A stretch of DNA of 56,751 nucleotides, taken from a virus (lineage: Duplodnaviria > Heunggongvirae > Uroviricota > Caudoviricetes). Location: the IMG/VR virus record IMGVR_UViG_2778261162_000006, positions 1 to 56,751 of that record; one strand, 5' to 3'. The position numbers were made by a program, and so were the translations under genes. Below the pieces are notes generated by a model. It saw only the letters and a program-made list of their open reading frames with translations, had not been told where the DNA came from and searched no databases. Shown here in pieces: positions 1 through 56,751 of the stretch. Numbering within the stretch: position 1 is the first letter of the stretch; each line of letters begins with the position of its first letter.

Positions 1-1254
1 ATGCTGGAACAAATGGGCATTGCCGCGAAGCAAGCCTCGTATAAATTAGCGCAACTCTCCAGCCGCGAAAAAAATCGCGTGCTGGAAAAAATCGCCGATG
101 AACTGGAAGCACAAAGCGAAATCATCCTCAACGCTAACGCCCAGGATGTTGCTGACGCGCGTGCCAATGGCCTTGGCGAAGCGATGCTTGACCGTCTGGC
201 ACTGACGCCCGCACGGCTGAAAGGCATTGCCGATGATGTGCGCCAGGTGTGTAACCTCGCCGATCCGGTGGGGCAGGTAATCGATGGCAGCGTACTGGAC
301 AGCGGCCTGCGTCTTGAGCGTCGTCGCGTACCGCTGGGGGTTATTGGCGTGATTTATGAAGCGCGCCCGAACGTGACGGTTGATGTCGCTTCGCTGTGCC
401 TGAAAACCGGTAATGCGGTGATCCTGCGCGGTGGCAAAGAAACGTGTCGCACTAACGCTGCAACGGTGGCGGTGATTCAGGACGCCCTGAAATCCTGCGG
501 CTTACCGGCGGGTGCCGTGCAGGCGATTGATAATCCTGACCGTGCGCTGGTCAGTGAAATGCTGCGTATGGATAAATACATCGACATGCTGATCCCGCGT
601 GGTGGCGCTGGTTTGCATAAACTGTGCCGTGAACAGTCGACAATCCCGGTGATCACAGGTGGTATAGGCGTATGCCATATTTACGTTGATGAAAGTGTAG
701 AGATCGCTGAAGCATTAAAAGTGATCGTCAACGCGAAAACTCAGCGTCCGAGCACATGTAATACGGTTGAAACGTTGCTGGTGAATAAAAACATCGCCGA
801 TAGCTTCCTGCCCGCATTAAGCAAACAAATGGCGGAAAGCGGCGTGACATTACACGCAGATGCAGCTGCACTGGCGCAGTTGCAGGCAGGCCCTGCGAAG
901 GTGGTTGCTGTTAAAGCCGAAGAGTATGACGATGAGTTTCTGTCATTAGATTTGAACGTCAAAATCGTCAGCGATCTTGACGATGCCATCGCCCATATTC
1001 GTGAACACGGCACACAACACTCCGATGCGATCCTGACCCGCGATATGCGCAACGCCCAGCGTTTTGTTAACGAAGTGGATTCGTCCGCTGTTTACGTTAA
1101 CGCCTCTACGCGTTTTACCGACGGCGGCCAGTTTGGTCTGGGTGCGGAAGTGGCGGTAAGCACACAAAAACTCCACGCGCGTGGCCCAATGGGGCTGGAA
1201 GCACTGACCACTTACAAGTGGATCGGCATTGGTGATTACACCATTCGTGCGTAA
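1..1254 (+). CDS. proA: gamma-glutamyl phosphate reductase, full length 417 aa
   Basis: Translation recognised as E. coli ProA over its whole length; ATG at 1, stop at 1252-1254. Confidence 0.95.
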
Positions 1255-1368
1255 ATAAAACCGGGTGATGCAAAAGTAGCCATTTGATTCACAAGGCCAT
1301 TGACGCATCGCCCGGTTAGTTTTAACCTTGTCCACCGTGATTCACGTTCGTGAACATGTCCTTTCAGG

Positions 1369-1444
1369 GCCGATATAGCTCAGTTGGTAGAGCAGCGCAT
1401 TCGTAATGCGAAGGTCGTAGGTTCGACTCCTATTATCGGCACCA
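1369..1444 (+). tRNA. thrW: tRNA-Thr (anticodon CGU)
   Basis: 76-nt sequence GCCGATATAGCTCAGTTGGTAGAGCAGCGCATTCGTAATGCGAAGGTCGTAGGTTCGACTCCTATTATCGGCACCA with GGTTCGA T-loop and 3' CCA; anticodon CGT by position. Confidence 0.9.
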
Positions 1445-1446
1445 TT
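1399..1446 (+). repeat. attL core: 48-bp tRNA 3' segment repeated at 42647..42694
   Basis: ATTCGTAATGCG...CGGCACCATT read directly at both positions. Confidence 0.85.
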
Positions 1447-1458
1447 TAAATCAATAAG

Positions 1459-2622
1459 TTACACATCATTAGTACCTTCCTTATTTTTTGACTGGGACAA
1501 ATTTGGGACCGATGGGTTTAGGATCGAGTCTATTTGCCGTGCGTGTTCGGTAAGGTGATTAGGTGCAAGGTGAGCATATCGACGAACCATTTCGATAGAC
1601 TCCCAGCCTCCCATTTCCTGTAACACTGACAACGGGACTCCGGCTTGAACCAGCCAACTTGCCCAGGTGTGTCTCAAGTCGTGAAATCTGAAATCATCAA
1701 TACCAGCCCGTCTCAGCGCCGCTTTCCAGGCTGTGTTTGCGTCATACCGCATCTTCCTGACTGTTGGCGCTTTCGTTCCGTCTGGTTTGGTACAGCTTTC
1801 CTTGTACACAAATACCCAACGGTGATGATTCCCGATTTGTTTTTTCAATACGCGACATGCAGTATCATTCAGCGCAACGCCAATTGCGCGGTTTGATTTA
1901 CTCTCTTCCGGGTTTATCCATGCCACCCGGCGCTGCATATCTATTTGTTGCCATTCAAGGTTGATGATGTTCGAGCGTCTTAGGCCTGTTGCCAGTGCAA
2001 ATTCAACAACAGACTTTAATGGCTCCGGACATTCATCAATCAGCCTTTGTGCTTCATGGGGCTCCAGCCAGCGGATCCGTTTATTCTTTGGTTGAGGCAC
2101 TTTAATAATTGGTGCCTTATCCAGCATTTTCCATTCACGCTCTGCGGCTCTTAGTAGGGCCTTTATAAATGAAAGATGCGTAGCCTTCGTTGCAACGGAC
2201 GCTGGTTTTGGCGTGTATTCTGGAACAGGTTTCCCTTTTTTTCTGCATGCTTCTGCCCTGAGTTTCCAGTTTTCCTCATGACGCCGGTTCGTCATTTTCT
2301 GCATTGCTGAATAAATTTTTGATTCAGTAATGTCTCTTAGTTGCATTCCTGCGAAATGTTGAAGCCAGAATCCGATCCGGCTTTTGTCATCGTCCAGTGA
2401 TTTTTTATGTGCTTTCTCTTCAAGCCACCTGACACATGCTTCCTCGAACGTTATATCAGGTATTTCACCAAGTTTGCTGACCCGCCATGCTTCAGCCTTT
2501 AGCTTGTCATGGAGTTCTGTCGCCTGCCTTTTGTCCTTTGTTCCAAGAGACTGTTTAAATCTTTTACCGTTCGGCAATGTGAAACTGGCGTACCATATTT
2601 CACCTCTGCGGAAGAGTGACAT
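1459..2622 (-). CDS. Tyrosine-type phage integrase (Rac IntR-like)
   Basis: 387 aa; C-terminal HDLRHTWAS...RRYAH catalytic motifs; N-terminus [14 protein letters not shown] recalled from Rac-type integrases; adjacent to tRNA. Confidence 0.9.
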
Positions 2623-2849
2623 TTTCTTTCCTCTGTTATGCCATCACCCGCGCTCACCTGGACAGTATGCAGCGGAGACTGAAGAGCCGCAATGCAGGCT
2701 TGTCGTGTTGTGAGGTAAGGAGATTTATTCTTAGTGGGATCTTTGCGTGTTGCCTGAAGACGCCCTGTGCGTATCCAGTTAATGGCAGTCGGTCTGGATA
2801 TCTTGAGAAAATGACAGGCCTCATCGAGTGTGAGGCTGTATGGCTCCAT
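2499..2849 (-). CDS. Excisionase (Xis-like)
   Basis: Internal ATG of the 2499..2933 ORF gives 116 aa starting [29 protein letters not shown] (HTH-like); TAATG overlap with upstream gene; overlaps int 5' end as is common for xis-int. Confidence 0.7.
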
Positions 2850-3154
2850 TATTTCACCTCTTGCTGTGACATTGTTGAAAAATGGATACCAGCTCGTTGC
2901 TGCCAGACGATCCAACCGAGAGTCATATCCCATGCCATGTATTCGTTATCGCCGTTTTTTGCTCTCCGACGATCTACTAAGTCACCGAAACGCTTTTCCA
3001 TGAATAATTCATAAGCTTCGCGTTCATCTGGTTCTACTTCCAGAGATAGGAGTGCGATTTCATAAGCACGGCGCTCAATATCGTCTCGCACGTCAAGGCT
3101 GCTGATACGCTCTTTAATTTCTTTAATCAGTTCTTTGTCGGTAAAAGTGGTCAT
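2849..3154 (-). CDS. Hypothetical phage protein (101 aa)
   Basis: ORF in early-left operon, acidic composition, overlapping junctions with neighbours. Confidence 0.6.
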   Translation of the reverse strand: MTTFTDKELIKEIKERISSLDVRDDIERRAYEIALLSLEVEPDEREAYELFMEKRFGDLVDRRRAKNGDNEYMAWDMTLGWIVWQQRAGIHFSTMSQQEVK

Positions 3155-3516
3155 TATGCTCCAGCCTCCGGTGCTTTTGGCATTACTGCCCAGTGAGTGA
3201 TATTGACGTTTTCAAGGTCCCCGACCTGAAATGTCCACTGCCATTCTCCGGTTTCTTTTTGTCCCCAGGTGTACCAGAGAGAACGCCAGCCAATTAGCCA
3301 GCCTTCTCCGTTAGCATCGAATAACAAAACACTTTCATTTGCTGGTGGCAGTTCAGTTGACACTGGTATTACTTTGTTTTCCTGTGCTGCACATTTAGCT
3401 TCAAGCGCATCGAATTTACGCACCAGGTATTCAGCATCTGTTTCATTTACTTTCAGATCTCGCGGTACACATCTCCCACGAAGAAACCCTTCCATTTCGA
3501 AAACATTCATGCGCAT
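3154..3516 (-). CDS. DUF551-like phage protein
   Basis: 120 aa; Trp-rich C-terminal region typical of DUF551 proteins; recollection-based. Confidence 0.6.
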   Translation of the reverse strand: MRMNVFEMEGFLRGRCVPRDLKVNETDAEYLVRKFDALEAKCAAQENKVIPVSTELPPANESVLLFDANGEGWLIGWRSLWYTWGQKETGEWQWTFQVGDLENVNITHWAVMPKAPEAGA

Positions 3517-4043
3517 TTGCGTAACTCCGATAACTCGTTAAAGCGTTCCATAAACATCCCGTAGGCATGGCCCGGTGCCAGTGGAATCACGTTGAACATC
3601 TCTGTTGCCGGGATACCTTCCAGTACAGGCCAGAAAGAGCCATCATCAAGCCCGAGATCGCGGCGTTCGGTTGCCAGCATGATGAGATCGGCATATTTCA
3701 CGGGCGTACTCATAACTGGGGGTAACCCGTATTTCTCACGGATTACGGCGTCTATTTTTTCTTCCATTTGTTTATAGTCAGGAAGAAGGCGTTTCAGTGG
3801 TGCGGGAATGTCCTGGCAATACGCTTCTGTTGCATCATGCATTAACGCTTCAAAAGCAAATTCCTGCGGCACCAACTGGCTGCAAAGAACCGCATGTTGG
3901 GCGACGCTGTAGAAGTGCGAAAGATGACCGGCAAAGCGACAGATATTTGAAAGGGAAACCGCGATATCGTTAATATCGATGTCGTCTTTATTTATCCTGT
4001 CATAATAAAAATGCTTCCCGGAAAAAGTTTTAATAAATGACAT
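3507..4043 (-). CDS. HD-domain phosphohydrolase (YfdR-like 5'-deoxynucleotidase)
   Basis: HxxxxxxHD-like motifs (HFYSVAQHA...HDATEAY); start placed at internal Met MSFIKTFSGKH. Confidence 0.75.
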   Translation of the reverse strand: MSFIKTFSGKHFYYDRINKDDIDINDIAVSLSNICRFAGHLSHFYSVAQHAVLCSQLVPQEFAFEALMHDATEAYCQDIPAPLKRLLPDYKQMEEKIDAVIREKYGLPPVMSTPVKYADLIMLATERRDLGLDDGSFWPVLEGIPATEMFNVIPLAPGHAYGMFMERFNELSELRKCA

Positions 4044-4170
4044 TTTGTTCTCCACGTATATGCGCTGCACCGCGCTGAATTCTGGTAAAAAGAATCCCTC
4101 ACCATCCGGCGATTATTGAGTAAATTACGTTTCCATAAATGCCCCCGCAGGGGCATTTGCAGTAATGAAA

Positions 4171-4995
4171 TCAGGCGGTGAAAGTACCAATAAAGGTTTC
4201 TACTTTGCTGTCCTTGAATTTCTCAACAAGCAGATCACGAAATTCGTTAGCCATTTCTTCCTGCACCGCCTCCAGCTGAATAATGCGCAGAACCAGTACA
4301 GGACGATCGCCAGTGATAATACTGAGGCGTAATTTAAACGGACGTTCTTTCAGACCTTCAAACGGAACGCATTTAAATTCAAATGCCACTGGCATAATGT
4401 CTTTGGTCTTCGCTTCGACAGACTCCATCAGGGAGCGTTTGCCGCTGAAGTCATTATCTTCAAAATCAGCGGTCTGGTTTGCTTCAATCGTGATTTTACG
4501 GACAGCCGCAGCCGCTTTTGTTGCCTGAATAGCGTCACCATTAGCATCAAAGCCCACAAGATAGTCGGCCCAGTCTTCAATCCATTCTGCCAGTGACTTC
4601 TGGGAGTTACGCTCGCCGTTAACAGACAACAGAGCAGAGAACGGTGCTGTCTTTTTCAGTTTGAGTGTGGCGGTGTTATCTGCGTGACCTGGTTCATCAA
4701 TAGTACCCAGGTTAAGCACACTGACGGCACGCATATTATCAGCATCGATAAAGCAGCGGGTGCCTTCATCTGCAAGATCTTTAGAATAACGGGTAAAGTC
4801 ATCGATGCTGGCAGTGGAAAGCGCACCACGGAAACGGAAGCGATTTAAATTAAATTTTTCCAGATCATGAATGCGGAAATTCTCAGGCAATGCCACAGCA
4901 TCGGCACCAATCTTACTGATAATTTCATTAACACCCTGAGCAGAAATAAGGGCATGGATTTGATTAATTGCGGTTGCGTCTAAGTTCTGAGACAT
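4171..4995 (-). CDS. DUF2303 family protein (YfdQ-like)
   Basis: 274 aa, colinear with the yfdP/Q/R-like block of CPS-53-type prophages; recollection-based. Confidence 0.65.
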
Positions 4996-5060
4996 AATAA
5001 GTCCTCACTATATAAAGATATTCAGTGATGAGATAAATAATCAGTTAATTAAAAACGATA

Positions 5061-5423
5061 TTAACGACCTGCTGCGCGGAGTTTTCCGTCAGGTTCACCG
5101 GCAAGAGTCAGTAACTGTCCCTGGTCTTCCTGCAGAATAGTCAGGCGACCACCGCGATTGACATACATCGGCGTTTCGGTGGTGTCTTCTTCGGAAATTT
5201 TCCCGCGGTTAGTCGGGCGAACATATGAGAGTTTGTGTTTGATTTTCACACGGTTCTCATCAAATGGTTCGATTTCCAGGTTGAGTGAGACCTTACCTTT
5301 GGTTTTCGTGTTCATCACACCGGAAGCGACTTCACTGAGAACTGCGCCGATTTTGGTTTCAAATACGCCGCCGTCCAGCTCCCCGATAAATGCCTGCACA
5401 TCAGTACTGCGTTCGCTAGCCAT
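5061..5423 (-). CDS. YfdP-like hypothetical protein (120 aa)
   Basis: Start at internal ATG (5423) preceded by GAGGAG; the longer 226-aa reading extends into a GC-rich structured region with implausible composition. Confidence 0.65.
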   Translation of the reverse strand: MASERSTDVQAFIGELDGGVFETKIGAVLSEVASGVMNTKTKGKVSLNLEIEPFDENRVKIKHKLSYVRPTNRGKISEEDTTETPMYVNRGGRLTILQEDQGQLLTLAGEPDGKLRAAGR

Positions 5424-5891
5424 TTTGCTGCTCCTCATCATATCGACCCTGCAAGGCCGATTAGTTTCTCCACAAAACAGAGAAGAACACCTGCGGTGGC
5501 AGCCGCCCGGATGGATTGGGTTATGAGCCCGTCGTCCGGTGATGCTCTTCTCTGTTTTGTAAAAAGGACGGTACCAGCCGGAAGCAAGGGTACAAACTGG
5601 TACCTCCAGGACTACACACAGCATAAAGTTGTGGTGCCGGGTGCCTCCCGGTGCCTGGCGAAGGTTGCACACCAGACGGGTGGGTATCCACAGAAGGTCG
5701 ACTGTCAGCCTCAACCTTAACCCGCGTGCGCTGAGCCGCATTCACCACAACGCTAAGGATTCTCTCTGGTTAAAAATACTTAGCTGTTATGTGCCTGCTT
5801 TTAGCCACATCAGGCGAGGTGGACCTGGTTATTCCCCAACAACAAGGATTCGGTTAATCTGGTTATCCCCAACAACGCAAAAGGAAAAGAA

Positions 5892-6326
5892 ATGTCCGGT
5901 AATATCTACACGCTGTACAAATCCCACTGTGAAAATGTTGGAAAGTATCGGGGCATTGAAATCAGTGGGGTAGTGTCATCAGTCGAAATAAGCAAAGTGG
6001 AATCAAGGGCAACATTACTTACTCTTCTGGACCTTGTCTTACATGAGCACCGGAAGAAATTCGGCACTCCCTATAATCAGTTGAATGGGAAAAAGGCTCT
6101 GGTTCACCTTATTCTGATGAAGCATCACTGGATGCCAAAACAGATTAATGAGATGAAATTTGATGAACTTCTTCTTTCAATTCAGGATGAACTCACACTT
6201 GATAAAATAAGCGTAACCGCCCAGAAATTTTTAGATTATCGAGACTGGAGATCACAAATTCATCATTTTGATGATTTTGACGAAAATGAATGGGATCCTA
6301 ATTTGTCTGCACAATATCTAAAGTAA
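5892..6326 (+). CDS. Hypothetical protein (144 aa), AT-rich moron opposite to the early-left operon
   Basis: ATG with AAGGAAAAG RBS; low GC versus flanks; preceded by a 34-nt tandem repeat. Confidence 0.65.
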   Translation: MSGNIYTLYKSHCENVGKYRGIEISGVVSSVEISKVESRATLLTLLDLVLHEHRKKFGTPYNQLNGKKALVHLILMKHHWMPKQINEMKFDELLLSIQDELTLDKISVTAQKFLDYRDWRSQIHHFDDFDENEWDPNLSAQYLK

Positions 6327-6519
6327 CATCCTGTGATAAAACCGTGATTTCCTGATCCAGTTTTTTTAAGGAGTCTATTGTTTCCTGTCGATAAGACAGC
6401 ACTTCACGAAGCTGGTTTATAGCTGCCAGCTTCTTTGTCATCCACTCATAAATTTCCTCATCTGTGTAGCCAGGCGCGACGATTTTGGGTTCTGTTTTGT
6501 GCATTTCACATCTCCTCAA
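6298..6519 (-). CDS. Hypothetical protein (73 aa), first ORF downstream of OL-like operators
   Basis: ORF only; 3' end overlaps the convergent 5892..6326 gene by 29 nt; not Arg-rich like lambda N. Confidence 0.45.
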   Translation of the reverse strand: MRRCEMHKTEPKIVAPGYTDEEIYEWMTKKLAAINQLREVLSYRQETIDSLKKLDQEITVLSQDVTLDIVQTN

Positions 6520-6564
6520 GTTATCAGTTACTTGTTGATGGGGACCAGATTGTTAAAGAGCTAA

Positions 6565-6586
6565 GCGTCCTGTAGGGCGCTTTTTT
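6565..6586 (+). terminator. Rho-independent terminator (plus-strand orientation)
   Basis: GCGTCC-TGTA-GGGCGC hairpin followed by TTTTTT. Confidence 0.55.
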
Positions 6587-6665
6587 GTTGCTAACGAATC
6601 ATCCTGGACTTCATATGCCCCAGGCGGCTACTTCGTGGGCGTCCTGCCTGTTCGTTGTTTCGCTT

Positions 6666-6702
6666 GGGTACATTATGTATCTCAAAGGTACATTGTCAAG
6701 TA
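6666..6702. promoter_or_regulatory. OL-like operator sites
   Basis: GGTACATTATGTA and GGTACATTGTCAAGTA; same GGTACA/TGTACC half-sites as the cI-cro intergenic region. Confidence 0.55.
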
Positions 6703-6738
6703 TAAAAAAACCTGCCGAAGCAGGTTCATAAACATTGA

Positions 6739-7413
6739 TTAGGCTTTGATTTTGTATCTTCTTGGTTTTCCTGAGAAAATCACTGTACCAATTATAGAGC
6801 AATTACCGTTGATCTTAATGTAAGGCTCAGGCCAGTTTGGGTTTAACGCTTTGAGATAACGCTGTGTCCCATCTTCTATCAACCTTTTGAAGGTGGTTTC
6901 GCCTGTATCGTGCATCAATGCAATAACGTCGTCACCGTGGCAGGCAGGTACTTCAGGATCGACAAAAATCATGTCTCCCGGGCGGTACTCATCAATCATT
7001 GAATCACCTATCACCCGCAAGATATAAGTCATTTCCCCACAGGGTACAGGGCAGGGATACGTTTCTGCTGTGCTCAAATCAACCTCAGAATATCCAACTT
7101 CTTTCCATGCTCCGGCCTGTACCCATGATATGACAGGGACTAATGTGATTTGTTTATTAGTGATTGAAACATCAGGTTTTTTTGTGATGTTCGTTGTCTG
7201 GTGTTCTTGATCGAGCCATCCGACAGGCAGGTCGAAACATTTTTCGATGTGTCGTGCCATGCTGTCACCGATATTTTTAGTAGCACCATCTCCCATAAAC
7301 CTGCTGGTCTGGGTTGGCTCGCGATCAATCATAGTGGCAAAGGAAGAATTCCCGCCAACACCATCTCTCAGTTTTCTGGCGTTAGACCGCCGGATGTCAT
7401 GGATTGTTTTCAT
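6739..7413 (-). CDS. CI-like repressor (HTH plus S24 LexA-like peptidase domain)
   Basis: 224 aa; C-terminal VIGDSM and later Lys-containing motif typical of S24 autopeptidases; divergent from cro-like gene. Confidence 0.85.
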   Translation of the reverse strand: MKTIHDIRRSNARKLRDGVGGNSSFATMIDREPTQTSRFMGDGATKNIGDSMARHIEKCFDLPVGWLDQEHQTTNITKKPDVSITNKQITLVPVISWVQAGAWKEVGYSEVDLSTAETYPCPVPCGEMTYILRVIGDSMIDEYRPGDMIFVDPEVPACHGDDVIALMHDTGETTFKRLIEDGTQRYLKALNPNWPEPYIKINGNCSIIGTVIFSGKPRRYKIKA

Positions 7414-7503
7414 AACGAAATTAAAACCCTTGTACCGTTAAGGTACAAGTATCTTGAAGGTTCATTTCAATCATGTAATATGTACATCGGAGGTACATAT
7501 TGT
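7414..7503. promoter_or_regulatory. OR-like operator/promoter region between cI and cro
   Basis: Palindrome CTTGTACCGTTAAGGTACAAG (7429..7449) and ATGTACATCGGAGGTACAT (7473..7494). Confidence 0.7.
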
Positions 7504-7704
7504 ATGAAAGCGTATTGGGACTCTTTAACCAAAGAACAGCAGGGCGAGTTGGCCGGAAAAGTTGGCTCAACACCTGGCTACTTACGGCTGGTTTTCAATG
7601 GCTATAAAAAAGCCAGTTTTGTGCTGGCTAAAAAACTTGAGCAATGCACGTCAGGTGCAATTACGAAATCTGACTTAAGACCGGATATCTATCCGAAAGA
7701 TTAG
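7504..7704 (+). CDS. Cro-like HTH regulator (66 aa)
   Basis: ATG at 7504 after GGAGGT; HTH-like LAGKVGSTPGYLRLVFNG; the longer 7201..7704 ORF is antisense to cI. Confidence 0.7.
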   Translation: MKAYWDSLTKEQQGELAGKVGSTPGYLRLVFNGYKKASFVLAKKLEQCTSGAITKSDLRPDIYPKD

Positions 7705-7735
7705 CAGAACACTTTCAATTTTTAACCACAGAACG

Positions 7736-8299
7736 ATGAGGCTAACCGTGGGTAAGCATCACTGGAAAATAGAAAAACAGCCTGAGTGGTACGTGAAAGC
7801 TGTCAGAAAAACTATCGCGGCGTTGCCGGGTGGTTACGCTGAAGCGGCTGACTGGCTCGATGTAACAGAAAACGCTTTATTCAACCGCCTTCGTGCAGAT
7901 GGCGATCAGATTTTCCCGCTGGGATGGGCAATGGTTTTACAGCGTGCTGGTGGCACTCACTTCATTGCTGATGCTGTGGCGCAGTCTGCAAATGGCGTCT
8001 TTGTGTCTCTTCCTGACGTCGAGGATGTGGACAACGCCGATATCAACCAACGCCTGCTGGAAGTCATTGAACAGATCGGCAGTTATTCAAAACAGATTCG
8101 TTCAGCAATTGAAGACGGTGTAGTGGAACCGCATGAGAAGACAGCAATTAACGATGAGCTGTACCTCTCAATTTCGAAGCTGCAGGAGCATGCAGCACTG
8201 GTCTACAAAATCTTTTGCGTTTCAGAAAGTAGTGACGCCCGCGAGTGTGCAGCTCCGGGCGCCGTGGCGTGTCGTGACTGTGGAGAAACTAACGCATGA
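7736..8299 (+). CDS. CII-position regulator (YdaT-like), 187 aa
   Basis: Position immediately downstream of cro; family assignment by recollection only. Confidence 0.5.
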
Positions 8300-8634
8300 A
8301 CAGTTTAACAACACACTACCGTCGCTCGCAACTGATTGCGCTTCCTGTACCGGGTGGAAAAGCGAAGGTGGAGTATTGCTATGCAGTAAATGTACCAGGT
8401 GACAGGGAAATTGTAACCCACAGCTTTGCAGAGTGGGCTGTGGGTGATTTCAACCGGCAGAAGGAGACAGTCCTTTGCGACAAGTTAACCGCTGGTTCAA
8501 AGATCACTACGGAGTGCCCGTCAGAGTCATTCGTTGGGAGCCGGAAACACAACGGGTTATCTACCTCCGTGAAGGCTATGAGCATGAGTGCTTCAGCCCG
8601 CTCGAACAGTTTCGTCGTAAATTCAGGGAAATAG
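8296..8634 (+). CDS. Hypothetical protein (112 aa); C-terminal half may be out of frame
   Basis: ATGA overlap with upstream stop; a second frame (TTG at 8475 with AAGGAG SD, to 8654) encodes a more protein-like 59 aa. Confidence 0.45.
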
Positions 8635-8643
8635 AGGTCGGTC

Positions 8644-9585
8644 ATGAGCACTAAATTAACCGGCTATGTATGGGATGGTTGCGCTGCGTCAGGCATGAAA
8701 TTATCCAGCGTGGCAATTATGGCCCGCCTGGCTGATTTCAGTAATGACGAAGGTGTGTGCTGGCCATCAATTGAAACCATTGCCCGTCAGATTGGCGCGG
8801 GGATGAGTACCGTCAGAACGGCTATCGCACGGCTGGAAGCAGAAGGCTGGTTAACGCGTAAGGCGCGTCGCCAGGGTAACCGCAATGCGTCGAATGTTTA
8901 TCAGCTTAACGTTGCGAAGCTTCAGGCAGCGGCATTTTCTCAACTGTCAGATTCTGACCCGTCAAAATCTGACGCATCAAAATCTGACCCGTCAAAATTT
9001 GATGCGTCGAAATCTGGCAAAAAAGCGGGTTTTCACCCGTCAGAATCTGGCGGGGATCCGTCAGTAAAATCAAAACATGATCCGTCAGATAAAAAAACTT
9101 CTCGTCCGGACGCTTCGCAACCGGACACGCAGACGGCTGAACAGGAGTTTTTAACTCGCCATCCTGATGCGGTTGTATTCAGCCCTAAAAAGCGCCAGTG
9201 GGGAACGCAGGATGATTTGACCTGCGCACAGTGGCTCTGGAAAAAAATCATCGCCCTGTACGAGCAGGCCGCCGAATGTGACGGCGAGGTGGTTCGTCCC
9301 AAAGAACCGAACTGGACAGCCTGGGCAAACGAAATTCGCCTGATGTGTGTGCAGGATGGTCGTACTCACAAACAAATCTGCGAGATGTACAGCCGCGTCA
9401 GCCGCGATCCGTTCTGGTGCCGTAACGTGCTCAGCCCGTCGAAGCTGCGGGAAAAATGGGATGAGCTTTCCCTGCGCTTATCGCCGTCCGTCAGCACGTA
9501 CACAGAAAAACGCGAAGACCCGTACTTCAAAGCCAGTTACGACAACGTGGACTACAGCCAGATCCCGGCAGGATTCAGGGGGTGA
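8644..9585 (+). CDS. Replication initiator (lambda O-like, N-terminal winged-helix)
   Basis: 313 aa; N-terminal HTH region; internal iteron array as in lambda ori. Confidence 0.8.
   Translation: MSTKLTGYVWDGCAASGMKLSSVAIMARLADFSNDEGVCWPSIETIARQIGAGMSTVRTAIARLEAEGWLTRKARRQGNRNASNVYQLNVAKLQAAAFSQLSDSDPSKSDASKSDPSKFDASKSGKKAGFHPSESGGDPSVKSKHDPSDKKTSRPDASQPDTQTAEQEFLTRHPDAVVFSPKKRQWGTQDDLTCAQWLWKKIIALYEQAAECDGEVVRPKEPNWTAWANEIRLMCVQDGRTHKQICEMYSRVSRDPFWCRNVLSPSKLREKWDELSLRLSPSVSTYTEKREDPYFKASYDNVDYSQIPAGFRG
8945..9100. repeat. Origin-like iteron array inside the O-like gene
   Basis: Repeated ~15-bp units TGACCCGTCAAAATC / TGACGCATCAAAATC / CCGTCAGAATCTG / CCGTCAGATAAAAAAA. Confidence 0.7.
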
Positions 9586-9587
9586 TC

Positions 9588-10076
9588 ATGAGTCTTTTGA
9601 ATGAAGTTCAGAAATACATTGAAGCCCATCCGGGGTGTACTTCCGGAGACATTGCGGATGCTTTTGCAGGTTACTCACGGCAGCGCGTTCTGCAGTCAGC
9701 AAGCAAGTTACGTCAGAGTGGGCGTGTGGCTCACCGTTGTGAAGGGGATACACGCAGACATTTCCCGCGCCTGACTGAGAGAGCGCAGGAGGCGGAACCG
9801 CAACCAGTTCGTGAAACCAGACCTGTGCGCAATTTCTATGTCGGCACTAACGACCCGCGGGAGATTTTGTGCCTGACCCGCCAGGCTGAAGAACTGGAGT
9901 CCAGGGGCTTATACCGTCGTGCTGCAACGGTGTGGATGGCGGCATTCCGTGAAAGCCACTCCCAGCCAGAACGAAACAATTTTCTGGCGCGTCGTGAGCA
10001 GTGTTTACGGAAAAGCAGCAAGCGCGCTGTATCGAGTGATGAGTGGTATCTGTCAGGGAATTACGTGGGGGCGTAA
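9588..10076 (+). CDS. PerC-family-like regulator (C-terminal domain)
   Basis: C-terminal AEELESRGLYRRAATVWMAAF matches the E-x-RGLYRRAA-x-W signature also present in the satellite gene at 52101..52388. Confidence 0.55.
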   Translation: MSLLNEVQKYIEAHPGCTSGDIADAFAGYSRQRVLQSASKLRQSGRVAHRCEGDTRRHFPRLTERAQEAEPQPVRETRPVRNFYVGTNDPREILCLTRQAEELESRGLYRRAATVWMAAFRESHSQPERNNFLARREQCLRKSSKRAVSSDEWYLSGNYVGA

Positions 10077-10402
10077 TGACGACGTTAACTCAATGCCAGC
10101 AGCAGGTGCTGGATATGCTGATTTCTTATCAGAAAGAGCGTGGTTTTCCGCCAACCAATCAGGAGGTGGCAACCATGCTGGGATACCGTTCAGTGAATGC
10201 AGCGGTAGAGCATCTTCGCGCACTGGAGAAAAAAGGCGTCATCACGATAAAGCGTGGCGTGGCCCGGGGGATAACGCTTCATACCGCGGTGAAGGACGAC
10301 GACAGCGAGGCGGTCGGGATTATCCGCGCACTGCTTGCCGGTGAGGAAAACGCAAGGCTGCGTGCAACCCACTGGTTACATGAGAGGGGCCTGAAAGTAT
10401 GA
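10076..10402 (+). CDS. LexA N-terminal DNA-binding domain protein (no peptidase domain)
   Basis: TAATG overlap start; QQQVLDMLISYQKERGFPPTNQEVATMLGYRSVNAAVEHLRALEKKGVI resembles the LexA winged helix. Confidence 0.65.
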   Translation: MTTLTQCQQQVLDMLISYQKERGFPPTNQEVATMLGYRSVNAAVEHLRALEKKGVITIKRGVARGITLHTAVKDDDSEAVGIIRALLAGEENARLRATHWLHERGLKV

Positions 10403-10788
10403 AGCTGATCCTGCCTTTTCCGCCCAGCGTGAACACGTACTGGCGACACCCCAACAAAGGGGCGTTTGCAGGTAAGAGCCTGATAAGCGCGGCGGGGCGC
10501 AAATTCCAGAGCGCGGCGTGTGCAGCAATAGTTGAGCAGTTACGTCGTCTGCCAAAACCAACGTCGGCACCTGCTTCAGTGGAGATCGTGTTGTTTCCTC
10601 CGGATAACCGGATCCGCGATCTGGACAACTATAACAAGGCGCTGTTTGACGCCCTGACCCACGCGGGTGTGTGGGAAGACGACAGCCAGGTGAAAAGAAT
10701 GCTGGTGGAGTGGGGACCGGTTATCCCGGAAGGGAAGGTCGAGATCACTATCAGTAAGTACGAGAAAACGGCGGGTGCAGCCGCCTGA
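10399..10788 (+). CDS. rusA: RusA Holliday-junction resolvase
   Basis: 129 aa; DLDNYNKALFDAL acidic motif typical of RusA. Confidence 0.85.
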   Translation: MKLILPFPPSVNTYWRHPNKGAFAGKSLISAAGRKFQSAACAAIVEQLRRLPKPTSAPASVEIVLFPPDNRIRDLDNYNKALFDALTHAGVWEDDSQVKRMLVEWGPVIPEGKVEITISKYEKTAGAAA

Positions 10789-10807
10789 TCAAGAGGAGAA
10801 ACGAAGT

Positions 10808-11617
10808 ATGAATAATCTGATGGTCATTGATGGTATTGAAGTTCGTCGTGATGCTTATGGGCGTTACAGCCTGAACGATCTGCACAGGGCAGCCGGGGGA
10901 GAACAAAAAAAACGCCCGAAATACTGGCTCTCCAATAAGCAAACCTGTGAATTGATTGAACAAATTTTCACCGAGGGTGGAATTCCGCCTCTGGAAAAGA
11001 ATCAACCAGTTAGCGTTATTAATGGCGGAAATAACCAGGGGACGTATGTCTGCAAAGAACTGGTGTATGCCTATGCAATGTGGATCAGCCCGTCATTCCA
11101 TCTGAAGGTGATCCGTACTTTCGATATGGTAACCAGCGCACCGGAAAAATTATCCGGACAGGCTGCTGACAAGATGCAGGCTGGCGTGATCCTGCTGGAC
11201 TTTATGCGCCGGGAGTTAAACCTGTCTAACTCTTCAGTGCTTGGTGCCTGTCAGAAACTCCAGGAGGCTGTTGGCTTACCGAATCTGGCACCGCGCTATG
11301 CCATTGATGCTCCTGCTGACGCGCCTGATGGCTCAAGCCGCCCCACGCTATCATTGAGTGCACTGCTGAAGCAGTATGGTATCCGCCTGACAGCTAATCA
11401 GGCATATCACCAGATGGCGAAGCTGGGGATCGTTGAACAACGTGAACGATACAGCCGCACTGCGATTAACAACATCAAAAAATTCTGGTCGCTGACGGCG
11501 AAAGGCTGCATGTTCGGCAAGAACATCACCAGTCCCGCAAATCCGCGCGAGACGCAGCCGCATTTCTTCGAATCCCGATTCCCTGAGCTGTTAAAGCTGC
11601 TCAATACCGTTCATTGA
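10808..11617 (+). CDS. KilA-N domain protein
   Basis: Internal ATG after AGGAG; N-terminal MNNLMVIDGIEVRRDAYGRYSLNDLHRAAG resembles KilA-N/APSES domain. Confidence 0.6.
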   Translation: MNNLMVIDGIEVRRDAYGRYSLNDLHRAAGGEQKKRPKYWLSNKQTCELIEQIFTEGGIPPLEKNQPVSVINGGNNQGTYVCKELVYAYAMWISPSFHLKVIRTFDMVTSAPEKLSGQAADKMQAGVILLDFMRRELNLSNSSVLGACQKLQEAVGLPNLAPRYAIDAPADAPDGSSRPTLSLSALLKQYGIRLTANQAYHQMAKLGIVEQRERYSRTAINNIKKFWSLTAKGCMFGKNITSPANPRETQPHFFESRFPELLKLLNTVH

Positions 11618-11618
11618 G

Positions 11619-12614
11619 GTGACCGTGAGAGCACTACTGACCCCTGAAATTGCCCCGCGTATGGGGATCGTATTGTTCAGACCAGGTTCAGAGCTGATGC
11701 CCTTGTTTATGCAGGGGCGTGTCTTGCTGGAGCCTGAGCCGGAGCATTATTCATCTTTCGCCAGTGGTGCCGTTCCCGCGGCGTCACAACCGCTGGCGGA
11801 TGATCCTGCCGTTCGGGCCGTGTTCCGCAATGAGGCAGTGATCCGTCGTGCTGGTGGCGTGGAATGTCTTGAAAGCTGGTTACTTCGTGAAAAAGGCTGC
11901 CAGTGGCCTCATTCCGACTGGCACAGCGAGAACATGACCACAATGCGACACGCTCCGGGTGCAATCCGTCTGTGCTGGCACTGCGATAACCAGCTGCGCG
12001 ATCAGTTCACGGAACGGCTGGAATCAATGGCAACGGATAACTGTGCCCGCTGGGTGTTGTCTGTTGTGCGTCGGGATCTCGGTTTTGATGACAGTCACGT
12101 TGTGACAATGCCGGAACTGTGCTGGTGGCTGATTCGTAATGACCTGGCGGATGCCTTACCGGAAAGTGCAGCCCGTAAGGCACTGAGATTACCGAAGCCT
12201 GTTGTGCCGTCTGTCACCCGGGAAAGTGACCTTGTGCCTTCGGTTCCTGCCACCAGCATCATCCAGGATAAGGCGAAAAAGGTGCTGGCGCTGAAAGTGG
12301 ATCCGGAGTCGCCGGAGTCTTTTATGTTACGCCCAAAACGTCGCCGCTGGGTTAATGAAAAGTACACGCGCTGGGTTAAGACACAGCCGTGTGCATGTTG
12401 TGGAAAGCCCGCTGATGATCCCCACCACCTGATAGGTTACGGTCAGGGTGGAATGGGAACAAAAGCGCATGACCTTTTTGTGTTGCCTTTGTGCAGAAAG
12501 CATCACGACGAGCTGCATGCGGATACCGTGGCATTTGAAGAAAAGTATGGCTCCCAGCTGGAGCTGATATTTCGTTTTATCGATCGCGCGCTGGCAATTG
12601 GCGTGCTGGCCTGA
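11619..12614 (+). CDS. DUF968-like protein with HNH-like Cys/His C-terminus
   Basis: GTG start overlapping upstream stop; C-terminal CACCGKPADDPHHL...CRKHHDELH motif. Confidence 0.6.
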   Translation: MTVRALLTPEIAPRMGIVLFRPGSELMPLFMQGRVLLEPEPEHYSSFASGAVPAASQPLADDPAVRAVFRNEAVIRRAGGVECLESWLLREKGCQWPHSDWHSENMTTMRHAPGAIRLCWHCDNQLRDQFTERLESMATDNCARWVLSVVRRDLGFDDSHVVTMPELCWWLIRNDLADALPESAARKALRLPKPVVPSVTRESDLVPSVPATSIIQDKAKKVLALKVDPESPESFMLRPKRRRWVNEKYTRWVKTQPCACCGKPADDPHHLIGYGQGGMGTKAHDLFVLPLCRKHHDELHADTVAFEEKYGSQLELIFRFIDRALAIGVLA

Positions 12615-12632
12615 TTTTTTCGGAGAAAGGTG

Positions 12633-12995
12633 ATGCGTGATATTCAGATGGTTCTGGATCGTTGGGGAGCATGGGCGGCGAGTGATAGTTCAGGAGTAGA
12701 TTATTCTCCTATAGCTGCTGGGTTTAAAGGGCTTCTTCCCTATACAAGCAAAACACGTCAGGCTTGTTCAGATAGTGATGCATTAATTATTGAAGGTTGT
12801 CTTGCACGTCTAAAGCAAAAAAGACCTGATGAGCATTCGCTTCTTGTGGCACATTATTTATACAGAATATCCAAGCGTAAGATTGCAAAGGCGCGTGGAA
12901 AGGATGAGAAACTAATACGCATTGAGATACAGATGGCTGAGGGGTTTATTGATGGATGCCTTTCAATTCTGGATGTTAAACTTGAAATGGATTAG
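12633..12995 (+). CDS. Late-gene antiterminator Q
   Basis: ~120 aa; position upstream of late region; ATG after GGAGAAAGG. Confidence 0.7.
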   Translation: MRDIQMVLDRWGAWAASDSSGVDYSPIAAGFKGLLPYTSKTRQACSDSDALIIEGCLARLKQKRPDEHSLLVAHYLYRISKRKIAKARGKDEKLIRIEIQMAEGFIDGCLSILDVKLEMD

Positions 12996-13007
12996 TGAAA
13001 CCCCGGC

Positions 13008-13883
13008 TTAAGCCGGGGATGTTTCAGATTGAAGTGTTTTTTTCTTGGGCTCGTTCTTAGATGATTTTGTTTTCTTTTGACGATTGAGTTTTTTCTCTTT
13101 GCGTCTGTCAATATAATCGTCCCACCAATCAGGTTTTACTGTTGGGACGATTCTGCAAATATCAGCAATTGCAACAACAATGTTGCTCGATTGCACTCCA
13201 TCGACGTGCTCTGCCAGTGAGGGAGGAACTTGTTGGTTCATTGGATCGAGGATAAAATCCACACCCTTTATACGGGCATGTTTAGCGGCAGGAACGAAAT
13301 CAGCATCGCCAGCAATCAGGACGATCACATCAACTAGTTTCTCATGAGCAAGGATAGTTATATCCATACCAAGCTTAATATCGACGGCTTTTTGTTTATA
13401 TTCGTAGTAGAAATCGTCGTTAGTTAACTCAGACCATTGAATTTCATTACGTAATAGTTTCTTAAGAGTATGTTCTTTTATTTGCCAGTTACCGACGTTT
13501 GAAAGAATACCCATACGAAGTGCCGTTTTACGATTCTTCCTTAGCTCCTCATGAAGCTTGTTTCGTAAAACATTCGGAGCATGTGTCTTGAAGTTTTTAG
13601 TTGATGGGGTTTTGTTGTCTCCATCAGGCAAAGGATACTTAATCTGTTTATCAAGCGGCGGGCAGTCGTAATAGTAAATACGGTAAAGCTCAAGTGGTTC
13701 ACGGTCAGCGTGAGCACCATGTGGAACCTCTACATGAAATTTAACAATTCGCCAGATTATTTTAACAAGTTGTTGGCTGTCTAACTCATGCCCAGGGAAA
13801 TGTTTTCGTAGAAAGTAATCAATCCGACGGATGAAGTAGCCGCCGTCAATCAAGACTGCTGTTTTCTTCATTGAAAAACTCAC
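13008..13883 (-). CDS. NYN/PIN-like domain protein with Lys-rich C-terminal tail
   Basis: VIVLIAGDADFVPAAKHARIKG acidic motif typical of NYN/LabA-like nucleases; opposite orientation to flanking late genes. Confidence 0.65.
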   Translation of the reverse strand: MSFSMKKTAVLIDGGYFIRRIDYFLRKHFPGHELDSQQLVKIIWRIVKFHVEVPHGAHADREPLELYRIYYYDCPPLDKQIKYPLPDGDNKTPSTKNFKTHAPNVLRNKLHEELRKNRKTALRMGILSNVGNWQIKEHTLKKLLRNEIQWSELTNDDFYYEYKQKAVDIKLGMDITILAHEKLVDVIVLIAGDADFVPAAKHARIKGVDFILDPMNQQVPPSLAEHVDGVQSSNIVVAIADICRIVPTVKPDWWDDYIDRRKEKKLNRQKKTKSSKNEPKKKTLQSETSPA

Positions 13884-13962
13884 AAAAAAAGCTCAGAACC
13901 GTTGAGTAGACCCTAAATATTATCTACGAACAGTGCTGAGCTGGTGACGCAATAATTAACTA

Positions 13963-14060
13963 TTGACATTTGCGTTGTCAACAAATTTTGCACTGTTTAA
14001 ATGTAAATTTTTTCTGCTGTCAACATATAGTGTCATCTTTGGCATGTTGACACTATATAA
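13963..14060. promoter_or_regulatory. Dyad-symmetry elements with TTGACA motifs (divergent promoter/operator region)
   Basis: TTGACAtttgcgtTGTCAA; TGTCAACAtatagtgtca ... TGTTGACActatata. Confidence 0.5.
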
Positions 14061-14247
14061 ACGCTTACGCGGTCCGCAAAAATAATTGTATCATGTTAAG
14101 AGTGGTTACTTCGACTCCTTCCTTAAAACCGCAGTTGAGCGGTTTTTTTGTACCTGTAAACCTGGTGCAGTACAGTAAACACGCTGGTGGTCGTGAATAC
14201 TGGCTTTTTATCTTGCTGGCTTTTTAGACAAGAGTTATTGGTATGTC

Positions 14248-14475
14248 ATGTTAACCAGAAGGGAAAAAGACATGCTAAAACAGCAAGATATGACAGAAAC
14301 CGCCGCCGTAGTCCTTCATTTCCTACCTGCTGACAAGTGGGTAACGCCACGCATGATGACGAGAACTACCGGAGTAAGCGAAGCCCGGTGCCAGTTAATA
14401 CTGACTCAGTTAGTTCTGGCGGGTCTGGCGAAGGATAACGGCGGGTACGGGAATAAATTCAGACGCTGCCAGTAA
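14248..14475 (+). CDS. Small hypothetical protein (possible DNA-binding regulator)
   Basis: ORF; alternative ATG at 14272 has AAGGGA RBS; helix-like segment TPRMMTRTTGVSEARCQLILTQL. Confidence 0.5.
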   Translation: MLTRREKDMLKQQDMTETAAVVLHFLPADKWVTPRMMTRTTGVSEARCQLILTQLVLAGLAKDNGGYGNKFRRCQ

Positions 14476-14625
14476 TGGCGGTTTCCTGCTGTGAAAATGG
14501 GCGGCTGGTGGGTGTTGGTAGCACCTGCCAGCCATTCGCTCATGCTTACTGGTCACAAGCGAACCACGGCCCACTGCTTTAGCGCAAAAGCAGAGTGAGC
14601 CTACCAGAGTTACGCTTACTGATCC

Positions 14626-15678
14626 ATGAAAAATACTGTAAAAATAAACAGTGTTGATTTAATCAACGCTGATTGCCTGCATTTTATTCAGTCCCTGCCT
14701 GATGATTCCATTGACCTGATTGTTACCGATCCGCCGTACTTCAAGGTGAAACCCAACGGCTGGGACAATCAGTGGAAAGGGGACGAAGATTACCTTAAGT
14801 GGCTGGACCACTGTCTGGCCCAGTTCTGGCGGGTGTTAAAACCTGCCGGAAGCCTTTACCTGTTCTGTGGGCATCGCCTGGCATCTGATATTGAGATCAT
14901 GATGCGTGAACGTTTCAACGTGCTTAACCATATCATCTGGGCGAAGCCGTCCGGACGTTGGAATGGGTGTAATAAAGAAAGTCTGCGCGCATATTTTCCT
15001 GCCACAGAGCGCGTTCTGTTTGCTGAACATTACCAGGGGCCATATCGCGGCAAAAGTGACGGCTATGCGGCAAAAGAAAGGGAACTCAAACAGCACATAA
15101 TGGCACCGCTGATATCGTATTTCAGGGATGCTCGTGCCGAACTGGGTATAACGGCAAAACAAATTGCCGAAGCCACAGGTAAGAAAAATATGGTTTCCCA
15201 CTGGTTTGGTGCCAGTCAGTGGCAGTTGCCGAATGAGGCTGACTATCGGAAGTTACAGGCACTGTTTTCCCGTATAGCGGCAGAGAAGTTTCAGGAACAA
15301 CAACTGGAACAACCACACCACCAGCTGGTGGCATCTTATGATTCACTGAATCGCAAATATTCTGAATTGCTGGATGAGTTTAAATCTCTCCGGCGCTATT
15401 TCTCCGTATCAGTCTCCGTGCCTTATACCGATGTCTGGACGCATAAGCCCGTTCAGTTCTACCCGGGTAAACATCCGTGCGAGAAACCGGCGGATATGCT
15501 CCGGCAAATAATCAATGCCAGTAGTCGACCTGGTGATCTGGTTGCTGATTTCTTTATGGGATCCGGTTCCACAATAAAAGCAGCAATGGCGCTGGGGCGT
15601 CGGGCGTTAGGTGTTGAACTTGAGTCAGAGCGGTTTAATCAGACGGTGAAAGAGGTAAGTGAACTGGTGGGGAAATAA
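14626..15678 (+). CDS. DNA methyltransferase, beta-class amino-MTase (likely N6-adenine)
   Basis: Motif IV DPPY (TDPPYF) near N-terminus and motif I FFMGSGST near C-terminus. Confidence 0.85.
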   Translation: MKNTVKINSVDLINADCLHFIQSLPDDSIDLIVTDPPYFKVKPNGWDNQWKGDEDYLKWLDHCLAQFWRVLKPAGSLYLFCGHRLASDIEIMMRERFNVLNHIIWAKPSGRWNGCNKESLRAYFPATERVLFAEHYQGPYRGKSDGYAAKERELKQHIMAPLISYFRDARAELGITAKQIAEATGKKNMVSHWFGASQWQLPNEADYRKLQALFSRIAAEKFQEQQLEQPHHQLVASYDSLNRKYSELLDEFKSLRRYFSVSVSVPYTDVWTHKPVQFYPGKHPCEKPADMLRQIINASSRPGDLVADFFMGSGSTIKAAMALGRRALGVELESERFNQTVKEVSELVGK

Positions 15679-15754
15679 TTCTGGTGGCCACGTTGCGTGG
15701 CCTTTTTATTTCCAACACAGCACCCGCAAATATCGCGAGGTGAGAGATGACGAA

Positions 15755-16081
15755 ATGCCTCATAACCCAAATACCTGGCTGGACTTGGTCCAGAGCTGGT
15801 GGCGTGGAGACACACCGCTGGGTGCAGTGATTATGTCGATCGTTATGGCTGGTTTGCGCATCGCCTATTTTGGCGGTGGTGGTGGCTGGAAGCGAAAAAC
15901 GCTCGAAATTCTACTCTGTGGCGCTCTGACGCTGACTTTTGCATCCGCTCTTGAGTATGTCGGATGGCCTAAATCACTTTCTGTTGCCATTGGTGGTGGG
16001 GTGGGGCTGATCGGTGTCGATGCTATTCGTGGGGCTGCAATGCGAGTAATCGGTAACAAATTTGGTGGCTCTAAGGAGTAA
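15755..16081 (+). CDS. Holin
   Basis: ~108 aa from internal ATG; hydrophobic TM segments; directly upstream of endolysin. Confidence 0.7.
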   Translation: MPHNPNTWLDLVQSWWRGDTPLGAVIMSIVMAGLRIAYFGGGGGWKRKTLEILLCGALTLTFASALEYVGWPKSLSVAIGGGVGLIGVDAIRGAAMRVIGNKFGGSKE

Positions 16082-16084
16082 TTT

Positions 16085-16561
16085 ATGCAGGTACTAAATT
16101 CCCAGCGTAAAGCTTTCCTTGATATGGTGGCTTGGTCAGAAGGAACGGATAACGGACGACAACCGACACGTAACCACGGTTATGACGTTATTGTCGGTGG
16201 TGAACTCTTCACTGATTACTCCGATCACCCTCGCAAACTTGTCACGCTAAACCCGAAACTCAAGTCAACAGCCGCCGGACGTTACCAGCTTCTTTCACGC
16301 TGGTGGGATGCTTACCGTAAACAGCTTGGCCTGAAAGATTTTTCTCCAGAAAGCCAGGACGCTGTAGCTCTGCAGCAGATTAAAGAGCGTGGCGCTTTAC
16401 CGATGATTGACCGTGGCAATATTCGTCAGGCAATCGACCGTTGCAGCAATATTTGGGCTTCATTGCCCGGTGCTGGCTACGGTCAGTATGAACACAAGAT
16501 CGATAGTCTGATTGCCAAATTCAAAGAAGCTGGCGGGGTGGTTAATGAAACTTCGCTATAA
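16085..16561 (+). CDS. Endolysin, lambda R-like lytic transglycosylase
   Basis: Near-identity over most of its length to recalled lambda R sequence (QRKAFLDM...AWSEGTDNGRQ...YDVIVGGELFTDYSDHPRK). Confidence 0.9.
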   Translation: MQVLNSQRKAFLDMVAWSEGTDNGRQPTRNHGYDVIVGGELFTDYSDHPRKLVTLNPKLKSTAAGRYQLLSRWWDAYRKQLGLKDFSPESQDAVALQQIKERGALPMIDRGNIRQAIDRCSNIWASLPGAGYGQYEHKIDSLIAKFKEAGGVVNETSL

Positions 16562-16937
16562 GCTGGTTATTTCTGCTTTCCTCCTGACTTTATTCGGTTC
16601 TCTCGTCTGGTCAGCTAACCACTACCACAGCAAATACCAGCGCGAAAAGAAACGTGCTGATGAGGCTGTACAAAATGCCGAATCGGCAACCGCTATTACC
16701 AATAACGTCCTGCAATCACTGCAAATCGTCAATACAGTTCTGGAGGCTAACCAGCATGCAAAACAGCAGATCGCACTGGAGTCACAGAGAACCCAGGCTG
16801 ATATCAAAGTGGCTGTTGCGGATGATGATTGTGCTGTACGCCCTGTGCCTGCTGCCGCTGCTGACCGGTTGCGGAAGTACGCGAACAGTTTACGTGAGCA
16901 TTCCGAAGACTCCACTACCAGTCAGCTTGACTTCTGA
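16545..16937 (+). CDS. Rz-like i-spanin
   Basis: N-terminal TM helix then coiled-coil-like periplasmic domain; overlaps endolysin 3' end. Confidence 0.7.
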   Translation: MKLRYKLVISAFLLTLFGSLVWSANHYHSKYQREKKRADEAVQNAESATAITNNVLQSLQIVNTVLEANQHAKQQIALESQRTQADIKVAVADDDCAVRPVPAAAADRLRKYANSLREHSEDSTTSQLDF

Positions 16938-17070
16938 TACACCTGTACCGTTTATACCCAACCCACTGACGTATGGTGCAAGTCTTGATTTGAATGTAAG
17001 TTTGTTATCCGCGTTGGCTCAATGTAATAGGGATAAGTCAGATATCAGAATCATTGATAATCAAAATTGA
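16822..17070 (+). CDS. Rz1-like o-spanin lipoprotein
   Basis: Alternate frame within and extending beyond Rz; lipobox LLTGC; Pro-rich mature part. Confidence 0.7.
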   Translation: MMIVLYALCLLPLLTGCGSTRTVYVSIPKTPLPVSLTSDTPVPFIPNPLTYGASLDLNVSLLSALAQCNRDKSDIRIIDNQN

Positions 17071-17274
17071 TGTATATTTTTATCGTCATGTAGATAACGA
17101 ACAAGGTATTCCTCTGATACGTATTCGTTGAATACAGGTCATGGGTAGGCATTGCAATATCGCTTCGAAATTATCTGTGATAATGCTCTTAATTTTGAAT
17201 GTATGTATTTGGGAAAAGAGATAAAGTAATAGTCTAATTAATGGAGATATCCACAAAACACAAAAGGGACTATT

Positions 17275-17781
17275 ATGAGACCAGATCAATTTTTCTATCC
17301 AGATACTTTTACCTTTAATTCATCCACCTATTATGGTCAACGTGACTCATCTAAAGGCCGATTGTATATTCCTATTGAAAGTGACTTATGCCCATTTAAT
17401 ATCGGCGATATCATTGTGCAAAAAATGGTCGACAGGGAAAGACTATTTGAAGTGCTTGATTACGAGGTGCAAATTAGTCTCGAGGTTGGTTGCCCTGGCT
17501 ACTCACATTTGGCGGTATTGATAGTGAAGGCATTGGATGTAAAAGAGAAGCCGAAGCAGATTACGACCCATTTGACGTTTAACGGTGCTATTAATGCTGG
17601 TGGTGATTTTCAAGCCGGTAATGATAATTCGATCACAAAGAATATAACCATTCAACAACTACATGATGCTATAGAGCATTGCAATGATCCAGAGGTTAAA
17701 AGCCTTTGGCAAAAGCTATTGGAAAATCCGACGTTTGCTTCAATTGCTTCAATATTGGCAAAAAGTGCTTTAGGACAGTAA
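17275..17781 (+). CDS. Hypothetical protein (168 aa), AT-rich moron between lysis and packaging genes
   Basis: ORF in AT-rich segment 17040..17800; no recognisable motifs. Confidence 0.55.
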   Translation: MRPDQFFYPDTFTFNSSTYYGQRDSSKGRLYIPIESDLCPFNIGDIIVQKMVDRERLFEVLDYEVQISLEVGCPGYSHLAVLIVKALDVKEKPKQITTHLTFNGAINAGGDFQAGNDNSITKNITIQQLHDAIEHCNDPEVKSLWQKLLENPTFASIASILAKSALGQ

Positions 17782-17838
17782 TTCATCAAGCCCCATTCAA
17801 TATGGGGTTTTTATGCTTATTACAAAGAGTTTTCTTCA

Positions 17839-18189
17839 ATGCCACCACGAATCCCAAAATCCTGCCGCGTTCGCGGCTGCCGCCATACCACTACTGACCC
17901 GTCAGGCTACTGCGAAAGCCACAAAAGCGAAGGCTGGAAGCAATACAAGCCAGGACAATCCCGTCATCAGCGCGGCTACGGTTCGAAATGGGATGCTATC
18001 CGTGAACGTGTACTGAAACGTGACAAAGGTTTATGTCAGTTATGTCTGCGTGCCGGTGTGGTGCGTGAAGCGAAAACCGTTGACCACATCATCCCTAAAG
18101 CGCATGGCGGCACTGATGCCGACTGTAATCTGCAGAGTCTGTGCTGGCCGTGTCATAAGGCGAAGACGGCCCGTGAACGGTTGAAGTGA
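17839..18189 (+). CDS. HNH endonuclease
   Basis: Cys pairs and DHIIPKAHGG...CHKAK motif; immediately upstream of terminase. Confidence 0.85.
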   Translation: MPPRIPKSCRVRGCRHTTTDPSGYCESHKSEGWKQYKPGQSRHQRGYGSKWDAIRERVLKRDKGLCQLCLRAGVVREAKTVDHIIPKAHGGTDADCNLQSLCWPCHKAKTARERLK

Positions 18190-18314
18190 TAATGATTCTC
18201 AACTTCCTGAGGGGAGGGGCGGGTCAAATCCCTGCGGCCTGACGTCTTCCGGACTGCCCGCCCCATCGTTTTTTTATACCCGCGAAAAATGAAATTTAAC
18301 CAGGAGTGCCGCAT

Positions 18315-18809
18315 ATGGCTGGAACGGCGGGGCGTTCCGGGCGTCGCCCCAAGCCAACGGCGCGCAAGGCGCTGGCCGGAAACCCCGGCAAGCGAGCCCT
18401 GAATAAAGATGAACCTGTTTTTACGCCCATCAAAGGTGTTGAGCCACCGGAGTGGTTCGCAGAAGAAGATCTCCCTCTCGCCACGATCATGTGGCAACTG
18501 ACAACCAAAGAACTCTGCGGTCAGGGCCTGCTGTGCGTGACTGACCTGGCGGTACTTGAGCGGTGGTGCGTGGCCTATGAGTTCTGGCGACGTGCCGTGA
18601 AAAATATTGCCAGACAGGGCAACACCATCACCGGTGCAATGGGCGGTATGGTCAAAAATCCTGAGCTGACCGCCAAAAAAGAACAGGAGTCCGAGATGAG
18701 CAGTACGGGGGCAATGCTCGGACTCGACCCCAGCAGCCGCCAGCGTCTGATTGGCCTGGCGGGGCAGAAGAAAGCCACTAACCCGTTTCTGAAAATTATC
18801 GAATCATGA
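18315..18809 (+). CDS. Terminase small subunit
   Basis: Position upstream of the large terminase; ATG after CAGGAG. Confidence 0.7.
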
Positions 18810-20539
18810 GCCGGAAATCTTACCCCAACGTAAATGCTGCCAATCAGTATGCCCGGGATGTCGTTCGCGGAAAGATTGTGGCCTGCCAGTTTGTGATTCA
18901 GGCCTGCCAGCGCCATCTTGATGACCTGATGGCGGAAAAAAGTAAGTCGTTTCGTTACCGCTTCGACAAGGACCTGGCTGAACGGGCCGCGAAATTTATT
19001 CAGCTGTTGCCGCACACCAAGGGGGAGTGGGCATTCAAACGGATGCCCATCACGCTGGAGCCGTGGCAGCTATTTGTGATCTGCTGTGCGTTTGGCTGGG
19101 TCAATAAAGGCACCCGGTTGCGCCGCTTCCGGGAGGTGTATACCGAAATTCCCCGTAAGAACGGCAAATCGGCAATCTCTGCCGGTGTTGCCCTGTATTG
19201 TTTTGCCTGTGATAACGAGTTTGGCGCGGAAGTGTATTCCGGTGCCACGACAGAGAAACAGGCATGGGAAGTCTTTCGTCCGGCACGATTGATGTGTAAA
19301 CGCACACCCATGCTGACGGAAGCGTTCGGGATTGAGGTTAACGCCTCAAACATGAACCGTCCGGAGGATGGTGCGCGGTTTGAACCGCTGATCGGTAACC
19401 CCGGTGATGGTTCATCACCCCACTGTGCCGTGGTGGATGAATATCACGAGCACGCCACCGATGCGCTTTATACCACGATGCTTACCGGGATGGGGGCGCG
19501 ACGTCAGCCACTGATGTGGGCCATTACCACCGCCGGGTACAACATTGAGGGGCCGTGCTACGACAAGCGGCGGGAAGTCATCGAGATGCTCAACGGCTCG
19601 GTGCCTAACGATGAACTGTTCGGGATCATCTATACCGTTGACGAAGGCGATGACTGGACCGACCCGCAGGTGCTGGAAAAAGCTAACCCGAATATTGGCG
19701 TGTCGGTTTATCGCGAATTTTTGTTAAGTCAGCAGCAGCGTGCGAAAAATAACGCCCGTCTGGCAAACGTCTTTAAAACAAAACACCTCAATATCTGGGT
19801 GTCGGCGCGTTCGGCGTATTTCAACCTGGTGAGCTGGCAGAGCTGCGAGGATAAATCACTGACCCTTGAGCAGTTCGAGGGGCAGCCGTGCATTCTGGCC
19901 TTTGACCTGGCGCGTAAACTAGATATGAACAGCATGGCGCGACTTTATACCCGCGAGATTGACGGTAAAACGCATTACTACAGTGTGGCCCCGCGTTTCT
20001 GGGTACCGTATGACACGGTGTACAGCGTCGAGAAAAATGAAGATCGACGGACAGCCGAACGCTTTCAGAAATGGGTGGAAATGGGCGTTCTGACCGTTAC
20101 CGATGGTGCGGAGGTGGATTATCGCTACATCCTCGAGGAGGCCAAAGCGGCGAACAAAATCAGCCCGGTCAGTGAGTCACCCATCGACCCTTTCGGGGCG
20201 ACCGGGTTGTCACATGACCTTGCTGATGAAGACCTGAACCCCATCACTATCATTCAGAACTACACCAACATGTCCGACCCGATGAAAGAGCTGGAAGCGG
20301 CAATTGAATCGGGGCGCTTTCATCATGATGGCAATCCCATCATGACCTGGTGTATCGGCAACGTGGTCGGCAAAACCATTCCGGGTAACGATGATGTGGT
20401 GAAGCCCGTCAAAGAGCAGGCGGAAAACAAAATCGATGGTGCAGTTGCGCTGATTATGGCGGTTGGCAGAGCCATGCTGTACGAGAAAGAAGACACGCTG
20501 TCTGACCACATTGAGTCCTATGGGATCCGCTCGCTTTAA
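18806..20539 (+). CDS. Terminase large subunit
   Basis: 577 aa; ATPase and nuclease segments; ATGA overlap with small subunit. Confidence 0.85.
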
Positions 20540-20550
20540 CTGAGGTAATT

Positions 20551-20733
20551 ATGATCATGCTGATTCTCGCGCCGCTGGTGGGCGTGCTGGGGGCGCTTTT
20601 GCTGGCGTATGGTGCCTGGCTGATTTATCCCCCGGCGGGGTTTGTTGTTGCCGGGGCGTTGTGCCTGTTCTGGTCGTGGCTGGTGGCGCGATATCTCGAC
20701 CGTACACAGTCGTCTGTCGGCGGAGGTAAATAG
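20551..20733 (+). CDS. Small membrane protein (60 aa)
   Basis: Two hydrophobic helices; GAGGT RBS. Confidence 0.5.
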
Positions 20734-21974
20734 TGTTCTTTTCGGGATTATTTCAACGAAAAAGTGACGCACCGGTGACCACGCCAGCAGAGCTGGCGGA
20801 TGCTATCGGGTTGTCCTACGACACCTATACCGGAAAGCAGATCAGCAGCCAGCGGGCCATGCGACTGACGGCGGTTTTTTCCTGTGTCAGGGTGCTGGCG
20901 GAGTCGGTCGGGATGTTGCCCTGCAACCTGTATCACCTGAACGGCAGCCTGAAGCAGAGAGCCACTGGCGAACGTCTGCATAAGCTGATCTCCACGCATC
21001 CCAATGGCTATATGACGCCGCAGGAGTTCTGGGAGCTGGTGGTCACCTGTCTGTGCCTGCGGGGAAACTTTTACGCCTACAAAGTGAAAGCATTTGGCGA
21101 AGTGGCTGAACTGCTGCCCGTCGATCCCGGTTGTGTGGTACCGAAGCTTAACAGTAGCTGGGAGCCGGTCTATCAGGTCACATTCCCGGATGGCTCCACG
21201 GATGTACTGAGCCAGGAGGATATCTGGCATGTGCGCACGCTGACGCTGGACGGACTGGTGGGGCTGAATCCCATCGCCTATGCCCGCGAGGCAATATCGC
21301 TGGCGGCAGCGACCGAAGAGCACGGGGCCAGACTGTTTAGCAATGGCGCGGTGACGTCGGGTGTGTTGCGTACAGAGCAGACGCTGTCAGATCAGGCTTA
21401 TGAGCGCCTGAAGAAAGATTTTGAGGAGCGTCACACCGGGCTTGGCAATGCTCACCGCCCGATGATCCTTGAGATGGGGCTGGACTGGAAGTCGATGGCG
21501 CTGAACGCCGAGGACAGCCAGTTCCTGGAAACCCGCAAGTTTCAGCTTGAAGAAATCTGTCGTCTGTTCCGGGTGCCGTTGCACATGGTGCAGAACACCG
21601 ATCGCGCCACCTTCAATAATATCGAAGAGCTGGGGCTGGGATTTATCAACTATTCACTGGTGCCGTATCTGACCCGCATCGAACAGCGGATCAACACCGG
21701 ACTGGTACGAAAAAGTAAGCAGGGCGTTTATTACGCCAAATTTAACGCCGGGGCGTTACTGCGCGGGGATATGAAGTCCCGTTTTGAAGCCTACGCCACC
21801 GGGATCAACTGGGGAATTTACTCTCCCAATGACTGCCGCGACCTGGAAGATATGAATCCGCGTCCCGGTGGTGATGTCTATCTCACACCGATGAACATGA
21901 CCACGAAACCCTCCGATGGCAGTAAAGCCGGTAAGCAGAAGGATAACGCCAATGCAGACGAAACAACGTCTTGA
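20733..21974 (+). CDS. Portal protein (HK97-family-like)
   Basis: 413 aa; GTG start after GGAGGT; position after terminase. Confidence 0.8.
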   Translation: MFFSGLFQRKSDAPVTTPAELADAIGLSYDTYTGKQISSQRAMRLTAVFSCVRVLAESVGMLPCNLYHLNGSLKQRATGERLHKLISTHPNGYMTPQEFWELVVTCLCLRGNFYAYKVKAFGEVAELLPVDPGCVVPKLNSSWEPVYQVTFPDGSTDVLSQEDIWHVRTLTLDGLVGLNPIAYAREAISLAAATEEHGARLFSNGAVTSGVLRTEQTLSDQAYERLKKDFEERHTGLGNAHRPMILEMGLDWKSMALNAEDSQFLETRKFQLEEICRLFRVPLHMVQNTDRATFNNIEELGLGFINYSLVPYLTRIEQRINTGLVRKSKQGVYYAKFNAGALLRGDMKSRFEAYATGINWGIYSPNDCRDLEDMNPRPGGDVYLTPMNMTTKPSDGSKAGKQKDNANADETTS

Positions 21975-22602
21975 TGTACCGCTGAGTCTGAAATCTGTCA
22001 GTGACTCCGGTGAGTTTGAAGGGTATGGCTCCGTCTTTGGTGTAAAGGACAGCCACGATGATGTGGTGATGTCCGGGGCATTTGCTGCTTCCCTGCGGGC
22101 GTGGAGTGACAGAAAAGCGTTACCTGCGCTGCTCTGGCAGCACCGCATGGATGAACCCATCGGTGTTTACACCGAAATGAAGGAAGACGATGTCGGGCTT
22201 TACGTCAGGGGACGGTTGCTTATTGATGATGATCCCCTCGCAAAACGCGCACATGCACACATGAAGGCCGGTTCGTTAACCGGCCTTTCTATTGGGTACG
22301 TCCTGAAAGACTGGGAATACGACCGGAGCAAAGAAGCCTTTCTGCTGAAAGAAATCGACCTCTGGGAAGTCAGCCTGGTGACGTTCCCGTCTAACGACGA
22401 GGCGCGGATCAGCGACGTCAAGAACGCACTGGCCCGCGGGGAAATCCCCGAACAGAAAAAAATCGAAAGAGTCCTGCGTGATGTCGGACTCTCCCGTACC
22501 CAGGCCAAAGCATTCATGGCCGGGGGCTATGGCGCACTGTCCCTGCGCGACGCTGAGGATGTGGGCTCTGCACTGAATGCACTGAAAAATCTGAACTTCT
22601 AA
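21952..22602 (+). CDS. Prohead protease (HK97-family-like)
   Basis: Position between portal and capsid; start at internal ATG overlapping portal end. Confidence 0.7.
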   Translation: MQTKQRLDVPLSLKSVSDSGEFEGYGSVFGVKDSHDDVVMSGAFAASLRAWSDRKALPALLWQHRMDEPIGVYTEMKEDDVGLYVRGRLLIDDDPLAKRAHAHMKAGSLTGLSIGYVLKDWEYDRSKEAFLLKEIDLWEVSLVTFPSNDEARISDVKNALARGEIPEQKKIERVLRDVGLSRTQAKAFMAGGYGALSLRDAEDVGSALNALKNLNF

Positions 22603-22616
22603 TCAGGAGAAATACG

Positions 22617-23822
22617 ATGGCGGTTGATATTAAAGATGTCGAACAGGTCGCGCAGGAGCTGCAGCAGAAGTTTGACGACTTCAAAGCAAAGAACGACAAG
22701 CGCGTGGATGCGATTGAGCAGGAAAAAGGCAAGCTTGCCGGGCAGGTGGAAACCCTGAACGGGAAACTCAGCGAGCTGGAAAACCTCAAAAGCGACCTTG
22801 AAAAAGAGCTGCTTGAGCTGAAACGTCCGGCAGGTGGAGCGCAAAATAAACTGGCCACCGAGCATAAAGAGGCGTTTGTGGGCTTCCTGCGTAAAGGCCG
22901 TGAAGATGGTCTGCGCGATCTGGAGCGCAAGGCATTACAGGTGGGCACCGATGAAGACGGCGGCTATGCCGTGCCGGAAGCACTGGATCGCAACATTCTT
23001 AACCTGCTGAAAGATGAAGTGGTGATGCGCCAGGAAGCCACGGTGATCACCGTTGGTGGTTCCGACTACAAAAAACTGGTGAATCTGGGCGGCACGGCTT
23101 CCGGATGGGTTGGCGAGACTGACGCGCGCTCCCAGACTGCCACCTCAAAACTGGGCCTGATTGAACCTTTCATGGGGGAAATCTACGGTAACCCGCAGGC
23201 CACCCAGAAAATGCTGGATGATGCCTTTTTCAACGTGGAAGCATGGATCAACAGCGAGCTGGCAACCGAATTTGCCGAACAGGAAGAAATTGCCTTTACT
23301 ACCGGCGATGGTACCAAGAAGCCGAAAGGGTTCCTGGCGTATGAATCCACTGATGAAACCGATAAGGTCCGGGCGTTCGGCAAACTTCAGCATATTGTAT
23401 CCGGCGAAGCGACGGCGGTGACCGCAGACGCCATTATCAAACTGATTTACACGCTGCGTAAGGCACACCGCACTGGCGCGAAGTTCATGATGAACAACAA
23501 CAGCCTGTTTGCCATCCGTCTGCTGAAAGACAGCGAGGGTAACTATCTGTGGCGTCCGGGGCTGGAACTGGGGCAGCCGTCCTCTCTGGCGGGTTACGGT
23601 ATCGCTGAAAACGAACAGATGCCGGATATCGCCGCTGATGCGAAAGCCATTGCATTTGGTAACTTCAAACGGGGTTACACCATCGTTGACCGTATCGGCA
23701 CCCGCATTCTGCGTGACCCGTATACCAATAAACCGTTTGTCGGTTTTTATACCACCAAGCGCACCGGCGGGATGCTGGTCGATTCGCAGGCCATCAAACT
23801 GCTGAAGATTGCAGCGGCGTAA
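22617..23822 (+). CDS. Major capsid protein (HK97 fold family)
   Basis: 401 aa; N-terminal coiled-coil delta-like region then capsid domain; followed by a hairpin at 23828..23852. Confidence 0.8.
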   Translation: MAVDIKDVEQVAQELQQKFDDFKAKNDKRVDAIEQEKGKLAGQVETLNGKLSELENLKSDLEKELLELKRPAGGAQNKLATEHKEAFVGFLRKGREDGLRDLERKALQVGTDEDGGYAVPEALDRNILNLLKDEVVMRQEATVITVGGSDYKKLVNLGGTASGWVGETDARSQTATSKLGLIEPFMGEIYGNPQATQKMLDDAFFNVEAWINSELATEFAEQEEIAFTTGDGTKKPKGFLAYESTDETDKVRAFGKLQHIVSGEATAVTADAIIKLIYTLRKAHRTGAKFMMNNNSLFAIRLLKDSEGNYLWRPGLELGQPSSLAGYGIAENEQMPDIAADAKAIAFGNFKRGYTIVDRIGTRILRDPYTNKPFVGFYTTKRTGGMLVDSQAIKLLKIAAA

Positions 23823-23871
23823 TCACTCAGGGGCGTGGAACCGCGCCCCCTGTTCTGACGGGTGAAGAATC

Positions 23872-24072
23872 ATGATCCTGAAACAAGATCTGAAATGGTC
23901 ACCGGACGGTATGCGTGTTGAGGTCATTCGGGCCGGTGAGTATGACGACGGGGCGCTTCCTGCCCGTGTGCAGGAGATTGCACTTCAGGCCGGGTTAGCA
24001 GAGCGCGGAATCAGTGCAAAAAGCAGTAAAGCGGCAAAAGAGAAAAAAGCCACGACCAGTAAAGAGGGCTGA
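23872..24072 (+). CDS. Small hypothetical head-region protein
   Basis: ORF, Lys-rich C-terminus. Confidence 0.45.
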   Translation: MILKQDLKWSPDGMRVEVIRAGEYDDGALPARVQEIALQAGLAERGISAKSSKAAKEKKATTSKEG

Positions 24073-24074
24073 GT

Positions 24075-24398
24075 ATGCTTCTGACAATGGAAGAGATTAA
24101 AGCCCAACTCCGGCTGGATGAGGATTTCGATGCTGATGACCGCCATCTGCAACTGCTGGCCTGTGCGGCACAAAAGCGGACGGAAACGTATCTGAACCGG
24201 AAGCTCTATGCTCCGGATGAAACCATTCCGGACAGCGATCCGGACGGGCTGCACCTGCCGGATGATATTCGTCTGGGGATGCTGATGCTTATCAGCCATT
24301 TTTACGAAAACCGCTCGTCGGTTACGGAAGTGGAGAAACTCGACATGCCGCAGAGTTTTGGCTGGCTTGTCGGCCCGTACAGGTACTTTCCGCAATGA
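24075..24398 (+). CDS. Head-tail connector (gp6-like)
   Basis: Position and size; overlapping stop/start. Confidence 0.65.
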   Translation: MLLTMEEIKAQLRLDEDFDADDRHLQLLACAAQKRTETYLNRKLYAPDETIPDSDPDGLHLPDDIRLGMLMLISHFYENRSSVTEVEKLDMPQSFGWLVGPYRYFPQ

Positions 24399-24805
24399 AA
24401 ATTCGTCAGGCGCAGACCAGCGCAACCTACATTCTGCCGGACCCCGGTGAACTGAATAAACGCGTCCTGATCCGCCAGCGGGTGGATATGCCCGCGGATA
24501 ACTTTGGCGTGGATCCTCAATACCCGGTTGCGTTCCGGACATGGGCGAAGGTTGTCCAGACCAGTGCCACCACCTGGCAGGAAACCGCGCAGACCGGGGA
24601 CGCCATCACCCATTACATCACCATTCGTTACCGCCGGGGGATCACCGCTGATTATGAGGTGGTCTGCGGTGACAGTGTGTACCGGGTGAAACGTCAGCGC
24701 GATCTGAACGGGGCGCGGCGCTTTCTGCTGCTGGAGTGTACGGAACTGGGCGAATTTACGCAGAGTCACGGAGGCAGCAATGGCGACTCCCTTTTTTCAC
24801 GTTGA
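24395..24805 (+). CDS. Head closure / head-tail adaptor protein
   Basis: Position and size. Confidence 0.6.
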   Translation: MKIRQAQTSATYILPDPGELNKRVLIRQRVDMPADNFGVDPQYPVAFRTWAKVVQTSATTWQETAQTGDAITHYITIRYRRGITADYEVVCGDSVYRVKRQRDLNGARRFLLLECTELGEFTQSHGGSNGDSLFSR

Positions 24806-25286
24806 TGTTCAGCAGCCCGCGGAGATGCGCTTTAACCGTGCCCGTGTCCGGCGGGCGTTTGTCACGATTGGGCAGCGTCATATGCGTGATGCCCGTCGGC
24901 TGGTGATGCGCCGTGCGCGGTCGGCACCGGGTGAAAACCCCGGTTATCAGACCGGACGCCTGGCTCGTTCGATTGGTTACATGGTGCCGAGAGCCAGTAA
25001 AAAGCGAGCCGGTTTTATGACACGCATTGCCCCTAACCAGCGCAACGGGAAGGGGAACCGGATGATCTCTGGTGACTTCTATCCGGCGTTTCTGTTTTTT
25101 GGTGTCCGGGGAGGAGCAAAGCGTCGTCGCAGCCATCATCGTGGTGCATCCGGTGGCAGCGGCTGGCGACTGGCTCCACGTAATAACTTTATGGTGGAAA
25201 CGCTTGAAAAGAACCGCAGCTGGACACGCTATTTTCTGGCGCGGGAATTACGTAAATCACTGAAGCCGGAGCGACGACACAGATGA
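24780..25286 (+). CDS. Head-tail joining protein (basic)
   Basis: Position; highly basic composition. Confidence 0.55.
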   Translation: MATPFFHVDVQQPAEMRFNRARVRRAFVTIGQRHMRDARRLVMRRARSAPGENPGYQTGRLARSIGYMVPRASKKRAGFMTRIAPNQRNGKGNRMISGDFYPAFLFFGVRGGAKRRRSHHRGASGGSGWRLAPRNNFMVETLEKNRSWTRYFLARELRKSLKPERRHR

Positions 25287-25843
25287 AACTGACGCCTGTT
25301 ATTGCTGCGCTGCGTGCCCGCTGCCCGTATTTTGAAAACCGGGTGGCAGGCGCGGCACAGTTCAAAAATCTGCCGGAGGTCGGAAAGCTGAGACTCCCGG
25401 CGGCGTATGTGGTACCGGGTGATGACTCTCCGGGAGAAAACAAAAGCCAGACCGACTACTGGCAGGAGCTGAAAGAGGGCTTCTCCGTGGTTGTCATACT
25501 GAGTAACGGGCGTGATGAGCGCGGTCAGTTTGCTTCGTATGATGTGGTGGACGATGTCCGGCAGATGCTCTTTAAGGCCCTGCTGGGCTGGAACCCGGAA
25601 GCGTGCGGTAACCCGATTACCTATGACGGCGGCACGCTGCTGGATCTGAATCGTCATGAGCTGATTTATCAGTTCGATTTTTCGGTCATCAGCGAGCTGA
25701 CCGAAGACGATACCCGCCAGCAGGATGACCTGAACAGTCTGGATGAACTGCGAACGCTGGCGATTGATGTTGATTATCTCGATCCCGGTAACGGGCCTGA
25801 CGGCGATATCGAACATCACACCGAAATAACCCTTCCTTCCTGA
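25283..25843 (+). CDS. Tail completion/terminator-like protein
   Basis: Position immediately upstream of the sheath gene. Confidence 0.5.
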   Translation: MKLTPVIAALRARCPYFENRVAGAAQFKNLPEVGKLRLPAAYVVPGDDSPGENKSQTDYWQELKEGFSVVVILSNGRDERGQFASYDVVDDVRQMLFKALLGWNPEACGNPITYDGGTLLDLNRHELIYQFDFSVISELTEDDTRQQDDLNSLDELRTLAIDVDYLDPGNGPDGDIEHHTEITLPS

Positions 25844-25851
25844 GAATCTTC

Positions 25852-26022
25852 ATGTTTGTGAAACCTGTTAAAGGGCGGTCAGTTCCTGACCCTGCCCGTG
25901 GCGACCTTTTGCCCGCCGAGGGGCGAAATGTTGACGAGAACAACTACTGGCTGCGCCGTGAAGCAGCGGGTGATATCCGGCGCGTGAATAAAAAGGTGAA
26001 TACCGATGACGATAAGCTTTAA
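25852..26022 (+). CDS. Small protein (56 aa) preceding the tail sheath (DUF2635-like position)
   Basis: ATG ORF below the 60-aa track cutoff; overlaps sheath start by 17 nt. Confidence 0.4.
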   Translation: MFVKPVKGRSVPDPARGDLLPAEGRNVDENNYWLRREAAGDIRRVNKKVNTDDDKL

Positions 26023-27502
26023 CACCATTCCGTCGAATACGCTGGTTCCGTTGTTTTATGCGGAAATGGATAACCAGGCGGCGAATACTGCACAGGACAG
26101 CGGAGCATCACTGCTGATTGGTCATGCCAATAACGGTGCAGAGATTGTTGCCAACAGTCTGGTGCTGATGCCGTCGGCAGACTATGCACGCCAGATTTGT
26201 GGTGCGGGAAGTCAGCTGGCGCGTATGGTCGAGGCTTATCGCCAGACCGACCCGTTTGGTGAGCTGTATGTGATTGCCGTTCCTGAATCCACGGGCGCGG
26301 CGGCAATGGTTACGCTGACGGTGACCGGGGCGGCAACCGAAACCGGCACGGTGAATGTGTATGTGGGACGTACCCGCGTGCAGGCTCCGGTGACCAACGG
26401 CGATAACGTCACGACGATTGCCAGCAGTATCAAAGATGCCATCAATGCCGTTCCGACTCTGCCGTTTACAGCTTCATCTTCGGCTGGTGTTGTCACGCTG
26501 ACCGCGCGTCATAAGGGGCTTTGCGGGAATGAAATTCCTGTCAGCCTCAATTACTACGGCTTCGGTGGGGGCGAAGTACTGCCAGCGGGCGTACAGATTG
26601 CCGTGGCGACGGGGACCGCCGGAACGGGCGCTCCGGTTCTCACCGGCGCGGTGGCTGCAATGGCGGATGAGCCGTTTGATTATATCGGTCTGCCGTTCAA
26701 CGACACGGCCTCCGTTAACACGCTGGTGACCGAAATGAACGATACCAGCGGTCGCTGGAGCTATGCGCGTCAGCTGTATGGTCATGTGTATACGGCAAAG
26801 ATCGGCACGTTGTCAGAACTGGTGACCGCAGGTGACCAGTTTAACCAGCAGCACATTACCCTGGCGGGGTACGAAAAAGAGACCCAGACGCCTGCCGACG
26901 AGCTGGCGGCAAGCCGTACCGCCCGCGCAGCGGTGTTTATTCGCAACGATCCGGCACGTCCCACGCAGACCGGTGAGCTGGTGGGTATGCTGCCTGCGCC
27001 GAAGGGGAAACGGTTCACGATGACCGAGCAACAGACCCTGCTGTCTCATGGCGTGGCAACGGCGTATGTCGAAAGTGGGGTACTACGCATTCAGCGTGAT
27101 GTCACCACGTACAGGAAAAACGCTTACGGGGTTGCGGATAACAGCTACCTCGACAGTGAGACGCTGCATACCAGCGCGTATGTACTGCGCAAACTGAAAT
27201 CCGTTATTACCAGTAAGTACGGGCGTCACAAGCTTGCCAGTGACGGTACCCGCTTTGGTCCCGGTCAGGCGATTGTCACCCCGGCGGTGATCAAAGGGGA
27301 ACTGCTGGCAACCTACCGTCAGCTCGAGCGTGCGGGGATCGTGGAAAACTACGAACTGTTTAAGCAGTACCTGGTTGTGGAGCGTGATGCCAGCGATCCG
27401 AACCGCCTGAACACGCTGTTCCCGCCTGACTATGTTAACCAGTTGCGTGTTTTTGCCGTGGTTAACCAGTTCCGTCTTCAGTATTCAGAGGAGTCTGCAT
27501 AA
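26006..27502 (+). CDS. Contractile tail sheath protein (Mu gpL-like)
   Basis: 498 aa; followed by tube, chaperone and tape measure in canonical order. Confidence 0.8.
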   Translation: MTISFNTIPSNTLVPLFYAEMDNQAANTAQDSGASLLIGHANNGAEIVANSLVLMPSADYARQICGAGSQLARMVEAYRQTDPFGELYVIAVPESTGAAAMVTLTVTGAATETGTVNVYVGRTRVQAPVTNGDNVTTIASSIKDAINAVPTLPFTASSSAGVVTLTARHKGLCGNEIPVSLNYYGFGGGEVLPAGVQIAVATGTAGTGAPVLTGAVAAMADEPFDYIGLPFNDTASVNTLVTEMNDTSGRWSYARQLYGHVYTAKIGTLSELVTAGDQFNQQHITLAGYEKETQTPADELAASRTARAAVFIRNDPARPTQTGELVGMLPAPKGKRFTMTEQQTLLSHGVATAYVESGVLRIQRDVTTYRKNAYGVADNSYLDSETLHTSAYVLRKLKSVITSKYGRHKLASDGTRFGPGQAIVTPAVIKGELLATYRQLERAGIVENYELFKQYLVVERDASDPNRLNTLFPPDYVNQLRVFAVVNQFRLQYSEESA

Positions 27503-27858
27503 TGGCCCGTATCGGGGGAACCTGTTATTTCAAAATTGACGGTCAGCAGCTATCGCTGACCGGCGGCATTGAGGTGCCCATGAACAGGACGGTCAATGAT
27601 GACATCATCGGCCTGGACGGCTCAGTGGACCGCAAGGAAACTCACCGTGCGCCTTATGTCAAAGGGACCTTCAAGGTGCCGAAGAATTTTCCGGTGAACA
27701 AAATCACCTCGTCTGATGAGATGACCATCACTGCCGAGCTGGCGAACGGTCAGGTCTATGTACTGTCGTCTGCCTGGCTGCACGGCGAAGCGAACCATAA
27801 TGCCGAAGAAGGCACGGTTGATCTTGAGTTCCACGGTGAAGAAGGGGATTACCAGTAA
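27502..27858 (+). CDS. Tail tube protein (Mu gpM-like)
   Basis: 118 aa; TAATG overlap with sheath. Confidence 0.75.
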   Translation: MARIGGTCYFKIDGQQLSLTGGIEVPMNRTVNDDIIGLDGSVDRKETHRAPYVKGTFKVPKNFPVNKITSSDEMTITAELANGQVYVLSSAWLHGEANHNAEEGTVDLEFHGEEGDYQ

Positions 27859-28127
27859 TGAAAGAGCTTGAGTTAAAGAAACCGATTACCGCTCATGGCG
27901 AGACACTCTCCGTACTGGAGTTTGATGAGCCCACCGGGAAGGATGTCCGCGAGCTGGGGTATCCCTACCAGATGAATCAGGATGAGTCCGTCAGACTTCT
28001 GGCGCATGTGGTGTCGAAATACATTGTGCGGCTGGCGAAAGTGCCGCAAAGCTCTGTTGACCAGATGTCTCCGGCAGACCTGAATGCAGCGGCGTGGCTT
28101 GTGGCTGGTTTTTTCCTCCAGGCCTGA
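27858..28127 (+). CDS. Tail assembly chaperone (short form)
   Basis: Position between tube and tape measure; slippery heptamer near 3' end. Confidence 0.7.
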   Translation: MKELELKKPITAHGETLSVLEFDEPTGKDVRELGYPYQMNQDESVRLLAHVVSKYIVRLAKVPQSSVDQMSPADLNAAAWLVAGFFLQA

Positions 28128-28276
28128 CGGCTGAATACCTCACTGATCGCTTCTTTGACTGCGCCAGCTACTGGCGCATTAATCCTTTCGAATTGCTGAA
28201 TATGCCGATCAGTGAAATTCCCTTACTGGTCAGTCAGGCAAACAGGATAGAGCAGGAGAAACGCACACATGGCTGA
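28094..28276 (+). CDS. -1 frame extension of the tail assembly chaperone (long form)
   Basis: Open -1 frame continues from slippery T-TTT-TTC (28109..28115) to 28276, overlapping tape measure start. Confidence 0.55.
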   Translation: MACGWFFPPGLTAEYLTDRFFDCASYWRINPFELLNMPISEIPLLVSQANRIEQEKRTHG

Positions 28277-30104
28277 ATTTGAGCTTAAGGCGTTGATCAC
28301 CGGTATCGACAGGCTTTCTCCCGCGCTGTCGAAAATGCAAAAGAAAATCCGGGGATTTAAACGCCAGGCGGAAGAAGCGTCACAGGGTGGGCTGGCGCTT
28401 GGTGGCGGACTGGCAGCGGGTCTGACGCTTTCCCTGAAATCTTATGCCGATCAGGAAAACGCCGCCACCGGGCTGAAAGTCGCCATGATGGATGCGAACG
28501 GCGAGGTTGGAAAGAGCTTTCAGGACATCAATAAACTGGCTATTGGCCTGGGTAACCAGCTACCCGGTACAACGGCTGATTTCCAGAACATGATGCAGAT
28601 GCTGGTGCGTCAGGGGATCCCGGCAGAAAACATTCTGGGTGGTGTGGGTAAAGCGACAGCTTATCTTGCGGTACAACTGAAAAAAACACCGGAAGCGGCT
28701 GCTGAGTTTGCCGCAAAGATGCAGGATGCTACCGGAACGGCGTCAGAAGACATGATGGGGCTGTTCGACACTATCCAGAAGGCGTTTTATCTGGGCGTTG
28801 ACGATACCAACATGTTGTCCTTCTTCACTAAAACCAGTTCTGTTCTGAAGATGGTGAACAAGGACGGTCTTCAGGCTGCACAGAGCCTTGCCCCCATCAG
28901 CGTCATGATGGATCAGATGGGGATGAACGGGGAGTCGGCAGGTAATGCCCTGCGAAAAGTTATCCAGTCCGGATTAAGCGTTAAGAAAATCAGGGACGTC
29001 AATAAAGTCATGGCCCGCCAGAGACTCGGGGTACAGCTCGATTTTACTGACGGCAAAGGAAGTTTTGGCGGTCTTGATAACATGTTCAGGCAACTGGCAA
29101 AGCTGCGAAAACTGACCGACGTTAAGCGAACAGGTGTACTTAAGGCAATATTTGGTGATGATGCCGAAACCCTTCAGGTGGTCAATGCACTAATCGATAA
29201 AGGAAAGGATGGCTACGATCAGATCCAGCAGAAGATGAATAAACAGGCCAGCCTGAATAAACGTGTTCAGGCACAGCTTGGTACGCTGTCCAACCTGTGG
29301 GAGGCAATGACGGGGACCGCAACTAACGGCCTTGCGGCTATTGGCGGCGCATTTTCTGGTGACGCCAAAAATATCACGCAATGGCTGGGGGAGTTGGGGG
29401 AAAAATTCACGAAGTTTGCGGATGAAAATCCCCGGGTTATTCGCGGCGTCGTCGGGCTTGCTGCCGGTCTTGCGATTCTGAAACTGGGATTGATGGGCGT
29501 GGGCAGTGCCATCAGTATCGTCAGCAGGATCATGTCGATGACGCCGATTGGCATGATTGCGACGGCGATTGCCTTGGCTGCGGGATTAATTATCACTAAC
29601 TGGGATGTTGTTGGACCTTATTTCAAGAAGCTCTGGGAAACCATTGGTCCTTATTTTGAGGCTGGCTGGGAACTTCTGAAGAAGGTTTTTGCCTGGTCGC
29701 CGCTGGGGATGGTAATCAATAACTGGGGACCGGTTGTTAAGTGGTTTCAGGATATGTGGGACAAGCTGAAGCCAATTATTGAGTGGTTTACCGACAGTTC
29801 CGGTGACACGGTCGATGCCATTAACTCGGCGCAGTGGGGCGCGGGTGCTTATGATGCTTATGGGACGGGAATACCGGCGCGGGGATACACACCTTATCCG
29901 GCGGTAGATCCGGCTCAGTCAAACAACGCCTCCGATGCTACAGGCCCGAATCCCTTCATGATTAACAAAGCTTCTGCGCCAAAAGTTGACGGTGAGATCA
30001 AGGTCTCTTTTGTGAATTCGCCTCCGGGTATGCGGGTTATGGAAACGCGATCCAGCGGTTTTGATATAAATCACGATGTTGGCTATACGCATATTGGCAG
30101 ATGA
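28269..30104 (+). CDS. Tail tape measure protein
   Basis: 611 aa; Ala/Gly-rich helical and hydrophobic segments. Confidence 0.8.
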   Translation: MAEFELKALITGIDRLSPALSKMQKKIRGFKRQAEEASQGGLALGGGLAAGLTLSLKSYADQENAATGLKVAMMDANGEVGKSFQDINKLAIGLGNQLPGTTADFQNMMQMLVRQGIPAENILGGVGKATAYLAVQLKKTPEAAAEFAAKMQDATGTASEDMMGLFDTIQKAFYLGVDDTNMLSFFTKTSSVLKMVNKDGLQAAQSLAPISVMMDQMGMNGESAGNALRKVIQSGLSVKKIRDVNKVMARQRLGVQLDFTDGKGSFGGLDNMFRQLAKLRKLTDVKRTGVLKAIFGDDAETLQVVNALIDKGKDGYDQIQQKMNKQASLNKRVQAQLGTLSNLWEAMTGTATNGLAAIGGAFSGDAKNITQWLGELGEKFTKFADENPRVIRGVVGLAAGLAILKLGLMGVGSAISIVSRIMSMTPIGMIATAIALAAGLIITNWDVVGPYFKKLWETIGPYFEAGWELLKKVFAWSPLGMVINNWGPVVKWFQDMWDKLKPIIEWFTDSSGDTVDAINSAQWGAGAYDAYGTGIPARGYTPYPAVDPAQSNNASDATGPNPFMINKASAPKVDGEIKVSFVNSPPGMRVMETRSSGFDINHDVGYTHIGR

Positions 30105-30156
30105 CGGAACCAGATATAATTTGTCTTTAAGTTTGTTATCAACTGAAGGGAAATCT

Positions 30157-30534
30157 ATGGGTCTGTTACATGCCATTATAGGTAATGCCGGTGAAATTAA
30201 TGCATCAGATGCACAACAGGAATTAGGGGCTGTTTTAGGTGAGGGAGAAAATGTCGAACTTGCCTATAAACTCATTCGTGACCAAATTATTCTGACTAAC
30301 AGAAGGTTAATTTTTATTGATAAGCAGGGTGTCACAGGGAAAAAAGTAGAGTATCGTTCGATTCCTTATAAATCTGTGACAAACTTTTCTATTGAAACCG
30401 CCGGGCATCTTGATCTTGATGCTGAAATGAAGATATGGATTTCTGGTATTGCAGAACCGATAAAAAAACAGTTCAGTAAAGGAGCAAACATTTATAAATT
30501 GCAGGCTCATCTGGCTCAAAAAATAGCAGGGTAA
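30157..30534 (+). CDS. Bacterial PH-domain-like protein (moron in tail cluster)
   Basis: AT-rich insert; internal ATG after GAAGGGA; own terminator; sequence pattern recalled as bPH/DUF1696-like. Confidence 0.55.
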   Translation: MGLLHAIIGNAGEINASDAQQELGAVLGEGENVELAYKLIRDQIILTNRRLIFIDKQGVTGKKVEYRSIPYKSVTNFSIETAGHLDLDAEMKIWISGIAEPIKKQFSKGANIYKLQAHLAQKIAG

Positions 30535-30560
30535 ACCTTACATTAATTTATGTCTTTCAT

Positions 30561-30582
30561 GCCCACTTCGGTGGGCTTTTTT
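30561..30582 (+). terminator. Rho-independent terminator
   Basis: GCCCAC-TTCG-GTGGGC hairpin followed by TTTTTT. Confidence 0.75.
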
Positions 30583-30597
30583 ATATCCGGAGTTTAT

Positions 30598-31926
30598 ATG
30601 ACGTGGAAAGACAGGCTTCAGGACGCGTCATTTCGCGGTGTGCCGTTTAAGGTTGAAGAAGAAAGTGCGGGAACCGGTCGTCGTGTGGAAACGCACGAAT
30701 ACCCGAACCGCGACAAACCCTATACCGAAGACCTGGGGAAAATCACTTTCCGCCCGTCCATCACGGCTTATGTGGTGGGAGATGACTGCTTTGACCAGCG
30801 CGATCGCCTGATTGACGCGCTGAATAAACCCGGTCCTGGCACGCTTGTCCATCCGACTTACGGTGAGCTGAAAGTCTGTGTTGACGGAGAGGTTCGGGTC
30901 AGCACATCGAAGAGTGAAGGGCGTATTGTCCGCTTTGACCTGAAGTTTGTCGAAGCGGGAGAACTCTCTTACCCCACATCAGGTGCGGCGACGGCGCAGA
31001 CGCTGATGTCATCCTGTTCTGCACTGGATGACTGCATCAGTGACAGTTTCAGTAGTTTCAGTATCGATGGCGTGGCAGATTTTGTGCAGAACGACGTCGT
31101 CGGTAATGCCGGCACAATGCTTGGGTATGTTTCTGATGCGATGAAAGTGGTGGATTCTGCCGTATCGGATGCCGCCAGGCTGTTGCAGGGGGATATCTCG
31201 GTACTTCTGCCGCCGCCATCGTCAGGCAAAAATTTCGTTGAGCAGGTGCAGAAAATGTGGCGTACCGGGAAACGCCTTTATGGTAACGCCAGCGACCTGG
31301 TCACCATGATCAAAACGCTTTCCGGTGTCAGCCTCGGCAGCGATCTGCAACCGCGCGGCGTCTGGAAAACGGACAGTAAAACCACCGCCACGGCGACGCA
31401 GCAGCGTAATGTGGTTGCCAGCACCCTTCGTACGACCGCAATCAGCGAAGCGGCGTATGCCGTCACCCGATTGCCTGCGCCAACAACTTCCGCGGTGATG
31501 CAGAATTCCGCAGTGGGGCAGTCAACAACTTCCGCGCAGAGCACCGGCTGGCCTTCCGTCACGCATCCGGCACTGAACAATGCACCGGCGGTGAAAAACA
31601 CGGTTGACCTGCCAACGTGGGAAGAACTGACTGACATTCGCGACACACTGAATACGGCAATTGATAAGGAGTTGTCCCGTACAACCAGTGATGCGCTGTT
31701 TCTGGCGCTGCGCCGGGTGAAAGCAGATCTGAATGCGGATATCAACACGCGCCTTGAACAGTCTGCTCGGATCATTCAGCGCACGCCGGATGAGGTCTTA
31801 CCCGCGCTGGTGCTGGCGGCGACCTGGTTTGATAACGCGGCGCGTGACGCGGACATTATCCGGCGTAATGCCATTACGCATCCCGGCTTTGTGCCGGTGA
31901 TCCCTCTGAAGGTGCCAGTGCAATGA
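30598..31926 (+). CDS. DNA circularisation protein (Mu N-like)
   Basis: Position after tape measure; ATG after GGAG and downstream of the terminator. Confidence 0.65.
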   Translation: MTWKDRLQDASFRGVPFKVEEESAGTGRRVETHEYPNRDKPYTEDLGKITFRPSITAYVVGDDCFDQRDRLIDALNKPGPGTLVHPTYGELKVCVDGEVRVSTSKSEGRIVRFDLKFVEAGELSYPTSGAATAQTLMSSCSALDDCISDSFSSFSIDGVADFVQNDVVGNAGTMLGYVSDAMKVVDSAVSDAARLLQGDISVLLPPPSSGKNFVEQVQKMWRTGKRLYGNASDLVTMIKTLSGVSLGSDLQPRGVWKTDSKTTATATQQRNVVASTLRTTAISEAAYAVTRLPAPTTSAVMQNSAVGQSTTSAQSTGWPSVTHPALNNAPAVKNTVDLPTWEELTDIRDTLNTAIDKELSRTTSDALFLALRRVKADLNADINTRLEQSARIIQRTPDEVLPALVLAATWFDNAARDADIIRRNAITHPGFVPVIPLKVPVQ

Positions 31927-33002
31927 ACGATAACGTCACGCTACGGGTAAATGGCCGGGAGTGGAATGGCTGGACATCGGTGCGCATCGGTGCCGGTATT
32001 GAACGGCTGGCGCGGGATTTCAGCGTGGAGATCACCCGCCAGTGGCCGGGAGATGAGGGTATCACCACGCTTCAGCCGCGCATTAAAAATGGTTCAAAAG
32101 TGGAAGTGCTGATTGGTGATGAGCTGGTGATCACCGGCTGGGTGGAGGCGACCCCCGTTCGTTACGATGCCCGTTCGGTCAGCACCGGTATTGCCGGACG
32201 TAGTCTGACGGCTGACCTGATTGACTGTGCAGCCGAACCGACACAGTTTAACGGACGATCGCTGGTACAGATTGCGCAGGCGCTTGCTGCGCCTTTCGGC
32301 ATTGAGGTGGTGAACAACGGTGCGCCGTCGGGTGTTATTCCTGATGTCCAGCCTGATCACGGTGAAACGGTGATTGAGGTAATCAACAAAATACTCGGTC
32401 AGCAGCAGGCACTGGCTTACGACGACCCGCACGGCAGGCTGGTGATTGGCGGTATTGGCTCAACGCGGGCACATACTGCGCTGGTACTCGGGGAAAACAT
32501 CCTTTCCTGCGATACGGAGAAGAGTATCCGGGAGCGGTTTTCTGTTTACCAGGTGGCGGGGCAGCGTGCCGGAAACGACGATGATTTCGGTGAGGCCACC
32601 ACCACCGCGCTGCGGGCCCGCACAGAGGACGCATTTATTGCCCGTTACCGTCCGATGTATATCAGGCAGACAGGGCAGGCTACGGGGGCAGGCTGTATTG
32701 CCCGTTCGGACTTTGAAGCCCGACAACGGGCGGCGCGGACGGATGAAACCACCTATGTGGTGCAGGGCTGGCGACAGGGTAACGGTACGCTGTGGCAGCC
32801 CAACCAGCGGGTGATTGTCTTTGATCCGGTCTGTGGTTTCGACAATACCGAACTGCTTGTTTCGGAAGTCACGTTTACTCAGGACCAGAACGGCACCCTG
32901 ACGGAAATCCGTGTCGGCCCACCTGATGCTTATCTGCCTGAACCCGAAGCCCCCGGCGCGCGGAAAAAGAAAAAAGCCAGAGTACAGGAGGACCCGTTCT
33001 GA
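31923..33002 (+). CDS. Baseplate hub/tail protein (Mu P-like)
   Basis: Position and size. Confidence 0.65.
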   Translation: MNDNVTLRVNGREWNGWTSVRIGAGIERLARDFSVEITRQWPGDEGITTLQPRIKNGSKVEVLIGDELVITGWVEATPVRYDARSVSTGIAGRSLTADLIDCAAEPTQFNGRSLVQIAQALAAPFGIEVVNNGAPSGVIPDVQPDHGETVIEVINKILGQQQALAYDDPHGRLVIGGIGSTRAHTALVLGENILSCDTEKSIRERFSVYQVAGQRAGNDDDFGEATTTALRARTEDAFIARYRPMYIRQTGQATGAGCIARSDFEARQRAARTDETTYVVQGWRQGNGTLWQPNQRVIVFDPVCGFDNTELLVSEVTFTQDQNGTLTEIRVGPPDAYLPEPEAPGARKKKKARVQEDPF

Positions 33003-33550
33003 TGAGGACGATTGAAGCCATGCAGCGACAACTCCTCGGCCTGATTGGGCGGGCCGTGGTGAAAAGCATCAGTGCCGCCACGAAATGTCAGACCGTGGAT
33101 GTGTCCCTGATTGCCGGTGAACCCAAAGCCGGGGTTGAACATCTTGAACCCTACGGTTTTACCGCAAGGGCAAACAGCGGTGCGGAAGCGGTGGTGTTGT
33201 TTCCGGATGGCGACCGTTCTCATGCGGTGGTTGTTACGGTGTCGGACCGTCGCTACCGCCTGAAAGGGCTGCAAACGGGGGAGGTGGCTGTCTATGACGA
33301 TCAGGGGCAGTCCGTGACGCTGACCCGGGAGGGGATCGTGGTGGACGGTGCAGGTAAAACGATCACGTTTCGCAATGCGCCTAAGGCACGTTTTGAAATG
33401 GACCTGGAAGTGACAGGACAGGTGAAAGACCTGTGCGACTCCGGCGGCACCACCATGTCAGCGATGCGGCTTGCCTATAACGGGCATCGTCACAGAGAGA
33501 ACGGTCAGGGAAGTAACACCGACAAACCTGATAAAGCGATGGAGGCATGA
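33002..33550 (+). CDS. Baseplate assembly protein V-like (spike)
   Basis: Position and size. Confidence 0.6.
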   Translation: MRTIEAMQRQLLGLIGRAVVKSISAATKCQTVDVSLIAGEPKAGVEHLEPYGFTARANSGAEAVVLFPDGDRSHAVVVTVSDRRYRLKGLQTGEVAVYDDQGQSVTLTREGIVVDGAGKTITFRNAPKARFEMDLEVTGQVKDLCDSGGTTMSAMRLAYNGHRHRENGQGSNTDKPDKAMEA

Positions 33551-33975
33551 TGGAACTGTGGCTGACGGTGAACGGTAAACGCACCTGCGCCAGCGCACCG
33601 CTGGATCCGCTGACCCGCGCCGTGGTGATTTCCCTGTTCACCTGGCGGCGGGCGGAGCCTGATGACAACGCCGACGTCCCGATGGGATGGTGGGGGGATA
33701 CCTGGCCTGCGGTACAGAATGACCGTTACGGCTCCCGACTGTGGCTGCTTCAGCGCAGCAAACTGACCAATCAGCTGGTGCAGACGGTAAGGGGGTATAT
33801 CCGCGAATGCCTGCAATGGATGATTGATGACGGCGTGGTGTCCCGTATTGATCTGGATATCCGCCGCACCGGGATTAATGAGCTGGGTAACAGTATCACT
33901 CTCTGGCGTCGTGACGGACCGGTAATGATTTCTTTTGATGATCTGTGGAGTGCGATAACGCATGGCGGACAGTGA
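33547..33975 (+). CDS. Baseplate protein (gp46/GPW-like)
   Basis: Position and size. Confidence 0.6.
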   Translation: MMELWLTVNGKRTCASAPLDPLTRAVVISLFTWRRAEPDDNADVPMGWWGDTWPAVQNDRYGSRLWLLQRSKLTNQLVQTVRGYIRECLQWMIDDGVVSRIDLDIRRTGINELGNSITLWRRDGPVMISFDDLWSAITHGGQ

Positions 33976-35020
33976 ATTTCAGCGCCCGACGCTGGCAGAA
34001 AATATCAGTATGCTCCGTAACGATTTATTCGCCAGGCTGGACGTCAGCGACACGCTCCGGCGCATGGATGAAGACGTGCGGGCAAAGGTGTATGCGGCGG
34101 CGCTGCATACGGTTTACGGGTACATCGATTATCTGGCAATGAATATGCTGCCTGACCTGTGCGATGAGTCCTGGCTGGCGCGACATGCTGCGATGAAACG
34201 GTGTCCGCGCAAGGGGGCCACGGCTGCCAGCGGGTATATGCGCTGGGAAGGTGTCAGCGATGGCCTGAAGGTGACCGCCGGGAGTGTTATTCAGCGCGAT
34301 GACCTGGTGCAGTACACGGCAACTGCCGATGCAACCAGCTCCGGTGGTGTCCTGCGCGTGCCGATCGCCTGCTCAAGTGCAGGCGCGGTCGGTAACGCTG
34401 ACGACGGTACGTCATTAATCCTGGTCACGCCGGTGAATGGTCTGCCGTCTTCCGGCGTGGCAGATACACTGACAGGTGGATTTGATACTGAAGAGCTGGA
34501 AACGTGGCGCGCCCGCGTCATTGAGCGGTATTACTGGACGCCTCAGGGCGGGGCTGACGGGGACTATGTCGTCTGGGCTAAAGAAGTTCCCGGCATTACC
34601 CGCGCATGGACATACCGACACTGGATGGGAACGGGGACTGTCGGTGTGATGATTGCCAGCAGCGACCTGATTAATCCCATTCCGGAAGAATCAACGGAAA
34701 CGGCGGCAAGGCTGCATATCGAGCCACTGGCCCCGGTGGCAGGCTCTGATTTGTATGTGTTCAGGCCGGTGGCGCATACGGTGGATTTTCATATCCGTGT
34801 GACGCCGGATACACCAGAAATACGGGCTGCCATCACCGCCGAGTTGCGTTCGTTCCTGCTGCGTGATGGTTATCCGCAGGGAGAACTGAAGGTGTCGCGT
34901 ATCAGTGAAGCGATTTCCGGTGCGAACGGGGAATACAGCCATCAGTTGCTTGCACCGGCAGACAATATCTCCATTGCAAAAAATGAACTGGCGGTACTGG
35001 GGACGATTTCATGGACGTGA
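33962..35020 (+). CDS. Baseplate J-like protein
   Basis: Position and size. Confidence 0.65.
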
Positions 35021-35595
35021 CAAACGATGATTACATCCGTCTGTTGTCGGCACTGTTGCCCCCCGGTCCGGCGTGGTCAGCCAGCGATCCGGCGATTGCC
35101 GGTGCGGCACCGTCATTAACCCGCGTTCATCAGCGTGCGGATGCCCTGATGCGGGAGCTGGATCCGCGCACCACCACCGAACTGATAAATCGCTGGGAGC
35201 GTCTGTGCGGCCTGCCGGATGAATGTATTCCCGCAGGGACACAGACCCTTCGCCAGCGTCAGCAACGACTGGATGCGAAGGTTAACCTGGCGGGCGGCAT
35301 CAATGAGGATTTTTACCTTGCACAGCTTGCTGCCCTGGGCAGACCAGACGCCACCATCACGCGATACGACAAAAGCACGTTCACCTGCTCATCGGCCTGT
35401 ACTGACGCGGTGAATGCGCCGGAATGGCGGTATTACTGGCAGGTCAACATGCCAGCCGCCACCAACACCACCTGGATGACATGTGGCGATCCCTGTGATT
35501 CCGCACTGCGTATCTGGGGCGACACCGTTGTCGAGTGTGTGCTTAACAAACTCTGCCCGTCGCATACCTACGTAATTTTTAAATATCCGGAGTAA
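35011..35595 (+). CDS. Tail protein (Mu gp48-like)
   Basis: Position between baseplate J and tail fibre. Confidence 0.55.
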
Positions 35596-35598
35596 TCC

Positions 35599-36255
35599 AT
35601 GCATCGTATAGACACGAAAACCGCGCAGAAGGATAAGTTCGGCGCGGGTAAGAACGGTTTTACCCGTGGTAATCCCCAGACTGGTACGCCTGCCACCGAT
35701 CTGGATGATGACTACTTTGACATGTTGCAGGAGGAGCTTTGCAGCGTGGTGGAGGCATCCGGTGCCAGCCTGGAGAAGGAGAGGCACGACCAGCTGCTTA
35801 CTGCGCTTCGTGCGCTGCTGTTAAGCCGCAAGAATCCGTTTAGTGATATCAAATCGGATGGCACGGTGAAAACAGCTCTCGAAAACCTTGGTTTGGGAGA
35901 AGCGGCAAAACGGAATGTAGGTAGCGGGCAAAACCAAATTCCGGATATGGCGGCGTTTGCCAGTTCACTTTCATCAACGGGTTTTCAAAAACTCCCTTCA
36001 GGTCTGATTATTCAGTGGGGTATTGTCAGTGGAGCATCAAACTATACGGTGACTTACCCGGTAACATTCCCAAATCGTTCACTTGCGCTGTTGGCTGTGC
36101 CACATACAACGTCGGTGGCTGGTATATCTGCAATGGGCATAGCGAACTGTTCTGATATCAGCAAATCACAGTTCTATATAATTGTTGGCGGTATATCTCA
36201 GGGAGAAATTGTCAAACATGAAAGGTCCTGTTTTTGGGTAGCAATCGGTGTATAG
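35599..36255 (+). CDS. Tail fibre protein (constant N-terminus plus variable C-terminus in current orientation)
   Basis: Segment [10 protein letters not shown] at the constant/variable junction coincides with the inversion crossover repeat. Confidence 0.75.
35876..35921. repeat. Inversion crossover site, left
   Basis: TCTCGAAAACCTTGGTTTGGGAGAAGCGGCAAAACGGAATGTAGG; inverted copy at 37429..37479. Confidence 0.7.
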
Positions 36256-36263
36256 GTATATCT

Positions 36264-36659
36264 ATGATTTATTTCTCAAAATCGACTAATGGTTTTTTCT
36301 TTGATGGTATAAACAGCGACATGCCTGCTGACATTGTTGAGATAAGTACAGACTTATACAATGAATTAATTGCCGGACAGCAGGAAGGGGGTAAATTAAT
36401 CACGTCAGATGAAAATGGTTTACCGGTACTGAAATCTCCGGCGATTGATTATGTCGCACGTGCTGAAAATCAGCGAATGCAGTTACTTGCTCATGCCGAT
36501 AATGTCACAGCTGACTGGCGGGTGGAATTAATGCTTGGTGATATCAGCAGTACAGATAAAGAAAAACTATCTGCCTGGATGGACTACAAAAAAGAAGTAA
36601 AAGCCGTCGACACTTCGACGGCTCCTGAGATTAGCTGGCCTGAACTGCCGGAGGCGTAG
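36264..36659 (+). CDS. Tail fibre assembly protein
   Basis: C-terminal ...DTSTAPEISWPELP motif; paralog encoded on the opposite strand. Confidence 0.75.
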   Translation: MIYFSKSTNGFFFDGINSDMPADIVEISTDLYNELIAGQQEGGKLITSDENGLPVLKSPAIDYVARAENQRMQLLAHADNVTADWRVELMLGDISSTDKEKLSAWMDYKKEVKAVDTSTAPEISWPELPEA

Positions 36660-37074
36660 GCCATTCAATATCTGGCGCACCGGAAGTATCGACCAGCTCC
36701 AGTGCGTCCAGATAATCCAGCCACAAATTATATTGCGCCAGTTCGTCACCTTTCAGACGACCAATAGCGGCTTTACCGGGCCATTGCTTACTGTTCATGT
36801 ATTCGTTGGCCAGGTTAATTAGTAGCTGTCTTTCTGATTCAGTAATTTCAATAAGCTCTTCGTGAGTAGGTGGAGGAATATCTGCCCACGCAGGTAGTCC
36901 ATCCTCTCCCGCAATACGGACTTTTCCTTGTGGCGGTTCAGCCATAAACTCACTGACAATATTTTGATTCACCTCCTTAGCATCTGATAAATCCCATCCC
37001 TCTGATTTATATTTATCAATCATATCCACAGGGAAAAAAGCATTATGCCTTGCGCTATAAACATATTCGTTCAT
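36631..37074 (-). CDS. Alternative tail fibre assembly protein (inverted orientation)
   Basis: Shares C-terminal motif ...DTSGAPDIEWPTPP with the plus-strand paralog. Confidence 0.75.
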   Translation of the reverse strand: MNEYVYSARHNAFFPVDMIDKYKSEGWDLSDAKEVNQNIVSEFMAEPPQGKVRIAGEDGLPAWADIPPPTHEELIEITESERQLLINLANEYMNSKQWPGKAAIGRLKGDELAQYNLWLDYLDALELVDTSGAPDIEWPTPPAVQAS

Positions 37075-37095
37075 ATTAAATCACCCTGAATAAAA

Positions 37096-37509
37096 TTACT
37101 CGCCAACAGCCCACCAACAGTAATTCATGGTAACAGTTGGACTTGTCGAGGTTGTTCTAAAGGCAGAATAAAACCCTGTTAACCCTGGCTCTTCAGTTGT
37201 CATCATAAAACCACGACCACTCCCGGCAGTTGAACCACCATCACCAGAATGTGAAAGCAAGGCAATATCAGCTTTTTTAGGGAAAGGTATATTAAATTCT
37301 ACCCGTAGTGTCTGACTCGCAAGCGTAGGAGACACACGCCCACGACCATATTGCAGGATTTTCCCGTTGGGTAATTTCATCCATCCATCACCACTGGCAA
37401 AAGAGGCCATGTCCGGTATCTGATTCGCCCCTGTCCCTACATTCCTTTTAGCCGCTTCTCCCAAACCAACGTTTATGAAAATGCAGAAATAACGAGCAAA
37501 TGGCATCAT
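37096..37509 (-). CDS. Alternative tail fibre C-terminal segment (silent until inversion)
   Basis: Encodes [24 protein letters not shown], homologous to the junction of the expressed fibre; the N-terminal residues of the ORF lie beyond the crossover and are not part of it. Confidence 0.7.
37429..37479. repeat. Inversion crossover site, right
   Basis: Reverse complement contains GGTTTGGGAGAAGCGGCTAAAAGGAATGTAGG. Confidence 0.7.
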
Positions 37510-37535
37510 TCCTGCTTTTGTCAGGGGGATCTACC

Positions 37536-38090
37536 ATGCTTATTGGCTATGTACGTGTGTCAACAAATGACCAGAACACAGATCTACAGCGTAATGCGCT
37601 GAACTGTGCAGGATGCGAGCTGATTTTTGAAGACAAGATAAGCGGTACAAAGTCCGAAAGGCCGGGACTGAAAAAACTGCTCAGGACATTATCGGCAGGT
37701 GACACTCTGGTTGTCTGGAAGCTGGATCGGCTGGGACGTAGTATGCGGCATCTGGTCATTCTGGTTGAGGAGTTGCGCGAACGTGGCGTTAATTTTCGCA
37801 GCCTGACGGATGCTATTGATACCAGCACACCGATGGGGCGTTTTTTCTTTCATGTGATGGGTGCCCTGGCTGAAATGGAACGAGAACTGATTGTTGAACG
37901 AACAAAAGCTGGACTGGAAGCTGCTCGCGCACAGGGACGAATTGGTGGACGTCGTCCCAAACTTACACCAGAACAATGGGCGCAGGCCGGGCGATTAATT
38001 GCATCAGGCGTTCCTCGCCAGAAGGTGGCTATTATCTATGATGTTGGTGTGTCAACTTTGTATAAGAGGTTTCCAGCCAGGGTTATATAA
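37536..38090 (+). CDS. Serine DNA invertase (Hin/Gin/Pin/Cin family)
   Basis: MLIGYVRVSTNDQ with catalytic Ser; resolvase domain plus C-terminal HTH; adjacent to invertible segment. Confidence 0.9.
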   Translation: MLIGYVRVSTNDQNTDLQRNALNCAGCELIFEDKISGTKSERPGLKKLLRTLSAGDTLVVWKLDRLGRSMRHLVILVEELRERGVNFRSLTDAIDTSTPMGRFFFHVMGALAEMERELIVERTKAGLEAARAQGRIGGRRPKLTPEQWAQAGRLIASGVPRQKVAIIYDVGVSTLYKRFPARVI

Positions 38091-38433
38091 AACCGCAGAC
38101 ATGTCGTATGCAGGAGGTGTCGCGGTTGGCTGGTGAACTTTTGATAGTGCGAGTATTGAATGATTTCCAGCCGTTACTGATTTTACGCATTTTTGTATGA
38201 GAGGGTTTGCACCTCCTTCCACCGATTCTCCATGACTTTACGCCACTGTCTCTAGAACTGCTATGTGCCAACAGCAGACATTCATAGCACACAGTTTTGT
38301 TAACAACTAGAAATAAGTTTAGGAATAGTCGCGATATATCTATTAAAGATACAATCATTCAAATAAATGAGACATTTTCGGCATGCTGGGAAAAGTAATT
38401 AAAAATGGTGAAAGCCAATTTTTTTTTTATTAA

Positions 38434-38970
38434 TCAACTTTTAAACCATAAGTCATCTCGATAGAGTAGACTAATTTTCGTTGCATCTTTTGATGCTAGA
38501 GTCGTACACTCTCCTTTATCAAACTCATCTAGACTCACAAATGTAAATTCGTCACCATTTTTTTCTTTCGGAAACACCATAAAGACTACTTCGAAAGTAC
38601 AATCACTATACACATTTTTTAAGAATTGCTGAAGTGCTCTATACTTTCCTATTTCACAATCAGTAAGTGTAAAGGAGGTACACCCATCTGTTGAGTGATA
38701 CTTCGCATCTAAAAGAATATAAGAGGATTCGTCAGCGTCAATAATGAAATCGGGGCGTTTCCCCCCATATGATTTCAAGTTTGCAGATAAGGTATTTATT
38801 CCTTGCTCAACATGTTCAAATTTCCACTTGGATTTTTCCAGCCATCTACTAGCATATTTCTCACCATCTTGACCAGCCGTTATAGAGTATTGTTTTCTTA
38901 ATGCGCTGCACATTTCGTCTAAATTTAACATAAATTCCATGTTCCTTTTTTTTAGTATAATTATTAACAT
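38434..38970 (-). CDS. Small PD-(D/E)xK nuclease-like protein
   Basis: AT-rich; motif RPDFIIDADESSYILLDAKYH (PD ... D-A-K, 14-residue spacing). Confidence 0.6.
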   Translation of the reverse strand: MLIIILKKRNMEFMLNLDEMCSALRKQYSITAGQDGEKYASRWLEKSKWKFEHVEQGINTLSANLKSYGGKRPDFIIDADESSYILLDAKYHSTDGCTSFTLTDCEIGKYRALQQFLKNVYSDCTFEVVFMVFPKEKNGDEFTFVSLDEFDKGECTTLASKDATKISLLYRDDLWFKS

Positions 38971-39208
38971 CGGCAGTATTTAATAATTCTTTAAAAATAA
39001 ATTTTCAGGCTCATACCAATTATATCTTCAAGCATTATTATCAAGCATATTCGAGACCTCTGCAATTCGCTCACAGCGGATCTCGCCTAGCGAGCAGGTC
39101 TGCTCAGTGCCATAATTAGTCTCATCAGCAGACTATAGTTGTGCTCAATCGGAGACATGTGGCAAACATGAGGAACATTATGTCCGTCAAAGAGTTTTCG
39201 TAGCTTAG

Positions 39209-39424
39209 GCATTTCGATGCTGGCAACGGGTCAGTGTAACGCTTACTATATCGGTCCACTTTAGTCTTAAGGGTTCAATATGGCGTTGCACCTATTGTCC
39301 GCTGACCAAGAATCTTCGGGTGATTCAACTTCTGTTGGGTCATAAGAAACTGGAAAGCACATTCCGTTATCTGGGCATTGAAGTCGATGATGCGTTAGAG
39401 ATCTCTGAATCGATTGAAGTCTAA
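39209..39424 (+). pseudogene. C-terminal remnant of a tyrosine recombinase
   Basis: Frame encodes ...RVIQLLLGHKKLESTFRYLGIEVDDALEIS* (LLGH and catalytic Tyr box) with no upstream catalytic domains or start. Confidence 0.45.
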
Positions 39425-39530
39425 GGTTGTCAGGGCTGCAACAGCAGCCCTGTGCCAGGAGCAGACGTTAACGACCAAGCATTGGCGGCAATTGAGCTCA
39501 GCGCAATTGCCGTTCAAGTGCAACTCCGTT

Positions 39531-42284
39531 CTATTTGATTGCTGCATTGATTCGTTTATATCTTTGGGTAAAGGCCTCTTTGCCACCTTCCATCACTCGG
39601 CATATCTCATCGCGTATGGAAGGTTCTTGAAGACCCCCTTGCGCCACAATTCTGGTTTGACCAGACCGAATATCAAGGGCAATGACGTTTTCCGCGTCAC
39701 CATTCACGACGATGTTAGCGTTGTGCGTGACTACTAAAACCTGCCGTTTTTGTTTGATCTCACGCAATTGCGTCACGATAAGATCATAGATTAAGTGGTT
39801 ATCAAGATCATCCTCAGGCTGATCAAGTATAAGAGGCTCATTGCCATATGAAAGGATAAATGCAAGGAGAGCCGCCGTTTTTTGCCCCGGAGATCCTTGC
39901 TCTACGGGTTTGAAACTCTCGCCGTTCTTGAGGCTATATCTGATATCCAGAGAATCGCCTGGAAACCAGCACTGAATTCGATCTATCTGTTCCGGAGTTA
40001 GCCCCTGAATGAGGGATACAAAACGTCGATCTTTGCAGGATTCCACCGCCATAGTATCGTTTTCATGGATTGCAAGTAGCGATGATTTTATTTTCTCAAT
40101 TTTATCATCCATAGTATTGGATTGGTCTTGCGTTAAATAAGCCAGCAAGCCCTCATCCCCGTCAACAACTCCAATGTCGCGGTCAAATCCGCCACCACTG
40201 CGGCCGATCAGGTTACGGAATTCTTCCTCAACCGTAATCTTGTTTCCAAACGGAATGACATTGATCTGTACATATGAATTGCCGACGAGAGTATCCTTGA
40301 GAAAGTCCTCACGAAGTTTGGTTATCAATGCTCGATGCTCATGGAGTTTGACCAAGTATTCTTCCGCGCTCTTCTGATGCTGCGCAAGAGTTTCTCTCTT
40401 TTTGTCGAATCCCTTGAGCTTATCTTCGAAATCTTGTCGCTGCTTAACCAGAACACCATATGCAGATGGATCACCTGCGTCTGCTGCGCTGAGTTGACCG
40501 AGGAGGGCGTTGTATTCATGGCTCGCCGCTGTAATTCTTTTCGATATTCCCAAGTCTGATCGAGTTTGATTCCATGAGTTCTTCACATCATCAATCCGCT
40601 GCGCGATCGAGTTCATCTCTGTCTGAAGCTTCTCAAACGTCGCACGGATGTCCTTGATGGTATCGAAGAGTTCTTTGTCATCCGCATTCCCAATGTCGAA
40701 ATATTGTAAATCCAATTCTGCTGGCAGTAGGCTTCCAGAAATATCTCGGACCTGTTCGGCGGAATCCTCCCAAGTCGTTACCCAGGAGTCCATAGCCTTA
40801 CTCTGGTTCTGTCTGAGTTGGTAAGCCTTAAGGACATCCGCGTGGCCCGCCTTTTCAAAAACATCGAGTTTGCGTTTGACGTCTTCAAGCTGACCTTTGG
40901 TTACCGATTCTTCCTGAAGCCCAGCCTGAACTTCACGCTCTTGGGCGCGAAGCGAGAGATATTTGGAAACCAGTTCATCCCACTTAAGCTGCCAATCACG
41001 ATGATTGACCTCCGGGGCATCATCGACAACCTGCAAGAGTGCTTGGGGATGCTTTGCCAATTCGAATATCTGTTTCTGGCTGTAAATCCTGACAGGAAAT
41101 CGTTGTGCTATGTCTCCCTCGGAATCACACCAGACTCCGGGAGCGGTCTCTTCCTCGATGCTGTATATGTCGTCGGTATTAGACCAGGTGATTCGGAAAC
41201 GGCCACCGTCTTTTCGAAAGCCTACAGTTATTTTCGTGGAATCTTTTAACAGCCCTTCATCTTGGCGGTCTTTCGAAGTTTGACTGTATTTGGTAAATTC
41301 CTTTTCAAGGCTCTTGGGGATTTCTCCCTTTCGTTTAAGAGCAATCCGCAGGAATTCCAACGAAGTCGATTTCCCAGTGCCTCGTCCACCAATGATAGTG
41401 TTGAGCCAGGGGTTCAGTTGACAAGTTAAAGATTGCCCTCGTCCTAAGTACTTCGCATCATCAACCACGATACTTTCGATGGCAAGTTGTCCATGGATAT
41501 TTGGGTCACCAGTGAAGTTGTCCGACCGCTTCAGTGAAAGAGCCCCATCAACGAGCGCCAGCCGTAATCCGTCATAAGATGGCTCCGACATTTTTACCCA
41601 AGTGAAATGGCTACCCGGGTAGCGTTGATTTCCGGTACCGGACGGATGATGGGAATCGGTTCCAAGAATCTCTGCCCAATTCAAATTCTTGCCAATATAG
41701 AGCTGCGGTTTTGCTTTAGCAAGGTCCGTTACCTCCATAGCAAAAACACATTTGTTGTCAAGCACCTGCTCTAGTGTGTTGCCCGTACAGACCGTAAAAA
41801 GTCCGCTAGCCTGATCTACATGAGCAGGTATTGCAAGTCCTCCTGACCTAGCAATTTCGTCGATCACCTCAACTGCTGAGCATTCAGAGCAGCCGTCGCT
41901 CTTTCCTTTGGTGCCGCGATACCTGACCGCACCAAGCAGTGAGTCGATATCAGAGGTTGTCTTGTCTTCGCCGAAAATGGCCAGAATATGGATATTCCCC
42001 TGAACAGTAAGCTCAACACCTGGGAATAAGTAGAGTGGTCGATAATCTTCATGACTCTCAGATGCCAGTTCCTTGAGTGCCTGCTTGAGCGGATCAATCC
42101 AAGCGCCTGAATTATGGTCCGTGACAGCGACACAATCGATGCCTTGTCGCATGTAGTTGAGCAGCCAATCTTTATGAGTGATCTGCATATACTGGGCCTG
42201 ATTAGGGCCTTTTCCATAATCGTCCGATGCCGGAGTGTGATTATGGAAGTCGAATTTCCACCACCGAGAACCAATCCAGTTCAT
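39531..42284 (-). CDS. PHP phosphoesterase fused to SMC/Rad50-like ABC ATPase with coiled-coil (Ppl-like defence protein candidate)
   Basis: N-terminal FDFHNHTPASDDYG, VAVTDHN, IPAHV, GTDSHH PHP motifs; Walker A GGRGTGKST; signature-like SPGQKTAALLA; Walker B LILDQPEDDLD; H-loop VLVVTHN; long E/K/Q-rich insert between Walker A and B. Confidence 0.75.
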   Translation of the reverse strand: MNWIGSRWWKFDFHNHTPASDDYGKGPNQAQYMQITHKDWLLNYMRQGIDCVAVTDHNSGAWIDPLKQALKELASESHEDYRPLYLFPGVELTVQGNIHILAIFGEDKTTSDIDSLLGAVRYRGTKGKSDGCSECSAVEVIDEIARSGGLAIPAHVDQASGLFTVCTGNTLEQVLDNKCVFAMEVTDLAKAKPQLYIGKNLNWAEILGTDSHHPSGTGNQRYPGSHFTWVKMSEPSYDGLRLALVDGALSLKRSDNFTGDPNIHGQLAIESIVVDDAKYLGRGQSLTCQLNPWLNTIIGGRGTGKSTSLEFLRIALKRKGEIPKSLEKEFTKYSQTSKDRQDEGLLKDSTKITVGFRKDGGRFRITWSNTDDIYSIEEETAPGVWCDSEGDIAQRFPVRIYSQKQIFELAKHPQALLQVVDDAPEVNHRDWQLKWDELVSKYLSLRAQEREVQAGLQEESVTKGQLEDVKRKLDVFEKAGHADVLKAYQLRQNQSKAMDSWVTTWEDSAEQVRDISGSLLPAELDLQYFDIGNADDKELFDTIKDIRATFEKLQTEMNSIAQRIDDVKNSWNQTRSDLGISKRITAASHEYNALLGQLSAADAGDPSAYGVLVKQRQDFEDKLKGFDKKRETLAQHQKSAEEYLVKLHEHRALITKLREDFLKDTLVGNSYVQINVIPFGNKITVEEEFRNLIGRSGGGFDRDIGVVDGDEGLLAYLTQDQSNTMDDKIEKIKSSLLAIHENDTMAVESCKDRRFVSLIQGLTPEQIDRIQCWFPGDSLDIRYSLKNGESFKPVEQGSPGQKTAALLAFILSYGNEPLILDQPEDDLDNHLIYDLIVTQLREIKQKRQVLVVTHNANIVVNGDAENVIALDIRSGQTRIVAQGGLQEPSIRDEICRVMEGGKEAFTQRYKRINAAIK

Positions 42285-42646
42285 TTGTACCGTTCCTATT
42301 CTTTTTATTAGTGCGTCTGCGCGAGGTCGCTAACTTTGCAAACTAGATTACCTTGTAAGGTTGGAAAGTCCAACGTCCGCTGTTCGTCATAGCAGACATT
42401 CACTACAGTTATGGCAGAAAGGTATGCATGTTGAGGTGGGAAAGTCGTGAAAGAAAAGAAAACTGCTGCGCTGTTTGTCGTCACGTTTATCTTCATTGGC
42501 TATGCAAGTCATAATACAAGGTGGGACAAAACTGAGACACATAAGGCCTCACAATGGCTTGCAAGGCTTTACATGTTTTGATGTGGTGGGACGTGTGAGC
42601 GCAGTGTTGATGGGGTAATGCTTTGAATTAGAAGCGGATTCTTATA

Positions 42647-42694
42647 ATTCGTAATGCGAAGGTCGTAGGTTCGACTCCTATTATCGGCACCATT
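42647..42694 (+). repeat. attR core (copy of tRNA-Thr 3' end); also the tRNA-proximal att of the downstream satellite
   Basis: Identical 48 bp to 1399..1446. Confidence 0.85.
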
Positions 42695-42858
42695 CTAATG
42701 TCTCCCCAAGTCTACTCAAGTATTTAAAAACCTCTTATAATCCGCATGTTAGCGCCCCTTTTAGTCTTTTGACGTCTACTTAAGTACTCCAAAATCTACA
42801 GTCAATTGGGGGTACTTTTGGGGGTATTTGCTGTTCGGTTTAGTGGAGGTACCCCCAA

Positions 42859-44073
42859 GTGAAACTCAATGCCCGTCAAATAGACACTGCCAAGCCAAAA
42901 GAGAAGGCTTACAAGCTGGCTGATGGTGGTGGTCTGTATCTCTTGGTAAAACCTAGTGGAGGAAAATATTGGCGCTTCAAGTATCGTGTAGCTGGTAAAG
43001 AGAAGCTGTTAGCACTAGGTGTGTATCCTGAAGTTACCTTGGCTGATGCTCGTGCAAAACGTGAAGAAGCTAAAAGGGGTATCGCTGGGGGTATCGATCC
43101 GATGGAAGCGAAACGAGAGGAAAAGATTGCCCGGGAAACGCAGTTAAACAACACCTTCAAAGATATTGCCCTTGAGTGGCACAGCAGCAAATTAAAAAAA
43201 TGGTCTGCTGGTTATGCTTCAGACATCCTCGAAGCCTTTAACAAAGATGTGTTCCCTTACATTGGCAAAAAACCAATCGCCGAAATCAAACCACTTGAAC
43301 TGCTGAATGTGCTGCGGCGCATCGAGGGGCGCGGTGCTACCGAAAAAGCCAAAAAAGTGAGGCAGCGATGTGGGGAAGTTTTCCGCTATGCAATTGTCAC
43401 TGGACGTGCTGAGTATAACCCTGCACCGGATCTCACCAGCGCGATGCAAGGTCATGAATCTAATCATTATCCTTTCCTCACAGCCAAAGAATTACCTGAT
43501 TTTTTCAAGGCATTGTCCAGTTACTCAGGAAGTGCATTGGTTGTTATGGCGGCTCGTTTACTGATTATCACCGGTTTGCGGACTGGCGAACTGCGCGGTG
43601 CATTATGGGATGAAATCGATCTCAACAAGGCTATCTGGGAGATACCTGCTTCACGGATGAAAATGCGTCGCCCTCATGTAGTGCCTTTGTCTGAGCAGGC
43701 TCTTTCGCTTATTGGGCAGATTAAAGAACTAACTGGCAATTATCCGCTTATGTTTCCCGGCCGTAATGATCCAAGGAAAACAATGAGCGAGGCTAGCATA
43801 AACCAAGTATTTAAACGCATCGGCTATAACGGAAAGGTTACTGGTCATGGCTTCCGGCACACTATGAGCACCATTTTGCATGAGCAGGGCTATAACACCG
43901 CGTGGATAGAGACACAGCTTGCGCACGTCGATAAAAACTCAATTCGTGGCACATACAACCATGCGCAATATCTGGATGGGCGGCGGGAAATGCTTCAGTG
44001 GTACGCTGATTATATGGATTCGCTCGAGCATGGCGGAAATGTGGTGCATGGTGAGTTCGGAAAATGCGGGTGA
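42859..44073 (+). CDS. P4-type tyrosine integrase
   Basis: 404 aa; GTG start after GGAGG; GHGFRHT and catalytic Tyr region; N-terminal arm-binding domain. Confidence 0.9.
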   Translation: MKLNARQIDTAKPKEKAYKLADGGGLYLLVKPSGGKYWRFKYRVAGKEKLLALGVYPEVTLADARAKREEAKRGIAGGIDPMEAKREEKIARETQLNNTFKDIALEWHSSKLKKWSAGYASDILEAFNKDVFPYIGKKPIAEIKPLELLNVLRRIEGRGATEKAKKVRQRCGEVFRYAIVTGRAEYNPAPDLTSAMQGHESNHYPFLTAKELPDFFKALSSYSGSALVVMAARLLIITGLRTGELRGALWDEIDLNKAIWEIPASRMKMRRPHVVPLSEQALSLIGQIKELTGNYPLMFPGRNDPRKTMSEASINQVFKRIGYNGKVTGHGFRHTMSTILHEQGYNTAWIETQLAHVDKNSIRGTYNHAQYLDGRREMLQWYADYMDSLEHGGNVVHGEFGKCG

Positions 44074-44201
44074 CTGGTTGAGTATACAGTAGTAGACTTT
44101 GAGCGACGAAAGAAAAGGCTGTGTCTAGGGTCGCTCCCGAAAATCCGTACACCTCGACGGACTGGTACAGCCACTACAGTAGAGGACGCTGAGGTGTGCG
44201 T

Positions 44202-44999
44202 ATGATTGATATTCATGCCGAATTAAACGAATACAAAAAAGATTTTATTTCTTTACGTGAATTTCTTGAGGTCGTGCTTAAGGTCGCTGGTGATGATTAT
44301 GATGTTTCAGATGTCATAACTTGGATACTCAGGAGAATAAGCGGAGAACATATCCGCCTGTACACAGTAAATGAATTTAAGCTGTTGGAATCTTTTTGTA
44401 ACCCGTATCGGGATGAATTTGATAATGATGTTCTTTATAGAAATCTGAATGCGGTTCGGAAACGTGGTTGTTTACCTGGTGAGAGGGATGAAAATGGTTT
44501 TCTGGTGTCCGGTTATTGGGAAGATCCCGAATTTGAGAACATTGGATTTATAAGGGGTGAAATTTTCGCAATTTTTCCCGATGTCCTTGACGCGTTAACG
44601 AAGCTGGAAGGCGCTAACTCTTCTGAAAATGACGAGGCACAAGGACGCGATATTGAAAAGAAAGAGTTGCGTACAGAGGATGATTTATTATCCCAAATCG
44701 CAATGCTGGAAAAAGAAAACGCAGAGTTAAGGGCAAGGATAGAGCAGTTAGAGCAAGAGCGCCCGATACACTTATATAAATACTGGGATAAAGACCCATT
44801 AGCTAAGGCTATTGAGATTAGAAACAGAGAGTGGGCCAATTACGATCCAGAAAATGATTTTGCCACCAGGGGAAATCAAGAAGCGATAACCAGGGAGCTT
44901 AAGCAGTGGGGGGCAAGTAATGCACTTGCAACGCTCATAGAGAGGACTGCCTGCCCTATTAACCGAGACAACAGCCAAAAGAACGCAAAGCCGGATTAA
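44202..44999 (+). CDS. Hypothetical protein with central coiled-coil
   Basis: ORF; segment LLSQIAMLEKENAELRARIEQLEQE. Confidence 0.55.
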   Translation: MIDIHAELNEYKKDFISLREFLEVVLKVAGDDYDVSDVITWILRRISGEHIRLYTVNEFKLLESFCNPYRDEFDNDVLYRNLNAVRKRGCLPGERDENGFLVSGYWEDPEFENIGFIRGEIFAIFPDVLDALTKLEGANSSENDEAQGRDIEKKELRTEDDLLSQIAMLEKENAELRARIEQLEQERPIHLYKYWDKDPLAKAIEIRNREWANYDPENDFATRGNQEAITRELKQWGASNALATLIERTACPINRDNSQKNAKPD

Positions 45000-45013
45000 C
45001 GCACCATACCGCA

Positions 45014-45160
45014 TACCCTGAGGGTGATTTACTGTTACCCTGAGGGTATTTTTTTATCTTCCCCGTCAATTTTACCATCACCCTTAGGGTAGATTTCCTC
45101 CCGATTACCATCACCCTTAGGGTAGATTTCCTTCCGGTAACCATTAGGCCTGAGGGTATG
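45014..45160. repeat. Direct repeat array with CCCT(G/T)AGGG cores upstream of alpA
   Basis: TACCCTGAGGGT x2, TACCATCACCCTTAGGGTAGATTTCCT x2, CCTGAGGGTATG. Confidence 0.7.
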
Positions 45161-45226
45161 AAAATATTCGTTATTTCTGTGCCATGATTACCTCGTCAAA
45201 TTGAGTAGACGTTATGAGGTAAATAT

Positions 45227-45424
45227 ATGTCAAATACGCTTATTCGTTTAACAGAAGTTCAGCGTAGAACTGGATATAGCAAGGCATGGATTTATCGCCT
45301 TATGGGGCAAGGTAAATTTCCTGCATCAGTTAAAATTGGCTCGCGAGCTATTGCTTTCGTTGAGAGTGAAATTGACGAGTGGATTAATCAGCGTATTGCG
45401 GAATCACGCGGAACAGCTACCTGA
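45227..45424 (+). CDS. alpA: AlpA-family transcriptional regulator/excisionase
   Basis: 65 aa; LTEVQRRTGYSKAWIYRLMGQGKFP HTH typical of AlpA. Confidence 0.85.
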   Translation: MSNTLIRLTEVQRRTGYSKAWIYRLMGQGKFPASVKIGSRAIAFVESEIDEWINQRIAESRGTAT

Positions 45425-45501
45425 TTAAATGGCTACGGGGCTATTGCCCCCAGCTATCCACCAGCAAATAAAAGTAACTTAATTCGATAGCAGGAGTTTT
45501 T

Positions 45502-46302
45502 ATGAAATTTCCAAAAACGCCCGTACAGGGGCGGGGCTTCGTTCGGCCTGAAAACCAGAATCTGCAAAATTTCGGCGAAATTATCCCGGTTATTTCCGGC
45601 ATTATTGGCGGGTGTGAAACCAATATTGTTAGCGCCAGAGCGTTGCATAAGGCGTTAGGTGTAGGTCGCGTTTTCCGTTCGTGGATCAAGGGGCGCATTG
45701 AAGAATACGGCTTCACGGAAGGCGTGGATTATGAGGTTGTTGAATATTTGAGCCGACCCGATCCGGTGAGCGCAAAATCTCGCCAGCAAACAGCTCTTGA
45801 GTACATCATTACCGTGAACATGGCAAAAGAACTGGCGATGGTCGAACGCACCGAACAGGGCCGCGCCGTTCGCCAGTACTTCATCAAATGCGAGGAGGAG
45901 CTACACAAGGTAGCGCCAGTGCGTTCCGCAGCTTTACGCCGGGAACTGAAAGCCCGTATCACCGTTGCCAGCTACTTTAAGCCAATGTGTGCCGCGCTGG
46001 AGGCGTACCGGGCTGAACTGGGTAAAAACACGCTCCAGCACCATTACACCACGGAAGCCAATATGCTGGCGCGTATCGTGCTGGGTGGCATGACTGCAAA
46101 ACAGTGGGCGCAGGCGAACGGCATCACAGGCGAACCACGCGACCACATGAGCACATTGCAGCTTGAGCACCTTTCTTACCTTGAGCAGAGCAATATCACG
46201 CTGATTGAGTTAGGCCAGGACTACCACCAGCGGAAAGCTGAATTAATTCGTCTTTCGCAGCGTTGGTTAGCCCGTCGCATGGAGGAAAACAGCCATGTGT
46301 AA
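45502..46302 (+). CDS. Phage antirepressor (AntA/KilAC-like)
   Basis: 266 aa; recollection-based family match. Confidence 0.6.
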   Translation: MKFPKTPVQGRGFVRPENQNLQNFGEIIPVISGIIGGCETNIVSARALHKALGVGRVFRSWIKGRIEEYGFTEGVDYEVVEYLSRPDPVSAKSRQQTALEYIITVNMAKELAMVERTEQGRAVRQYFIKCEEELHKVAPVRSAALRRELKARITVASYFKPMCAALEAYRAELGKNTLQHHYTTEANMLARIVLGGMTAKQWAQANGITGEPRDHMSTLQLEHLSYLEQSNITLIELGQDYHQRKAELIRLSQRWLARRMEENSHV

Positions 46303-46968
46303 CGCTCTGACCGTTACAAAAAGAGAAAGCGCCCCGTTGCCGGAGCGCCTTTGTGAACAAATCGCTTACTGCGCCATATTGTTTACTGCCTTTCGGGCAG
46401 ATTATAGCGTTGTGGTCGCACAGAGTGAAGGCGCTGATCACTGTTACTACAGTACGCCAGAAATGCAGAATATTTTGCTGCAAAATGCCGTTAGCCACGC
46501 TGTCCGGAAAGCAAAAAATTTTGCTGGTGGCGCGACTGATGCGATTTTGTCAGGTCACCAGGTGCTGATCAATCTGATGTCTGATTTCGTTCTGGATAAA
46601 ACAAAGGCGACTGCAGAGGGCCACCAGTGGGAAAGCTACACACTTGAACACATTGCCAACAATGCCAGATTTGCGGCTGGTGGGCAATGTGATCAGTGTG
46701 CTGGCTTGCTGGTGGGCTATTCATGCTCTTTAACATTGCCATGCCGCGATGTTTTCCAGGTATGCGATCCCATTTTTGTGCGCCTGTACTCTTTAAGGAA
46801 TTGCTCAAGGGCAAAAGCACATGGCGCGAATCTTTCTGATTCATGCTCTATCTTTCTGCGCCGTCTTTTCCGTGCCGGTGATGGTGTATTGGTTGATTCT
46901 TTGTTGGTCATTCTGTGTACCTGTAAAGCAATGCGCCGGAGTTCCTCACACCACGGCGATGATAGTTA

Positions 46969-47274
46969 TTATTCTGATTCTTTGGCCTTGCGGCGCTGGA
47001 GTTCTTCACGTGCGACGGTGACGAGCTGCCCGATCTCCTCGGCAGCTTTGACTCCGATTTTTTCCACCTGCGCCAGCGCATCGAGCGAAGAAACTAGGGG
47101 ATTTTCTCCGCTTCCTTCTGCCTGGCGGCGGGCGATCTCACCGCGCATGGCGGTTACTATGAATCCGGCGTTGCTTTCACCGTCCAGTTTTACGGATTCC
47201 ATGCCTTCAAAAGCATCATGTGGGATACGAATTGAAATCTGTTTTGATTTGTCGTTGATAGTGTTTTTTGCCAT
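46969..47274 (-). CDS. Hypothetical regulator-like protein (101 aa)
   Basis: ATG after GGAG; divergent from 47462 gene across operator-bearing intergenic region. Confidence 0.55.
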   Translation of the reverse strand: MAKNTINDKSKQISIRIPHDAFEGMESVKLDGESNAGFIVTAMRGEIARRQAEGSGENPLVSSLDALAQVEKIGVKAAEEIGQLVTVAREELQRRKAKESE

Positions 47275-47294
47275 GTGCATTCTCCTAAACAAAA

Positions 47295-47375
47295 GATGTG
47301 ATTCAGTATACACAAAAAAGAATCACAAAAAATACTTGACCTGTGATTCAGTTAAATTTAATTTAAATCACACCT
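47295..47375. promoter_or_regulatory. Operator-like sites in divergent promoter region
   Basis: TGTGATTCAG x2 direct, GAATCACA and AAATCACAC inverted. Confidence 0.55.
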
Positions 47376-47461
47376 CAGTAAGAGGATGTAAACGACAACG
47401 CCCCGAACTGTTTGCGGCAGTAGCGGGGCGTCTAACCAAACCGTTAAATGAGGTAACGATT

Positions 47462-47827
47462 ATGGCTGGAACACAGCATACCCAAACTCACCCTAAATTT
47501 ATATACACCTTCCTGGCGGTGCACCGTGATTGCATAGCTGACGGTAAAAACACTGTACACGTAGCTGCTGATACGCTGGTTGATGCCTGCGAGATGCTCA
47601 ATGACATGGGCTATATCTCGGCAACATGGAAAGGGCGCGAAGAAAACACGCTGTTTATTCAGAAATGCGAGAACAATTTTATCTGGCGTTTTATCGCCCT
47701 GAGCACAGCACAACCGCGCGTAATTCACATCGAGGCCACCAGCGAACAGGAAGCACGCCAGCAATCCCCTGATGGCTGCGTGATGGTATTCGCTGCCCGT
47801 ATTCGCCAGGAGGTGGAGCATGTGTAA
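47462..47827 (+). CDS. Hypothetical protein (121 aa)
   Basis: ATG after GAGGTAACG; part of the long composite ORF 46295..47827. Confidence 0.55.
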   Translation: MAGTQHTQTHPKFIYTFLAVHRDCIADGKNTVHVAADTLVDACEMLNDMGYISATWKGREENTLFIQKCENNFIWRFIALSTAQPRVIHIEATSEQEARQQSPDGCVMVFAARIRQEVEHV

Positions 47828-48044
47828 TGTAACATGGCCTGATGCAGCGGTAGACGCTATCAAAACGCTGATGGATTCACTTATTGAGATTTCAGCTATC
47901 GCTGGTGTGGCGCATAAACACGCAGTCAGAGAATCAGAATGCATCTCCCATTATTTAGCATTTGTGCAGCTAAAAGCCGATCAGGCACTGGATAAGGCCG
48001 GAAAAATTATCATGGCTGATGTGCAGGAGGTGCACCATGCATAA
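47820..48044 (+). CDS. Small hypothetical protein (74 aa)
   Basis: ORF, overlapping junctions in an operon of small genes. Confidence 0.4.
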   Translation: MCNVTWPDAAVDAIKTLMDSLIEISAIAGVAHKHAVRESECISHYLAFVQLKADQALDKAGKIIMADVQEVHHA

Positions 48045-48402
48045 TTCGGCTATTTCTGAACTTAACAGCATTCAGTTTGATGAGAAATTTACCGGGCAGC
48101 TACTGGTCAATGTAGAGAATGGACGCGTAGTAAGTAATTATCACCTGCCGGATGGTGCAATTGCCGGAAGCGTTGAAGCATTCCTGGCACTGGCGGAGCG
48201 TGCGCGACTGATTAAGCCGTCAACGTGCCATCACGATGATGATCTGCGTTTTACCGGGTGTATGGTGAGTCACTACGAAAACGGCGTTGAAGTATCCCGC
48301 GAACGTCTGTGTGATGATTACTGTTTCGGCACATTGCCGGAATTTATCGAATTGCTGACCAGTTGCGGTTATCAGGTCATTCAGGGGGGGAAACATGCGT
48401 GA
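48037..48402 (+). CDS. Hypothetical protein
   Basis: ORF; N-terminus paralogous to 48621..48821. Confidence 0.5.
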   Translation: MHNSAISELNSIQFDEKFTGQLLVNVENGRVVSNYHLPDGAIAGSVEAFLALAERARLIKPSTCHHDDDLRFTGCMVSHYENGVEVSRERLCDDYCFGTLPEFIELLTSCGYQVIQGGKHA

Positions 48403-48628
48403 TGATCGTTTTAATTCCCTGAAACGGGAATTTGATGGCGCACCGGAAGATGCAGCGGGCGCATTGTTGAGCGTTGCTGACATGATGAAAGCTGCATATT
48501 TTCTTATCAATACCAGTGGCTACAAGTCAGAGGGTGAAATGATTCTTAGTATTGCGTCGGACTATGCGGAATATGTGGCAGAGACGCGTTACAGAAGAAA
48601 ATTCACGGAGGATGTAAGCCATGCATAA
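48395..48628 (+). CDS. Small hypothetical protein (77 aa)
   Basis: ORF with overlapping junctions. Confidence 0.45.
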   Translation: MRDDRFNSLKREFDGAPEDAAGALLSVADMMKAAYFLINTSGYKSEGEMILSIASDYAEYVAETRYRRKFTEDVSHA

Positions 48629-48821
48629 TCATGAAGCGCATGTACCCGTAGTGCTTAATGTGCCAGATGATTTCACCGGACGCGTACTGGTTTACCTGGA
48701 TAAAGGGAAAGTGAAATCACAATGCCGATTGAAAAGTAATGAGATTGTTGGTTCTCCTGAATTTTTTTCTGAACTTTGTATTCGTGCGGAAATAAAACCG
48801 GAACTGCTGACAGGAAAATAA
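48621..48821 (+). CDS. Small hypothetical protein (66 aa), paralog of 48037 N-terminus
   Basis: MHNHEAHVPVVLNVPDDFTGRVLVYLDKGKV vs MHNSAISELNSIQFDEKFTGQLLVNVENGRV. Confidence 0.45.
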   Translation: MHNHEAHVPVVLNVPDDFTGRVLVYLDKGKVKSQCRLKSNEIVGSPEFFSELCIRAEIKPELLTGK

Positions 48822-48825
48822 AACC

Positions 48826-49116
48826 ATGAAAAAGAAAAATTCTGGCTTTACTGCCAGCGGCCTCTCTCGGCCTGAAATCCGCCCCGGTGATATTTTCCGG
48901 GACACCAGACGCGGGGGACGGGTGGTTATTCGTCACGTTATGCCAGGCAATATCACCTACCGCCGTGAGGCTTACGAATATGACTGCGTAATGCCGCGCC
49001 GTCAGTTTGAGCGTGATTTTATTCTGGTTGAAAACAAACAACAGGCGGTGGCGAGACGTGCAGCCACGAATATTAAAAAAATCCGGGCAATGTTGGTTGC
49101 GGGAGGTAAGAAGTGA
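48826..49116 (+). CDS. Hypothetical basic protein (96 aa)
   Basis: ORF upstream of primase. Confidence 0.5.
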   Translation: MKKKNSGFTASGLSRPEIRPGDIFRDTRRGGRVVIRHVMPGNITYRREAYEYDCVMPRRQFERDFILVENKQQAVARRAATNIKKIRAMLVAGGKK

Positions 49117-50885
49117 AAAACGCACCGAATTTAAAATATCAGCCGAAGGATAAATTCACCGAGGTAATCATTTTTGCCGGGACGGACGCTTACTCCCATG
49201 CTCAACACTGGATTGAAAGCGAAGGACGAAAACACGGCGATAACGTACCACCTGTTTACCTGGGGCCAAAGCAACTGGCAGACCTGGTGAATATCCGCAT
49301 TGTCGACGATGAACGCCGCTTTGCGCGTGTCTATCTCGCGGGGGAGATCGAACCAATCCAGATCAATGCTATCGCTGAAAAACTGGCGCTGGCTGGCGTA
49401 CAGGAGGCGAAATTATACAAAGGCATCACCGACCGGGAACCGGAGAACTGGCGCGATTACCTGCAACGGATCCGCGAACAGGCAGAGCGCGGGGATATTC
49501 TGTCAGGAAGGACTGAGAAAAAACACAAAATCTCTCTTTCCAGAATGGCGGATAACGAGCGAGCTTCACTTTTGGCTGAATGCTTTGAGGAAATAGCTGT
49601 TCACCCTGGTAACAATTTTGCTTATGCATACTGTTCTGGAGTGTGGGAAAAAATATCTGATATGGAGTTGAGTCGTAAAATGGTATCAATTTACGAAAAA
49701 AACAAGACAAATTTCAGTAAGCGGGCAATTAGTAATGCGGTTGATGCTTTAAAAATATCTGTACCCGTAATGAGAGAACAGAGTGACACCATAATACCTT
49801 TTGAAAATGGAGTTTATGACATAACAAGTGGTAGATTTTTACCTCATTCACCAGAGCACTGGATCACTTCGCATAATGGAATTTATTATACGCCACCTGC
49901 GCCTGGTGAAAATATTCATGACCATGCGCCCCATTTTCATCGTTGGCTGTCACATGCAGCAGGATACGATTCATCAAAGATGAAGCGGATATGTGCTGCT
50001 CTGTTTATGGTTTTGGCTAATCGCTACGACTGGCAATTATTCATTGAAGCAACTGGCGAAGGTGGAAGTGGTAAAAGTATGTTTACTCAAATTGCCAGAA
50101 TGTTGGCGGGTGAGCAGAACACCGCAGGCAGTGATATGAAAGCGTTAGATGATGCTGGTGGACGTGAGCAACTAGTTGGTAAAAGTCTGATTATTTTACC
50201 GGACCAACCTAAATATTTTGGTGAAGGTAATGGTATTAAAGCTATAACAGGTGGGGATCCTCTGCAAATCAACCCGAAATATGAAAAAAGATACACCACT
50301 GTCTTACGCTCAGTTGTTTTGATAACAAATAATAAACCGATGGTTTTTACAGAAAGAGCGGGAGGTATTTCACGCCGTAGGGTTATTTTTCAGTTCAATA
50401 ATCCGATAGCGGAAGAAAACAAGGACACATGTTTACCCAAAAAAATTGCAGCGGAAATTCCGGTAATAGTCCGTAGGCTGTTGGTAAATTTTTCAGATCC
50501 CGAAAAAGCAAGAACATTACTGCTCGAACAACGTGATGGTGAAGAAGCAATGGAAGTAAAACGCCATACTGATCCGCTATATGCTTTTTGTAACCATATT
50601 GTCGAACTTGGTGAAGCTGTAGGAATGTTCATGGGAAACCTGAATATATATCCAAGAGCCCCTCGAATTTATCTTTACCATGCATATCTTGCATATATGG
50701 ATGCTTATGGTTTCGATAAGCCATTAAATCTAACTAATTTTGGCAAAGATTTCCCAAAAGTGATGAAAGAATATGGGGCTGAGTATAAGAAGGCAAAGAC
50801 CAATGTCGGAATGCGCTACAACATGGAGCTGGCTGACAGTGCTAATGAATGGTTACCCGCTGTGCCAAAAATCCATGAAAAGTGA
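49113..50885 (+). CDS. P4 alpha-like primase/helicase
   Basis: 590 aa; GTG start after GGGAGGT; Walker A EATGEGGSGKSM; followed by iteron-rich origin. Confidence 0.75.
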   Translation: MKNAPNLKYQPKDKFTEVIIFAGTDAYSHAQHWIESEGRKHGDNVPPVYLGPKQLADLVNIRIVDDERRFARVYLAGEIEPIQINAIAEKLALAGVQEAKLYKGITDREPENWRDYLQRIREQAERGDILSGRTEKKHKISLSRMADNERASLLAECFEEIAVHPGNNFAYAYCSGVWEKISDMELSRKMVSIYEKNKTNFSKRAISNAVDALKISVPVMREQSDTIIPFENGVYDITSGRFLPHSPEHWITSHNGIYYTPPAPGENIHDHAPHFHRWLSHAAGYDSSKMKRICAALFMVLANRYDWQLFIEATGEGGSGKSMFTQIARMLAGEQNTAGSDMKALDDAGGREQLVGKSLIILPDQPKYFGEGNGIKAITGGDPLQINPKYEKRYTTVLRSVVLITNNKPMVFTERAGGISRRRVIFQFNNPIAEENKDTCLPKKIAAEIPVIVRRLLVNFSDPEKARTLLLEQRDGEEAMEVKRHTDPLYAFCNHIVELGEAVGMFMGNLNIYPRAPRIYLYHAYLAYMDAYGFDKPLNLTNFGKDFPKVMKEYGAEYKKAKTNVGMRYNMELADSANEWLPAVPKIHEK

Positions 50886-51165
50886 ACAGTGGTGAACAGT
50901 GGTGAACAGTAGTGTTCACCTCTAAAAGCTGCGTCATTACTGGATTCATCGACGAAATGAACGCCGTGAACAGTTTCGGCTAAAACTTTTAAAACGCATT
51001 GTAACTTGTAACAGTGAATCATTTTCACTGCAAATTAAATTCTATAGGGGGTAACTGTTCAACTGTTCACTGAAACAAAATAACCATATGATTTTAAACT
51101 AAAAAACATAGTGAACAGTTATTAAAAAACTGTTCACTAACTATTCACGACTGTTCACAATCAAA
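50881..51165. repeat. Origin-like iteron cluster (P4 ori/crr-like)
   Basis: GTGAACAGT x3 tandem, GTGTTCACC, and many further TGAACAGT/ACTGTTCA copies. Confidence 0.7.
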
Positions 51166-51233
51166 ATGGAATAGTGTGAATAATTGGAATTTTTATCACG
51201 AAATTATAGAAATAGAGTTGCAAAGGGGGGGGT

Positions 51234-51581
51234 ATGTTTCTTGAAGCTATACCCAAAAATATTTCGCCAGCGGTTCAGGGTTGGTGGGCAAAATTCAGGA
51301 ATGATAATGGCAACGACTGGTATAGTCCGATTGCAGCATGGGCGATTTGTGATGTGTTTTATTCTGGTGATTCAGAAATTTATTCTGAAATATTACCGAT
51401 TCTTACTGGTGAGTATGGAATGGCACCGTATCATCAGGAAGATGGTTTTTACGAATGCATGTATTTGCCAAACACAAAATTCATTCTTTCTGATGAACCT
51501 GGATCATTTGCGTGGTATCCGGTAGATGAAAGTGCCGGGCATGAAACAATCAGTAAAAACGATGGGGCAAAGCATGACTAA
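51234..51581 (+). CDS. Hypothetical protein (115 aa)
   Basis: ORF with ATG after G-rich RBS. Confidence 0.5.
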   Translation: MFLEAIPKNISPAVQGWWAKFRNDNGNDWYSPIAAWAICDVFYSGDSEIYSEILPILTGEYGMAPYHQEDGFYECMYLPNTKFILSDEPGSFAWYPVDESAGHETISKNDGAKHD

Positions 51582-52104
51582 GCTGACCATTAACAGAAAA
51601 CCGAAAGGCATTTACGGCACGCCGCAGAAAACGACGCAGGCGGCACAGGAGCAGGATAAAACCACGTCGGCGCATAAAGTGATGCCCGGTAACCAGAAAG
51701 CGCAGCAGAAGCCCACAGGGGCGACACCGTGGCGGCATATGACCAAGCGCCAGCGCAAAAACCGCAGGCGCATTAACCGCCTCACTGAGTTGTGGCCTGA
51801 ATTATTCAGCCGGGAAGCACCGAAGCCGCTTAAGGTGGGGATATTCGACGACCTGATGCAGGATCTCGCCGTCAGGGGGCTGGCATTCGGTCCAGGGGCA
51901 TTGCGTGCGACGCTGGCATCTTATGCACAGTGTCCGCGCTATTACCGCGCCTTAATGGCTGGTGGGGTACGCTACGACCTGAAAGGCCAGCCGTGCGGCG
52001 AGGTGACACCACAGGAACAACAGGACGCAGAAACGCGGCTGGTGGCGCTGAATGAGAAGCGCAAACGTCAGCGCCGGGTAGCAAAGGAGAAAACAGGCGC
52101 ATGA
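51574..52104 (+). CDS. ProQ/FinO-family RNA-binding protein
   Basis: RRRINRLTELWPELF...PKPLKVGIFDDL...ALRATLASYAQCPRYYRAL matches the FinO-domain pattern. Confidence 0.7.
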   Translation: MTKLTINRKPKGIYGTPQKTTQAAQEQDKTTSAHKVMPGNQKAQQKPTGATPWRHMTKRQRKNRRRINRLTELWPELFSREAPKPLKVGIFDDLMQDLAVRGLAFGPGALRATLASYAQCPRYYRALMAGGVRYDLKGQPCGEVTPQEQQDAETRLVALNEKRKRQRRVAKEKTGA

Positions 52105-52388
52105 TTCACGACAGCAAAGCGGAAGCACTGGAAGCGCGTGGCCTGTACCGGAGAGCGGCGGCGCGGTGGGCTGAGGTCATCATGCTGGCGAATGATGACA
52201 AGGCACGGGAACAGGCGGCAAAACGTCGCGCGGAATGTATCCGCAAGGCAGCACGCCCACCAGCACGGCAGGATAATTTCGGGGAGATGCGCGAAACCAT
52301 CAGCCGGGCACATGCCGGGATGGGATTACATCAGCCCAATGGTAAGGCATTCAGGAAATACCCTGGATCGAAAAATTGCAGTCAGTGA
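52101..52388 (+). CDS. PerC-family transcriptional regulator
   Basis: EALEARGLYRRAAARWAEV signature. Confidence 0.7.
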   Translation: MIHDSKAEALEARGLYRRAAARWAEVIMLANDDKAREQAAKRRAECIRKAARPPARQDNFGEMRETISRAHAGMGLHQPNGKAFRKYPGSKNCSQ

Positions 52389-52802
52389 CGGAGGCCGGGA
52401 TTTTTCCCGGCTTTTTTGTGCCAGTAAAAAGCCCGCAGCCAGAAGTGTTGCGGGCTTTGTTTTTCAGGTGATTGAAGTCAATGGGAAGAACGCGATCATC
52501 ATGCGTTATCGTTTCATAAATTGCAATGATGTAGATCGTCATTTCAGTTTATGCAATCATAACCATTGTTTTGTTCAGGAGATATGACTATGAGAAAAGC
52601 CAGCGTGAAACCCGTTTTACTCGCTCGTGATCAGATTGAAGCATTACAGCGCATCCAGGACGAGGAACGCCGCAATTCTCCGCTGGGGATTGCTCCGAGC
52701 ATTCATGAGGTCGCCCGGCGTTTAATGCAGCGGGCGCTTTATCCCGTAGAACGTCCGGCCTGATGGTCGTGATTTTTTGGTGAAAAAAGAGAGGTGGTAA
52801 AA

Positions 52803-53381
52803 ATGCCAGCAAGCAAAGAAGATTTGCGATTAAAACTGATGGAGGTGGTTAACGCTCTGTCAGAGTCGCAGGGAAGCACTCCGCAGGAGATTATCGAAAT
52901 TCTGAATGCGATCCCCGCACAGGATTTCATAAAAGAGGATAACGCGAATCAAAACATCGTCGCGTCAGTCGAAGATGAATCCTCACTGGCAGAAGCCCAG
53001 GCTAAAGCGGATTCCGCATACAGCAATATGGGCCGTCGCGCTCCGGCCCCGTTTGCTGGTGAAAAGTCGATGGATTACCGCAAACGTGCATTAATTGGCG
53101 CACAGAAGCTGGCTAAAAAATTCAGTGATGTGGATATTCGTTCCGTTTCAGATTCTGCAACGCTGGCGGTGCTGGAAGATCAGATTTACAAGGCTGCTCA
53201 GGAAAGTGCTCAGTGGGCCGTGGAAAACACGCCGGGCCATTTGGGTAAAACCGTAAGAATGGATGAAGCCGGTCGTCGTATTACTGAATATCAAGGAGAT
53301 CCGAACGTCTGGCTGAACGCCTTCAAAATCCCTCCCCGTCGCCTGGTCAAAATTAACGTTGCAAGCCTCGCGGGGGCATGA
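52803..53381 (+). CDS. Hypothetical protein (possible capsid-remodelling/late protein)
   Basis: ATG after GAGGTGG; position in distal late-like region. Confidence 0.5.
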   Translation: MPASKEDLRLKLMEVVNALSESQGSTPQEIIEILNAIPAQDFIKEDNANQNIVASVEDESSLAEAQAKADSAYSNMGRRAPAPFAGEKSMDYRKRALIGAQKLAKKFSDVDIRSVSDSATLAVLEDQIYKAAQESAQWAVENTPGHLGKTVRMDEAGRRITEYQGDPNVWLNAFKIPPRRLVKINVASLAGA

Positions 53382-53445
53382 AAAACGTGCTGAGTTCAGC
53401 CCTGCCGGATTTGGCGGGGCTTATTGCTTATAACCGGATAACATT

Positions 53446-54117
53446 ATGCTTTTAACAGAAATTGAGGCGGCGAAGCAGGTTCGGGACGGACAGCTACCGT
53501 CGCCTTATCAGTTTTCCAACATGTGGCTGGTTAACCTGCGTATCACAGGAACCGGAATGGCCTACCGCGCCGAAGAAAAAGAATTTGTCTGGCGTTCACC
53601 GCAAACTTATCTCAATCCGCAGTTCCTGGAACGTTGCGCCGGAGTACCCGTCATTATCGACCATCCCGAAAGCAAAACCCTTGAAGACGTGGGCGAACGG
53701 TCGCGCATTATTGGCACCGTCATGTTGCCGTATATTCGCGGTGACGAGGTGTGGGGCGTATGCCGGATTTACGGGCAGGAAATCATCGATTACATCCAGA
53801 AAGCACGGGGGGAGGTATCCACCAGCCCGTCGGTTGTGTTTTGTGGTGCGTCCGGTGGGGCTGAAGTTCCTGATGTAATGGGCGAGGACAATTTTTTTAT
53901 TGAGGGTACGCCATTTCTTATCGATCACGTTGCGCTCGTGCCGCTTGGTGTTTGGGATAAGGGCGGGAAACCATCGGGCGTGGAAGTAACAACGCCGACA
54001 GCAGAAGAACAGCTTGCCGGAATGGTCCGGGACGTTATTGATGCGGCCTGCAAGCCAGCCCTGGAAAAACTGGAAGAAATATCCGGGCGGCTGGCTCAAC
54101 TGGAAAAAGAAGGGTGA
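53446..54117 (+). CDS. Hypothetical protein (223 aa)
   Basis: ORF. Confidence 0.5.
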   Translation: MLLTEIEAAKQVRDGQLPSPYQFSNMWLVNLRITGTGMAYRAEEKEFVWRSPQTYLNPQFLERCAGVPVIIDHPESKTLEDVGERSRIIGTVMLPYIRGDEVWGVCRIYGQEIIDYIQKARGEVSTSPSVVFCGASGGAEVPDVMGEDNFFIEGTPFLIDHVALVPLGVWDKGGKPSGVEVTTPTAEEQLAGMVRDVIDAACKPALEKLEEISGRLAQLEKEG

Positions 54118-54123
54118 GTCATA

Positions 54124-54651
54124 ATGCTGATGAGTAAGGCAGAATATGCCAAACACAAAGGCGTAAGCCGCCAGACAGTTTACGACTGGATCGATAAAGG
54201 CGAAGTGGTCATGTCCGGTAAAAAAATCGATGTGGAAGCGACAGAGCAGCGGAACAGCCCACCTGCACAGGGAAAAGACACAGTTTCTGAAATGTGGCCA
54301 GAGAGAACGCTGGAAATGACGTGGGGCGAGTTCTGGAAAGCAGTTAAGGCCAGAGGCGGTAAAATTCCTGCGCCAGCAACGGACGAGGGCATACAGCAGC
54401 GTGTGCTGGATGCAGCCGGGGAATTAGGCTGGGAAGTGCACTTTCTTGATGATGGTGCTATCTGCCTTGAGGATTGCGACGGGCAGCATTACTTTGAACA
54501 ATACAATTTGCGAGGTAATGCCAGGCTGGCAATTCGTATGCTGCGTTGCGAACTCTGCTATGTTGCAGGTGATTATCCCGATGAACTGGAATCATGGAGT
54601 GAAGCCGGGCTAAACGCCCTGGCTGAATGGGAAAAATCAGACCATCAATGA
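54124..54651 (+). CDS. HTH DNA-binding protein
   Basis: N-terminal SKAEYAKHKGVSRQTVYDWIDKGEV helix-turn-helix. Confidence 0.55.
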   Translation: MLMSKAEYAKHKGVSRQTVYDWIDKGEVVMSGKKIDVEATEQRNSPPAQGKDTVSEMWPERTLEMTWGEFWKAVKARGGKIPAPATDEGIQQRVLDAAGELGWEVHFLDDGAICLEDCDGQHYFEQYNLRGNARLAIRMLRCELCYVAGDYPDELESWSEAGLNALAEWEKSDHQ

Positions 54652-54655
54652 CATC

Positions 54656-54870
54656 AAAAAGTGTCAAGTTGAGCAGCTTGCCAGGTTGACACTTTACACT
54701 CTGAACGCGAAAAAGTGTCAACCTCGCTGTAAGCCCCGCCATTACTGGGTTTGTGCCAGATTTACCACGTCAAAAAGCCGAAAAAATCGCGAAAAGTGTC
54801 AAGTTGCTATGCTTAGAAATGCTAAGGTTTGATAAGGTTTTTCGCGAAAAAGTGTCAAGTGTGTCAACCG
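54656..54870. repeat. Array of AAAAGTGTCAA repeats with inverted TTGACACTT partner
   Basis: At least four direct copies at ~50-80 bp spacing and one perfect 10-bp inverted pair separated by 20 bp. Confidence 0.7.
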
Positions 54871-55143
54871 CGCCGCTTTAGAAAACTTTATGTGCAGATC
54901 GTTGGATGCATCTGTCAAAACTTGCCACCCACCAGCACCGCCAGCGGGGATTTTTGGCTACACGCGCTCTAAGTAACAGTTGCTTCAGTGCGTTACATAC
55001 GTTGGAAGTGTTATAACTCAAGTTTTTGAGACAAAGTCAGAATTGTATGAATTTGTCTATAGCCGTCTACTCAAGTTTTCTACATAATATAAGGAAATAG
55101 CATGTTGTTTAATTAATGTACGATAATTCTGAAAGAGTAACAT

Positions 55144-55971
55144 ATGATAAACTTAGATATGGATGTTGTGGTTGGACATGGGCAGAACGATTTTGAAGAA
55201 TTAGAAATGAATTCCGGCATAAAGGTTTTTGCTGGAGCTTCTGACATCACCCAAATTACAACAAGCACTATTTTAGATGATTCAGTCCCCAAAAAATCAA
55301 CCTCTATACATGGGCTTAGGAATATGTTCAAACATACATTTGATGGATCGTTTGGACAAAATTTTGAACTTAGAATTGATGATCCTGAAAAGATAAAAAG
55401 ATTTAATGAAATTGGCAGGGGTGTTTTTTTTGATGTTATGTCATATTACATCTCTAAAGGAATGGGAATAGCTCACCATCTTAAGAGCCAGAAAGCAATC
55501 GACTTAGTAGAGCGTCTTAAACCGCTTGAAAAACAACTTTTGATAAGAATTCAGGAACCTATACAGAATTTACATAAAACAGTTGAGAAACAAAAATATA
55601 ATGTACTTCTGAGAAGAAGAACACCAACTAAAAAATTAGTTGTTGCTAAAATGGATACGCAGACGCTCTTCAATATCAATGTAGAGCATGAATCTGCTCA
55701 ACCAGTAGAAGAAAATGTTATTATAACTAGGTTTAATATGTTAACAGGAACTGGTCGATTGTTATTAGATAGACAGTCAGATTCAATTGCCTTTAGACAC
55801 CATCTTAATTGGGAACATGTATTGCAGTCTCAGAAAAATAAGTTTTCAAGGAATCTTGATAGGAATAACAGAGGTGGTAAAGACGCTTTTATACCTATAA
55901 CCATTTCTGCTTATGAGTTGCGCGATCATATTGGAGAGCTAAAGGCTTATATAATTAGAGAAATATTGTAA
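55144..55971 (+). CDS. Hypothetical protein A (275 aa), first gene of AT-rich cargo operon
   Basis: ATG; strongly AT-rich; no recognised motifs. Confidence 0.65.
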   Translation: MINLDMDVVVGHGQNDFEELEMNSGIKVFAGASDITQITTSTILDDSVPKKSTSIHGLRNMFKHTFDGSFGQNFELRIDDPEKIKRFNEIGRGVFFDVMSYYISKGMGIAHHLKSQKAIDLVERLKPLEKQLLIRIQEPIQNLHKTVEKQKYNVLLRRRTPTKKLVVAKMDTQTLFNINVEHESAQPVEENVIITRFNMLTGTGRLLLDRQSDSIAFRHHLNWEHVLQSQKNKFSRNLDRNNRGGKDAFIPITISAYELRDHIGELKAYIIREIL

Positions 55972-56751
55972 ATGAAGATGCCCTCAATCAAAGTTATTTC
56001 ACTTATATTAATAGCTATTGTATGGTATTTTTACTTTTCTCATTTCAATCATTGGGATAGCCCGTTAGATATCTTTAATGCTAGCAAATGGATGGGTTTT
56101 TCCAATGATAAAGGTGATTGGGGCACTTTCGGGGATTTTGTAGGAGGTGTGCTTAATCCTATCTTGACCTTCATTACAATTGTTATGCTCATTAATTCCT
56201 TGAAACTTCAACGAGAAGCAAACGAGCAACTAATTAAAGACGAAAGAAGACAAGAGAAAGACGTTCTTCTAAAACGGTTTGAAGACGGTTTTTATAACCT
56301 TATCTCTTCAGAAAGAGAGGAGTTTAGTTGTTTTACTATTAACATTAACGGAAAAGAATACCGCTCATCTGCTGCTGTTAGTGAATTGGAAGAGGCAATA
56401 TGGGCTTTTATTGAGAAACAAATAGATGAAAAAGGAGCTTGCGAAATTGAGGATGTTAAAAATTACATAAATAAAATTGATGAGGATTCATCTATGGCAA
56501 TATTTTCCATGGTGCGATGTGTATATGTTGTTTTTAAGGTTGTTAAGGATAAATGCCCTGAAGAACATCAAGATTACTACTTAGATATTTTTATGAATAT
56601 GTTACCAGTTAAACTGGTAAATTTAGTTGCTATTGTGTCTGTGTATATGGACTGGAAAAACGTAAAATATATTATTGATGGTGGAAAAGGATTTTCGGAT
56701 AATGAAGCAGTTAAAGAATATATTAATACTTGGAAGGAGTTTCATGAATAA
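55972..56751 (+). CDS. Hypothetical membrane protein B (259 aa, two N-terminal TM helices)
   Basis: ATG immediately after the stop of gene A; hydrophobic helices VISLILIAIVWYFYF and FVGGVLNPILTFITIVMLI; a further ATG begins 11 nt before window end. Confidence 0.65.
   Translation: MKMPSIKVISLILIAIVWYFYFSHFNHWDSPLDIFNASKWMGFSNDKGDWGTFGDFVGGVLNPILTFITIVMLINSLKLQREANEQLIKDERRQEKDVLLKRFEDGFYNLISSEREEFSCFTININGKEYRSSAAVSELEEAIWAFIEKQIDEKGACEIEDVKNYINKIDEDSSMAIFSMVRCVYVVFKVVKDKCPEEHQDYYLDIFMNMLPVKLVNLVAIVSVYMDWKNVKYIIDGGKGFSDNEAVKEYINTWKEFHE

Follow-up and report, generated by a model that had tools for sequence, protein, structure and literature searches.

The window, that is, the whole stretch of 56,751 nucleotides analysed here, begins with the chromosomal gene proA, downstream of which lies an intact thrW, the only tRNA gene detected in the window by ARAGORN and Rfam (Table 1). 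A segment consisting of the final 46 nt of thrW and the 2 nt downstream of it occurs twice. The two copies are identical at 48/48 positions, with 0 nt of further identity on either side, and no other copy with ≤ 14 mismatches was found on either strand of the window. In 56.7 kb, about 1e-20 exact 48-mer repeats would be expected by chance (arithmetic: about 1.6e9 pairs divided by 4^48). The copies bracket a prophage, and the second is followed by a phage satellite; the final satellite gene has its stop codon at the very end of the window, and the right end of the satellite falls outside.

Table 1. Features of the thrW locus and of the two elements integrated there
Feature	Position	Strand	Basis
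proA, glutamate-5-semialdehyde dehydrogenase, chromosomal left flank	1..1254	+	RefSeq annotation of 99.9%-identical genomes
thrW, tRNA-Thr(CGT)	1369..1444	+	ARAGORN; Rfam tRNA model, 71.8 bits
Prophage attL core, copy 1	1399..1446	+	Exact repeat; same 48-mer in SfV attP
SfV/SfII/SfIV-like temperate myovirus prophage, 41.2 kb, apparently complete	1447..42646		
Prophage integrase, 387 aa	1459..2622	-	98.5% aa identity to SfV Int over 387 aa
Excisionase-position ORF, overlapping int	2499..2933	-	SfV xis position; PGAP "helix-turn-helix domain" CDS in L003 and L009
LexA-family (cI-type) prophage repressor	6739..7413	-	Counterpart of L009 ymfK "LexA family protein"
Q antiterminator to lysis genes	12630..17070	+	PHROGs, E 1e-26 to 1e-109
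Q antiterminator	12630..12995	+	PHROGs
Moron	13008..13883	-	PHROGs
DNA methyltransferase	14626..15678	+	PHROGs
Holin, endolysin, spanin	15659..17070	+	PHROGs
Prophage packaging region	17839..20539	+	L009 annotation
HNH endonuclease	17839..18189	+	L009 annotation
Inferred prophage cos	~18247/18248		Linear SfV record end maps to window 18247
P27-family TerS	18306..18809	+	L009 annotation
TerL	18806..20539	+	L009 annotation
Portal, HK97-family prohead protease, major capsid protein	20733..23822	+	L009 annotation
Contractile tail region (with tube, baseplate, fibres, fibre-assembly genes, Pin-type invertase)	26006..38090	+	L009 and L001 annotation; PHROGs tail-fibre match
Tail sheath	26006..27502	+	
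Tape measure	28269..30104	+	
Ppl-type anti-phage defence gene, 917 aa, cargo adjoining attR	39531..42284	-	PADLOC Ppl, E 2.3e-157, full length
Prophage attR core, copy 2	42647..42694	+	
PICI-type phage satellite, cut by window end	42695..56751	+	Gene content; alone at thrW in L002; third att copy in L001
P4-family tyrosine integrase, 404 aa	42859..44073	+	Pfam Arm-DNA-bind_3, Phage_int_M, Phage_integrase
int-alpA RNA motif	44118..44185	+	Rfam RF02996, 45.5 bits (gathering score 35.8)
267-aa protein between int and alpA	44196..44999	+	100% conserved in L001
AlpA, PICI master activator/excisionase family	45227..45424	+	Pfam Phage_AlpA, E 2.4e-19
AntA/Bro-network protein	45502..46302	+	Pfam AntA, E 2.4e-23
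Long open frame, 510 codons, Icd-like domain at end	46295..47827	+	NCBIfam phage_ICD_like, aa 462-505
Satellite replication zone	48826..50885	+	
DUF4222 protein	48826..49116	+	Pfam DUF4222
D5/P4-type primase-helicase, 590 aa	49113..50885	+	Pfam D5_N, DUF5906, Pox_D5
ProQ/FinO-family protein	51526..52104	+	Pfam ProQ, E 7e-24
PerC-family regulator	52101..52388	+	Pfam PerC, E 2e-32
Two terminator hairpins	52392..52461	+	
Satellite late zone, 195-aa and 223-aa DUF2213 proteins	52794..54117	+	
175-aa protein, N-terminal Xis/MerR-type winged helix and alpha/beta domain of unknown fold	54124..54651	+	
Two cargo genes, 275 and 259 aa, GC 33%	55144..56751	+	

The prophage is closely allied to the phages SfV, SfII, SfIV and SfI, which integrate at thrW and carry an HK97-type head and a Mu-type contractile tail. 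Compared with these Shigella phages and Escherichia phage vB_EcoM-689R6, it shows 96–98% nucleotide identity over 53–71% of its length. In relation to the SfV group, most early, head and tail genes are conserved at this level and the same HNH/cos/P27-TerS packaging module is present, whereas the Q-to-lysis and tail-fibre regions differ. SfV carries the gtrABC O-antigen-modification cassette beside attP, while the window prophage carries other cargo, including the Ppl defence gene. Comparison with genome L009 and PHROGs showed the module set to be complete. The integrase ORF ends 12 nt past the first repeat copy, and when the prophage junctions are joined, the flank left of attR, the 48-mer and the flank right of attL reproduce the SfV attP, core and flanks being identical. 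The earlier note, which had described a complete prophage bracketed by exact repeats with its integrase abutting the tRNA, is thus borne out.

The satellite integrase ORF starts 165 nt past the second copy, and the zones that follow stand in the four-zone order described for Gram-negative PICIs. Judged from its genes, this element is a Gram-negative PICI of the EcCIMP1 integrase/att type, with AlpA, an int-alpA RNA, AntA, a primase, ProQ and PerC. EcCIMP1 of E. coli MP1 was shown experimentally to be excised, circularised and transduced from thrW with the core TCCTATTATC, and its known helper is the P22-like phage Kapi1 (PMC11773190). The two islands have in common the tRNA-Thr site and this core, the integrase (96.8% amino acid identity), AlpA (81%), and the AntA, Icd-like, DUF4222 and PerC genes. 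They differ in the replication protein (D5 type, 590 aa, in the window; TOPRIM/DUF927, 918 aa, in EcCIMP1), in the late zone (Rac-type head-gene fragments against P22-like ejection proteins) and in size (about 14.3 kb against 20 kb). The PICIs of the EcCICFT073 cos/Rpp type likewise carry int, alpA, a primase, a PerC-like gene and a short late zone (PMC6739421); unlike them, the window satellite lacks a lambda cosN and a lambda-type helper signature, and neither sequence nor fold comparison gave an Rpp homologue.

Several satellite genes gave little in the searches. The 267-aa protein has no match in Pfam, PHROGs, PADLOC, NCBIfam or the PDB. The 510-codon frame overlaps minus-strand ORFs annotated by PGAP and stays open in very many diverged homologues, but its 5′ part lacks a coding-type substitution pattern. 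The cargo genes, which have 10 database clusters and are replaced by other genes in L002, gave only PHROGs matches of unknown function and a sub-threshold PADLOC match. The satellite yielded no identifiable TerS, Rpp or cos/pac site; a C4/isrK-type immunity RNA was not detectable in the satellite at E ≤ 1; and the L001 counterpart of the roughly 0.3 kb past the window end holds no tail or lysis genes.

The PICI core is also contained in the last 19 nt of the first copy (TCCTATTATCGGCACCATT), and the satellite attL core is the 3′ part of the prophage attR copy (42676..42694). The right end can be read from NZ_LR882990 (L001), a proxy that has the satellite left end (int to AntA) and the 3′ cargo up to the last base of the window at 98–100% protein identity. 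There, a degenerate third att copy, TCCTATTATC-GCACCATT, with 1 nt deleted, lies 257 nt past the equivalent of the window end and is followed by chromosomal flank matching the empty site; the downstream att core that the earlier note had suggested seeking is thus present in this related genome, and the full satellite would measure about 14.3 kb. L001, L002 and EcCIMP1 all have this attR fragment with its 1-nt deletion. Since "damage" to the tRNA fragment has been reported for PICIs only (PMC10111431), this deletion fits the PICI reading of the satellite. As in tRNA island arrays and PICI tandems, three att copies denote two serial elements (PMC10111431; PMC10085698), the PICI fragment being damaged and the prophage copy here exact; the present array differs in joining a prophage and a PICI with unrelated integrases at one tRNA, instead of two PICIs, and the PICI is not embedded in a helper.

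Junction alignment with E. coli genomes revealed four states of thrW: empty (L008), prophage-only (L007), satellite-only (L002) and tandem (L001), and the tandem junction was found in 154 of 5,426 complete genomes. It follows that the elements are independent and that their arrangement is ordinary. The rebuilt SfV attP and the integrases, which show 27% identity over 60 aa and are unrelated outside the catalytic core, establish the same independence, so that thrW has been struck at least twice, as had been proposed from the sequence. Remnants of the satellite's integrase are often present at thrW, as in CFT073 and in the MP1 island that adjoins EcCIMP1.

The late zone provides a clue to the helper. 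The C-terminal 129 aa of its 195-aa protein are 64% identical to residues 295–423 of rac43 of Rac-SA53, and its DUF2213 protein is 54% identical to residues 3–226; in Rac-SA53, rac43 is flanked by the portal/head-morphogenesis genes on one side and the capsid gene on the other. These late genes represent one Rac-SA53-type head-module protein in split form (DUF2213 domain, coiled coil, C-terminal domain). The DUF2213 protein itself has a weak PHROG "head maturation protease" match (E 5e-5), a low-confidence model and no PDB match. The 175-aa protein has weak HTH_17 and TerS N-terminal matches; the best fold match of its AF2 model (pLDDT 88), confined to the first 46 residues, is Xis of phage Pukovnik, and no RppC or TerS fold matches the model. 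Of the 34 genomes that carry the late module, at least 16 also have a Rac-SA53-like head module, against 0.56 expected (odds ratio 64, Fisher p 1e-20), where the overlap was scored among 60 listed matches of the 90 genomes with that head module, and the other 18 of the 34 are not among the Rac-positive genomes listed. This test ignores shared ancestry, many of the genomes being porcine ETEC, and the same co-occurrence is expected if Rac-like phages had done no more than supply the captured genes. Because the late genes derive from a Rac-SA53-type head-module protein, the likely helper is a Rac-SA53-like phage, rather than the adjacent SfV-like prophage. In our judgement, the locus very probably holds two independent elements in series, an SfV-like prophage and a PICI, the latter with a likely helper of this kind.

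The earlier note had supposed that the adjacent prophage could be the helper, in which case its induction would activate the island and SfV-type capsids would package it. Apart from adjacency, this idea can draw on a tandem junction more frequent than independence predicts (154 against 89; odds ratio 2.2), although this is a small excess, derived from proxies that are not identical, and clonal lineages (ST361 among them) confound it. DUF4222 and PerC-family proteins occur in both elements (PerC, 36% identity over 55 aa), and PICI helpers can be diverse, the known EcCIMP1 helper being present in only 2 of 21 carrier strains (PMC11773190). Nevertheless, the longest DNA common to both elements is ≤ 19 nt, hence there is no common cos; the satellite has neither a lambda-type cosN nor an Rpp homologue; and none of its proteins resembles the prophage TerS, TerL, portal, protease or capsid protein. 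Moreover, the parent head protein of the late genes is absent from the prophage, whose head genes show no similarity to the Rac-SA53 head module, and the nearest relatives that share the satellite's late module either occupy thrW in the absence of the prophage (L002; H16-H18) or are inserted elsewhere (L011). We therefore regard the neighbour as an improbable helper.

It is about equally doubtful that the second element is a decayed, immobile PICI remnant persisting beside the prophage. The absence of a recognisable TerS, Rpp or cos, the degenerate attR and the frequency of same-integrase remnants at thrW would suit decay, but the integrase, AlpA, AntA, the primase and the late genes have all kept their full length and match copies from unrelated strains and contexts at 97–100% identity, functional EcCIMP1 has the same deleted attR, and the shuffling of satellite modules among islands that differ in integrase and site implies that they moved recently. 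Still less credible is a single composite element moving as a unit from 1447 to about 57000: helper-embedded PICIs do form composites excising as one (PMC10111431), and the outer att copies have the PICI core in common, but an exact att copy lies inside the interval, free phage SfV has the matching attP, the integrases are unrelated, and the separate occupancy of thrW already contradicts it. The least likely reading of all is a P4-like satellite relying on a P2-like helper, for although the earlier note rightly recognised a P4-type integrase and a satellite gene set after the second copy, although AlpA, the Icd-like region, a long translationally coupled ORF before the replication genes (reminiscent of P4 eta) and the primase C-terminal domain are also P4-like, and although a true P4-like satellite occupies this position in L003, Psu, Delta and Sid domains are absent from the satellite ORFs scanned, the primase is a D5-type protein (101 bits, under the TIGR01613 cut-off of 108.7) and not the 777-aa P4 alpha type, and the late zone is of the Rac type.

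For the two independent elements favoured here, the 3′ end of thrW serves as attB for both of the unrelated tyrosine recombinases. The prophage Int recombines the 48-bp core, so that the 3′ part of the tRNA gene is exactly duplicated and thrW stays intact at attL. The satellite integrase, an orthologue of that of EcCIMP1, uses the short core (TCCTATTATC...) within the same 48 bp; the satellite is thus bounded by the prophage attR on the left and the shorter, 1-nt-deleted tRNA fragment on the right. Either order of arrival would yield the same final structure, and each element may be able to excise alone. By analogy with characterised PICIs, the satellite would remain silent as long as no helper phage induces alpA; once made, AlpA would trigger excision and switch on the Bro, replication and late zones, the island's own primase would replicate it, and the late genes may subvert capsid assembly and packaging of the helper. 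The tandem of a prophage and a PICI at thrW recurs in many sequenced strains and is an ordinary arrangement, and the satellite seems suited to another helper phage, one of the Rac type, and not to its neighbour.

The 3′ segment of thrW was found twice in the window, as two identical 48-mers whose match ends exactly at both edges; the earlier note had read these repeats correctly. The repeat is composed of the final 46 nt of the tRNA gene plus 2 nt, and the chance expectation of such a repeat is about 1e-20 by our own arithmetic. Beyond the exact 48 bp, a 17-nt stretch shows mosaic variation among strains: on the phage side of attL (window 1447..1463, TTAAATCAATAAGTTAC), it resembles the flank of the empty site in the genome L008 (5049..5065, TAAAATCAAAGAGTTAC). 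This stretch looks as if it had been swapped repeatedly by integration and excision.

Features of the thrW locus and its two elements (att, 48-bp thrW 3′ segment)
Feature	Position	Strand	Remarks
proA	1..1254		window start
thrW	1369..1444		tRNA-Thr CGT; sole tRNA gene in the window
Prophage attL	1399..1446
Prophage integrase	1459..2622	-	98.5% aa identity to SfV Int over 387 aa; ends 12 nt from the repeat
Early modules			lambdoid; int/xis, LexA-type repressor, replication genes
PerC-family protein (prophage)	9582..10076		yfdN-type, 164 aa
291-aa ORF	13008..13883	-	between Q antiterminator and methyltransferase gene; low-GC (41%) island
Lysis modules			Q, holin, endolysin, spanin
Packaging modules			HNH, cos, P27-family TerS, TerL
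Head modules			portal, HK97 protease, capsid
Tail modules			Mu-type contractile tail, fibres
Ppl-type anti-phage defence gene	39531..42284	-	917 aa; attR-proximal cargo site; PADLOC E 2.3e-157, full-length match
Prophage attR	42647..42694
Satellite integrase, P4-family	42859..44073	+	Arm-DNA-bind_3, Phage_int_M, Phage_integrase; at one end, pointing inward
int-alpA RNA motif	from 44118	+	Rfam RF02996, 45.5 bits
Conserved 267-aa ORF	ends 44999	+	between int and alpA; follows the int-alpA RNA motif
AlpA		+	downstream of int; Phage_AlpA E 2.4e-19
AntA/Bro protein		+	after AlpA
510-codon open frame	46295..47827	+	overlaps AntA stop by 8 nt; Icd-like only in last ~50 aa
YlcI/YnfO family ORFs	46969..47313	-	PGAP-annotated
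Small ORFs, DUF4222 protein		+	after the long open frame with the Icd-like end
D5/P4-type primase		+	590 aa; D5_N, DUF5906, Pox_D5 domains
ProQ/FinO protein		+	followed by PerC-family regulator, then two terminators
PerC-family regulator (satellite)	52101..52388	+	95 aa
Late zone, two of three genes	52794..54117	+	split, re-ordered copy of Rac-SA53 rac43
Two adjacent cargo genes	55144..56751	+	275 and 259 aa; satellite 3′ end; AT-rich (GC 33%)

Four occupancy states of thrW were found in complete E. coli genomes: an empty site followed by a LysR remnant and paoD (BUCT2930, L008), the SfV-like prophage only (FDAARGOS_433, L007), the satellite only, located directly at thrW (TUM9757, L002), and the tandem (L7_E1373, L001/L009). 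The junctions of all four align base by base. A single composite element, which the earlier note had named as the reading that would overturn its own, is thus rejected: every state is observed, the prophage and the satellite each occur alone, and the two integrases show no relationship beyond the catalytic core. The claim that the locus was hit at least twice therefore holds, the elements being independent, and as far as the junction sequences go, either one could have arrived first. Among 5,426 genomes, the proA-thrW-SfV-int junction was present in 960, a full-length integrase of the satellite's family in 505, and the junction joining the prophage right end, att and the satellite int in 154.

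The first element (1447..42646) is 96–98% identical at the nucleotide level, over 53–71% of its length, to the Shigella phages SfV, SfII, SfIV and SfI and to Escherichia phage vB_EcoM-689R6. Its SfV-type integrase adjoins attL and is transcribed outward, and the module set appears full when judged against the annotated relative L009 and PHROGs scans, in accord with the earlier description of a complete prophage whose integrase abuts the tRNA. The attP of the free phage SfV holds the same 48-mer: SfV 20552..20700 consists of the flank left of attR, the 48-mer and the flank right of attL. Since these flanks match the window junctions, in silico recombination rebuilds a known phage attP. The prophage differs from SfV, SfII and SfIV in the region next to attP, where the gtrABC serotype-conversion cassette is absent and the Ppl gene and other ORFs are present instead; gtrABC is cargo and not a defining trait of the SfV-like phage type. 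Relatives carry other cargo at the Ppl position: a '4-fold beta flower protein' in L009 and an AAA ATPase in FDAARGOS_433. The 291-aa ORF, which matches phrog_5783 (unknown function) and, weakly, NYN/HEC-09 in PADLOC (E ~5e-4), is probably a moron. DUF4222 proteins are encoded by both the prophage and the satellite, and so are PerC-family proteins, the latter being 36% identical to each other over 55 aa; the PerC homologue of EcCIMP1, the PICI carried by E. coli MP1, is a repressor of LEE expression (PMC11773190).

The second element, which begins at 42695, has the features of a PICI: an inward integrase, an AlpA-type regulator, a primase-replicase, no tail or lysis genes among the ORFs scanned, and an inferred size of ~14.3 kb (from the attR of L001), which lies within the ~10–20 kb of PICIs. 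Its gene order follows the four-zone plan of Gram-negative PICIs, which runs from integration and Bro to replication and late zones (PMC10111431); of the five core components that de Sousa et al. (2023, PMC10085698) list for PICIs, four to five are present. P4-like satellites also carry a P4-family integrase and AlpA; however, both are common to PICIs too and do not discriminate between the two classes, and the psu-delta-sid operon was not found in any satellite ORF scanned. The P4-type integrase and satellite-like gene set seen earlier after the second repeat were both recovered, without the psu, delta and sid of P4. A PICI of the EcCICFT073 Rpp/cos type is rejected, as no RppC match was found in the PDB by sequence or fold and the lambda-type GGGCGGCGACCT is missing. 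A helper-embedded PICI (HE-PICI), lying inside a helper late gene, is dismissed because the satellite sits outside the prophage, beyond attR, at the tRNA core. The 267-aa ORF gave no convincing match in Pfam, PHROGs, PADLOC, NCBIfam or PDB, and the two 3′ cargo genes gave none in PADLOC, Pfam, NCBIfam or PDB; the 275-aa gene occurs in 10 database clusters only (E. coli, Yersinia). At the cargo position, TUM9757 has a different pair, encoding a 229-aa protein and a 576-aa zinc-ribbon protein. This cargo, by its place and its variability, fits a PICI accessory/defence hotspot.

The integrases of the satellite and of EcCIMP1 are 96.8% identical, and the two elements share the integrase type and att. 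Experiments have demonstrated the excision of EcCIMP1 from tRNA-Thr, located between proA and yagU (att core TCCTATTATC), and its mobilisation by phage Kapi1 (PMC11773190); helper-dependent induction, replication and packaging have been shown for it. The stop codon of the final cargo gene closes the window. In L001 (NZ_LR882990), the left end of the satellite (int to AntA) and the cargo show 98–100% protein identity to the window, whereas the Bro, primase and late parts are different. In that genome a third att copy, TCCTATTATC-GCACCATT, lies 257 nt past the point at which the window ends, and the exact chromosomal flank of the empty thrW follows. A third copy, for which the earlier note proposed a downstream search, was found only in related genomes, past the window end; inside the window, none was found at up to 14 mismatches in 48, or for 12–20-nt 3′ cores. 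Beyond the window end in the source genome, we expect TCCTATTATC-GCACCATT and then TAAATCAA..GTTACCCCATATTTAAATACACC. The displaced thrW fragments at the right ends of L001 (22882..22899), L002 (23702..) and EcCIMP1 (L004, the MP1 genome, 9718, reverse complement) all lack one and the same nucleotide of the acceptor-stem part (TCCTATTATC-GCACCATT), unlike the prophage 48-bp copy, which is perfect. The contrast agrees with published work in which the tRNA fragment at attR is 'damaged' by PICIs but not by prophages (PMC10111431).

Two further genomes carry tandems at this site. In MP1, an 'unclassified genomic island' (L004 2333..9718; vat, marR, IS1) adjoins EcCIMP1. It has the same left end as the window satellite and an integrase remnant 92% identical to the satellite integrase, and appears to be an island of this att/int type that has decayed, so that MP1 would be a PICI/island tandem at thrW. 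In NZ_CP062868 (21369..37204), a decayed SfV-type prophage (int to yfdQ), rnlAB, IS1 and a second exact att copy are followed by a P4-like satellite with a retron-like reverse transcriptase, psu, a delta remnant and alpha primase. The four occupancy states together with these two tandems mark thrW as a multi-occupancy hotspot.

As to the helper, the late zone is informative. The 431-aa rac43 protein of Rac-SA53 consists of a DUF2213 domain, an Ala/Glu/Lys-rich coiled coil and a C-terminal domain; its gene is flanked by the portal/head-morphogenesis genes on one side and by the major capsid gene on the other, and the homologues found in Pantoea, Klebsiella and Yersinia phages have the same position. 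In the satellite, this order is reversed: the leading gene joins a new 60-aa N-terminus to the C-terminal domain (195-aa protein, whose C-terminal 129 aa are 64% identical to rac43 residues 295–423), and the DUF2213 domain follows as a separate gene (223 aa, 54% identical to residues 3–226). Both genes are candidates for the capsid-morphogenesis gene of a PICI. The DUF2213 protein has a weak PHROG protease match, and its invariant His73 and Ser125–127 are spaced like a prohead-protease dyad; a 4-sequence profile found nothing in the PDB, and the single-sequence model (pLDDT 43.5) was unusable. The third late protein, of 175 aa, was modelled well by AF2 (pLDDT 88) as an Xis/MerR-type winged helix plus an unknown domain. 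Foldseek matched only the winged helix (46 residues, E about 0.5), and the TerS/Xis-like resemblance is limited to the N-terminus; no PDB sequence match and no phage tblastn match were found, and the protein matches neither TerS nor RppC. The satellite yielded neither Rpp nor TerS, and neither lambda cosN nor a prophage-like cos.

According to one proposal, a PICI acquires its late zone from its own helper (PMC10111431), and the co-occurrence of this late module with Rac-type phages was therefore tested. The module was present in 34 of the 5,426 genomes and a Rac-SA53-like head module in 90; at least 16 of the 34 were among the 60 Rac-positive genomes listed, against 0.56 expected (odds ratio 64, Fisher p 1e-20, uncorrected for phylogeny). 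In STEC719, the same late module is carried by a PICI with a different integrase at smrA/abgR, and a Rac-type prophage lies at ttcA. The Rac-type late genes and this co-occurrence suggest that a Rac-SA53-like phage, rather than the neighbour, is the more probable helper or has at least supplied the late genes; that such a phage serves as the helper has, on these comparisons, a chance slightly better than even. Our literature search found no paper on a PICI with a split Rac-type late module and a Rac-SA53-like helper.

The alternative is the suggestion of the earlier note that the satellite could use the adjacent SfV-like prophage. The tandem junction was observed 154 times against 89 expected, a 1.7-fold excess that is uncorrected for phylogeny and in which clonal lineages dominate the matches. 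The satellite and prophage DNA show no similarity above chance and hence no shared cos, none of the satellite proteins resembles the prophage terminase, portal, protease or capsid, and the HK97-type head module of the prophage is unrelated to that of Rac-SA53, from whose type the late genes come. Satellites of the L001 type often lie in tandem with an SfV-like prophage; their late zone has no similarity to SfV-like or Rac-type phages, and so lends no support to the neighbour there either. The suggestion is accordingly not upheld, and we consider the adjacent prophage a very improbable helper.

By analogy with characterised PICIs (PMC11773190, PMC6739421, PMC10111431), a helper phage, possibly Rac-SA53-like, would switch on alpA. 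AlpA would then lead to excision by the P4-family Int and to read-through that reaches the Bro and replication zones, the primase would copy the island, and the late genes might disturb helper head assembly. A candidate mode, given as a lead only, is a free C-terminal capsid-binding domain acting with a separate DUF2213 domain of protease-like residue spacing. The 510-codon frame of the Bro zone is open in hundreds of diverged variants (290–598 codons). For its 5′ part, an ordinary coding gene is ruled out by the substitution pattern: 22 nt changes give 14 aa changes, as compared with 26 and 6 in the adjacent antA, and no third-position bias is seen. The middle part is non-homologous between relatives, and the frame overlaps the minus-strand YlcI/YnfO family ORFs, which have their own terminators. 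In the Bro zone of P4, the frame eta is translationally coupled, and termination is averted as long as it is translated (PMC10111431); the 510-codon frame may be its analogue, kept open so that translation blocks termination. Its persistent openness has only a partial explanation. No match to a C4/isrK-type immunity RNA was found in the Bro zone in Rfam at E ≤ 1, and the sub-threshold 'ncr1175' and 'anti-hemB' matches were mere terminator hairpins.

Even with a neighbour that does not donate the capsid, the adjacency as such might be functional, through shielding of thrW or coupling of the two elements; this seems quite unlikely to us. Since the PICI attR carries the 1-nt-deleted thrW fragment, solo excision is predicted to leave a damaged thrW, the situation underlying the 'addiction' idea (PMC10111431). 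In the tandem, the scar would land on the prophage attR pseudo-copy, the prophage thereby shielding thrW from the PICI, and this scar could later be transmitted or could keep the prophage from excising. Conversely, the two elements could be coupled by in-situ replication or by cross-talk between excisionases, as reported for the pair EcCIMP1 and Kapi1. If the adjacency were functional, the tandem excess (154 versus 89) would reflect selection and not shared ancestry.

Two att systems share one tRNA 3′ end here, and their boundaries, gene content and independence are established. The structural reading is correct, and the arrangement is an ordinary, recurrent one of two known element kinds. The structure itself is of little import: tandem occupancy of tRNA genes is well documented, both element kinds are known at thrW, and ~3% of complete E. 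coli genomes already carry the tandem junction. Only a modest amount is new, namely a mosaic PICI variant and a testable lead to a Rac-type helper. Because automated prophage callers would merge both elements, the locus is a clean case on which to work out the borders of prophage and satellite, and adjacency is not to be taken as a helper–satellite relation. The late zone offers the testable lead: a new helper–satellite pair, in which a PICI with a split Rac-type DUF2213 head protein would depend on Rac-SA53-like helpers.

Follow-up and report, generated by a model that had tools for sequence, protein, structure and literature searches.

The cassette downstream of PL

In the window, that is, the whole 56,751-nt stretch of viral DNA analysed here, the locus is 98.9% identical to Shigella phage SfIV, and cI, PL and early-left genes were recognized. 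Adjoining cI, and antisense within the PL operon of this SfIV-like prophage, lies a 144-aa gene that an initial annotation, made from the letters alone, had singled out as a moron running opposite to the early-left operon. The locus is a two-gene moron cassette in a lambdoid prophage of the SfIV/SfV/CPS-53-like kind, where it fills a variable slot that directly follows PL, and it presents the following features:

5805..5822, plus strand: hairpin 1, CCAC-ATCAGGCGAG-GTGG, which closes the conserved left flank
5818..5851, plus strand: R1, first unit of a 34-nt tandem duplication, ending in a Shine-Dalgarno (SD)-like AAGGA
5823..6592, no strand assigned: exchangeable cassette, bounded by the loss of homology with phage SfV
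5852..5885, plus strand: R2, whose start, AATCTGGTTATCC, is the left arm of an inverted repeat and whose end, AAGGA, is the ribosome-binding site of the 144-aa gene
5892..6326, plus strand: ECs1072-family gene, 144 aa with an ATG start, product predicted to be all-alpha, directed against the PL operon
6298..6504, minus strand: YdfC-like gene, 68 aa with a conserved N-terminal motif and a coiled coil, first gene of the PL transcript
6531..6551, plus strand: R3c, inverted repeat copy CTTGTTGATGGGGACCAGATT, right arm of the inverted repeat bracketing the cargo
6552..6587, plus strand: conserved block GTTAAAGAGC followed by an intrinsic terminator, the right end of the platform
6672..6699, minus strand: PL-like promoter TTGACA-N16-CATAAT, firing into the cassette

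The breaks in homology with SfV fall at 5822 and 6593; in that phage a different convergent gene pair occupies the same slot. Homology with phages bearing other cassettes ends at 5822 as well, at the end of hairpin 1, and in sister phages the cassette is replaced by other cassettes. The cassette has a GC content of 35-44%, against 52-57% in the left flank, and operator-like direct-repeat sites (6656-6694) lie within the PL-like promoter region. On the plus strand, the terminator that the initial annotation had located at 6565..6586 was recovered as a stem at 6563-6582 followed by TTTTTTG.

In the sense of Juhala and Hendrix, a moron is a transcription unit added between phage genes; it brings its own promoter and terminator and is expressed from the prophage. 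The label of opposite-strand moron is supported for the 144-aa gene because it is antisense in the PL operon, AT-rich and furnished with its own terminator, and because its cassette is swapped in sister phages, so that terminator, atypical composition and presence or absence between conserved flanks are all found together. The cassette arrangement recurs in more than 190 IMG/VR loci and in 408 of 5426 complete E. coli genomes (7.5%), and is thus not due to chance; the conserved flanks of the slot are present in 1123 of the same genomes (about 20%). Like other lambdoid morons, the cassette is an exchangeable AT-rich insert between conserved genes, next to the repressor and opposite to the lytic operon. 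Unlike them, it carries as its cargo a fixed convergent overlapping pair, and the ends of its slot platform are mutual inverted repeats.

The ECs1072-family gene and its convergent partner

The 144-aa ORF is present in the ORF list as originally described. Its product matches the NCBIfam model NF033230 (ECs1072 family) over residues 4-144 with 157.8 bits, well above the curated cutoff of 70, and PHROG 5286 with E = 1.5e-90, and RefSeq assigns the ECs1072 family name to identical copies. The family forms 74 clusters at 50% identity, with full-length members of about 145-155 aa, and is strongly conserved at the protein level. Searches with the 144-aa protein against Pfam, PADLOC, including its defence models, and PDB returned no match, and the family profile gave no meaningful match in Pfam or PDB. 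The AlphaFold2 model of the protein (pLDDT 90.7, pTM 0.83) contains helices only. Together, these results show that the ECs1072 family is a conserved, single-domain, all-alpha family without known relatives. In arrays of uninduced O157 Sakai cultures, ECs1072 showed a significant change and was scored as differentially expressed across a growth transition.

The convergent ORF, which the initial annotation had given as 73 aa, does lie at 6298..6519 on the minus strand, but is probably shorter. The likely start is the ATG at 6502-6504, yielding 68 aa; the PHROG 1744 alignment begins at residue 6, and the RefSeq annotation spans 207 nt. The 68-aa ORF matches PHROG 1744 with E = 7.8e-35 and shares 39-41% identity over residues 1-66 (tblastn, E = 2e-9) with genes annotated as ydfC or YdfC family, a full-length similarity that places it in the YdfC family. 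NCBIfam and Pfam models returned no YdfC-family match for this ORF, and the partner family profile retrieved only coiled-coil noise from Pfam and PDB. Neither cassette protein has a recognizable functional domain. Like the annotated ydfC genes to which it is 40% identical, the 68-aa ORF is an early-operon gene downstream of a repressor-controlled promoter. Qin/PPompW-type phages, however, harbor YdfC-like genes without an ECs1072 gene, whereas in the window a convergent ECs1072-family gene is present. The 135-aa gene following ydfC in PPompW was considered as a hidden ECs1072 homolog and discarded (hhalign probability 0.1%).

The 3' ends of the two genes overlap by 29 nt (6298-6326), exactly as initially noted, and this convergent layout is a stable property of the family in temperate phages of enteric bacteria. 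A convergent partner was detected with jackhmmer on locus ORFs in 54 of 55 divergent loci, and across all fetched loci the ECs1072-family gene (55 unique family sequences) is convergent with a YdfC-like gene in 223 of 225. Overlaps range from 29 to 323 nt in all but one pair, a frameshifted copy whose partner lies 99 nt away, and the portion of the partner that falls within the overlap, its C-terminal tail, is poorly conserved. Family and partner identities are correlated (Spearman 0.54, all fetched loci). The pair is found in lambdoid PL, PR and late operons and in the early operon of P2-like phages. Without exception, the YdfC-like gene has the orientation of the lytic operon and the ECs1072 gene the opposite one, and in most loci examined, including the window, the YdfC-like gene lies close to the promoter of the lytic operon. 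The pair moves as a unit between these lambdoid and P2-like operons, and it is preserved across the four operon contexts and two phage lineages at identities below 30%. Dependence of the two genes on each other is not absolute, because YdfC-like genes occur alone in Qin/PPompW-type phages and one locus (L084) retains the ECs1072 gene without a partner.

The ECs1072/YdfC-like gene pair is new to this work. In Sakai Sp4, the PR operon has ECs1072 itself in antisense orientation, overlapped by a partner that is not annotated; in other reference records, such as those of ST64B and SfIV, one gene or the other of the pair likewise lacks annotation. Among the loci in P2-like early operons, one relative (L269) carries sieB directly beside the ECs1072-family gene and on the same strand.

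The repeats belong to a shared platform

The initial annotation had reported two near-identical repeat copies spaced 34 nt apart upstream of the 144-aa gene, and these were found as CTGGTTATTCCCCAACAAC at 5825-5843 and CTGGTTATCCCCAACAAC at 5859-5876; an 18-mer match with up to three mismatches is expected 0.04 times per window. The full repeat unit is longer than previously described, a 34-nt tandem duplication (5818-5851 and 5852-5885) with 79% identity over 19 aligned nt, each unit of which terminates in AAGGA. Because the AAGGA of the second unit (5881-5885) serves as the ribosome-binding site, the second copy, initially said to overlap this site, abuts it and does not cover it. A third, inverted copy that had escaped the initial annotation (6531-6551) stands immediately before the terminator. 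The platform therefore reads, in order, hairpin 1, R1, R2, cargo, inverted R3, the GTTAAAGAGC block and the terminator.

An exact-pattern scan of IMG/VR, followed by clustering, recovered at least 10 unrelated cargo types between the same R1-R2 and R3c-block-terminator elements in SfIV/SfV-like prophages, and other slot cargos have no convergent partner. Since the same repeats, inverted copy and terminator bracket all of these cargos, the analysis shows that the repeats belong to the insertion slot, where they form a duplicated 5'-leader unit within a common expression platform, and are not specific to the 144-aa gene. A search of the literature for the motif sequences returned nothing.

The arms of the inverted repeat are largely complementary. 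Over 28 unique arm pairs, contiguous pairing averages 11 and 16.9 of 22 positions are able to pair; duplex energies for R2/R3, computed for four cargo types, fall between -23 and -28 kcal/mol, and the arms change in concert, both of them carrying AATCTGGATGACT in L165 and CAATG in L238. True covariation is limited because R2 is nearly invariant, and the inner 9 nt form 4.75 pairs against 3.36 in shuffles, modestly above expectation. Folding of whole-UTR 5'/3' duplexes was uninformative, shuffles scoring as well, and RNA pairing was accordingly judged from short-arm cofolding and comparative data only. The duplex energy between the leader and the neighbouring STnc100-like RNA was no better than that of shuffles. 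R1 folds as GGAUCCU...AGGAUUC at -8 to -9 kcal/mol in most platform variants, and more weakly (-4.2 kcal/mol) in the window. R1 ends in ACAAGGAU, and one relative (L085) adjoins a phage csrA. A reading of the repeats as CsrA sites was set aside, the motif overlapping ordinary SD sequences and several cargos having no GGA at the SD.

A consensus scan of the window revealed no plus-strand sigma-70 promoter for the 144-aa gene. The best candidate found by hand on that strand, TTCCCC-N17-TAATCT at 5832-5860, is weak and, if used, would leave the left arm of R2 out of the mRNA. In relatives, TGgTATCTT-type or TATAAT promoters lie upstream of the family gene, those of Sakai type being good sigma-70 promoters (TATAAT). 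Distant family members have a single repeat unit and no array, and in these single-unit relatives the homologous unit forms an SD-sequestering hairpin, with compensatory anti-SD stems (UCUUGG/CCAAGA, UCCUUC/GAAGGA and UCCUUUU/AAAAGGA). In relatives of the single-unit and Sakai types, an anti-SD segment upstream of the leader pairs with the SD, as in the fold-back inhibition of IS10, and complementary segments lie at both ends of the cargo transcript, as in icaR mRNA, whose 5'- and 3'-UTRs pair. In Sakai-type loci the anti-SD falls inside the promoter spacer, so that only read-through RNA would be silenced. Unlike in IS10 and icaR, the SD of the window is predicted to be free (-1.5 kcal/mol), and what pairs with R2 at long range is not an anti-SD.

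A proposed lysogen/lytic switch and its alternatives

We propose that the locus is a moron pair switching between lysogenic and lytic programmes, with antagonistic proteins and an RNA stem formed by R2 and R3, an explanation to which, as a whole, we assign a probability of about one half. In the lysogen, with PL repressed, the ECs1072 gene would be transcribed from its own promoter, and its transcript would pass antisense along the full length of the YdfC-like gene and end at the terminator (6563-6587). Upon induction, PL transcription would collide with the ECs1072 message, to which it is antisense, so that the ECs1072 gene would be shut off while the YdfC-like protein is made. Such opposite expression would most likely make the two proteins an antagonistic pair, with a lysogen-phase effector, the ECs1072 protein, probably acting on superinfecting phage, and a lytic-phase neutralizer. 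The R2/R3 inverted repeat would most likely act as a long-range RNA stem closing off the cargo, formed within either the cargo mRNA or the PL transcript.

Prophage exclusion systems near the repressor that spare the lytic cycle of their own phage are among the closest parallels, namely sieB/esc of P22, with the antisense RNA sas, and BstA, with the self-immunity element aba. The ECs1072 cassette shares with them the immunity or early-left position, the built-in antisense transcription and a layout implying opposite lysogenic and lytic programmes, and in relative L269, noted above, it has sieB itself as a neighbour. Unlike SieB and BstA, to which it has no similarity in sequence or fold, the ECs1072 protein would face its presumed antagonist in the product of a separate convergent gene. 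The overlap of an early lytic gene with an opposing unit at their 3' ends also recalls lambda, in which the convergent OOP transcript overlaps the end of cII, but at the present locus the opposing transcript codes for a conserved protein of 144 aa and would span the partner gene in full.

The alternative that survives best, doubtful as we consider it, extends the fallback idea of the initial annotation and takes R1, R2 and R3 as DNA operators of one dimeric regulator, encoded by phage or host, that would bind on either side of the cargo, perhaps looping the DNA, and repress or activate the slot cassette. The core of the copies in most variants is a palindrome, GGATATCC, extended to TGGATATCCA in some, and this palindrome suits a DNA-binding protein no less than an RNA stem. 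The copies flank the cargo on both sides, in tandem on the left, as in multi-operator systems, and their arms are conserved to the consensus more than they covary. The cI/Cro operators of the SfIV-like phage, however, are of the unrelated GGTACA type, and a reading of the repeats as such operators was rejected; neither cassette protein has a DNA-binding domain; the variant in the window, although the commonest, has an R3 short of three palindrome bases and imperfect palindromes in R1 and R2; and in L165 both arms have changed together to a sequence that is not palindromic.

The polarity of the proposed antagonism could also be reversed, which we regard as unlikely. The YdfC-like protein would then be a harmful lytic effector, comparable to kil or dicB of early-left operons, and the ECs1072 gene a lysogen antidote against leaky PL transcription, acting via its protein, via the antisense transcript over the YdfC-like gene, or both. 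Consistent with this, the ECs1072 transcript must cross the whole YdfC-like gene, including its ribosome-binding site, before reaching the terminator, the ECs1072 gene is almost never found without its partner, as expected of an antitoxin, and YdfC proper resides in the dicB operon of Qin-type prophages, among genes toxic to the host. The many phages that carry a YdfC-like gene alone nevertheless imply that the antidote is not needed, the literature searched contains no report of YdfC toxicity, and a pure antisense role would leave the strong conservation of the ECs1072 protein unexplained.

A lack of any functional link between the two genes is quite unlikely. On this reading, the YdfC-like gene would be an early gene like any other, the ECs1072 gene a moron of selfish or neutral character using its neighbour's region as a 3' UTR, and the repeats merely homologous flanks for cassette recombination. 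Homology does break exactly at the platform edges during cassette exchange, and both the partnerless cargos of the slot and the poorly conserved partner tail would suit such an arrangement. Adjacency alone, however, would not survive across the contexts and divergence over which the pair remains intact, and flank homology leaves the inverted relation of the left and right flanks unexplained.

The suggestion of the initial annotation that a repeat array before a toxin-sized gene resembles type III toxin-antitoxin organization, in which the 34-nt repeats would be processed to an RNA antitoxin neutralizing an endoribonuclease encoded by the 144-aa ORF, is very improbable. As in ToxIN and AbiQ, direct repeats (35-36 nt in ToxI and antiQ, similar in size to the two 34-nt units here) lie just before a small gene carried by a mobile element, in this case a prophage. 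Unlike in those systems, there are only two units, and one in distant relatives, no terminator separates them from the ORF, the second carries the SD, and identical repeats precede at least 10 unrelated genes, so that they do not form a toxin-specific array. Sequence searches of Pfam (including ToxN_toxin), PADLOC (including its Abi models) and PDB gave no ToxN/AbiQ or other toxin match, and the structural comparison with ToxN/AbiQ recommended at the outset yielded a confident all-alpha model with no resemblance to their alpha/beta endoribonuclease fold. This reading was therefore rejected on fold, repeat number and repeat specificity. Least probable of all, to the point of dismissal, is that R2 and R3 are DNA invertase sites at which the cargo flips, swapping the gene or promoter facing by phase variation, since, although a 13-21 bp inverted repeat does bracket a 0.5-0.76 kb segment between two outside promoter regions, an inverted-junction query matched none of the 5426 complete E. 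coli genomes at 80% query cover or more (normal orientation, 408), no invertase gene was seen among the neighbouring genes as in Hin/Gin-type systems, and the motif is not known to resemble hix or gix sites.

Beyond the proposed switch, we raise tentatively the possibility that the ECs1072 and YdfC-like genes form an unrecognized prophage effector/self-immunity module, for superinfection defence or as a toxin and its antidote, set by two colliding promoters, its own in the lysogen and the lytic one after induction, and that, separately, the inverted-repeat platform may be a generic plug-in device for the expression and insulation of such cargo. Exclusion and defence genes tend to occupy prophage slots beside the repressor, and the analysis gives two "hypothetical" genes a name and a context there, removing the type III toxin-antitoxin reading as a false lead. 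It identifies a conserved architecture, a convergent overlapping pair always antisense to the lytic operon in both lambdoid and P2-like phages, and this architecture makes a testable prediction on how a prophage could turn off a lysogen-phase function on going lytic. The shared inverted-repeat platform, in turn, provides a handle for the systematic discovery of further moron cargos.

An AT-rich cassette within the early-left operon

Among lambdoid prophages, the region falls in the SfV/SfIV/CPS-53 group, and it shares 98.9% identity with Shigella phage SfIV. Leftward from the S24 repressor, the PL-like promoter is followed by a 68-aa gene, a 144-aa gene in antisense, a conserved non-coding stretch rich in GC and then yfdP, yfdQ and yfdR, an order that embeds the 144-aa gene antisense in the early-left operon. 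Homology to phage SfV ends at 5822 and picks up again at 6593, and the intervening sequence thus constitutes an exchangeable cassette, whose gene is AT-rich (35-44% GC, against 52-57% in the left flank). These results support the initial annotation of a moron with an ORF opposite to the operon, and the proposed plus-strand terminator was also found. The convergent ORF does overlap by 29 nt, but its reported length of 73 aa is almost certainly an overestimate, the true start being the ATG at 6502-6504 and the product 68 aa long.

Features of the locus
5818-5851 and 5852-5885: R1 and R2, units of a 34-nt tandem duplication
5823-6592: exchangeable cassette, delimited by loss of homology with SfV
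5892-6326, plus: 144-aa ORF (ECs1072 gene), ATG start
6298-6519, minus: convergent ORF as called, overlapping the 144-aa ORF by 29 nt
6531-6551: R3, inverted third copy, directly before the terminator
6563-6582, plus: intrinsic terminator stem, then a T run
6699-6672, minus: strong PL-like promoter with operator-like repeats
6739-7413: S24 repressor

Several neighboring elements were also recorded. Within the conserved non-coding stretch (5430-5822), the minus strand at 5559-5781 matches the Rfam model of the prophage sRNA STnc100 (RF02076) below threshold, scoring 38.4 bits where the gathering score is 47 (E = 1.8e-6); a 2026 preprint groups STnc100 with the PasD sRNAs. SfIV_34 (226 aa, 5061-5741), called over this stretch, probably extends yfdP (5061-5423) too far, and SfIV_35 (5629-5973) seems to be a spurious call. 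The PL leader (6593-6660, minus-strand RNA, GGCAGGACGCCCACGAAGTAGCCGCCTGGGGCATATGAAGTCCAGGATGATTCG) is conserved across phages with differing cassettes; no N-like gene is evident, and a cis-acting role for this RNA, in put-like antitermination or in processing, is conceivable. A tRNA gene close to the left end of the window (1369-1441, plus) is the likely prophage attachment site, and an int-alpA RNA far to the right (RF02996, 45.5 bits; 44118-44185, plus) suggests a second integrative element. In L148, a sister prophage of E. coli PSJ-23 with the same cassette, a LEM-3-like GIY-YIG nuclease gene adjoining cro (3479-3821) occupies the usual spot of cII-like genes.

The ECs1072 family and its convergent partner

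The 144-aa protein matches NCBIfam NF033230 ("ECs1072 family phage-associated protein"; 157.8 bits, cutoff 70) and PHROG 5286, and searches of Pfam, PADLOC and PDB sequences with the single sequence or a 55-member profile returned no match. When 1.84 billion representative proteins were searched exhaustively by HMM, 74 clusters were recovered, the full-length members being single-domain proteins of about 145-155 aa with near-invariant positions R54, L64, G66, A69, H72 and W134. The AlphaFold2 model derived from the family alignment is confidently all-helical (pLDDT 90.7, pTM 0.83). The sole expression evidence, which is weak, comes from arrays of uninduced O157 Sakai cultures, where ECs1072 was significantly regulated.

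The main new finding of this analysis is the convergent partner. Divergent relatives of the 144-aa gene were gathered with their flanking DNA from IMG/VR, NCBI and ENA, and a profile started from the 68-aa protein was run against all ORFs of these loci. A convergent, overlapping homolog of this protein was identified in 54 of 55 divergent loci. Across all fetched loci, which hold 55 unique family sequences, 223 of the 225 family genes have a convergent partner; one exception lies at a contig edge, and the other (L084) has lost it. The two genes overlap by 29-323 nt, save in one frameshifted copy with the partner 99 nt away, and their divergence is correlated (Spearman 0.54). At its N-terminus the partner has a conserved motif (roughly EP-I-AG----EEL--WL), with a coiled coil after it, and its C-terminal tail, within the overlap, is variable. 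It is 39-41% identical to genes annotated as ydfC. YdfC itself comes from the dicB operon of Qin-type prophages, and these ydfC genes are found with no ECs1072 gene. The partner-less L084 (5460-5950) retains an inverted repeat copy and TTTTTAAAGAGC, followed by a GC-rich, apparently structured non-coding region of ~400 nt.

The ECs1072 and YdfC-like genes move together and always keep the same polarity: the YdfC-like gene is co-directional with the lytic operon, to which the ECs1072 gene is antisense. In most loci examined, including the window, the YdfC-like gene is close to the lytic-operon promoter.

Operon settings of the pair
PL side, adjoining cI: the window, L085, L086, L098, L104, L105, L269-271
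Late region, between Q and holin: ST64B, Klebsiella phage KPP5665-2, L108, L109, L111, L133
PR operon, after cro or cII: L137, L266 and ECs1072 of O157 Sakai Sp4, from which the family takes its name
P2-like early operon, downstream of cox: L272-274

In L269, the ECs1072 gene has as its same-strand neighbor sieB, which codes for a superinfection exclusion protein. Some members are unannotated: the ST64B family gene (L144, AY055382, about 36435-36869, minus strand of the record), opposite its partner sb50, and the Sakai Sp4 partner (L275, NC_002695, about 1169167-1169676), opposite ECs_5703 (formerly ECs1072), with which it overlaps by 317 nt.

A shared platform bracketing unrelated cargos

The reported copies of CTGGTTAT(T)CCCCAACAAC occupy 5825-5843 and 5859-5876, their starts separated by 34 nt; with 0.04 matches to the 18-mer (up to three mismatches) expected per whole window, the second near-copy is not due to chance. 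The repeat extends further than described, each 34-nt unit closing with AAGGA, the second of which (5881-5885) is the RBS of the 144-aa ORF, and the inverted R3 had been overlooked.

In E. coli strain 2011C-4251 (L146), the slot is filled by an unrelated 171-aa gene with the same surroundings: R1-R2 to its left and, to its right, an inverted copy, GTTAAAGAGC and the terminator. Scanning IMG/VR for the R1/R2 junction sequence and clustering the stretches between platform ends revealed at least 10 unrelated cargo types under the same platform. The repeats belong to the slot, not to the ECs1072 gene.

Cargos of the platform include
ECs1072 and YdfC-like pair, four subtypes
several coiled-coil and Cys-rich proteins, 156-171 aa
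a short ORF, then a 150-162-aa membrane protein
a secreted protein, 176 aa

Among 28 unique arm pairs, the inverted repeat always includes AATCTGGAT(AT)CC, contiguous pairing extends over 4-14 positions (11 on average), and 16.9 of 22 positions are able to pair. Both arms sometimes change in concert (AATCTGGATGACT in both arms of L165, CAATG in both of L238), and short-arm cofolding yields -23 to -28 kcal/mol in four cargo types. Three bases of the commoner form are missing from the window's R3.

More distant PL-side relatives, and SfV with a different cargo, have one unit only: hairpin 1, TATC and a further hairpin with a 3' arm that either constitutes or adjoins the Shine-Dalgarno (SD) sequence. 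Its arms show compensatory changes (UCUUGG/CCAAGA, UCCUUC/GAAGGA, UCCUUUU/AAAAGGA; -8 to -12 kcal/mol). Platform R1 is the homolog of this hairpin, and R2 is a second copy in which the 5' arm has come to match R3 instead. For most variants the R1 hairpin (GGAUCCU/AGGAUUC) has a folding energy of -8 to -9 kcal/mol; the value for the window is -4.2, and there the prediction leaves the true SD unpaired (-1.5 kcal/mol). Sakai-type and related loci combine a predicted anti-SD/SD stem of 12-13 bp (-26 kcal/mol) with a good promoter whose -10 (TATAAT or TATATT) lies between the stem arms, so that only read-through RNA would be silenced. In the window, no plus-strand promoter passes a consensus scan; the best hand-found candidate, TTCCCC-N17-TAATCT (5832-5860), is weak.

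In SfV (L002, U82619), this slot contains an unannotated 81-aa ORF (3462-3707, plus), convergent and overlapping with orf33 (3625-3921, minus); its leader follows the same design (TCCTTTT...AAAAGGA), and the leader hairpin is labeled in the record as a minus-strand terminator. A degenerate third direct copy of the R1-end/R2-start segment, R0 (ATTCACCACAACGCTAAGGATTCTCTCTGGTTA, 5739-5772), lies within the STnc100-like region, 91 nt upstream of the matching segment (5830-5866). The platform R1 end is a CsrA-like ACAAGGAU motif, and in L085 a phage CsrA homolog (2-169, minus) is encoded immediately upstream of a family gene, which may be coincidence.

Proposed regulatory logic and alternatives

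The architecture (pair, polarity, platform and repeat unit) is directly observed, and from it we infer how the locus might work. The conservation of the pair and its polarity in four operon contexts is most simply explained by ECs1072 and YdfC-like proteins forming an antagonistic pair, one member acting as a lysogen-phase effector and the other as a lytic-phase neutralizer. In a lysogen, PL would be repressed and the ECs1072 gene transcribed from its own promoter, its RNA running antisense over the entire YdfC-like gene up to the terminator. Upon induction, PL transcription would meet the ECs1072 message head-on and antisense to it, so that YdfC-like protein would be made and ECs1072 protein would not. 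Based on position and the sieB neighbor, the lysogen-phase effector is perhaps an exclusion function.

Among the alternatives, the repeats might be operators of a dimeric regulator, which the GGATATCC palindrome favors and which we regard as unlikely though credible. It is improbable that the polarity is reversed, with the YdfC-like protein as the harmful member, and distinctly improbable that the two genes lack any functional link. The type III toxin-antitoxin system suggested initially is rejected on its defining tests: ToxN/AbiQ-type toxins have an alpha/beta fold, a poor fit to an all-helical protein with no toxin match, and the repeats are common to unrelated cargos. Inversion between the repeats is extremely unlikely: a query for the inverted junction matched none of 5426 E. 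coli genomes, whereas 408 have the normal cassette, which speaks against an invertible switch.

Searching the literature for ECs1072, for ydfC and for the motif sequences returned no description of the pair or platform. Closest in working are the prophage exclusion systems with built-in self-immunity (P22 sieB/esc/sas and BstA/aba) and the convergent antisense control of lambda OOP and cII, although the locus is a member of neither. It is a classical moron with two distinctive traits: a cargo consisting of a fixed pair of genes that converge and overlap, and a slot whose leader and terminator form a shared platform with inverted repeats as ends. What the locus represents is a widespread convergent two-gene cassette, partly unannotated, within a shared moron platform, and with a regulatory logic that is testable.

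Follow-up and report, generated by a model that had tools for sequence, protein, structure and literature searches.

What does the GC-rich, highly structured stretch beside the yfdP-like gene of this lambdoid prophage encode, and on which strand is it read? In the window, by which we mean the whole 56,751-nucleotide stretch of DNA analysed, this feature had been placed at 5440-5760 and proposed to be a structured regulatory RNA. The structured stretch is there, and every dyad in it fits one minus-strand RNA; the regulatory RNA reading is supported by a family match, an independent model, covariation and a pseudoknot. The interval had been drawn too small, and the conserved block extends from about 5822 to 5464. 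The genes adjoining the RNA are yfdP/Q/R-like genes, a gene of the ECs1072 family and a cI-like repressor gene, with no reverse transcriptase among these neighbours. The expectation that a retron-like RNA is unlikely was borne out, with no match to the retron msr families of Rfam at E ≤ 1. ARAGORN found no tRNA or tmRNA-like gene between 5300 and 6000.

The inverted repeat described as 14 bp is present, its perfect arms being in fact 15 nt long (5472-5486 / 5546-5560) and 59 nt apart. When extended it has 25-nt arms (5472-5496 / 5536-5560) with 84% complementarity. No other perfect inverted repeat in the 56.7-kb window reaches 14 nt with a loop between 3 and 100 nt, and 40 Markov-1 random windows contained none. 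The 147-nt minus-strand segment holding it folds at -62.5 kcal/mol (z = -5.96). The paired GGTACC palindromes, at 5570-5575 and 5599-5604, are the arms of one 8-bp hairpin (GGTACCAG / CTGGTACC, 5570-5577 / 5597-5604). The GGTGCC/CCGG dyads at 5633-5655 form the 5-bp hairpin H5 (CCGGG-AGGCA-CCCGG, minus strand 5651..5637), which adjoins the 3' strand of a 9-bp closing helix (P1, 5628-5636 / 5743-5751). The two most eye-catching dyads are terminator-type hairpins that lie 3' of a conserved RNA core and outside it. The original prediction had missed the minus strand, the membership in the STnc100/PasD family and the terminator nature of the main dyads.

A covariance search against Rfam, which had been suggested as a check, gave a match on the minus strand at 5781..5559 to the full STnc100 model (RF02076, model positions 1-206) with 38.4 bits and E-values of 1.9e-6 in a 1.4-kb local search and 7.5e-5 for the whole window. 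This score is below the gathering threshold of 47 bits and a gathering-threshold scan did not report it; no Rfam family other than STnc100 matched at E ≤ 1. We also used an independent covariance model, R1, made from 37 cores that all belong to the other, common-type subfamily, the subfamily of the window being excluded. R1 has a single match in the window (minus strand, 5749..5630, 53.9 bits, E 3.5e-10), which is full length and has no non-standard pairs flagged in the model helices, and it recovers the homologous sites in SfIV, e14 and ST64B. The core of the window's copy keeps both family motifs, with GUGGUGAAU at its 5' end and CACCGGGAGGCACCCGGCACCA at its 3' end.

PasD and STnc100 have been reported to be structurally homologous (bioRxiv 10.64898/2026.05.13.724894). 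The STnc100, PasD1 and PasD2 RNAs of Salmonella, EPEC and EHEC have the same P1, H1, H4 and H5 layout as the window's copy, likewise carry a variable stretch 3' of the core before a terminal hairpin and its U-run, and are likewise found in lambdoid prophages of Enterobacterales. The window's copy possesses P1, H1, H5, H4 with the P2 pseudoknot and the closing terminator T1, while it lacks a score above the gathering threshold, a recognisable sigma-70 promoter of its own and a late-region location. In contrast to STnc100/PasD, its H1 stem is fully swapped but compensated, extra conserved hairpins are present on the 5' side without a recognisable own promoter, and it occupies an early-left leader instead of the late moron slot, with a second long hairpin after T1. 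Judged by its sequence, the minus-strand RNA is a divergent member of the STnc100/PasD family representing an unannotated subfamily and not a new class.

The conserved core covers 124 nt of the minus strand (5751..5628) and is composed of the helices P1, H1, H4 and H5 and the pseudoknot P2. P1 pairs GUUGUGGUG (5751..5743) with CACCACAAC (5636..5628). H1 consists of GCGGC (5739..5735), the pentaloop UCAGC and GC(A)CGC (5729..5724). The 5' strand of P2, AAGGUUG (5718..5712), is separated by a variable insert from the 8-bp helix H4, in which GUCUGGUG (5677..5670) pairs with CGCCAGGC (5660..5653); the 3' strand of P2, CAACCUU (5667..5661), lies within the H4 loop and closes the pseudoknot. The invariant nucleotides of the core are GAAU, the pentaloop UNNGC, AGGCA and UCA, with covarying stems around them; the stem sequences of H1 and H5 are nearly invariant in the family.

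Compensatory changes in relatives, also named beforehand as a check, were found. Covariation was assessed by pair counting and shuffles in an alignment of 124 distinct sequences from many Enterobacterales, in which 97% of cells are paired and 101 double-sided changes fall in 9 of 18 pairs. None of 500 shuffles attained the observed covariation score or the paired percentage. In H1 of the window, three pairs are flipped from C-G to G-C relative to the common type with every pair retained. The H4 loop and the strand following H1 can form at least 6 contiguous base pairs in 87% of 60 representatives, compared with 21% when the partners are mismatched and 17% when the loops are shuffled, and 41 distinct H4 loops occur among these 60. 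G.U pairs make up 20% of H4 stem pairs, and natural variants of P1 and H5 change only toward G.U pairs. A U-run is located 3' of T1 on the minus strand. At the level of comparative sequence analysis, covariation, G.U pairs and the T1 U-run support the fold on the minus strand.

Additional hairpins flank the core. Directly 5' of it lies P0 (minus strand 5752..5784, GCUAAGgauu... / ...CUUAGC), an inverted repeat that is present in the MFE fold; at its position relatives have a longer helix, compensated sequence and inserts. The upstream hairpin CCACCUCGCCUGAUGUGG (minus strand 5805..5822) marks the 5' edge of the subfamily-conserved block and is kept in E. coli, Salmonella and Lelliottia loci with divergent sequence farther upstream. 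On the 3' side, the core and T1 are separated by the stretch UUUAUGCUGUGUGUAGUC (minus strand 5610..5627), mostly unpaired in both the MFE and centroid folds, which corresponds in position to the variable 'seed' stretch, the most variable region between family members. T1 (minus strand 5561..5609) is an intrinsic-terminator-like hairpin of about 13 bp (GGUACCAG...CUGGUACC) followed by UUUUU at 5565..5561, and aligns with the terminal hairpin of the Rfam STnc100 model. At the T1 position of ST64B/L032 the stem sequence differs with the hairpin and CUUUUUAC kept. A simple terminator scan did not call T1 because its loop exceeds 8 nt. T2 (minus strand 5472..5560) is a long branched hairpin formed by the 15-bp inverted repeat about 48 nt before the start codon of the yfdP-like gene. 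A-run and U-run flanks on both strands make T2 terminator-like in both directions; alternatively, it could be modelled as an RNase III-type stem in the 5' leader of the yfdP-like gene. Compared with ST64B and e14, T2 shows compensatory G-C to A-U changes as well as G.U to G-C changes that are consistent solely with a minus-strand RNA. The conserved sequence GUGGAGAAAC (minus strand 5473..5464) is followed by a small hairpin, the Shine-Dalgarno sequence GAGGAG (5437..5432) and the ATG of the yfdP-like gene (5423..5421). In relatives without T1 and T2, GUGGAGAAAC is found directly 3' of the core.

Two readings would dispense with an RNA altogether. The statement that the region holds no convincing ORF stands in the sense that mechanical ORFs do cross it, namely a 226-aa upstream extension of yfdP and ORFs of 114, 75 and 74 aa, but fail conservation tests; a protein conserved in relatives, which had been named as an argument against the RNA, was looked for, and the overlapping ORFs proved not to be conserved. 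A coding function, as YmfH, as an N-terminal extension of the YfdP-like protein (SfIV_34) or as the plus-strand SfIV_35, could appeal to the presence and annotation of such ORFs in SfIV and K-12 and to the frame above the yfdP ATG, which is open through T2/T1 in the window, ST64B and Stx2a_1447. These open extensions are however unequal in length and start codon (318, 267 and 186 nt), e14 has an in-frame stop inside T2, and the differences to ST64B are distributed 5/5/10 by codon position with 11 of 37 residues changed. The core of ST64B is one nucleotide shorter than that of the window (119 against 120 nt), many indels in the family are not multiples of three, and these ORFs have no Pfam or NCBIfam families. 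ST64B and mEp460 annotate the short yfdP only, the yfdP ATG is served by its own GAGGAG, and the GTG start of ymfH is the first paired triplet of P1. We consider a coding function highly improbable, and by these sequence comparisons the annotated ORFs K-12 ymfH, the SfIV_34 extension and SfIV_35 are probably spurious. A DNA-level element such as an operator, recombination or replication site, or chance GC-rich palindromes, would agree with perfect palindromes like GGTACC, with a long inverted repeat that reads alike on both strands and with a plus strand that also folds well (z = -2.76). Against this, the substitutions in relatives preserve G.U pairs, which the opposite strand or a DNA cruciform would show as A.C mismatches, covariance-model matches are confined to one strand, and the inverted-repeat statistics and E-values of 1e-10 exclude chance palindromes, leaving a reading at the DNA level with hardly any credibility.

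The family occupies two genomic settings. Most relatives are autonomous promoter-to-terminator sRNA units in a late 'moron' slot, and most late-region members carry TTGAC-N17-TAAAnn directly upstream, this sigma-70 promoter ending 6-10 nt before P1. For 151 common-type elements the identified neighbours are late-region genes in nearly all cases. In contrast, the window's subfamily, with 21 elements in viral contigs, has an early-left context wherever neighbours were identified, and all of these elements lie in sense orientation 5' of yfdP/Q/R-type genes and/or 3' of cI-like repressors; most copies of the subfamily in Buttiauxella, Lelliottia, Pantoea and Salmonella share this context. In Buttiauxella, Lelliottia and Pseudescherichia the first ORF follows 29-63 nt past the core with no terminator between. 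In Stx2a_1447 the interval of about 780 nt from cI to yfdP is without an annotated gene and corresponds to the leader RNA with T1/T2. The genes associated with the family as a whole are mixed and include holins, the NanS esterase, yfdP and an RdgC-like gene. DNA similar to this stretch is present in 2781 of 5426 complete E. coli genomes, with at least 80% of the stretch in 1626, and is annotated in E. coli as 'hypothetical protein', 'ymfH' or not at all. We regard the fold, the strand, the family relationship, the terminator-like anatomy and the conserved genomic position as shown.

Transcription of the RNA could start at a pL-like promoter (TTGACA-16-CATAAT, minus strand 6672..6699, 11/12 matches), the nearest strong one, just past the cI terminator. 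The minus strand from 5782 to 6110 yielded no promoter-like site, the 5782-5891 spacer contains weak matches only, none of which passed the scan, and no recognisable promoter is present in the upstream block of the window's subfamily. The pL leader contains the hairpin GCGCCCUACAGGACGC and an exact rrn-type boxA GCUCUUUAACAA (together minus strand 6550..6580). This boxA is exact over 12 nt (6561..6550), adjoins the hairpin 800 nt upstream of the core and recurs at equal distance from the core in six related loci; its sequence would suit a role in Nus-factor antitermination of transcripts that have to pass T1 and T2. A boxA-like motif beside the core occurs in some relatives only, where it overlaps the 3' arm of the P0 helix, and is lacking in ST64B and, before the core, in the window itself. 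In several relatives a UGCUCUyu motif precedes the core by 13 nt. No N-like protein was identified, and SfIV has no annotated N gene. We found no published direct transcript mapping for ymfH or the ST64B sRNAs in the literature. K-12 'ymfH', which lies over the e14 copy, shares an iModulon with ymfJ, xisE and intE (PMC12132413).

We favor, with moderate confidence, a reading in which the minus-strand STnc100/PasD-type RNA of the early-left operon is a terminated leader that functions as both riboregulator and attenuator. Leftward transcription from pL would enter the RNA locus of this SfIV/SfV/e14-type lambdoid prophage, and much of it would stop at T1/T2, releasing an RNA with its 3' end near 5561-5565. 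The released RNA may be an Hfq-associated base-pairing riboregulator by analogy with PasD, its conserved core serving as scaffold and its unpaired stretch supplying the seed, while T1 and T2 would attenuate transcription into yfdP-yfdQ-yfdR...xis-int. Northern blots have confirmed PasD1/2 and, with a delta-hfq strain, their Hfq-dependent stability; RIL-seq has identified targets for them (PMC8550237). For the window's RNA, we infer the transcript ends, Hfq dependence, trans targets, extent of read-through and role of boxA in the pL leader. Several features count against this reading. In a repressed lysogen the RNA would be silent, having no recognisable sigma-70 promoter of its own, and the predicted termination by T1 relies on just five U residues and a large loop. 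In addition, the elaborate, sequence-invariant core exceeds what an ordinary base-pairing sRNA would seem to need.

Terminated leader RNAs are known from other lambdoid phages. Lambda 6S RNA is the terminated pR'-tR' leader transcript, and StxS of Stx phages is reportedly a terminated leader transcript that doubles as an RNA. The similarity to these systems lies in a promoter-proximal RNA that ends at an intrinsic terminator passed by antiterminated polymerase and whose terminated product can act in trans; unlike them, the window's copy is in the pL operon and not the late operon. The late-region family was itself suspected to be a pR'-tR' leader analogous to 6S as many members are located between Q and holin. 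This was rejected because a canonical pR'/qut (TAACGATGGG)/tR' is found directly 3' of Q and the STnc100-type unit forms a cassette of its own farther downstream. AgvB/AsxR, Esr41 and IsrK are likewise small RNAs of lambdoid prophages; they are often encoded between Q and the lysis genes, and their pairing regions vary. They fold as simple hairpins and lack any conserved 5' domain with a pseudoknot, and these families have no sequence or Rfam match in the window. The C/A-rich post-core stretches of some STnc100/PasD family members appear to resemble GcvB target mimics.

The main alternatives keep the RNA but shift its function to the nascent transcript. In a cis-only leader, the core would bind RNA polymerase, Nus factors or a phage or host protein, much as lambda nut or HK022 put does, and would decide if pL transcription in these phages without N gets through T1/T2, or through Rho sites, to yfdPQR-xis-int; the terminated RNA would be a by-product. 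The subfamily lies in the pL leader, the slot of lambda nutL/N and HK022 putL/nun, and the lack of a recognisable promoter before the window's RNA, the annotation-free cI-yfdP interval of Stx2a_1447, the exact boxA in the leader, UGCUCUyu before the core in several relatives and the missing N annotation of SfIV all agree with such a role, as does the need to pass two terminators for expression of xis and int. The position of the core directly before the first ORF in Buttiauxella, Lelliottia and Pseudescherichia also points to a cis-acting leader and not to a free sRNA. Like HK022 put RNAs and lambda nut sites, the window's copy lies in a pL leader ahead of terminators, here in a lambdoid phage with no annotated N gene, and this leader also contains a boxA. 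HK022 put differs in being about 70 nt long with two stem-loops (PMC9378689), compared with a core of 100-135 nt with four helices and a pseudoknot, and in occurring as putL and putR; the window has one copy only, and no partner was found 3' of pR even with filters off. Membership in the put family was rejected: the model is unmatched in HK022 20-40.7 kb, which covers the early and late regulatory regions, and the architecture differs. Further evidence against a cis-only role comes from the boxA-like motif that is absent before the core in the window and ST64B, and from late-region cores with terminators, which give discrete sRNAs on PasD Northern blots (PMC8550237), so that the core alone does not abolish termination. 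We regard the cis-only leader as possible but rather unlikely. Less likely still is that the pseudoknotted core, instead of being a passive scaffold, is a factor-binding nut/put- or riboswitch-like module that steers the fate of polymerase or transcript where the early-left operon of N-less lambdoid phages begins, perhaps jointly with the boxA of the same leader, and that the abundant late-region STnc100/PasD sRNAs are domesticated copies of this module that have been given promoters. In a related reading, host defence might sense the RNA or be counteracted by it; the K-12 'ymfH' ORF, which corresponds to this RNA, triggers the retron-Sen2 toxin when overexpressed. A riboswitch-like leader, with the core as aptamer and T1, or elsewhere a downstream RBS, as expression platform, is very unlikely. 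It would fit the 5' leader position, the pseudoknot, the tolerated variable insert, the terminator or RBS downstream, the invariant junction and loop nucleotides amid covarying stems and possible alternative partners for the P1 strands upstream (CACAUAAC) and downstream (UUUUGUGG). It would not explain the highly variable distance and sequence between core and terminator, the heterogeneous associated genes or the near-invariant H1 and H5 stems, which are unusual for aptamers; no conserved antiterminator pairing was found and there is no ligand candidate. A riboswitch-style antiterminator between the 3' arm of H1 and the 5' arm of the terminator, which could form in some E. coli members, was discarded as not family-general.

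Overall, identification of this RNA removes the probably spurious ORFs ymfH, the SfIV_34 extension and SfIV_35, and prophages of the SfIV/SfV/e14/ST64B type and some Stx2 prophages gain an ncRNA subfamily that had gone unannotated. The STnc100/PasD scaffold is a covarying pseudoknotted fold across Enterobacterales prophages and is used in two regulatory settings, autonomous late-region sRNA units on the one hand and the pL operon leader on the other. These two settings raise the testable question of what binds the invariant core, and the leader setting raises that of how N-less lambdoid phages take polymerase past two terminators to xis and int.

Comparative analysis shows a conserved, pseudoknotted minus-strand RNA, a member of the STnc100/PasD family, in the leader of the pL operon. 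The window is a segment of an E. coli chromosome with an SfIV/SfV/e14-type lambdoid prophage. The 468 bp spacer (5424-5891) is flanked by a yfdP-like gene (5061-5423, minus strand; phrog_204) and by the moron (5892-6326, plus strand; NF033230, phrog_5286), which encodes a phage-associated protein of the ECs1072 family. To the right of the moron follow a ymfJ-like ORF, a pL-like promoter (6699..6672, minus strand), the cI terminator and a cI-like repressor. The spacer sequence matches an E. coli chromosome at 100% identity and Shigella phage SfIV at 99.8%. Of 5426 complete E. coli genomes, 2781 carry similar DNA, which their annotations leave blank or label 'ymfH' or 'hypothetical protein'. In the part of the spacer that separates the RNA block from the divergent ECs1072-family gene, two direct repeats, CTGGTTATTCCCCAACAAC (5826-5844) and CTGGTTATCCCCAACAAC (5860-5878), 34 bp apart, are kept in related loci; they may serve as a binding site for a regulator or belong to a promoter region. 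ECs1072-family homologues also lie divergently beside STnc100-type RNAs in at least 12 further loci, late-region copies upstream of holins among them.

An Rfam scan of the window at gathering thresholds returned only a tRNA gene (1369-1441, plus strand, 71.8 bits) and an int-alpA RNA (RF02996; 44118-44185, plus strand, 45.5 bits, above gathering score). The int-alpA RNA and the tRNA gene are probable markers of a second integrative element and of the region where the prophage is attached. With E-value reporting, the covariance search proposed in the original prediction matched the whole STnc100 model (RF02076) on the minus strand (5781..5559) at 38.4 bits, below the gathering score of 47 (E = 1.9e-6 locally, 7.5e-5 window-wide). 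For an independent membership test, relatives were gathered from viral contigs by two 14-20-nt motifs, and an alignment of 37 cores (A1), with the window's subfamily left out, was used to build our own covariance model of the core, R1. R1 identifies a single site in the window (5749..5630, minus strand, 53.9 bits, E = 3.5e-10), full length and with all model pairs standard. The homologous sites of SfIV and ST64B score 53.9 and 52.2 bits, and that of K-12 e14, in which helix H5 is damaged, 37.5 bits. The mEp460 site is a weak match (17 bits); in mEp460 and Stx2a_1447 this position is occupied by a third, more diverged variant. Outside the enterobacteria, the 20-nt motif is present in a few GC-rich genomes (L168, L185, L258, L266, L278; Streptomyces, Vicinamibacterales, others), where the 5' half of the RNA is missing and the sites look like chance matches. 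Some short contigs of non-enteric assemblies (L178, L200) may be contamination.

The layout of the core (5751..5628, minus strand) was derived from alignments and direct parsing. Helix P1 pairs GUGGUG with CACCAC, its outer pairs alternating G-C and A-U, and is joined by a 2-nt linker (AA) to H1, a 6-7-bp stem with one bulged nucleotide and a UNNGC pentaloop. The 5' strand of P2 and a variable insert follow, then H4, an 8-9-bp stem whose loop holds the P2 3' strand to form a pseudoknot, a UCA linker, H5 (CCGGG-AGGCA-CCCGG) and the P1 3' strand. The GGTGCC/CCGG dyads noticed earlier form a 5-bp hairpin adjoining a 9-bp long-range helix (5628-5636/5743-5751). Compensatory changes, suggested as a check by homologue alignment, are found at 9 of 18 pairs, with double-sided changes in 101 cells. 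Overall, 97.0% of cells are paired across 124 distinct sequences from about 100 genomic loci in many Enterobacterales genera. Neither the covariation score nor the paired percentage was reached by any of 500 shuffles, and paired cells fall to 47-57% in slid registers. Relative to the common type of the family, three H1 pairs of the window have changed from C-G to G-C with no pair lost. Because a covariance model cannot represent a pseudoknot, P2 was put to a direct test. In 87% of 60 representatives, which have 41 different loops, the strand after H1 and the loop of H4 form 6 or more contiguous pairs; non-cognate partners do so in 21% of cases and shuffled loops in 17%. G.U accounts for one fifth of H4 pairs and natural variants of P1 and H5 change to G.U only, which, combined with the U-run 3' of hairpin T1, settles the minus strand. 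On this strand, the core with T1 (z = -2.67) and the long hairpin T2 (z = -5.96) fold more stably than shuffled controls.

T1 and T2 are terminator-type hairpins located 3' of the RNA and immediately before the first early-left gene. T1 (5609..5566, followed by UUUUU at 5565..5561, minus strand) is aligned with the terminal hairpin of the Rfam model, and the paired GGTACC palindromes are indeed the arms of an 8-bp hairpin (5570-5577/5597-5604). In ST64B/L032, T1 is replaced by another hairpin, unrelated in sequence, that ends in the same CUUUUUAC tail. T2 (5560..5472, minus strand) is the perfect inverted repeat of the original prediction, which exists but measures 15 nt (5472-5486/5546-5560) instead of 14 bp and sits inside 25-nt arms of 84% complementarity. 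It is unique of its sort in the window, and random sequences contain none. Compared with ST64B and e14, T2 shows one double change from G-C to A-U and several G.U to G-C changes, the latter compatible only with minus-strand RNA. On either strand T2 lies between an A-run and a U-run, and so could act as a bidirectional terminator or else as an RNase III-type stem in the yfdP-like leader. The motif GUGGAGAAAC is located 3' of T2, and a similar sequence directly follows the core in Buttiauxella (L220, L221) and Pantoea (L191, L199, L264) copies without T1 and T2, which suggests that the two hairpins were inserted as a module in the phages of E. coli and Salmonella. In loci without yfdP and yfdQ, T2 is directly followed by a small hairpin, GCCCCUGCGGGGGC, that in the window belongs to a weak model match (12 bits) in the yfdQ-yfdR spacer (4063-4164, minus strand) and is probably a recombination boundary or small terminator.

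The region had been described as lacking a convincing ORF. ORFs are annotated over it (SfIV_34 and SfIV_35 in SfIV, ymfH in K-12), but conservation opposes coding, and no protein-family matches were found for them. In-frame extensions of yfdP vary in length and start codon among phages, e14 carries an in-frame stop inside T2, substitutions are distributed 5/5/10 over codon positions, and core length differs by one nucleotide between the window and ST64B, with many non-triplet indels across the family. The K-12 ORF ymfH overlies the e14 copy of the RNA (L002, 3502-3813). A further argument against a protein here is that the GTG start of ymfH coincides with the opening paired triplet of P1, in the 5' strand. 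Overexpression of ymfH is reported to trigger the retron-Sen2 RcaT toxin (bioRxiv 10.1101/2020.06.22.160242), an effect that could come from the RNA instead of a protein. Coding, DNA-level and retron readings are disfavoured.

The 172 elements in viral contigs comprise 151 of the common type and 21 of the window's type. The distribution of the family over two contexts and the pseudoknot are the new points of the present analysis. Most common-type copies are preceded by a sigma-70 promoter whose end lies 6-10 nt from P1, and a strong terminator is likewise present in most. They occupy the interval from the Q/pR' region to the NanS esterase or holin genes, in many cases 3' of stx2, methylase or TerB genes, and sometimes form tandem arrays with as many as 4-5 copies. 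In Superficieibacter and at the L265 locus, 3-5 STnc100-type units are arrayed in tandem at intervals of about 220-600 nt (L265, L193, L211, L194). A role as pR' leader was rejected, a canonical pR'/qut/tR' unit being found directly after Q. This context agrees with published locations: the distance from stx2 to the STnc100 copies downstream of it is 75 nt (PMC12370729), and PasD, a structural homologue of STnc100, lies near Q (bioRxiv 10.64898/2026.05.13.724894). PasD1/2 are Hfq-stabilised sRNAs with many RIL-seq partners (PMC8550237).

The window's type usually heads the early-left operon, with a cI-like repressor upstream of it on the same strand (E. coli, Salmonella, Buttiauxella, Lelliottia, Pantoea), except for a group beside a large divergent phage gene (L012, L067, L255). 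It carries extra conserved hairpins on its 5' side and no recognisable promoter of its own. In Stx2a_1447, no gene is annotated in the stretch of roughly 780 nt from cI to yfdP, which comprises operators and pL, then a long leader, the core variant and both hairpins, T1 and T2; in the window, pL is separated from the RNA by the inserted ymfJ-like and ECs1072-family genes. In Buttiauxella (L220, L221, L223), Lelliottia (L174) and Pseudescherichia (L175) copies, the first ORF of the operon follows P1 by 29-63 nt with no terminator and the core is, judged by sequence, a true 5' UTR. Upstream of the core, on the minus (RNA) strand, Stx2a_1447 (L162, 2860-2960) and L032 contain two T-arm-like hairpins, CUGGUUCAAUUCCAG and GUCCGUUCGAUUCGGAC, within a long helix whose sequence shows compensation when compared with P0, the short hairpin directly 5' of the core in the window.

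After induction, pL transcripts would traverse the element and a fraction would stop at T1/T2. Termination would release the structured RNA, which may, in the manner of PasD, act with Hfq via the unpaired stretch 5627..5610, and T1/T2 would also throttle yfdPQR-xis-int expression. 'ymfH', ymfJ, xisE and intE share one K-12 iModulon (PMC12132413), consistent with co-transcription of the region and the left operon and with a degree of read-through. An exact rrn-type boxA, GCUCUUUAACAA (6561..6550, minus strand; chance expectation of the 12-mer in the window about 0.007), lies between the pL-like promoter, about 105 nt away, and the ymfJ-like ORF, 3 nt after a hairpin, GCGCCCUACAGGACGC (region 6550-6580), that reads as a terminator on the plus strand. 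As a lead only, this boxA may be a Nus-factor antitermination signal in a phage without an annotated N gene; Nus modification of pL-initiated complexes, if it occurs, could explain read-through. Among relatives, a boxA-like motif is not consistently adjacent to the core.

The main rival to a released RNA is a purely cis-acting core, nut/put-like or riboswitch-like, a reading favoured by the leader position of the window's type, its missing promoter and the terminator-less relatives; yet the same core does not prevent termination in late-region units, HK022 contains no match and no antiterminator pairing is conserved. The original observation and its interpretation as a structured regulatory RNA are correct in substance, given the STnc100/PasD match, the covarying fold and the pseudoknot. 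The element represents a variant, unannotated and scoring below threshold, within a known family of prophage RNAs, and its setting is unusual: an operon leader, not an autonomous sRNA gene.

Follow-up and report, generated by a model that had tools for sequence, protein, structure and literature searches.

The window analysed here, a stretch of 56,751 nucleotides, carries two adjacent mobile elements, a prophage and a satellite, and each encodes a protein of the PerC family. The question raised by this locus is whether the pair reflects regulatory interplay between the elements, as the preliminary description had proposed, or simply the independent presence of two common genes. Both open reading frames are on the + strand, at 9582/9588..10076 in the prophage and at 52101..52388 in the satellite. 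The PerC-like signature reported for them in the preliminary description was borne out by a profile search: given the gathering score of 22.6 bits for the Pfam model PF06069, the prophage protein scores 39.4 bits over residues 100-154, and the whole of the satellite protein aligns with 111.6 bits. RefSeq names both proteins "PerC family transcriptional regulator". Aligned with each other by BLASTP, they are 36% identical over 55 residues (E-value 4e-10). The window was translated in six frames, and every stop-to-stop segment was compared with a home-made PerC profile of 65 diverse members. Exactly two open reading frames match, that of the satellite (E-value 2.3e-38) and that of the prophage (3.1e-20), with no third copy. 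Matches to the regular expression G[LFIM][YFW]RRA across the window are likewise confined to these two frames. By profile and pairwise comparison, the similarity of the two proteins is true homology and not chance.

The signature itself says little about the relation between the elements. In the prophage protein, AEELESRGLYRRAATVW occupies residues 102-118 (numbered from GTG 9582; nucleotides 9885..9935), that is, the C-terminal third of the protein and not its very C-terminus, where it had been placed before. In the satellite protein, EALEARGLYRRAAARW occupies residues 8-23 (nucleotides 52122..52169). Both proteins were aligned with PerC (BfpW), PchABC, PchE and YfdN-type proteins from Salmonella, Citrobacter and Hafnia. 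This alignment contains 14 invariant columns: A7, E8, L10, E11, G14, L15, R17, R18, A19, A20, W23, R36, R43 and C46 in the satellite numbering. Ten of them (L10, E11, G14, R17, R18, A19, A20, W23, R43 and C46) are conserved in at least 90% of 65 PerC representatives drawn from clusters at 50% identity, and all ten are found in both window proteins. Thus, as far as the alignments tell, the common string GLYRRAA..W is the invariant core that defines the PerC family and not a token of exchange. Since it is invariant throughout the family, it does not indicate any special link between the prophage and satellite genes. The family is small, as a profile search of 1.84 billion representatives yielded only 430 clusters at E<=1e-3. 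Within it the two proteins are assigned to separate PHROG families, phrog_1324 and phrog_994. The satellite protein (95 aa) is of the stand-alone size class of about 90 aa, and the prophage protein belongs to the two-domain YfdN subfamily, with lengths of about 140-165 aa.

The window opens with proA (1..1254) and the tRNA-Thr gene thrW (1369..1444, predicted by ARAGORN). The left copy of a 48-bp att repeat, recognised through an exact 25-mer repeat, consists of the 3' part of thrW and two additional nucleotides (1399..1446, + strand). The second copy is an exact repeat at 42647..42694 (+ strand), where the prophage ends and the satellite begins. The adjacency of the elements thus follows from their common integration site, the 3' end of thrW. 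The terms "prophage" and "satellite" of the preliminary description are correct, given the att repeats, the gene content and an EcCIMP1-like integrase in the satellite.

The element between the att copies is, by its sequence relationships, a lambdoid prophage of the SfII/SfIV/CPS-53 type. Many E. coli phages, as well as SfII and SfIV of Shigella, are 97-99% identical to it at the nucleotide level in the early region. It carries an integrase gene (1459..2622, - strand; Pfam Phage_integrase, 3.2e-48), an S24 repressor gene and a CII-like gene. The PerC gene of the prophage (9582..10076, + strand) is preceded by an O-like replication-initiation gene (8644..9585, + strand; Pfam HTH_36, 4.2e-11), which is called O or primosomal protein in relatives. 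It is directly followed by a gene encoding only a LexA DNA-binding domain (10076..10402, + strand), then rusA (10399..10788, + strand), a KilA-N gene, a DUF968/HNH gene and Q (12630..12995, + strand). The genes are tightly packed: the start of the PerC gene overlaps the stop of the O-like gene, and the start of the lexA-type gene overlaps the stop of the PerC gene (ATGA). The order lexA-type gene, rusA, Q is also observed in SfIV and in Salmonella prophages.

By its matches to PF06069 and phrog_1324 and its identity to RefSeq genes, the prophage gene is the yfdN orthologue of phages of the SfII/SfIV/CPS-53 type. It has 100% nucleotide identity to RefSeq E. coli genes annotated "yfdN: PerC family transcriptional regulator", the protein matches phrog_1324, "transcriptional activator", at 1.2e-76, and clusters named CPS-53 prophage protein or PerC family have about 94-98% protein identity to it. 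YfdN from the K-12 prophage CPS-53 (KpLE1) and gp42 of SfIV have the same length, 164 aa. SfIV gp42, annotated as PerC family, is the counterpart of the window gene also by synteny (gp41-gp43), with the O-like gene upstream and the lexA-type gene and rusA downstream. In some relatives a dam methylase gene lies beside yfdN, whereas the window prophage does not have it. Homologous DNA is present in 2668 of 5426 complete E. coli genomes (about 49%). In K-12, yfdN is the sole PerC homologue (PMC5931665).

The public annotation starts the gene at GTG 9582, which gives a product of 164 aa. However, ATG 9588, giving 162 aa, is at least as likely a candidate start, as distant YfdN homologues nearly all begin with MSL, and AGGGGG is found 5 nt upstream of this ATG.

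The two-domain layout is conserved in 25 distant YfdN homologues (24-46% identity). Firstly, there is an N-terminal block, MSLxxxVQxFIxxHPGxTSxxIAxAF. Secondly, a variable linker leads to the PerC core. Finally, the proteins end in a short C-terminal tail with a conserved glycine, WYLSGNYVGA in the window protein. A single-sequence AF2 model of the 164-aa prophage protein (mean pLDDT 64.7, medium confidence) agrees with this layout. The N-terminal domain (residues ~3-62, 9588..9767, + strand) is predicted to contain helices 5-15, 21-27 and 33-45 (pLDDT about 70) in an arrangement typical of helix-turn-helix proteins. Residues 50-88 are modelled as a disordered linker of roughly 40 residues. 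The PerC core (residues 92-144, 9855..10013, + strand), delimited by the model and the invariant residues, has predicted helices 92-107, 111-124 and 128-144 with pLDDT 78-89. The matches of the N-terminal domain to known profiles are weak but convergent: phrog_1687 at 5.5e-5 and BilQ at 2.5e-4 for the window protein, and Penicillinase_R, HTH_24 and MarR_2 for its homologues. Together with the model they suggest a winged-helix-like domain of the MarR/BlaI type. A representative search also returned a class of proteins apparently consisting of the N-terminal domain only. These are 48-97% (mostly 64-97%) identical to the YfdN N-terminus and then continue into unrelated sequence or a methylase fragment, and the class was rejected as frameshifted or fused gene calls.

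The satellite carries the gene for a P4-type integrase with an Arm-DNA-bind_3 domain (42859..44073, + strand), 97% identical to the integrase of EcCIMP1. It encodes a regulator of the AlpA family (45227..45424, + strand; Pfam Phage_AlpA, 69.4 bits), AntA, and a replication module in which a DUF4222 gene (48826..49116, + strand) precedes a D5-type primase/helicase gene assigned by profile (49113..50885, + strand). A ProQ/FinO-family gene (51526..52104, + strand; PF04352, 84.3 bits) and the PerC gene follow. Beyond them are two candidates for interference with packaging or morphogenesis, a DUF2213 head-protease-like gene (53446..54117, + strand) and a small-terminase-like HTH gene (54124..54651, + strand). 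At the right end there are two unknown open reading frames in a tail of 33% GC, for which PADLOC returned no defence system. Gene content and profile annotation revealed neither lysis nor tail genes in the island. The satellite is about 14 kb long, and in a related genome it ends just beyond what is here the window edge. The integrase, AlpA and primase/replication module, the size within the 10-15 kb class, the specific att site and the absence of lysis and tail genes identify it, at the level of gene content, as a Gram-negative PICI-type island.

The satellite PerC gene (52101..52388, + strand) is present in 180 of 5426 complete E. coli genomes as this allele. Its product is, by sequence, closest to EHEC PchE, a group 3 PerC homologue: the named PchE protein of 54 aa has 91% identity to it, and this stretch spans the three-helix core, whereas the satellite protein has an extra C-terminal helix and a tail. 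Named "PerC (BfpW)" and "PchABC family" proteins are 69% and 64% identical to it. EPEC PerC (BfpW) and EHEC PchA/B/C (group 1) share with it the Pfam family, the size class and the invariant core. PerC-family genes from plasmids have about 46-48% identity. The stand-alone type was found on 191 plasmid records and is nearly absent from deposited phage genomes, with two weak matches among 50,697 records.

The start of the satellite PerC gene overlaps the stop of the ProQ/FinO gene (ATGA), which suggests translational coupling. In all matches listed, the two genes are annotated side by side. A hairpin resembling an intrinsic terminator (52428..52468, + strand; 12-bp stem with seven GC pairs and a T-run, found by a consensus scan only) is located 40 nt past the PerC stop codon. 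Thus the PerC gene is likely to close the replication operon, ahead of the packaging module.

The best studied relative of the satellite is EcCIMP1 of E. coli MP1, a PICI at proA-thrW that was mobilised experimentally by a helper phage, Kapi1 (PMC11773190). It is an island of the same kind at the same site, and its almost identical integrase and the common layout make it plausible that the satellite could also be mobilised by a helper phage. The PerC genes are less similar. EcCIMP1_025 is also a stand-alone PerC-family gene, but it has only 46% identity to the satellite gene, occupies another position in the island and does not have a ProQ/FinO partner. It represses LEE1, as shown in Citrobacter rodentium (PMC11773190). 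PerC genes are common in Gram-negative PICIs (PMC11773190, PMC6092414), although they are variably present among EcCIMP1-like elements (PMC11773190).

Either element can also be found alone. TUM9757 has only the satellite at thrW, and the yfdN-type gene without the satellite is present in the free phage genomes SfII and SfIV. The exact prophage-satellite junction was found at full length in only one other complete genome. The same tandem exists in F9792, where the satellite PerC gene is a frameshifted pseudogene. There is no DNA similarity between the prophage and the satellite, and apart from PerC the only protein match between them at E<1e-3 is a marginal one of 27 residues (2.6e-4).

AF2 models suggest that the PerC core folds into a three-helix TPR-like unit, in which the common signature would cover helix 1, the turn and helix 2. 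The satellite protein was modelled with pLDDT 82.5 and helices 5-12, 16-29, 33-50 and 61-73. The TPR-like matches returned by Foldseek for this very small predicted domain have non-significant E-values, and a search by sequence for a relative of PerC proteins with a solved structure found none.

The family also appears to be linked to the ANR regulators. While PF06069 is matched by 65 of the 65 PerC representatives, 50 of them also match the NCBIfam model ANR_neg_reg (NF033650) at E<=0.01, the best E-value being 6.3e-12. The prophage protein matches it over residues 98-144 (22.3 bits, 8.8e-5), below the curated cutoff of 32 bits; the satellite protein has no match at E<=0.001, and thus neither window protein reaches the cutoff. 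ANR proteins such as Aar and Rnr are small and all-helical, with three predicted helices and a cysteine in helix 3 (PMC4038620, PMC4983702). The three-helix AF2 models and the conserved cysteine C46 of PerC proteins are similar to this. ANR proteins are described as smaller than 10 kDa and had 39-80 aa in a 2014 survey (PMC4038620), compared to 95 aa in the satellite protein. They are anti-activators of AraC/XylS regulators and modulators of H-NS, bind AraC-type activators and H-NS (PMC4983702, PMC5570504) and oligomerise via helices 2-3 (PMC4983702). Judged from profile overlap, the PerC and ANR families are related, but not identical. ANR matches of PerC were noted in passing in the EcCIMP1 study (PMC11773190).

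The position of the two genes within their elements is analogous. Further satellites (L006-L008) and further prophages (L009-L011) likewise have a PerC gene 3' of the replication module. In capsid-forming PICI-like islands, a homologue with 67% identity to the satellite protein is encoded at the equivalent place, flanked by SSB on one side and by the capsid, protease, portal and terminase genes on the other. In Salmonella prophages, yfdN follows O-like or lambda-P-like genes and precedes dam, the lexA-type gene, rusA and Q, and the same post-replication position is observed in a contig with a more distant homologue. On the other hand, in EcCIMP1 and in one other element, L005, the PerC gene is elsewhere and does not adjoin the packaging module. 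The local GC content around both window genes is 52-55%, compared to 33-41% in the cargo regions.

All these observations are best explained, with a probability of roughly 75%, by two independent copies of PerC, each standard in its own element and brought together by the common thrW site. The two members would have been acquired independently, one by each mobile element; this is implied by the low identity (36% over 55 residues), the lack of DNA similarity, the different PHROG families and the fact that each element is found alone. The prophage copy would be a delayed-early gene between the replication gene and the lexA-type, rusA and Q genes. The satellite copy would be the last gene of the PICI replication operon, followed by the terminator and then the packaging module. 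No specific interplay of helper and satellite would be needed to explain the pair.

As for the mechanism under this explanation, homologues suggest that the PerC core, rather than reading DNA through a classical fold, probably acts on transcription through the remodelling of H-NS/StpA/Hha silencing complexes, as Pch does. The group 1 proteins, PerC and Pch, lift the silencing by H-NS and thereby activate the LEE1/ler promoter; for Pch, this activation of LEE1 requires the H-NS/StpA/Hha complex, and H-NS occupancy is lowered by Pch (PMC4764244). An alternative route could be binding of other regulators, as in the sequence-related ANR/Aar proteins. However, the Pch study found no co-precipitation of Pch with H-NS and reported that Pch binds DNA in vivo (PMC4764244), and thus a purely protein-binding role of the core is uncertain. 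Whether the result is activation or repression would depend on the PerC allele, and in the phage version the winged-helix domain would probably supply DNA targeting. By analogy with these relatives, both window proteins are most likely small helical proteins that modulate complexes of nucleoid-associated proteins or of regulators, with an effect that differs between alleles.

Of the other readings, the one that survives best, although it is doubtful, is that both genes are accessory "morons" that re-programme the LEE, curli/csgD, flagella or fimbriae of the host and have no role in the life cycle of the elements. Such host effects are documented, namely activation of ler by PerC and PchA-C, repression of csgD and an effect on flhDC by PchE, and silencing of LEE1 by EcCIMP1_025 (PMC6265319, PMC7369912, PMC11773190, PMC5293775). 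Moreover, the perC genes of PICIs are viewed as accessory or virulence genes (PMC6092414). However, both genes are situated within core operons, with overlapping start and stop codons, and not at the ends of the elements or in AT-rich slots. This embedding, the conserved post-replication position and the ordinary GC content argue somewhat against pure cargo status. That K-12 has yfdN as its only PerC homologue (PMC5931665) also speaks against such a role. The window contains no LEE. Most E. coli with yfdN lack LEE as well.

Another possibility, an unlikely one, is that PerC proteins anti-silence or co-activate the late and packaging genes of their own elements, the effects on host virulence being secondary. 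The order of replication module, PerC and morphogenesis or late genes, conserved in PICI-like and capsid-forming elements and in lambdoid prophages from several genera, is consistent with this, as is the separation of the satellite gene from the packaging module by the terminator and a gap of 400 bp. Horizontally acquired DNA is also a natural target of H-NS (PMC4764244). However, Gram-negative PICIs already have a master activator, AlpA (PMC11773190, PMC6092414). It also speaks against this reading that perC varies among EcCIMP1-like islands (PMC11773190), is a pseudogene in F9792 and is not beside the packaging module in EcCIMP1 and L005.

Even less probable is the interplay put forward in the preliminary description, in which the YfdN-type and satellite proteins act on the same partner or promoters or form hetero-oligomers, so that one element senses or tunes the other, for example by the satellite mimicking an early regulator of its helper. 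Apart from the PerC domain, no protein homology between the two elements is clearly significant; the core residues of this domain are invariant between the two proteins, which would be enough to share a partner, and the ANR relatives oligomerise through helices 2-3. Both genes directly follow a replication module, the tandem of prophage and satellite at thrW recurs, and EcCIMP1 shows other cross-talk with its helper (PMC11773190). However, the motif is the family-invariant core, and the adjacency follows from the common att site. With yfdN in about half of the genomes and PerC common in PICIs, co-residence is expected by chance; even the satellite allele is frequent enough for this. Each element occurs without the other, the exact junction is rare, and the satellite gene is broken in the F9792 tandem. 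Finally, the characterised relative EcCIMP1 uses a different helper, Kapi1.

A broader version, which we consider equally improbable, is that PerC proteins are not virulence cargo but conserved TPR-like adaptors of the phage and satellite life cycle; they would share ancestry with the ANR anti-activators, and their genes would always directly follow those for replication. Under this reading the two-domain version of the helper and the stand-alone version of the satellite could compete for, or co-assemble on, one host partner, e.g. H-NS/StpA/Hha. If this were true, satellites could read or distort the early-gene signalling of their helpers. The last reading, a chance resemblance or a recent copy between the elements, has only the short identical string in its favour, and chance is excluded by the independent PF06069 matches and the pairwise E-value, and recent transfer by the protein divergence and the lack of nucleotide similarity.

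Thus the finding as it stands re-discovers two PerC genes that public E. coli genomes already annotate as such and that the literature discusses, and it is no surprise that they occur together. The additions are modest: the two-domain architecture of YfdN-type proteins, the TPR-like model, the fact that many PerC proteins also match the ANR profile, and the recurring place of the genes after replication modules. Some caution is needed with the name "PerC family transcriptional activator", which is inherited from EPEC. Activation of LEE1/ler, the source of this name, is not a general property of the family, as PICI-borne and group 2/3 homologues mostly do not activate LEE1 (PMC6265319, PMC11773190), and PchE represses csgD/curli and affects flagella/flhDC with little or no effect on LEE (PMC6265319, PMC7369912). 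Since relatives activate, repress or do nothing at LEE, it would be wrong to read either window gene as a virulence activator. A first real functional test of YfdN, a protein encoded in approximately half of complete E. coli genomes, could be designed with the help of the side observations made here.

The prophage PerC-family regulator gene, of the yfdN type, is directly followed on the plus strand by a gene (10076..10402), with an ATGA overlap between the two. The encoded protein of 108 amino acids consists of the LexA DNA-binding domain alone, lacking the S24 peptidase domain, and could be a non-cleavable LexA-box binder. The gene is conserved: Shigella phage SfIV has it, as do prophages that are less closely related (L011). 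In many relatives the yfdN-type gene adjoins a dam-type N6-adenine methylase gene (SfII, Kati and prophage L009, 5525..6178, were compared), which lies 5' of it in SfII-like phages and 3' of it in Salmonella prophages. No such methylase gene is found beside the yfdN-type gene in the window prophage (junction 9585..9588) or in SfIV. Some database proteins are fusions of YfdN with the methylase or with RusA; these probably result from frameshifts or miscalls.

The slot between the prophage Q gene and the lysis region is occupied by different genes in relatives, e.g. by a KAP NTPase gene in L009. Here it contains, on the minus strand, a gene encoding an NYN-domain protein, a putative RNase (13008..13883). 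It lies within a patch of 41% GC and is a moron-like insertion. The att-proximal end of the prophage encodes, also on the minus strand, a PHP-plus-AAA ATPase of 917 amino acids (39531..42284). It was matched by PADLOC to the anti-phage protein Ppl (2.3e-157) and scores above the cutoff of the NCBIfam TrlF-family model (651 bits vs 350). The prophage seems to carry this gene as defence cargo.

In the satellite, perC appears to be translationally coupled to a gene for a ProQ/FinO-family RNA-chaperone-like protein (51526..52104, plus strand). Among the matches listed, they are annotated as a pair in all genomes with this perC allele. In other satellites (L006-L008), the ProQ/FinO slot is occupied by SSB instead. 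In the related tandem array of E. coli F9792 (locus L003), both the satellite perC (17802..18090) and the primase gene (15089..16893) are frameshifted pseudogenes, and this island copy is in decay.

The similarity of the satellite ORF of 510 amino acids at 46295..47827 (plus strand) to phage "transcriptional repressor" PHROGs is confined to the final ~50 residues. Related islands are annotated with a number of small genes across this region, some on each strand (YlcI/YnfO, Icd-like), so the long ORF is probably not a real gene. The right end of the satellite is the usual PICI slot for cargo or defence, and contains two plus-strand ORFs (55144..56751; phrog_13337 and phrog_8999) in a stretch of 33% GC. 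PADLOC yielded no significant match for these two ORFs.

The integrases of the prophage (1459..2622, minus strand) and the satellite (42859..44073, plus strand) have no BLASTP similarity detectable at E<1e-3. They share a 48-bp att sequence at thrW, present in two copies (1399..1446 and 42647..42694), hence the tandem arrangement of the two elements. Comparable prophage-satellite tandems are present in strains F9792 and UPEC_U013.
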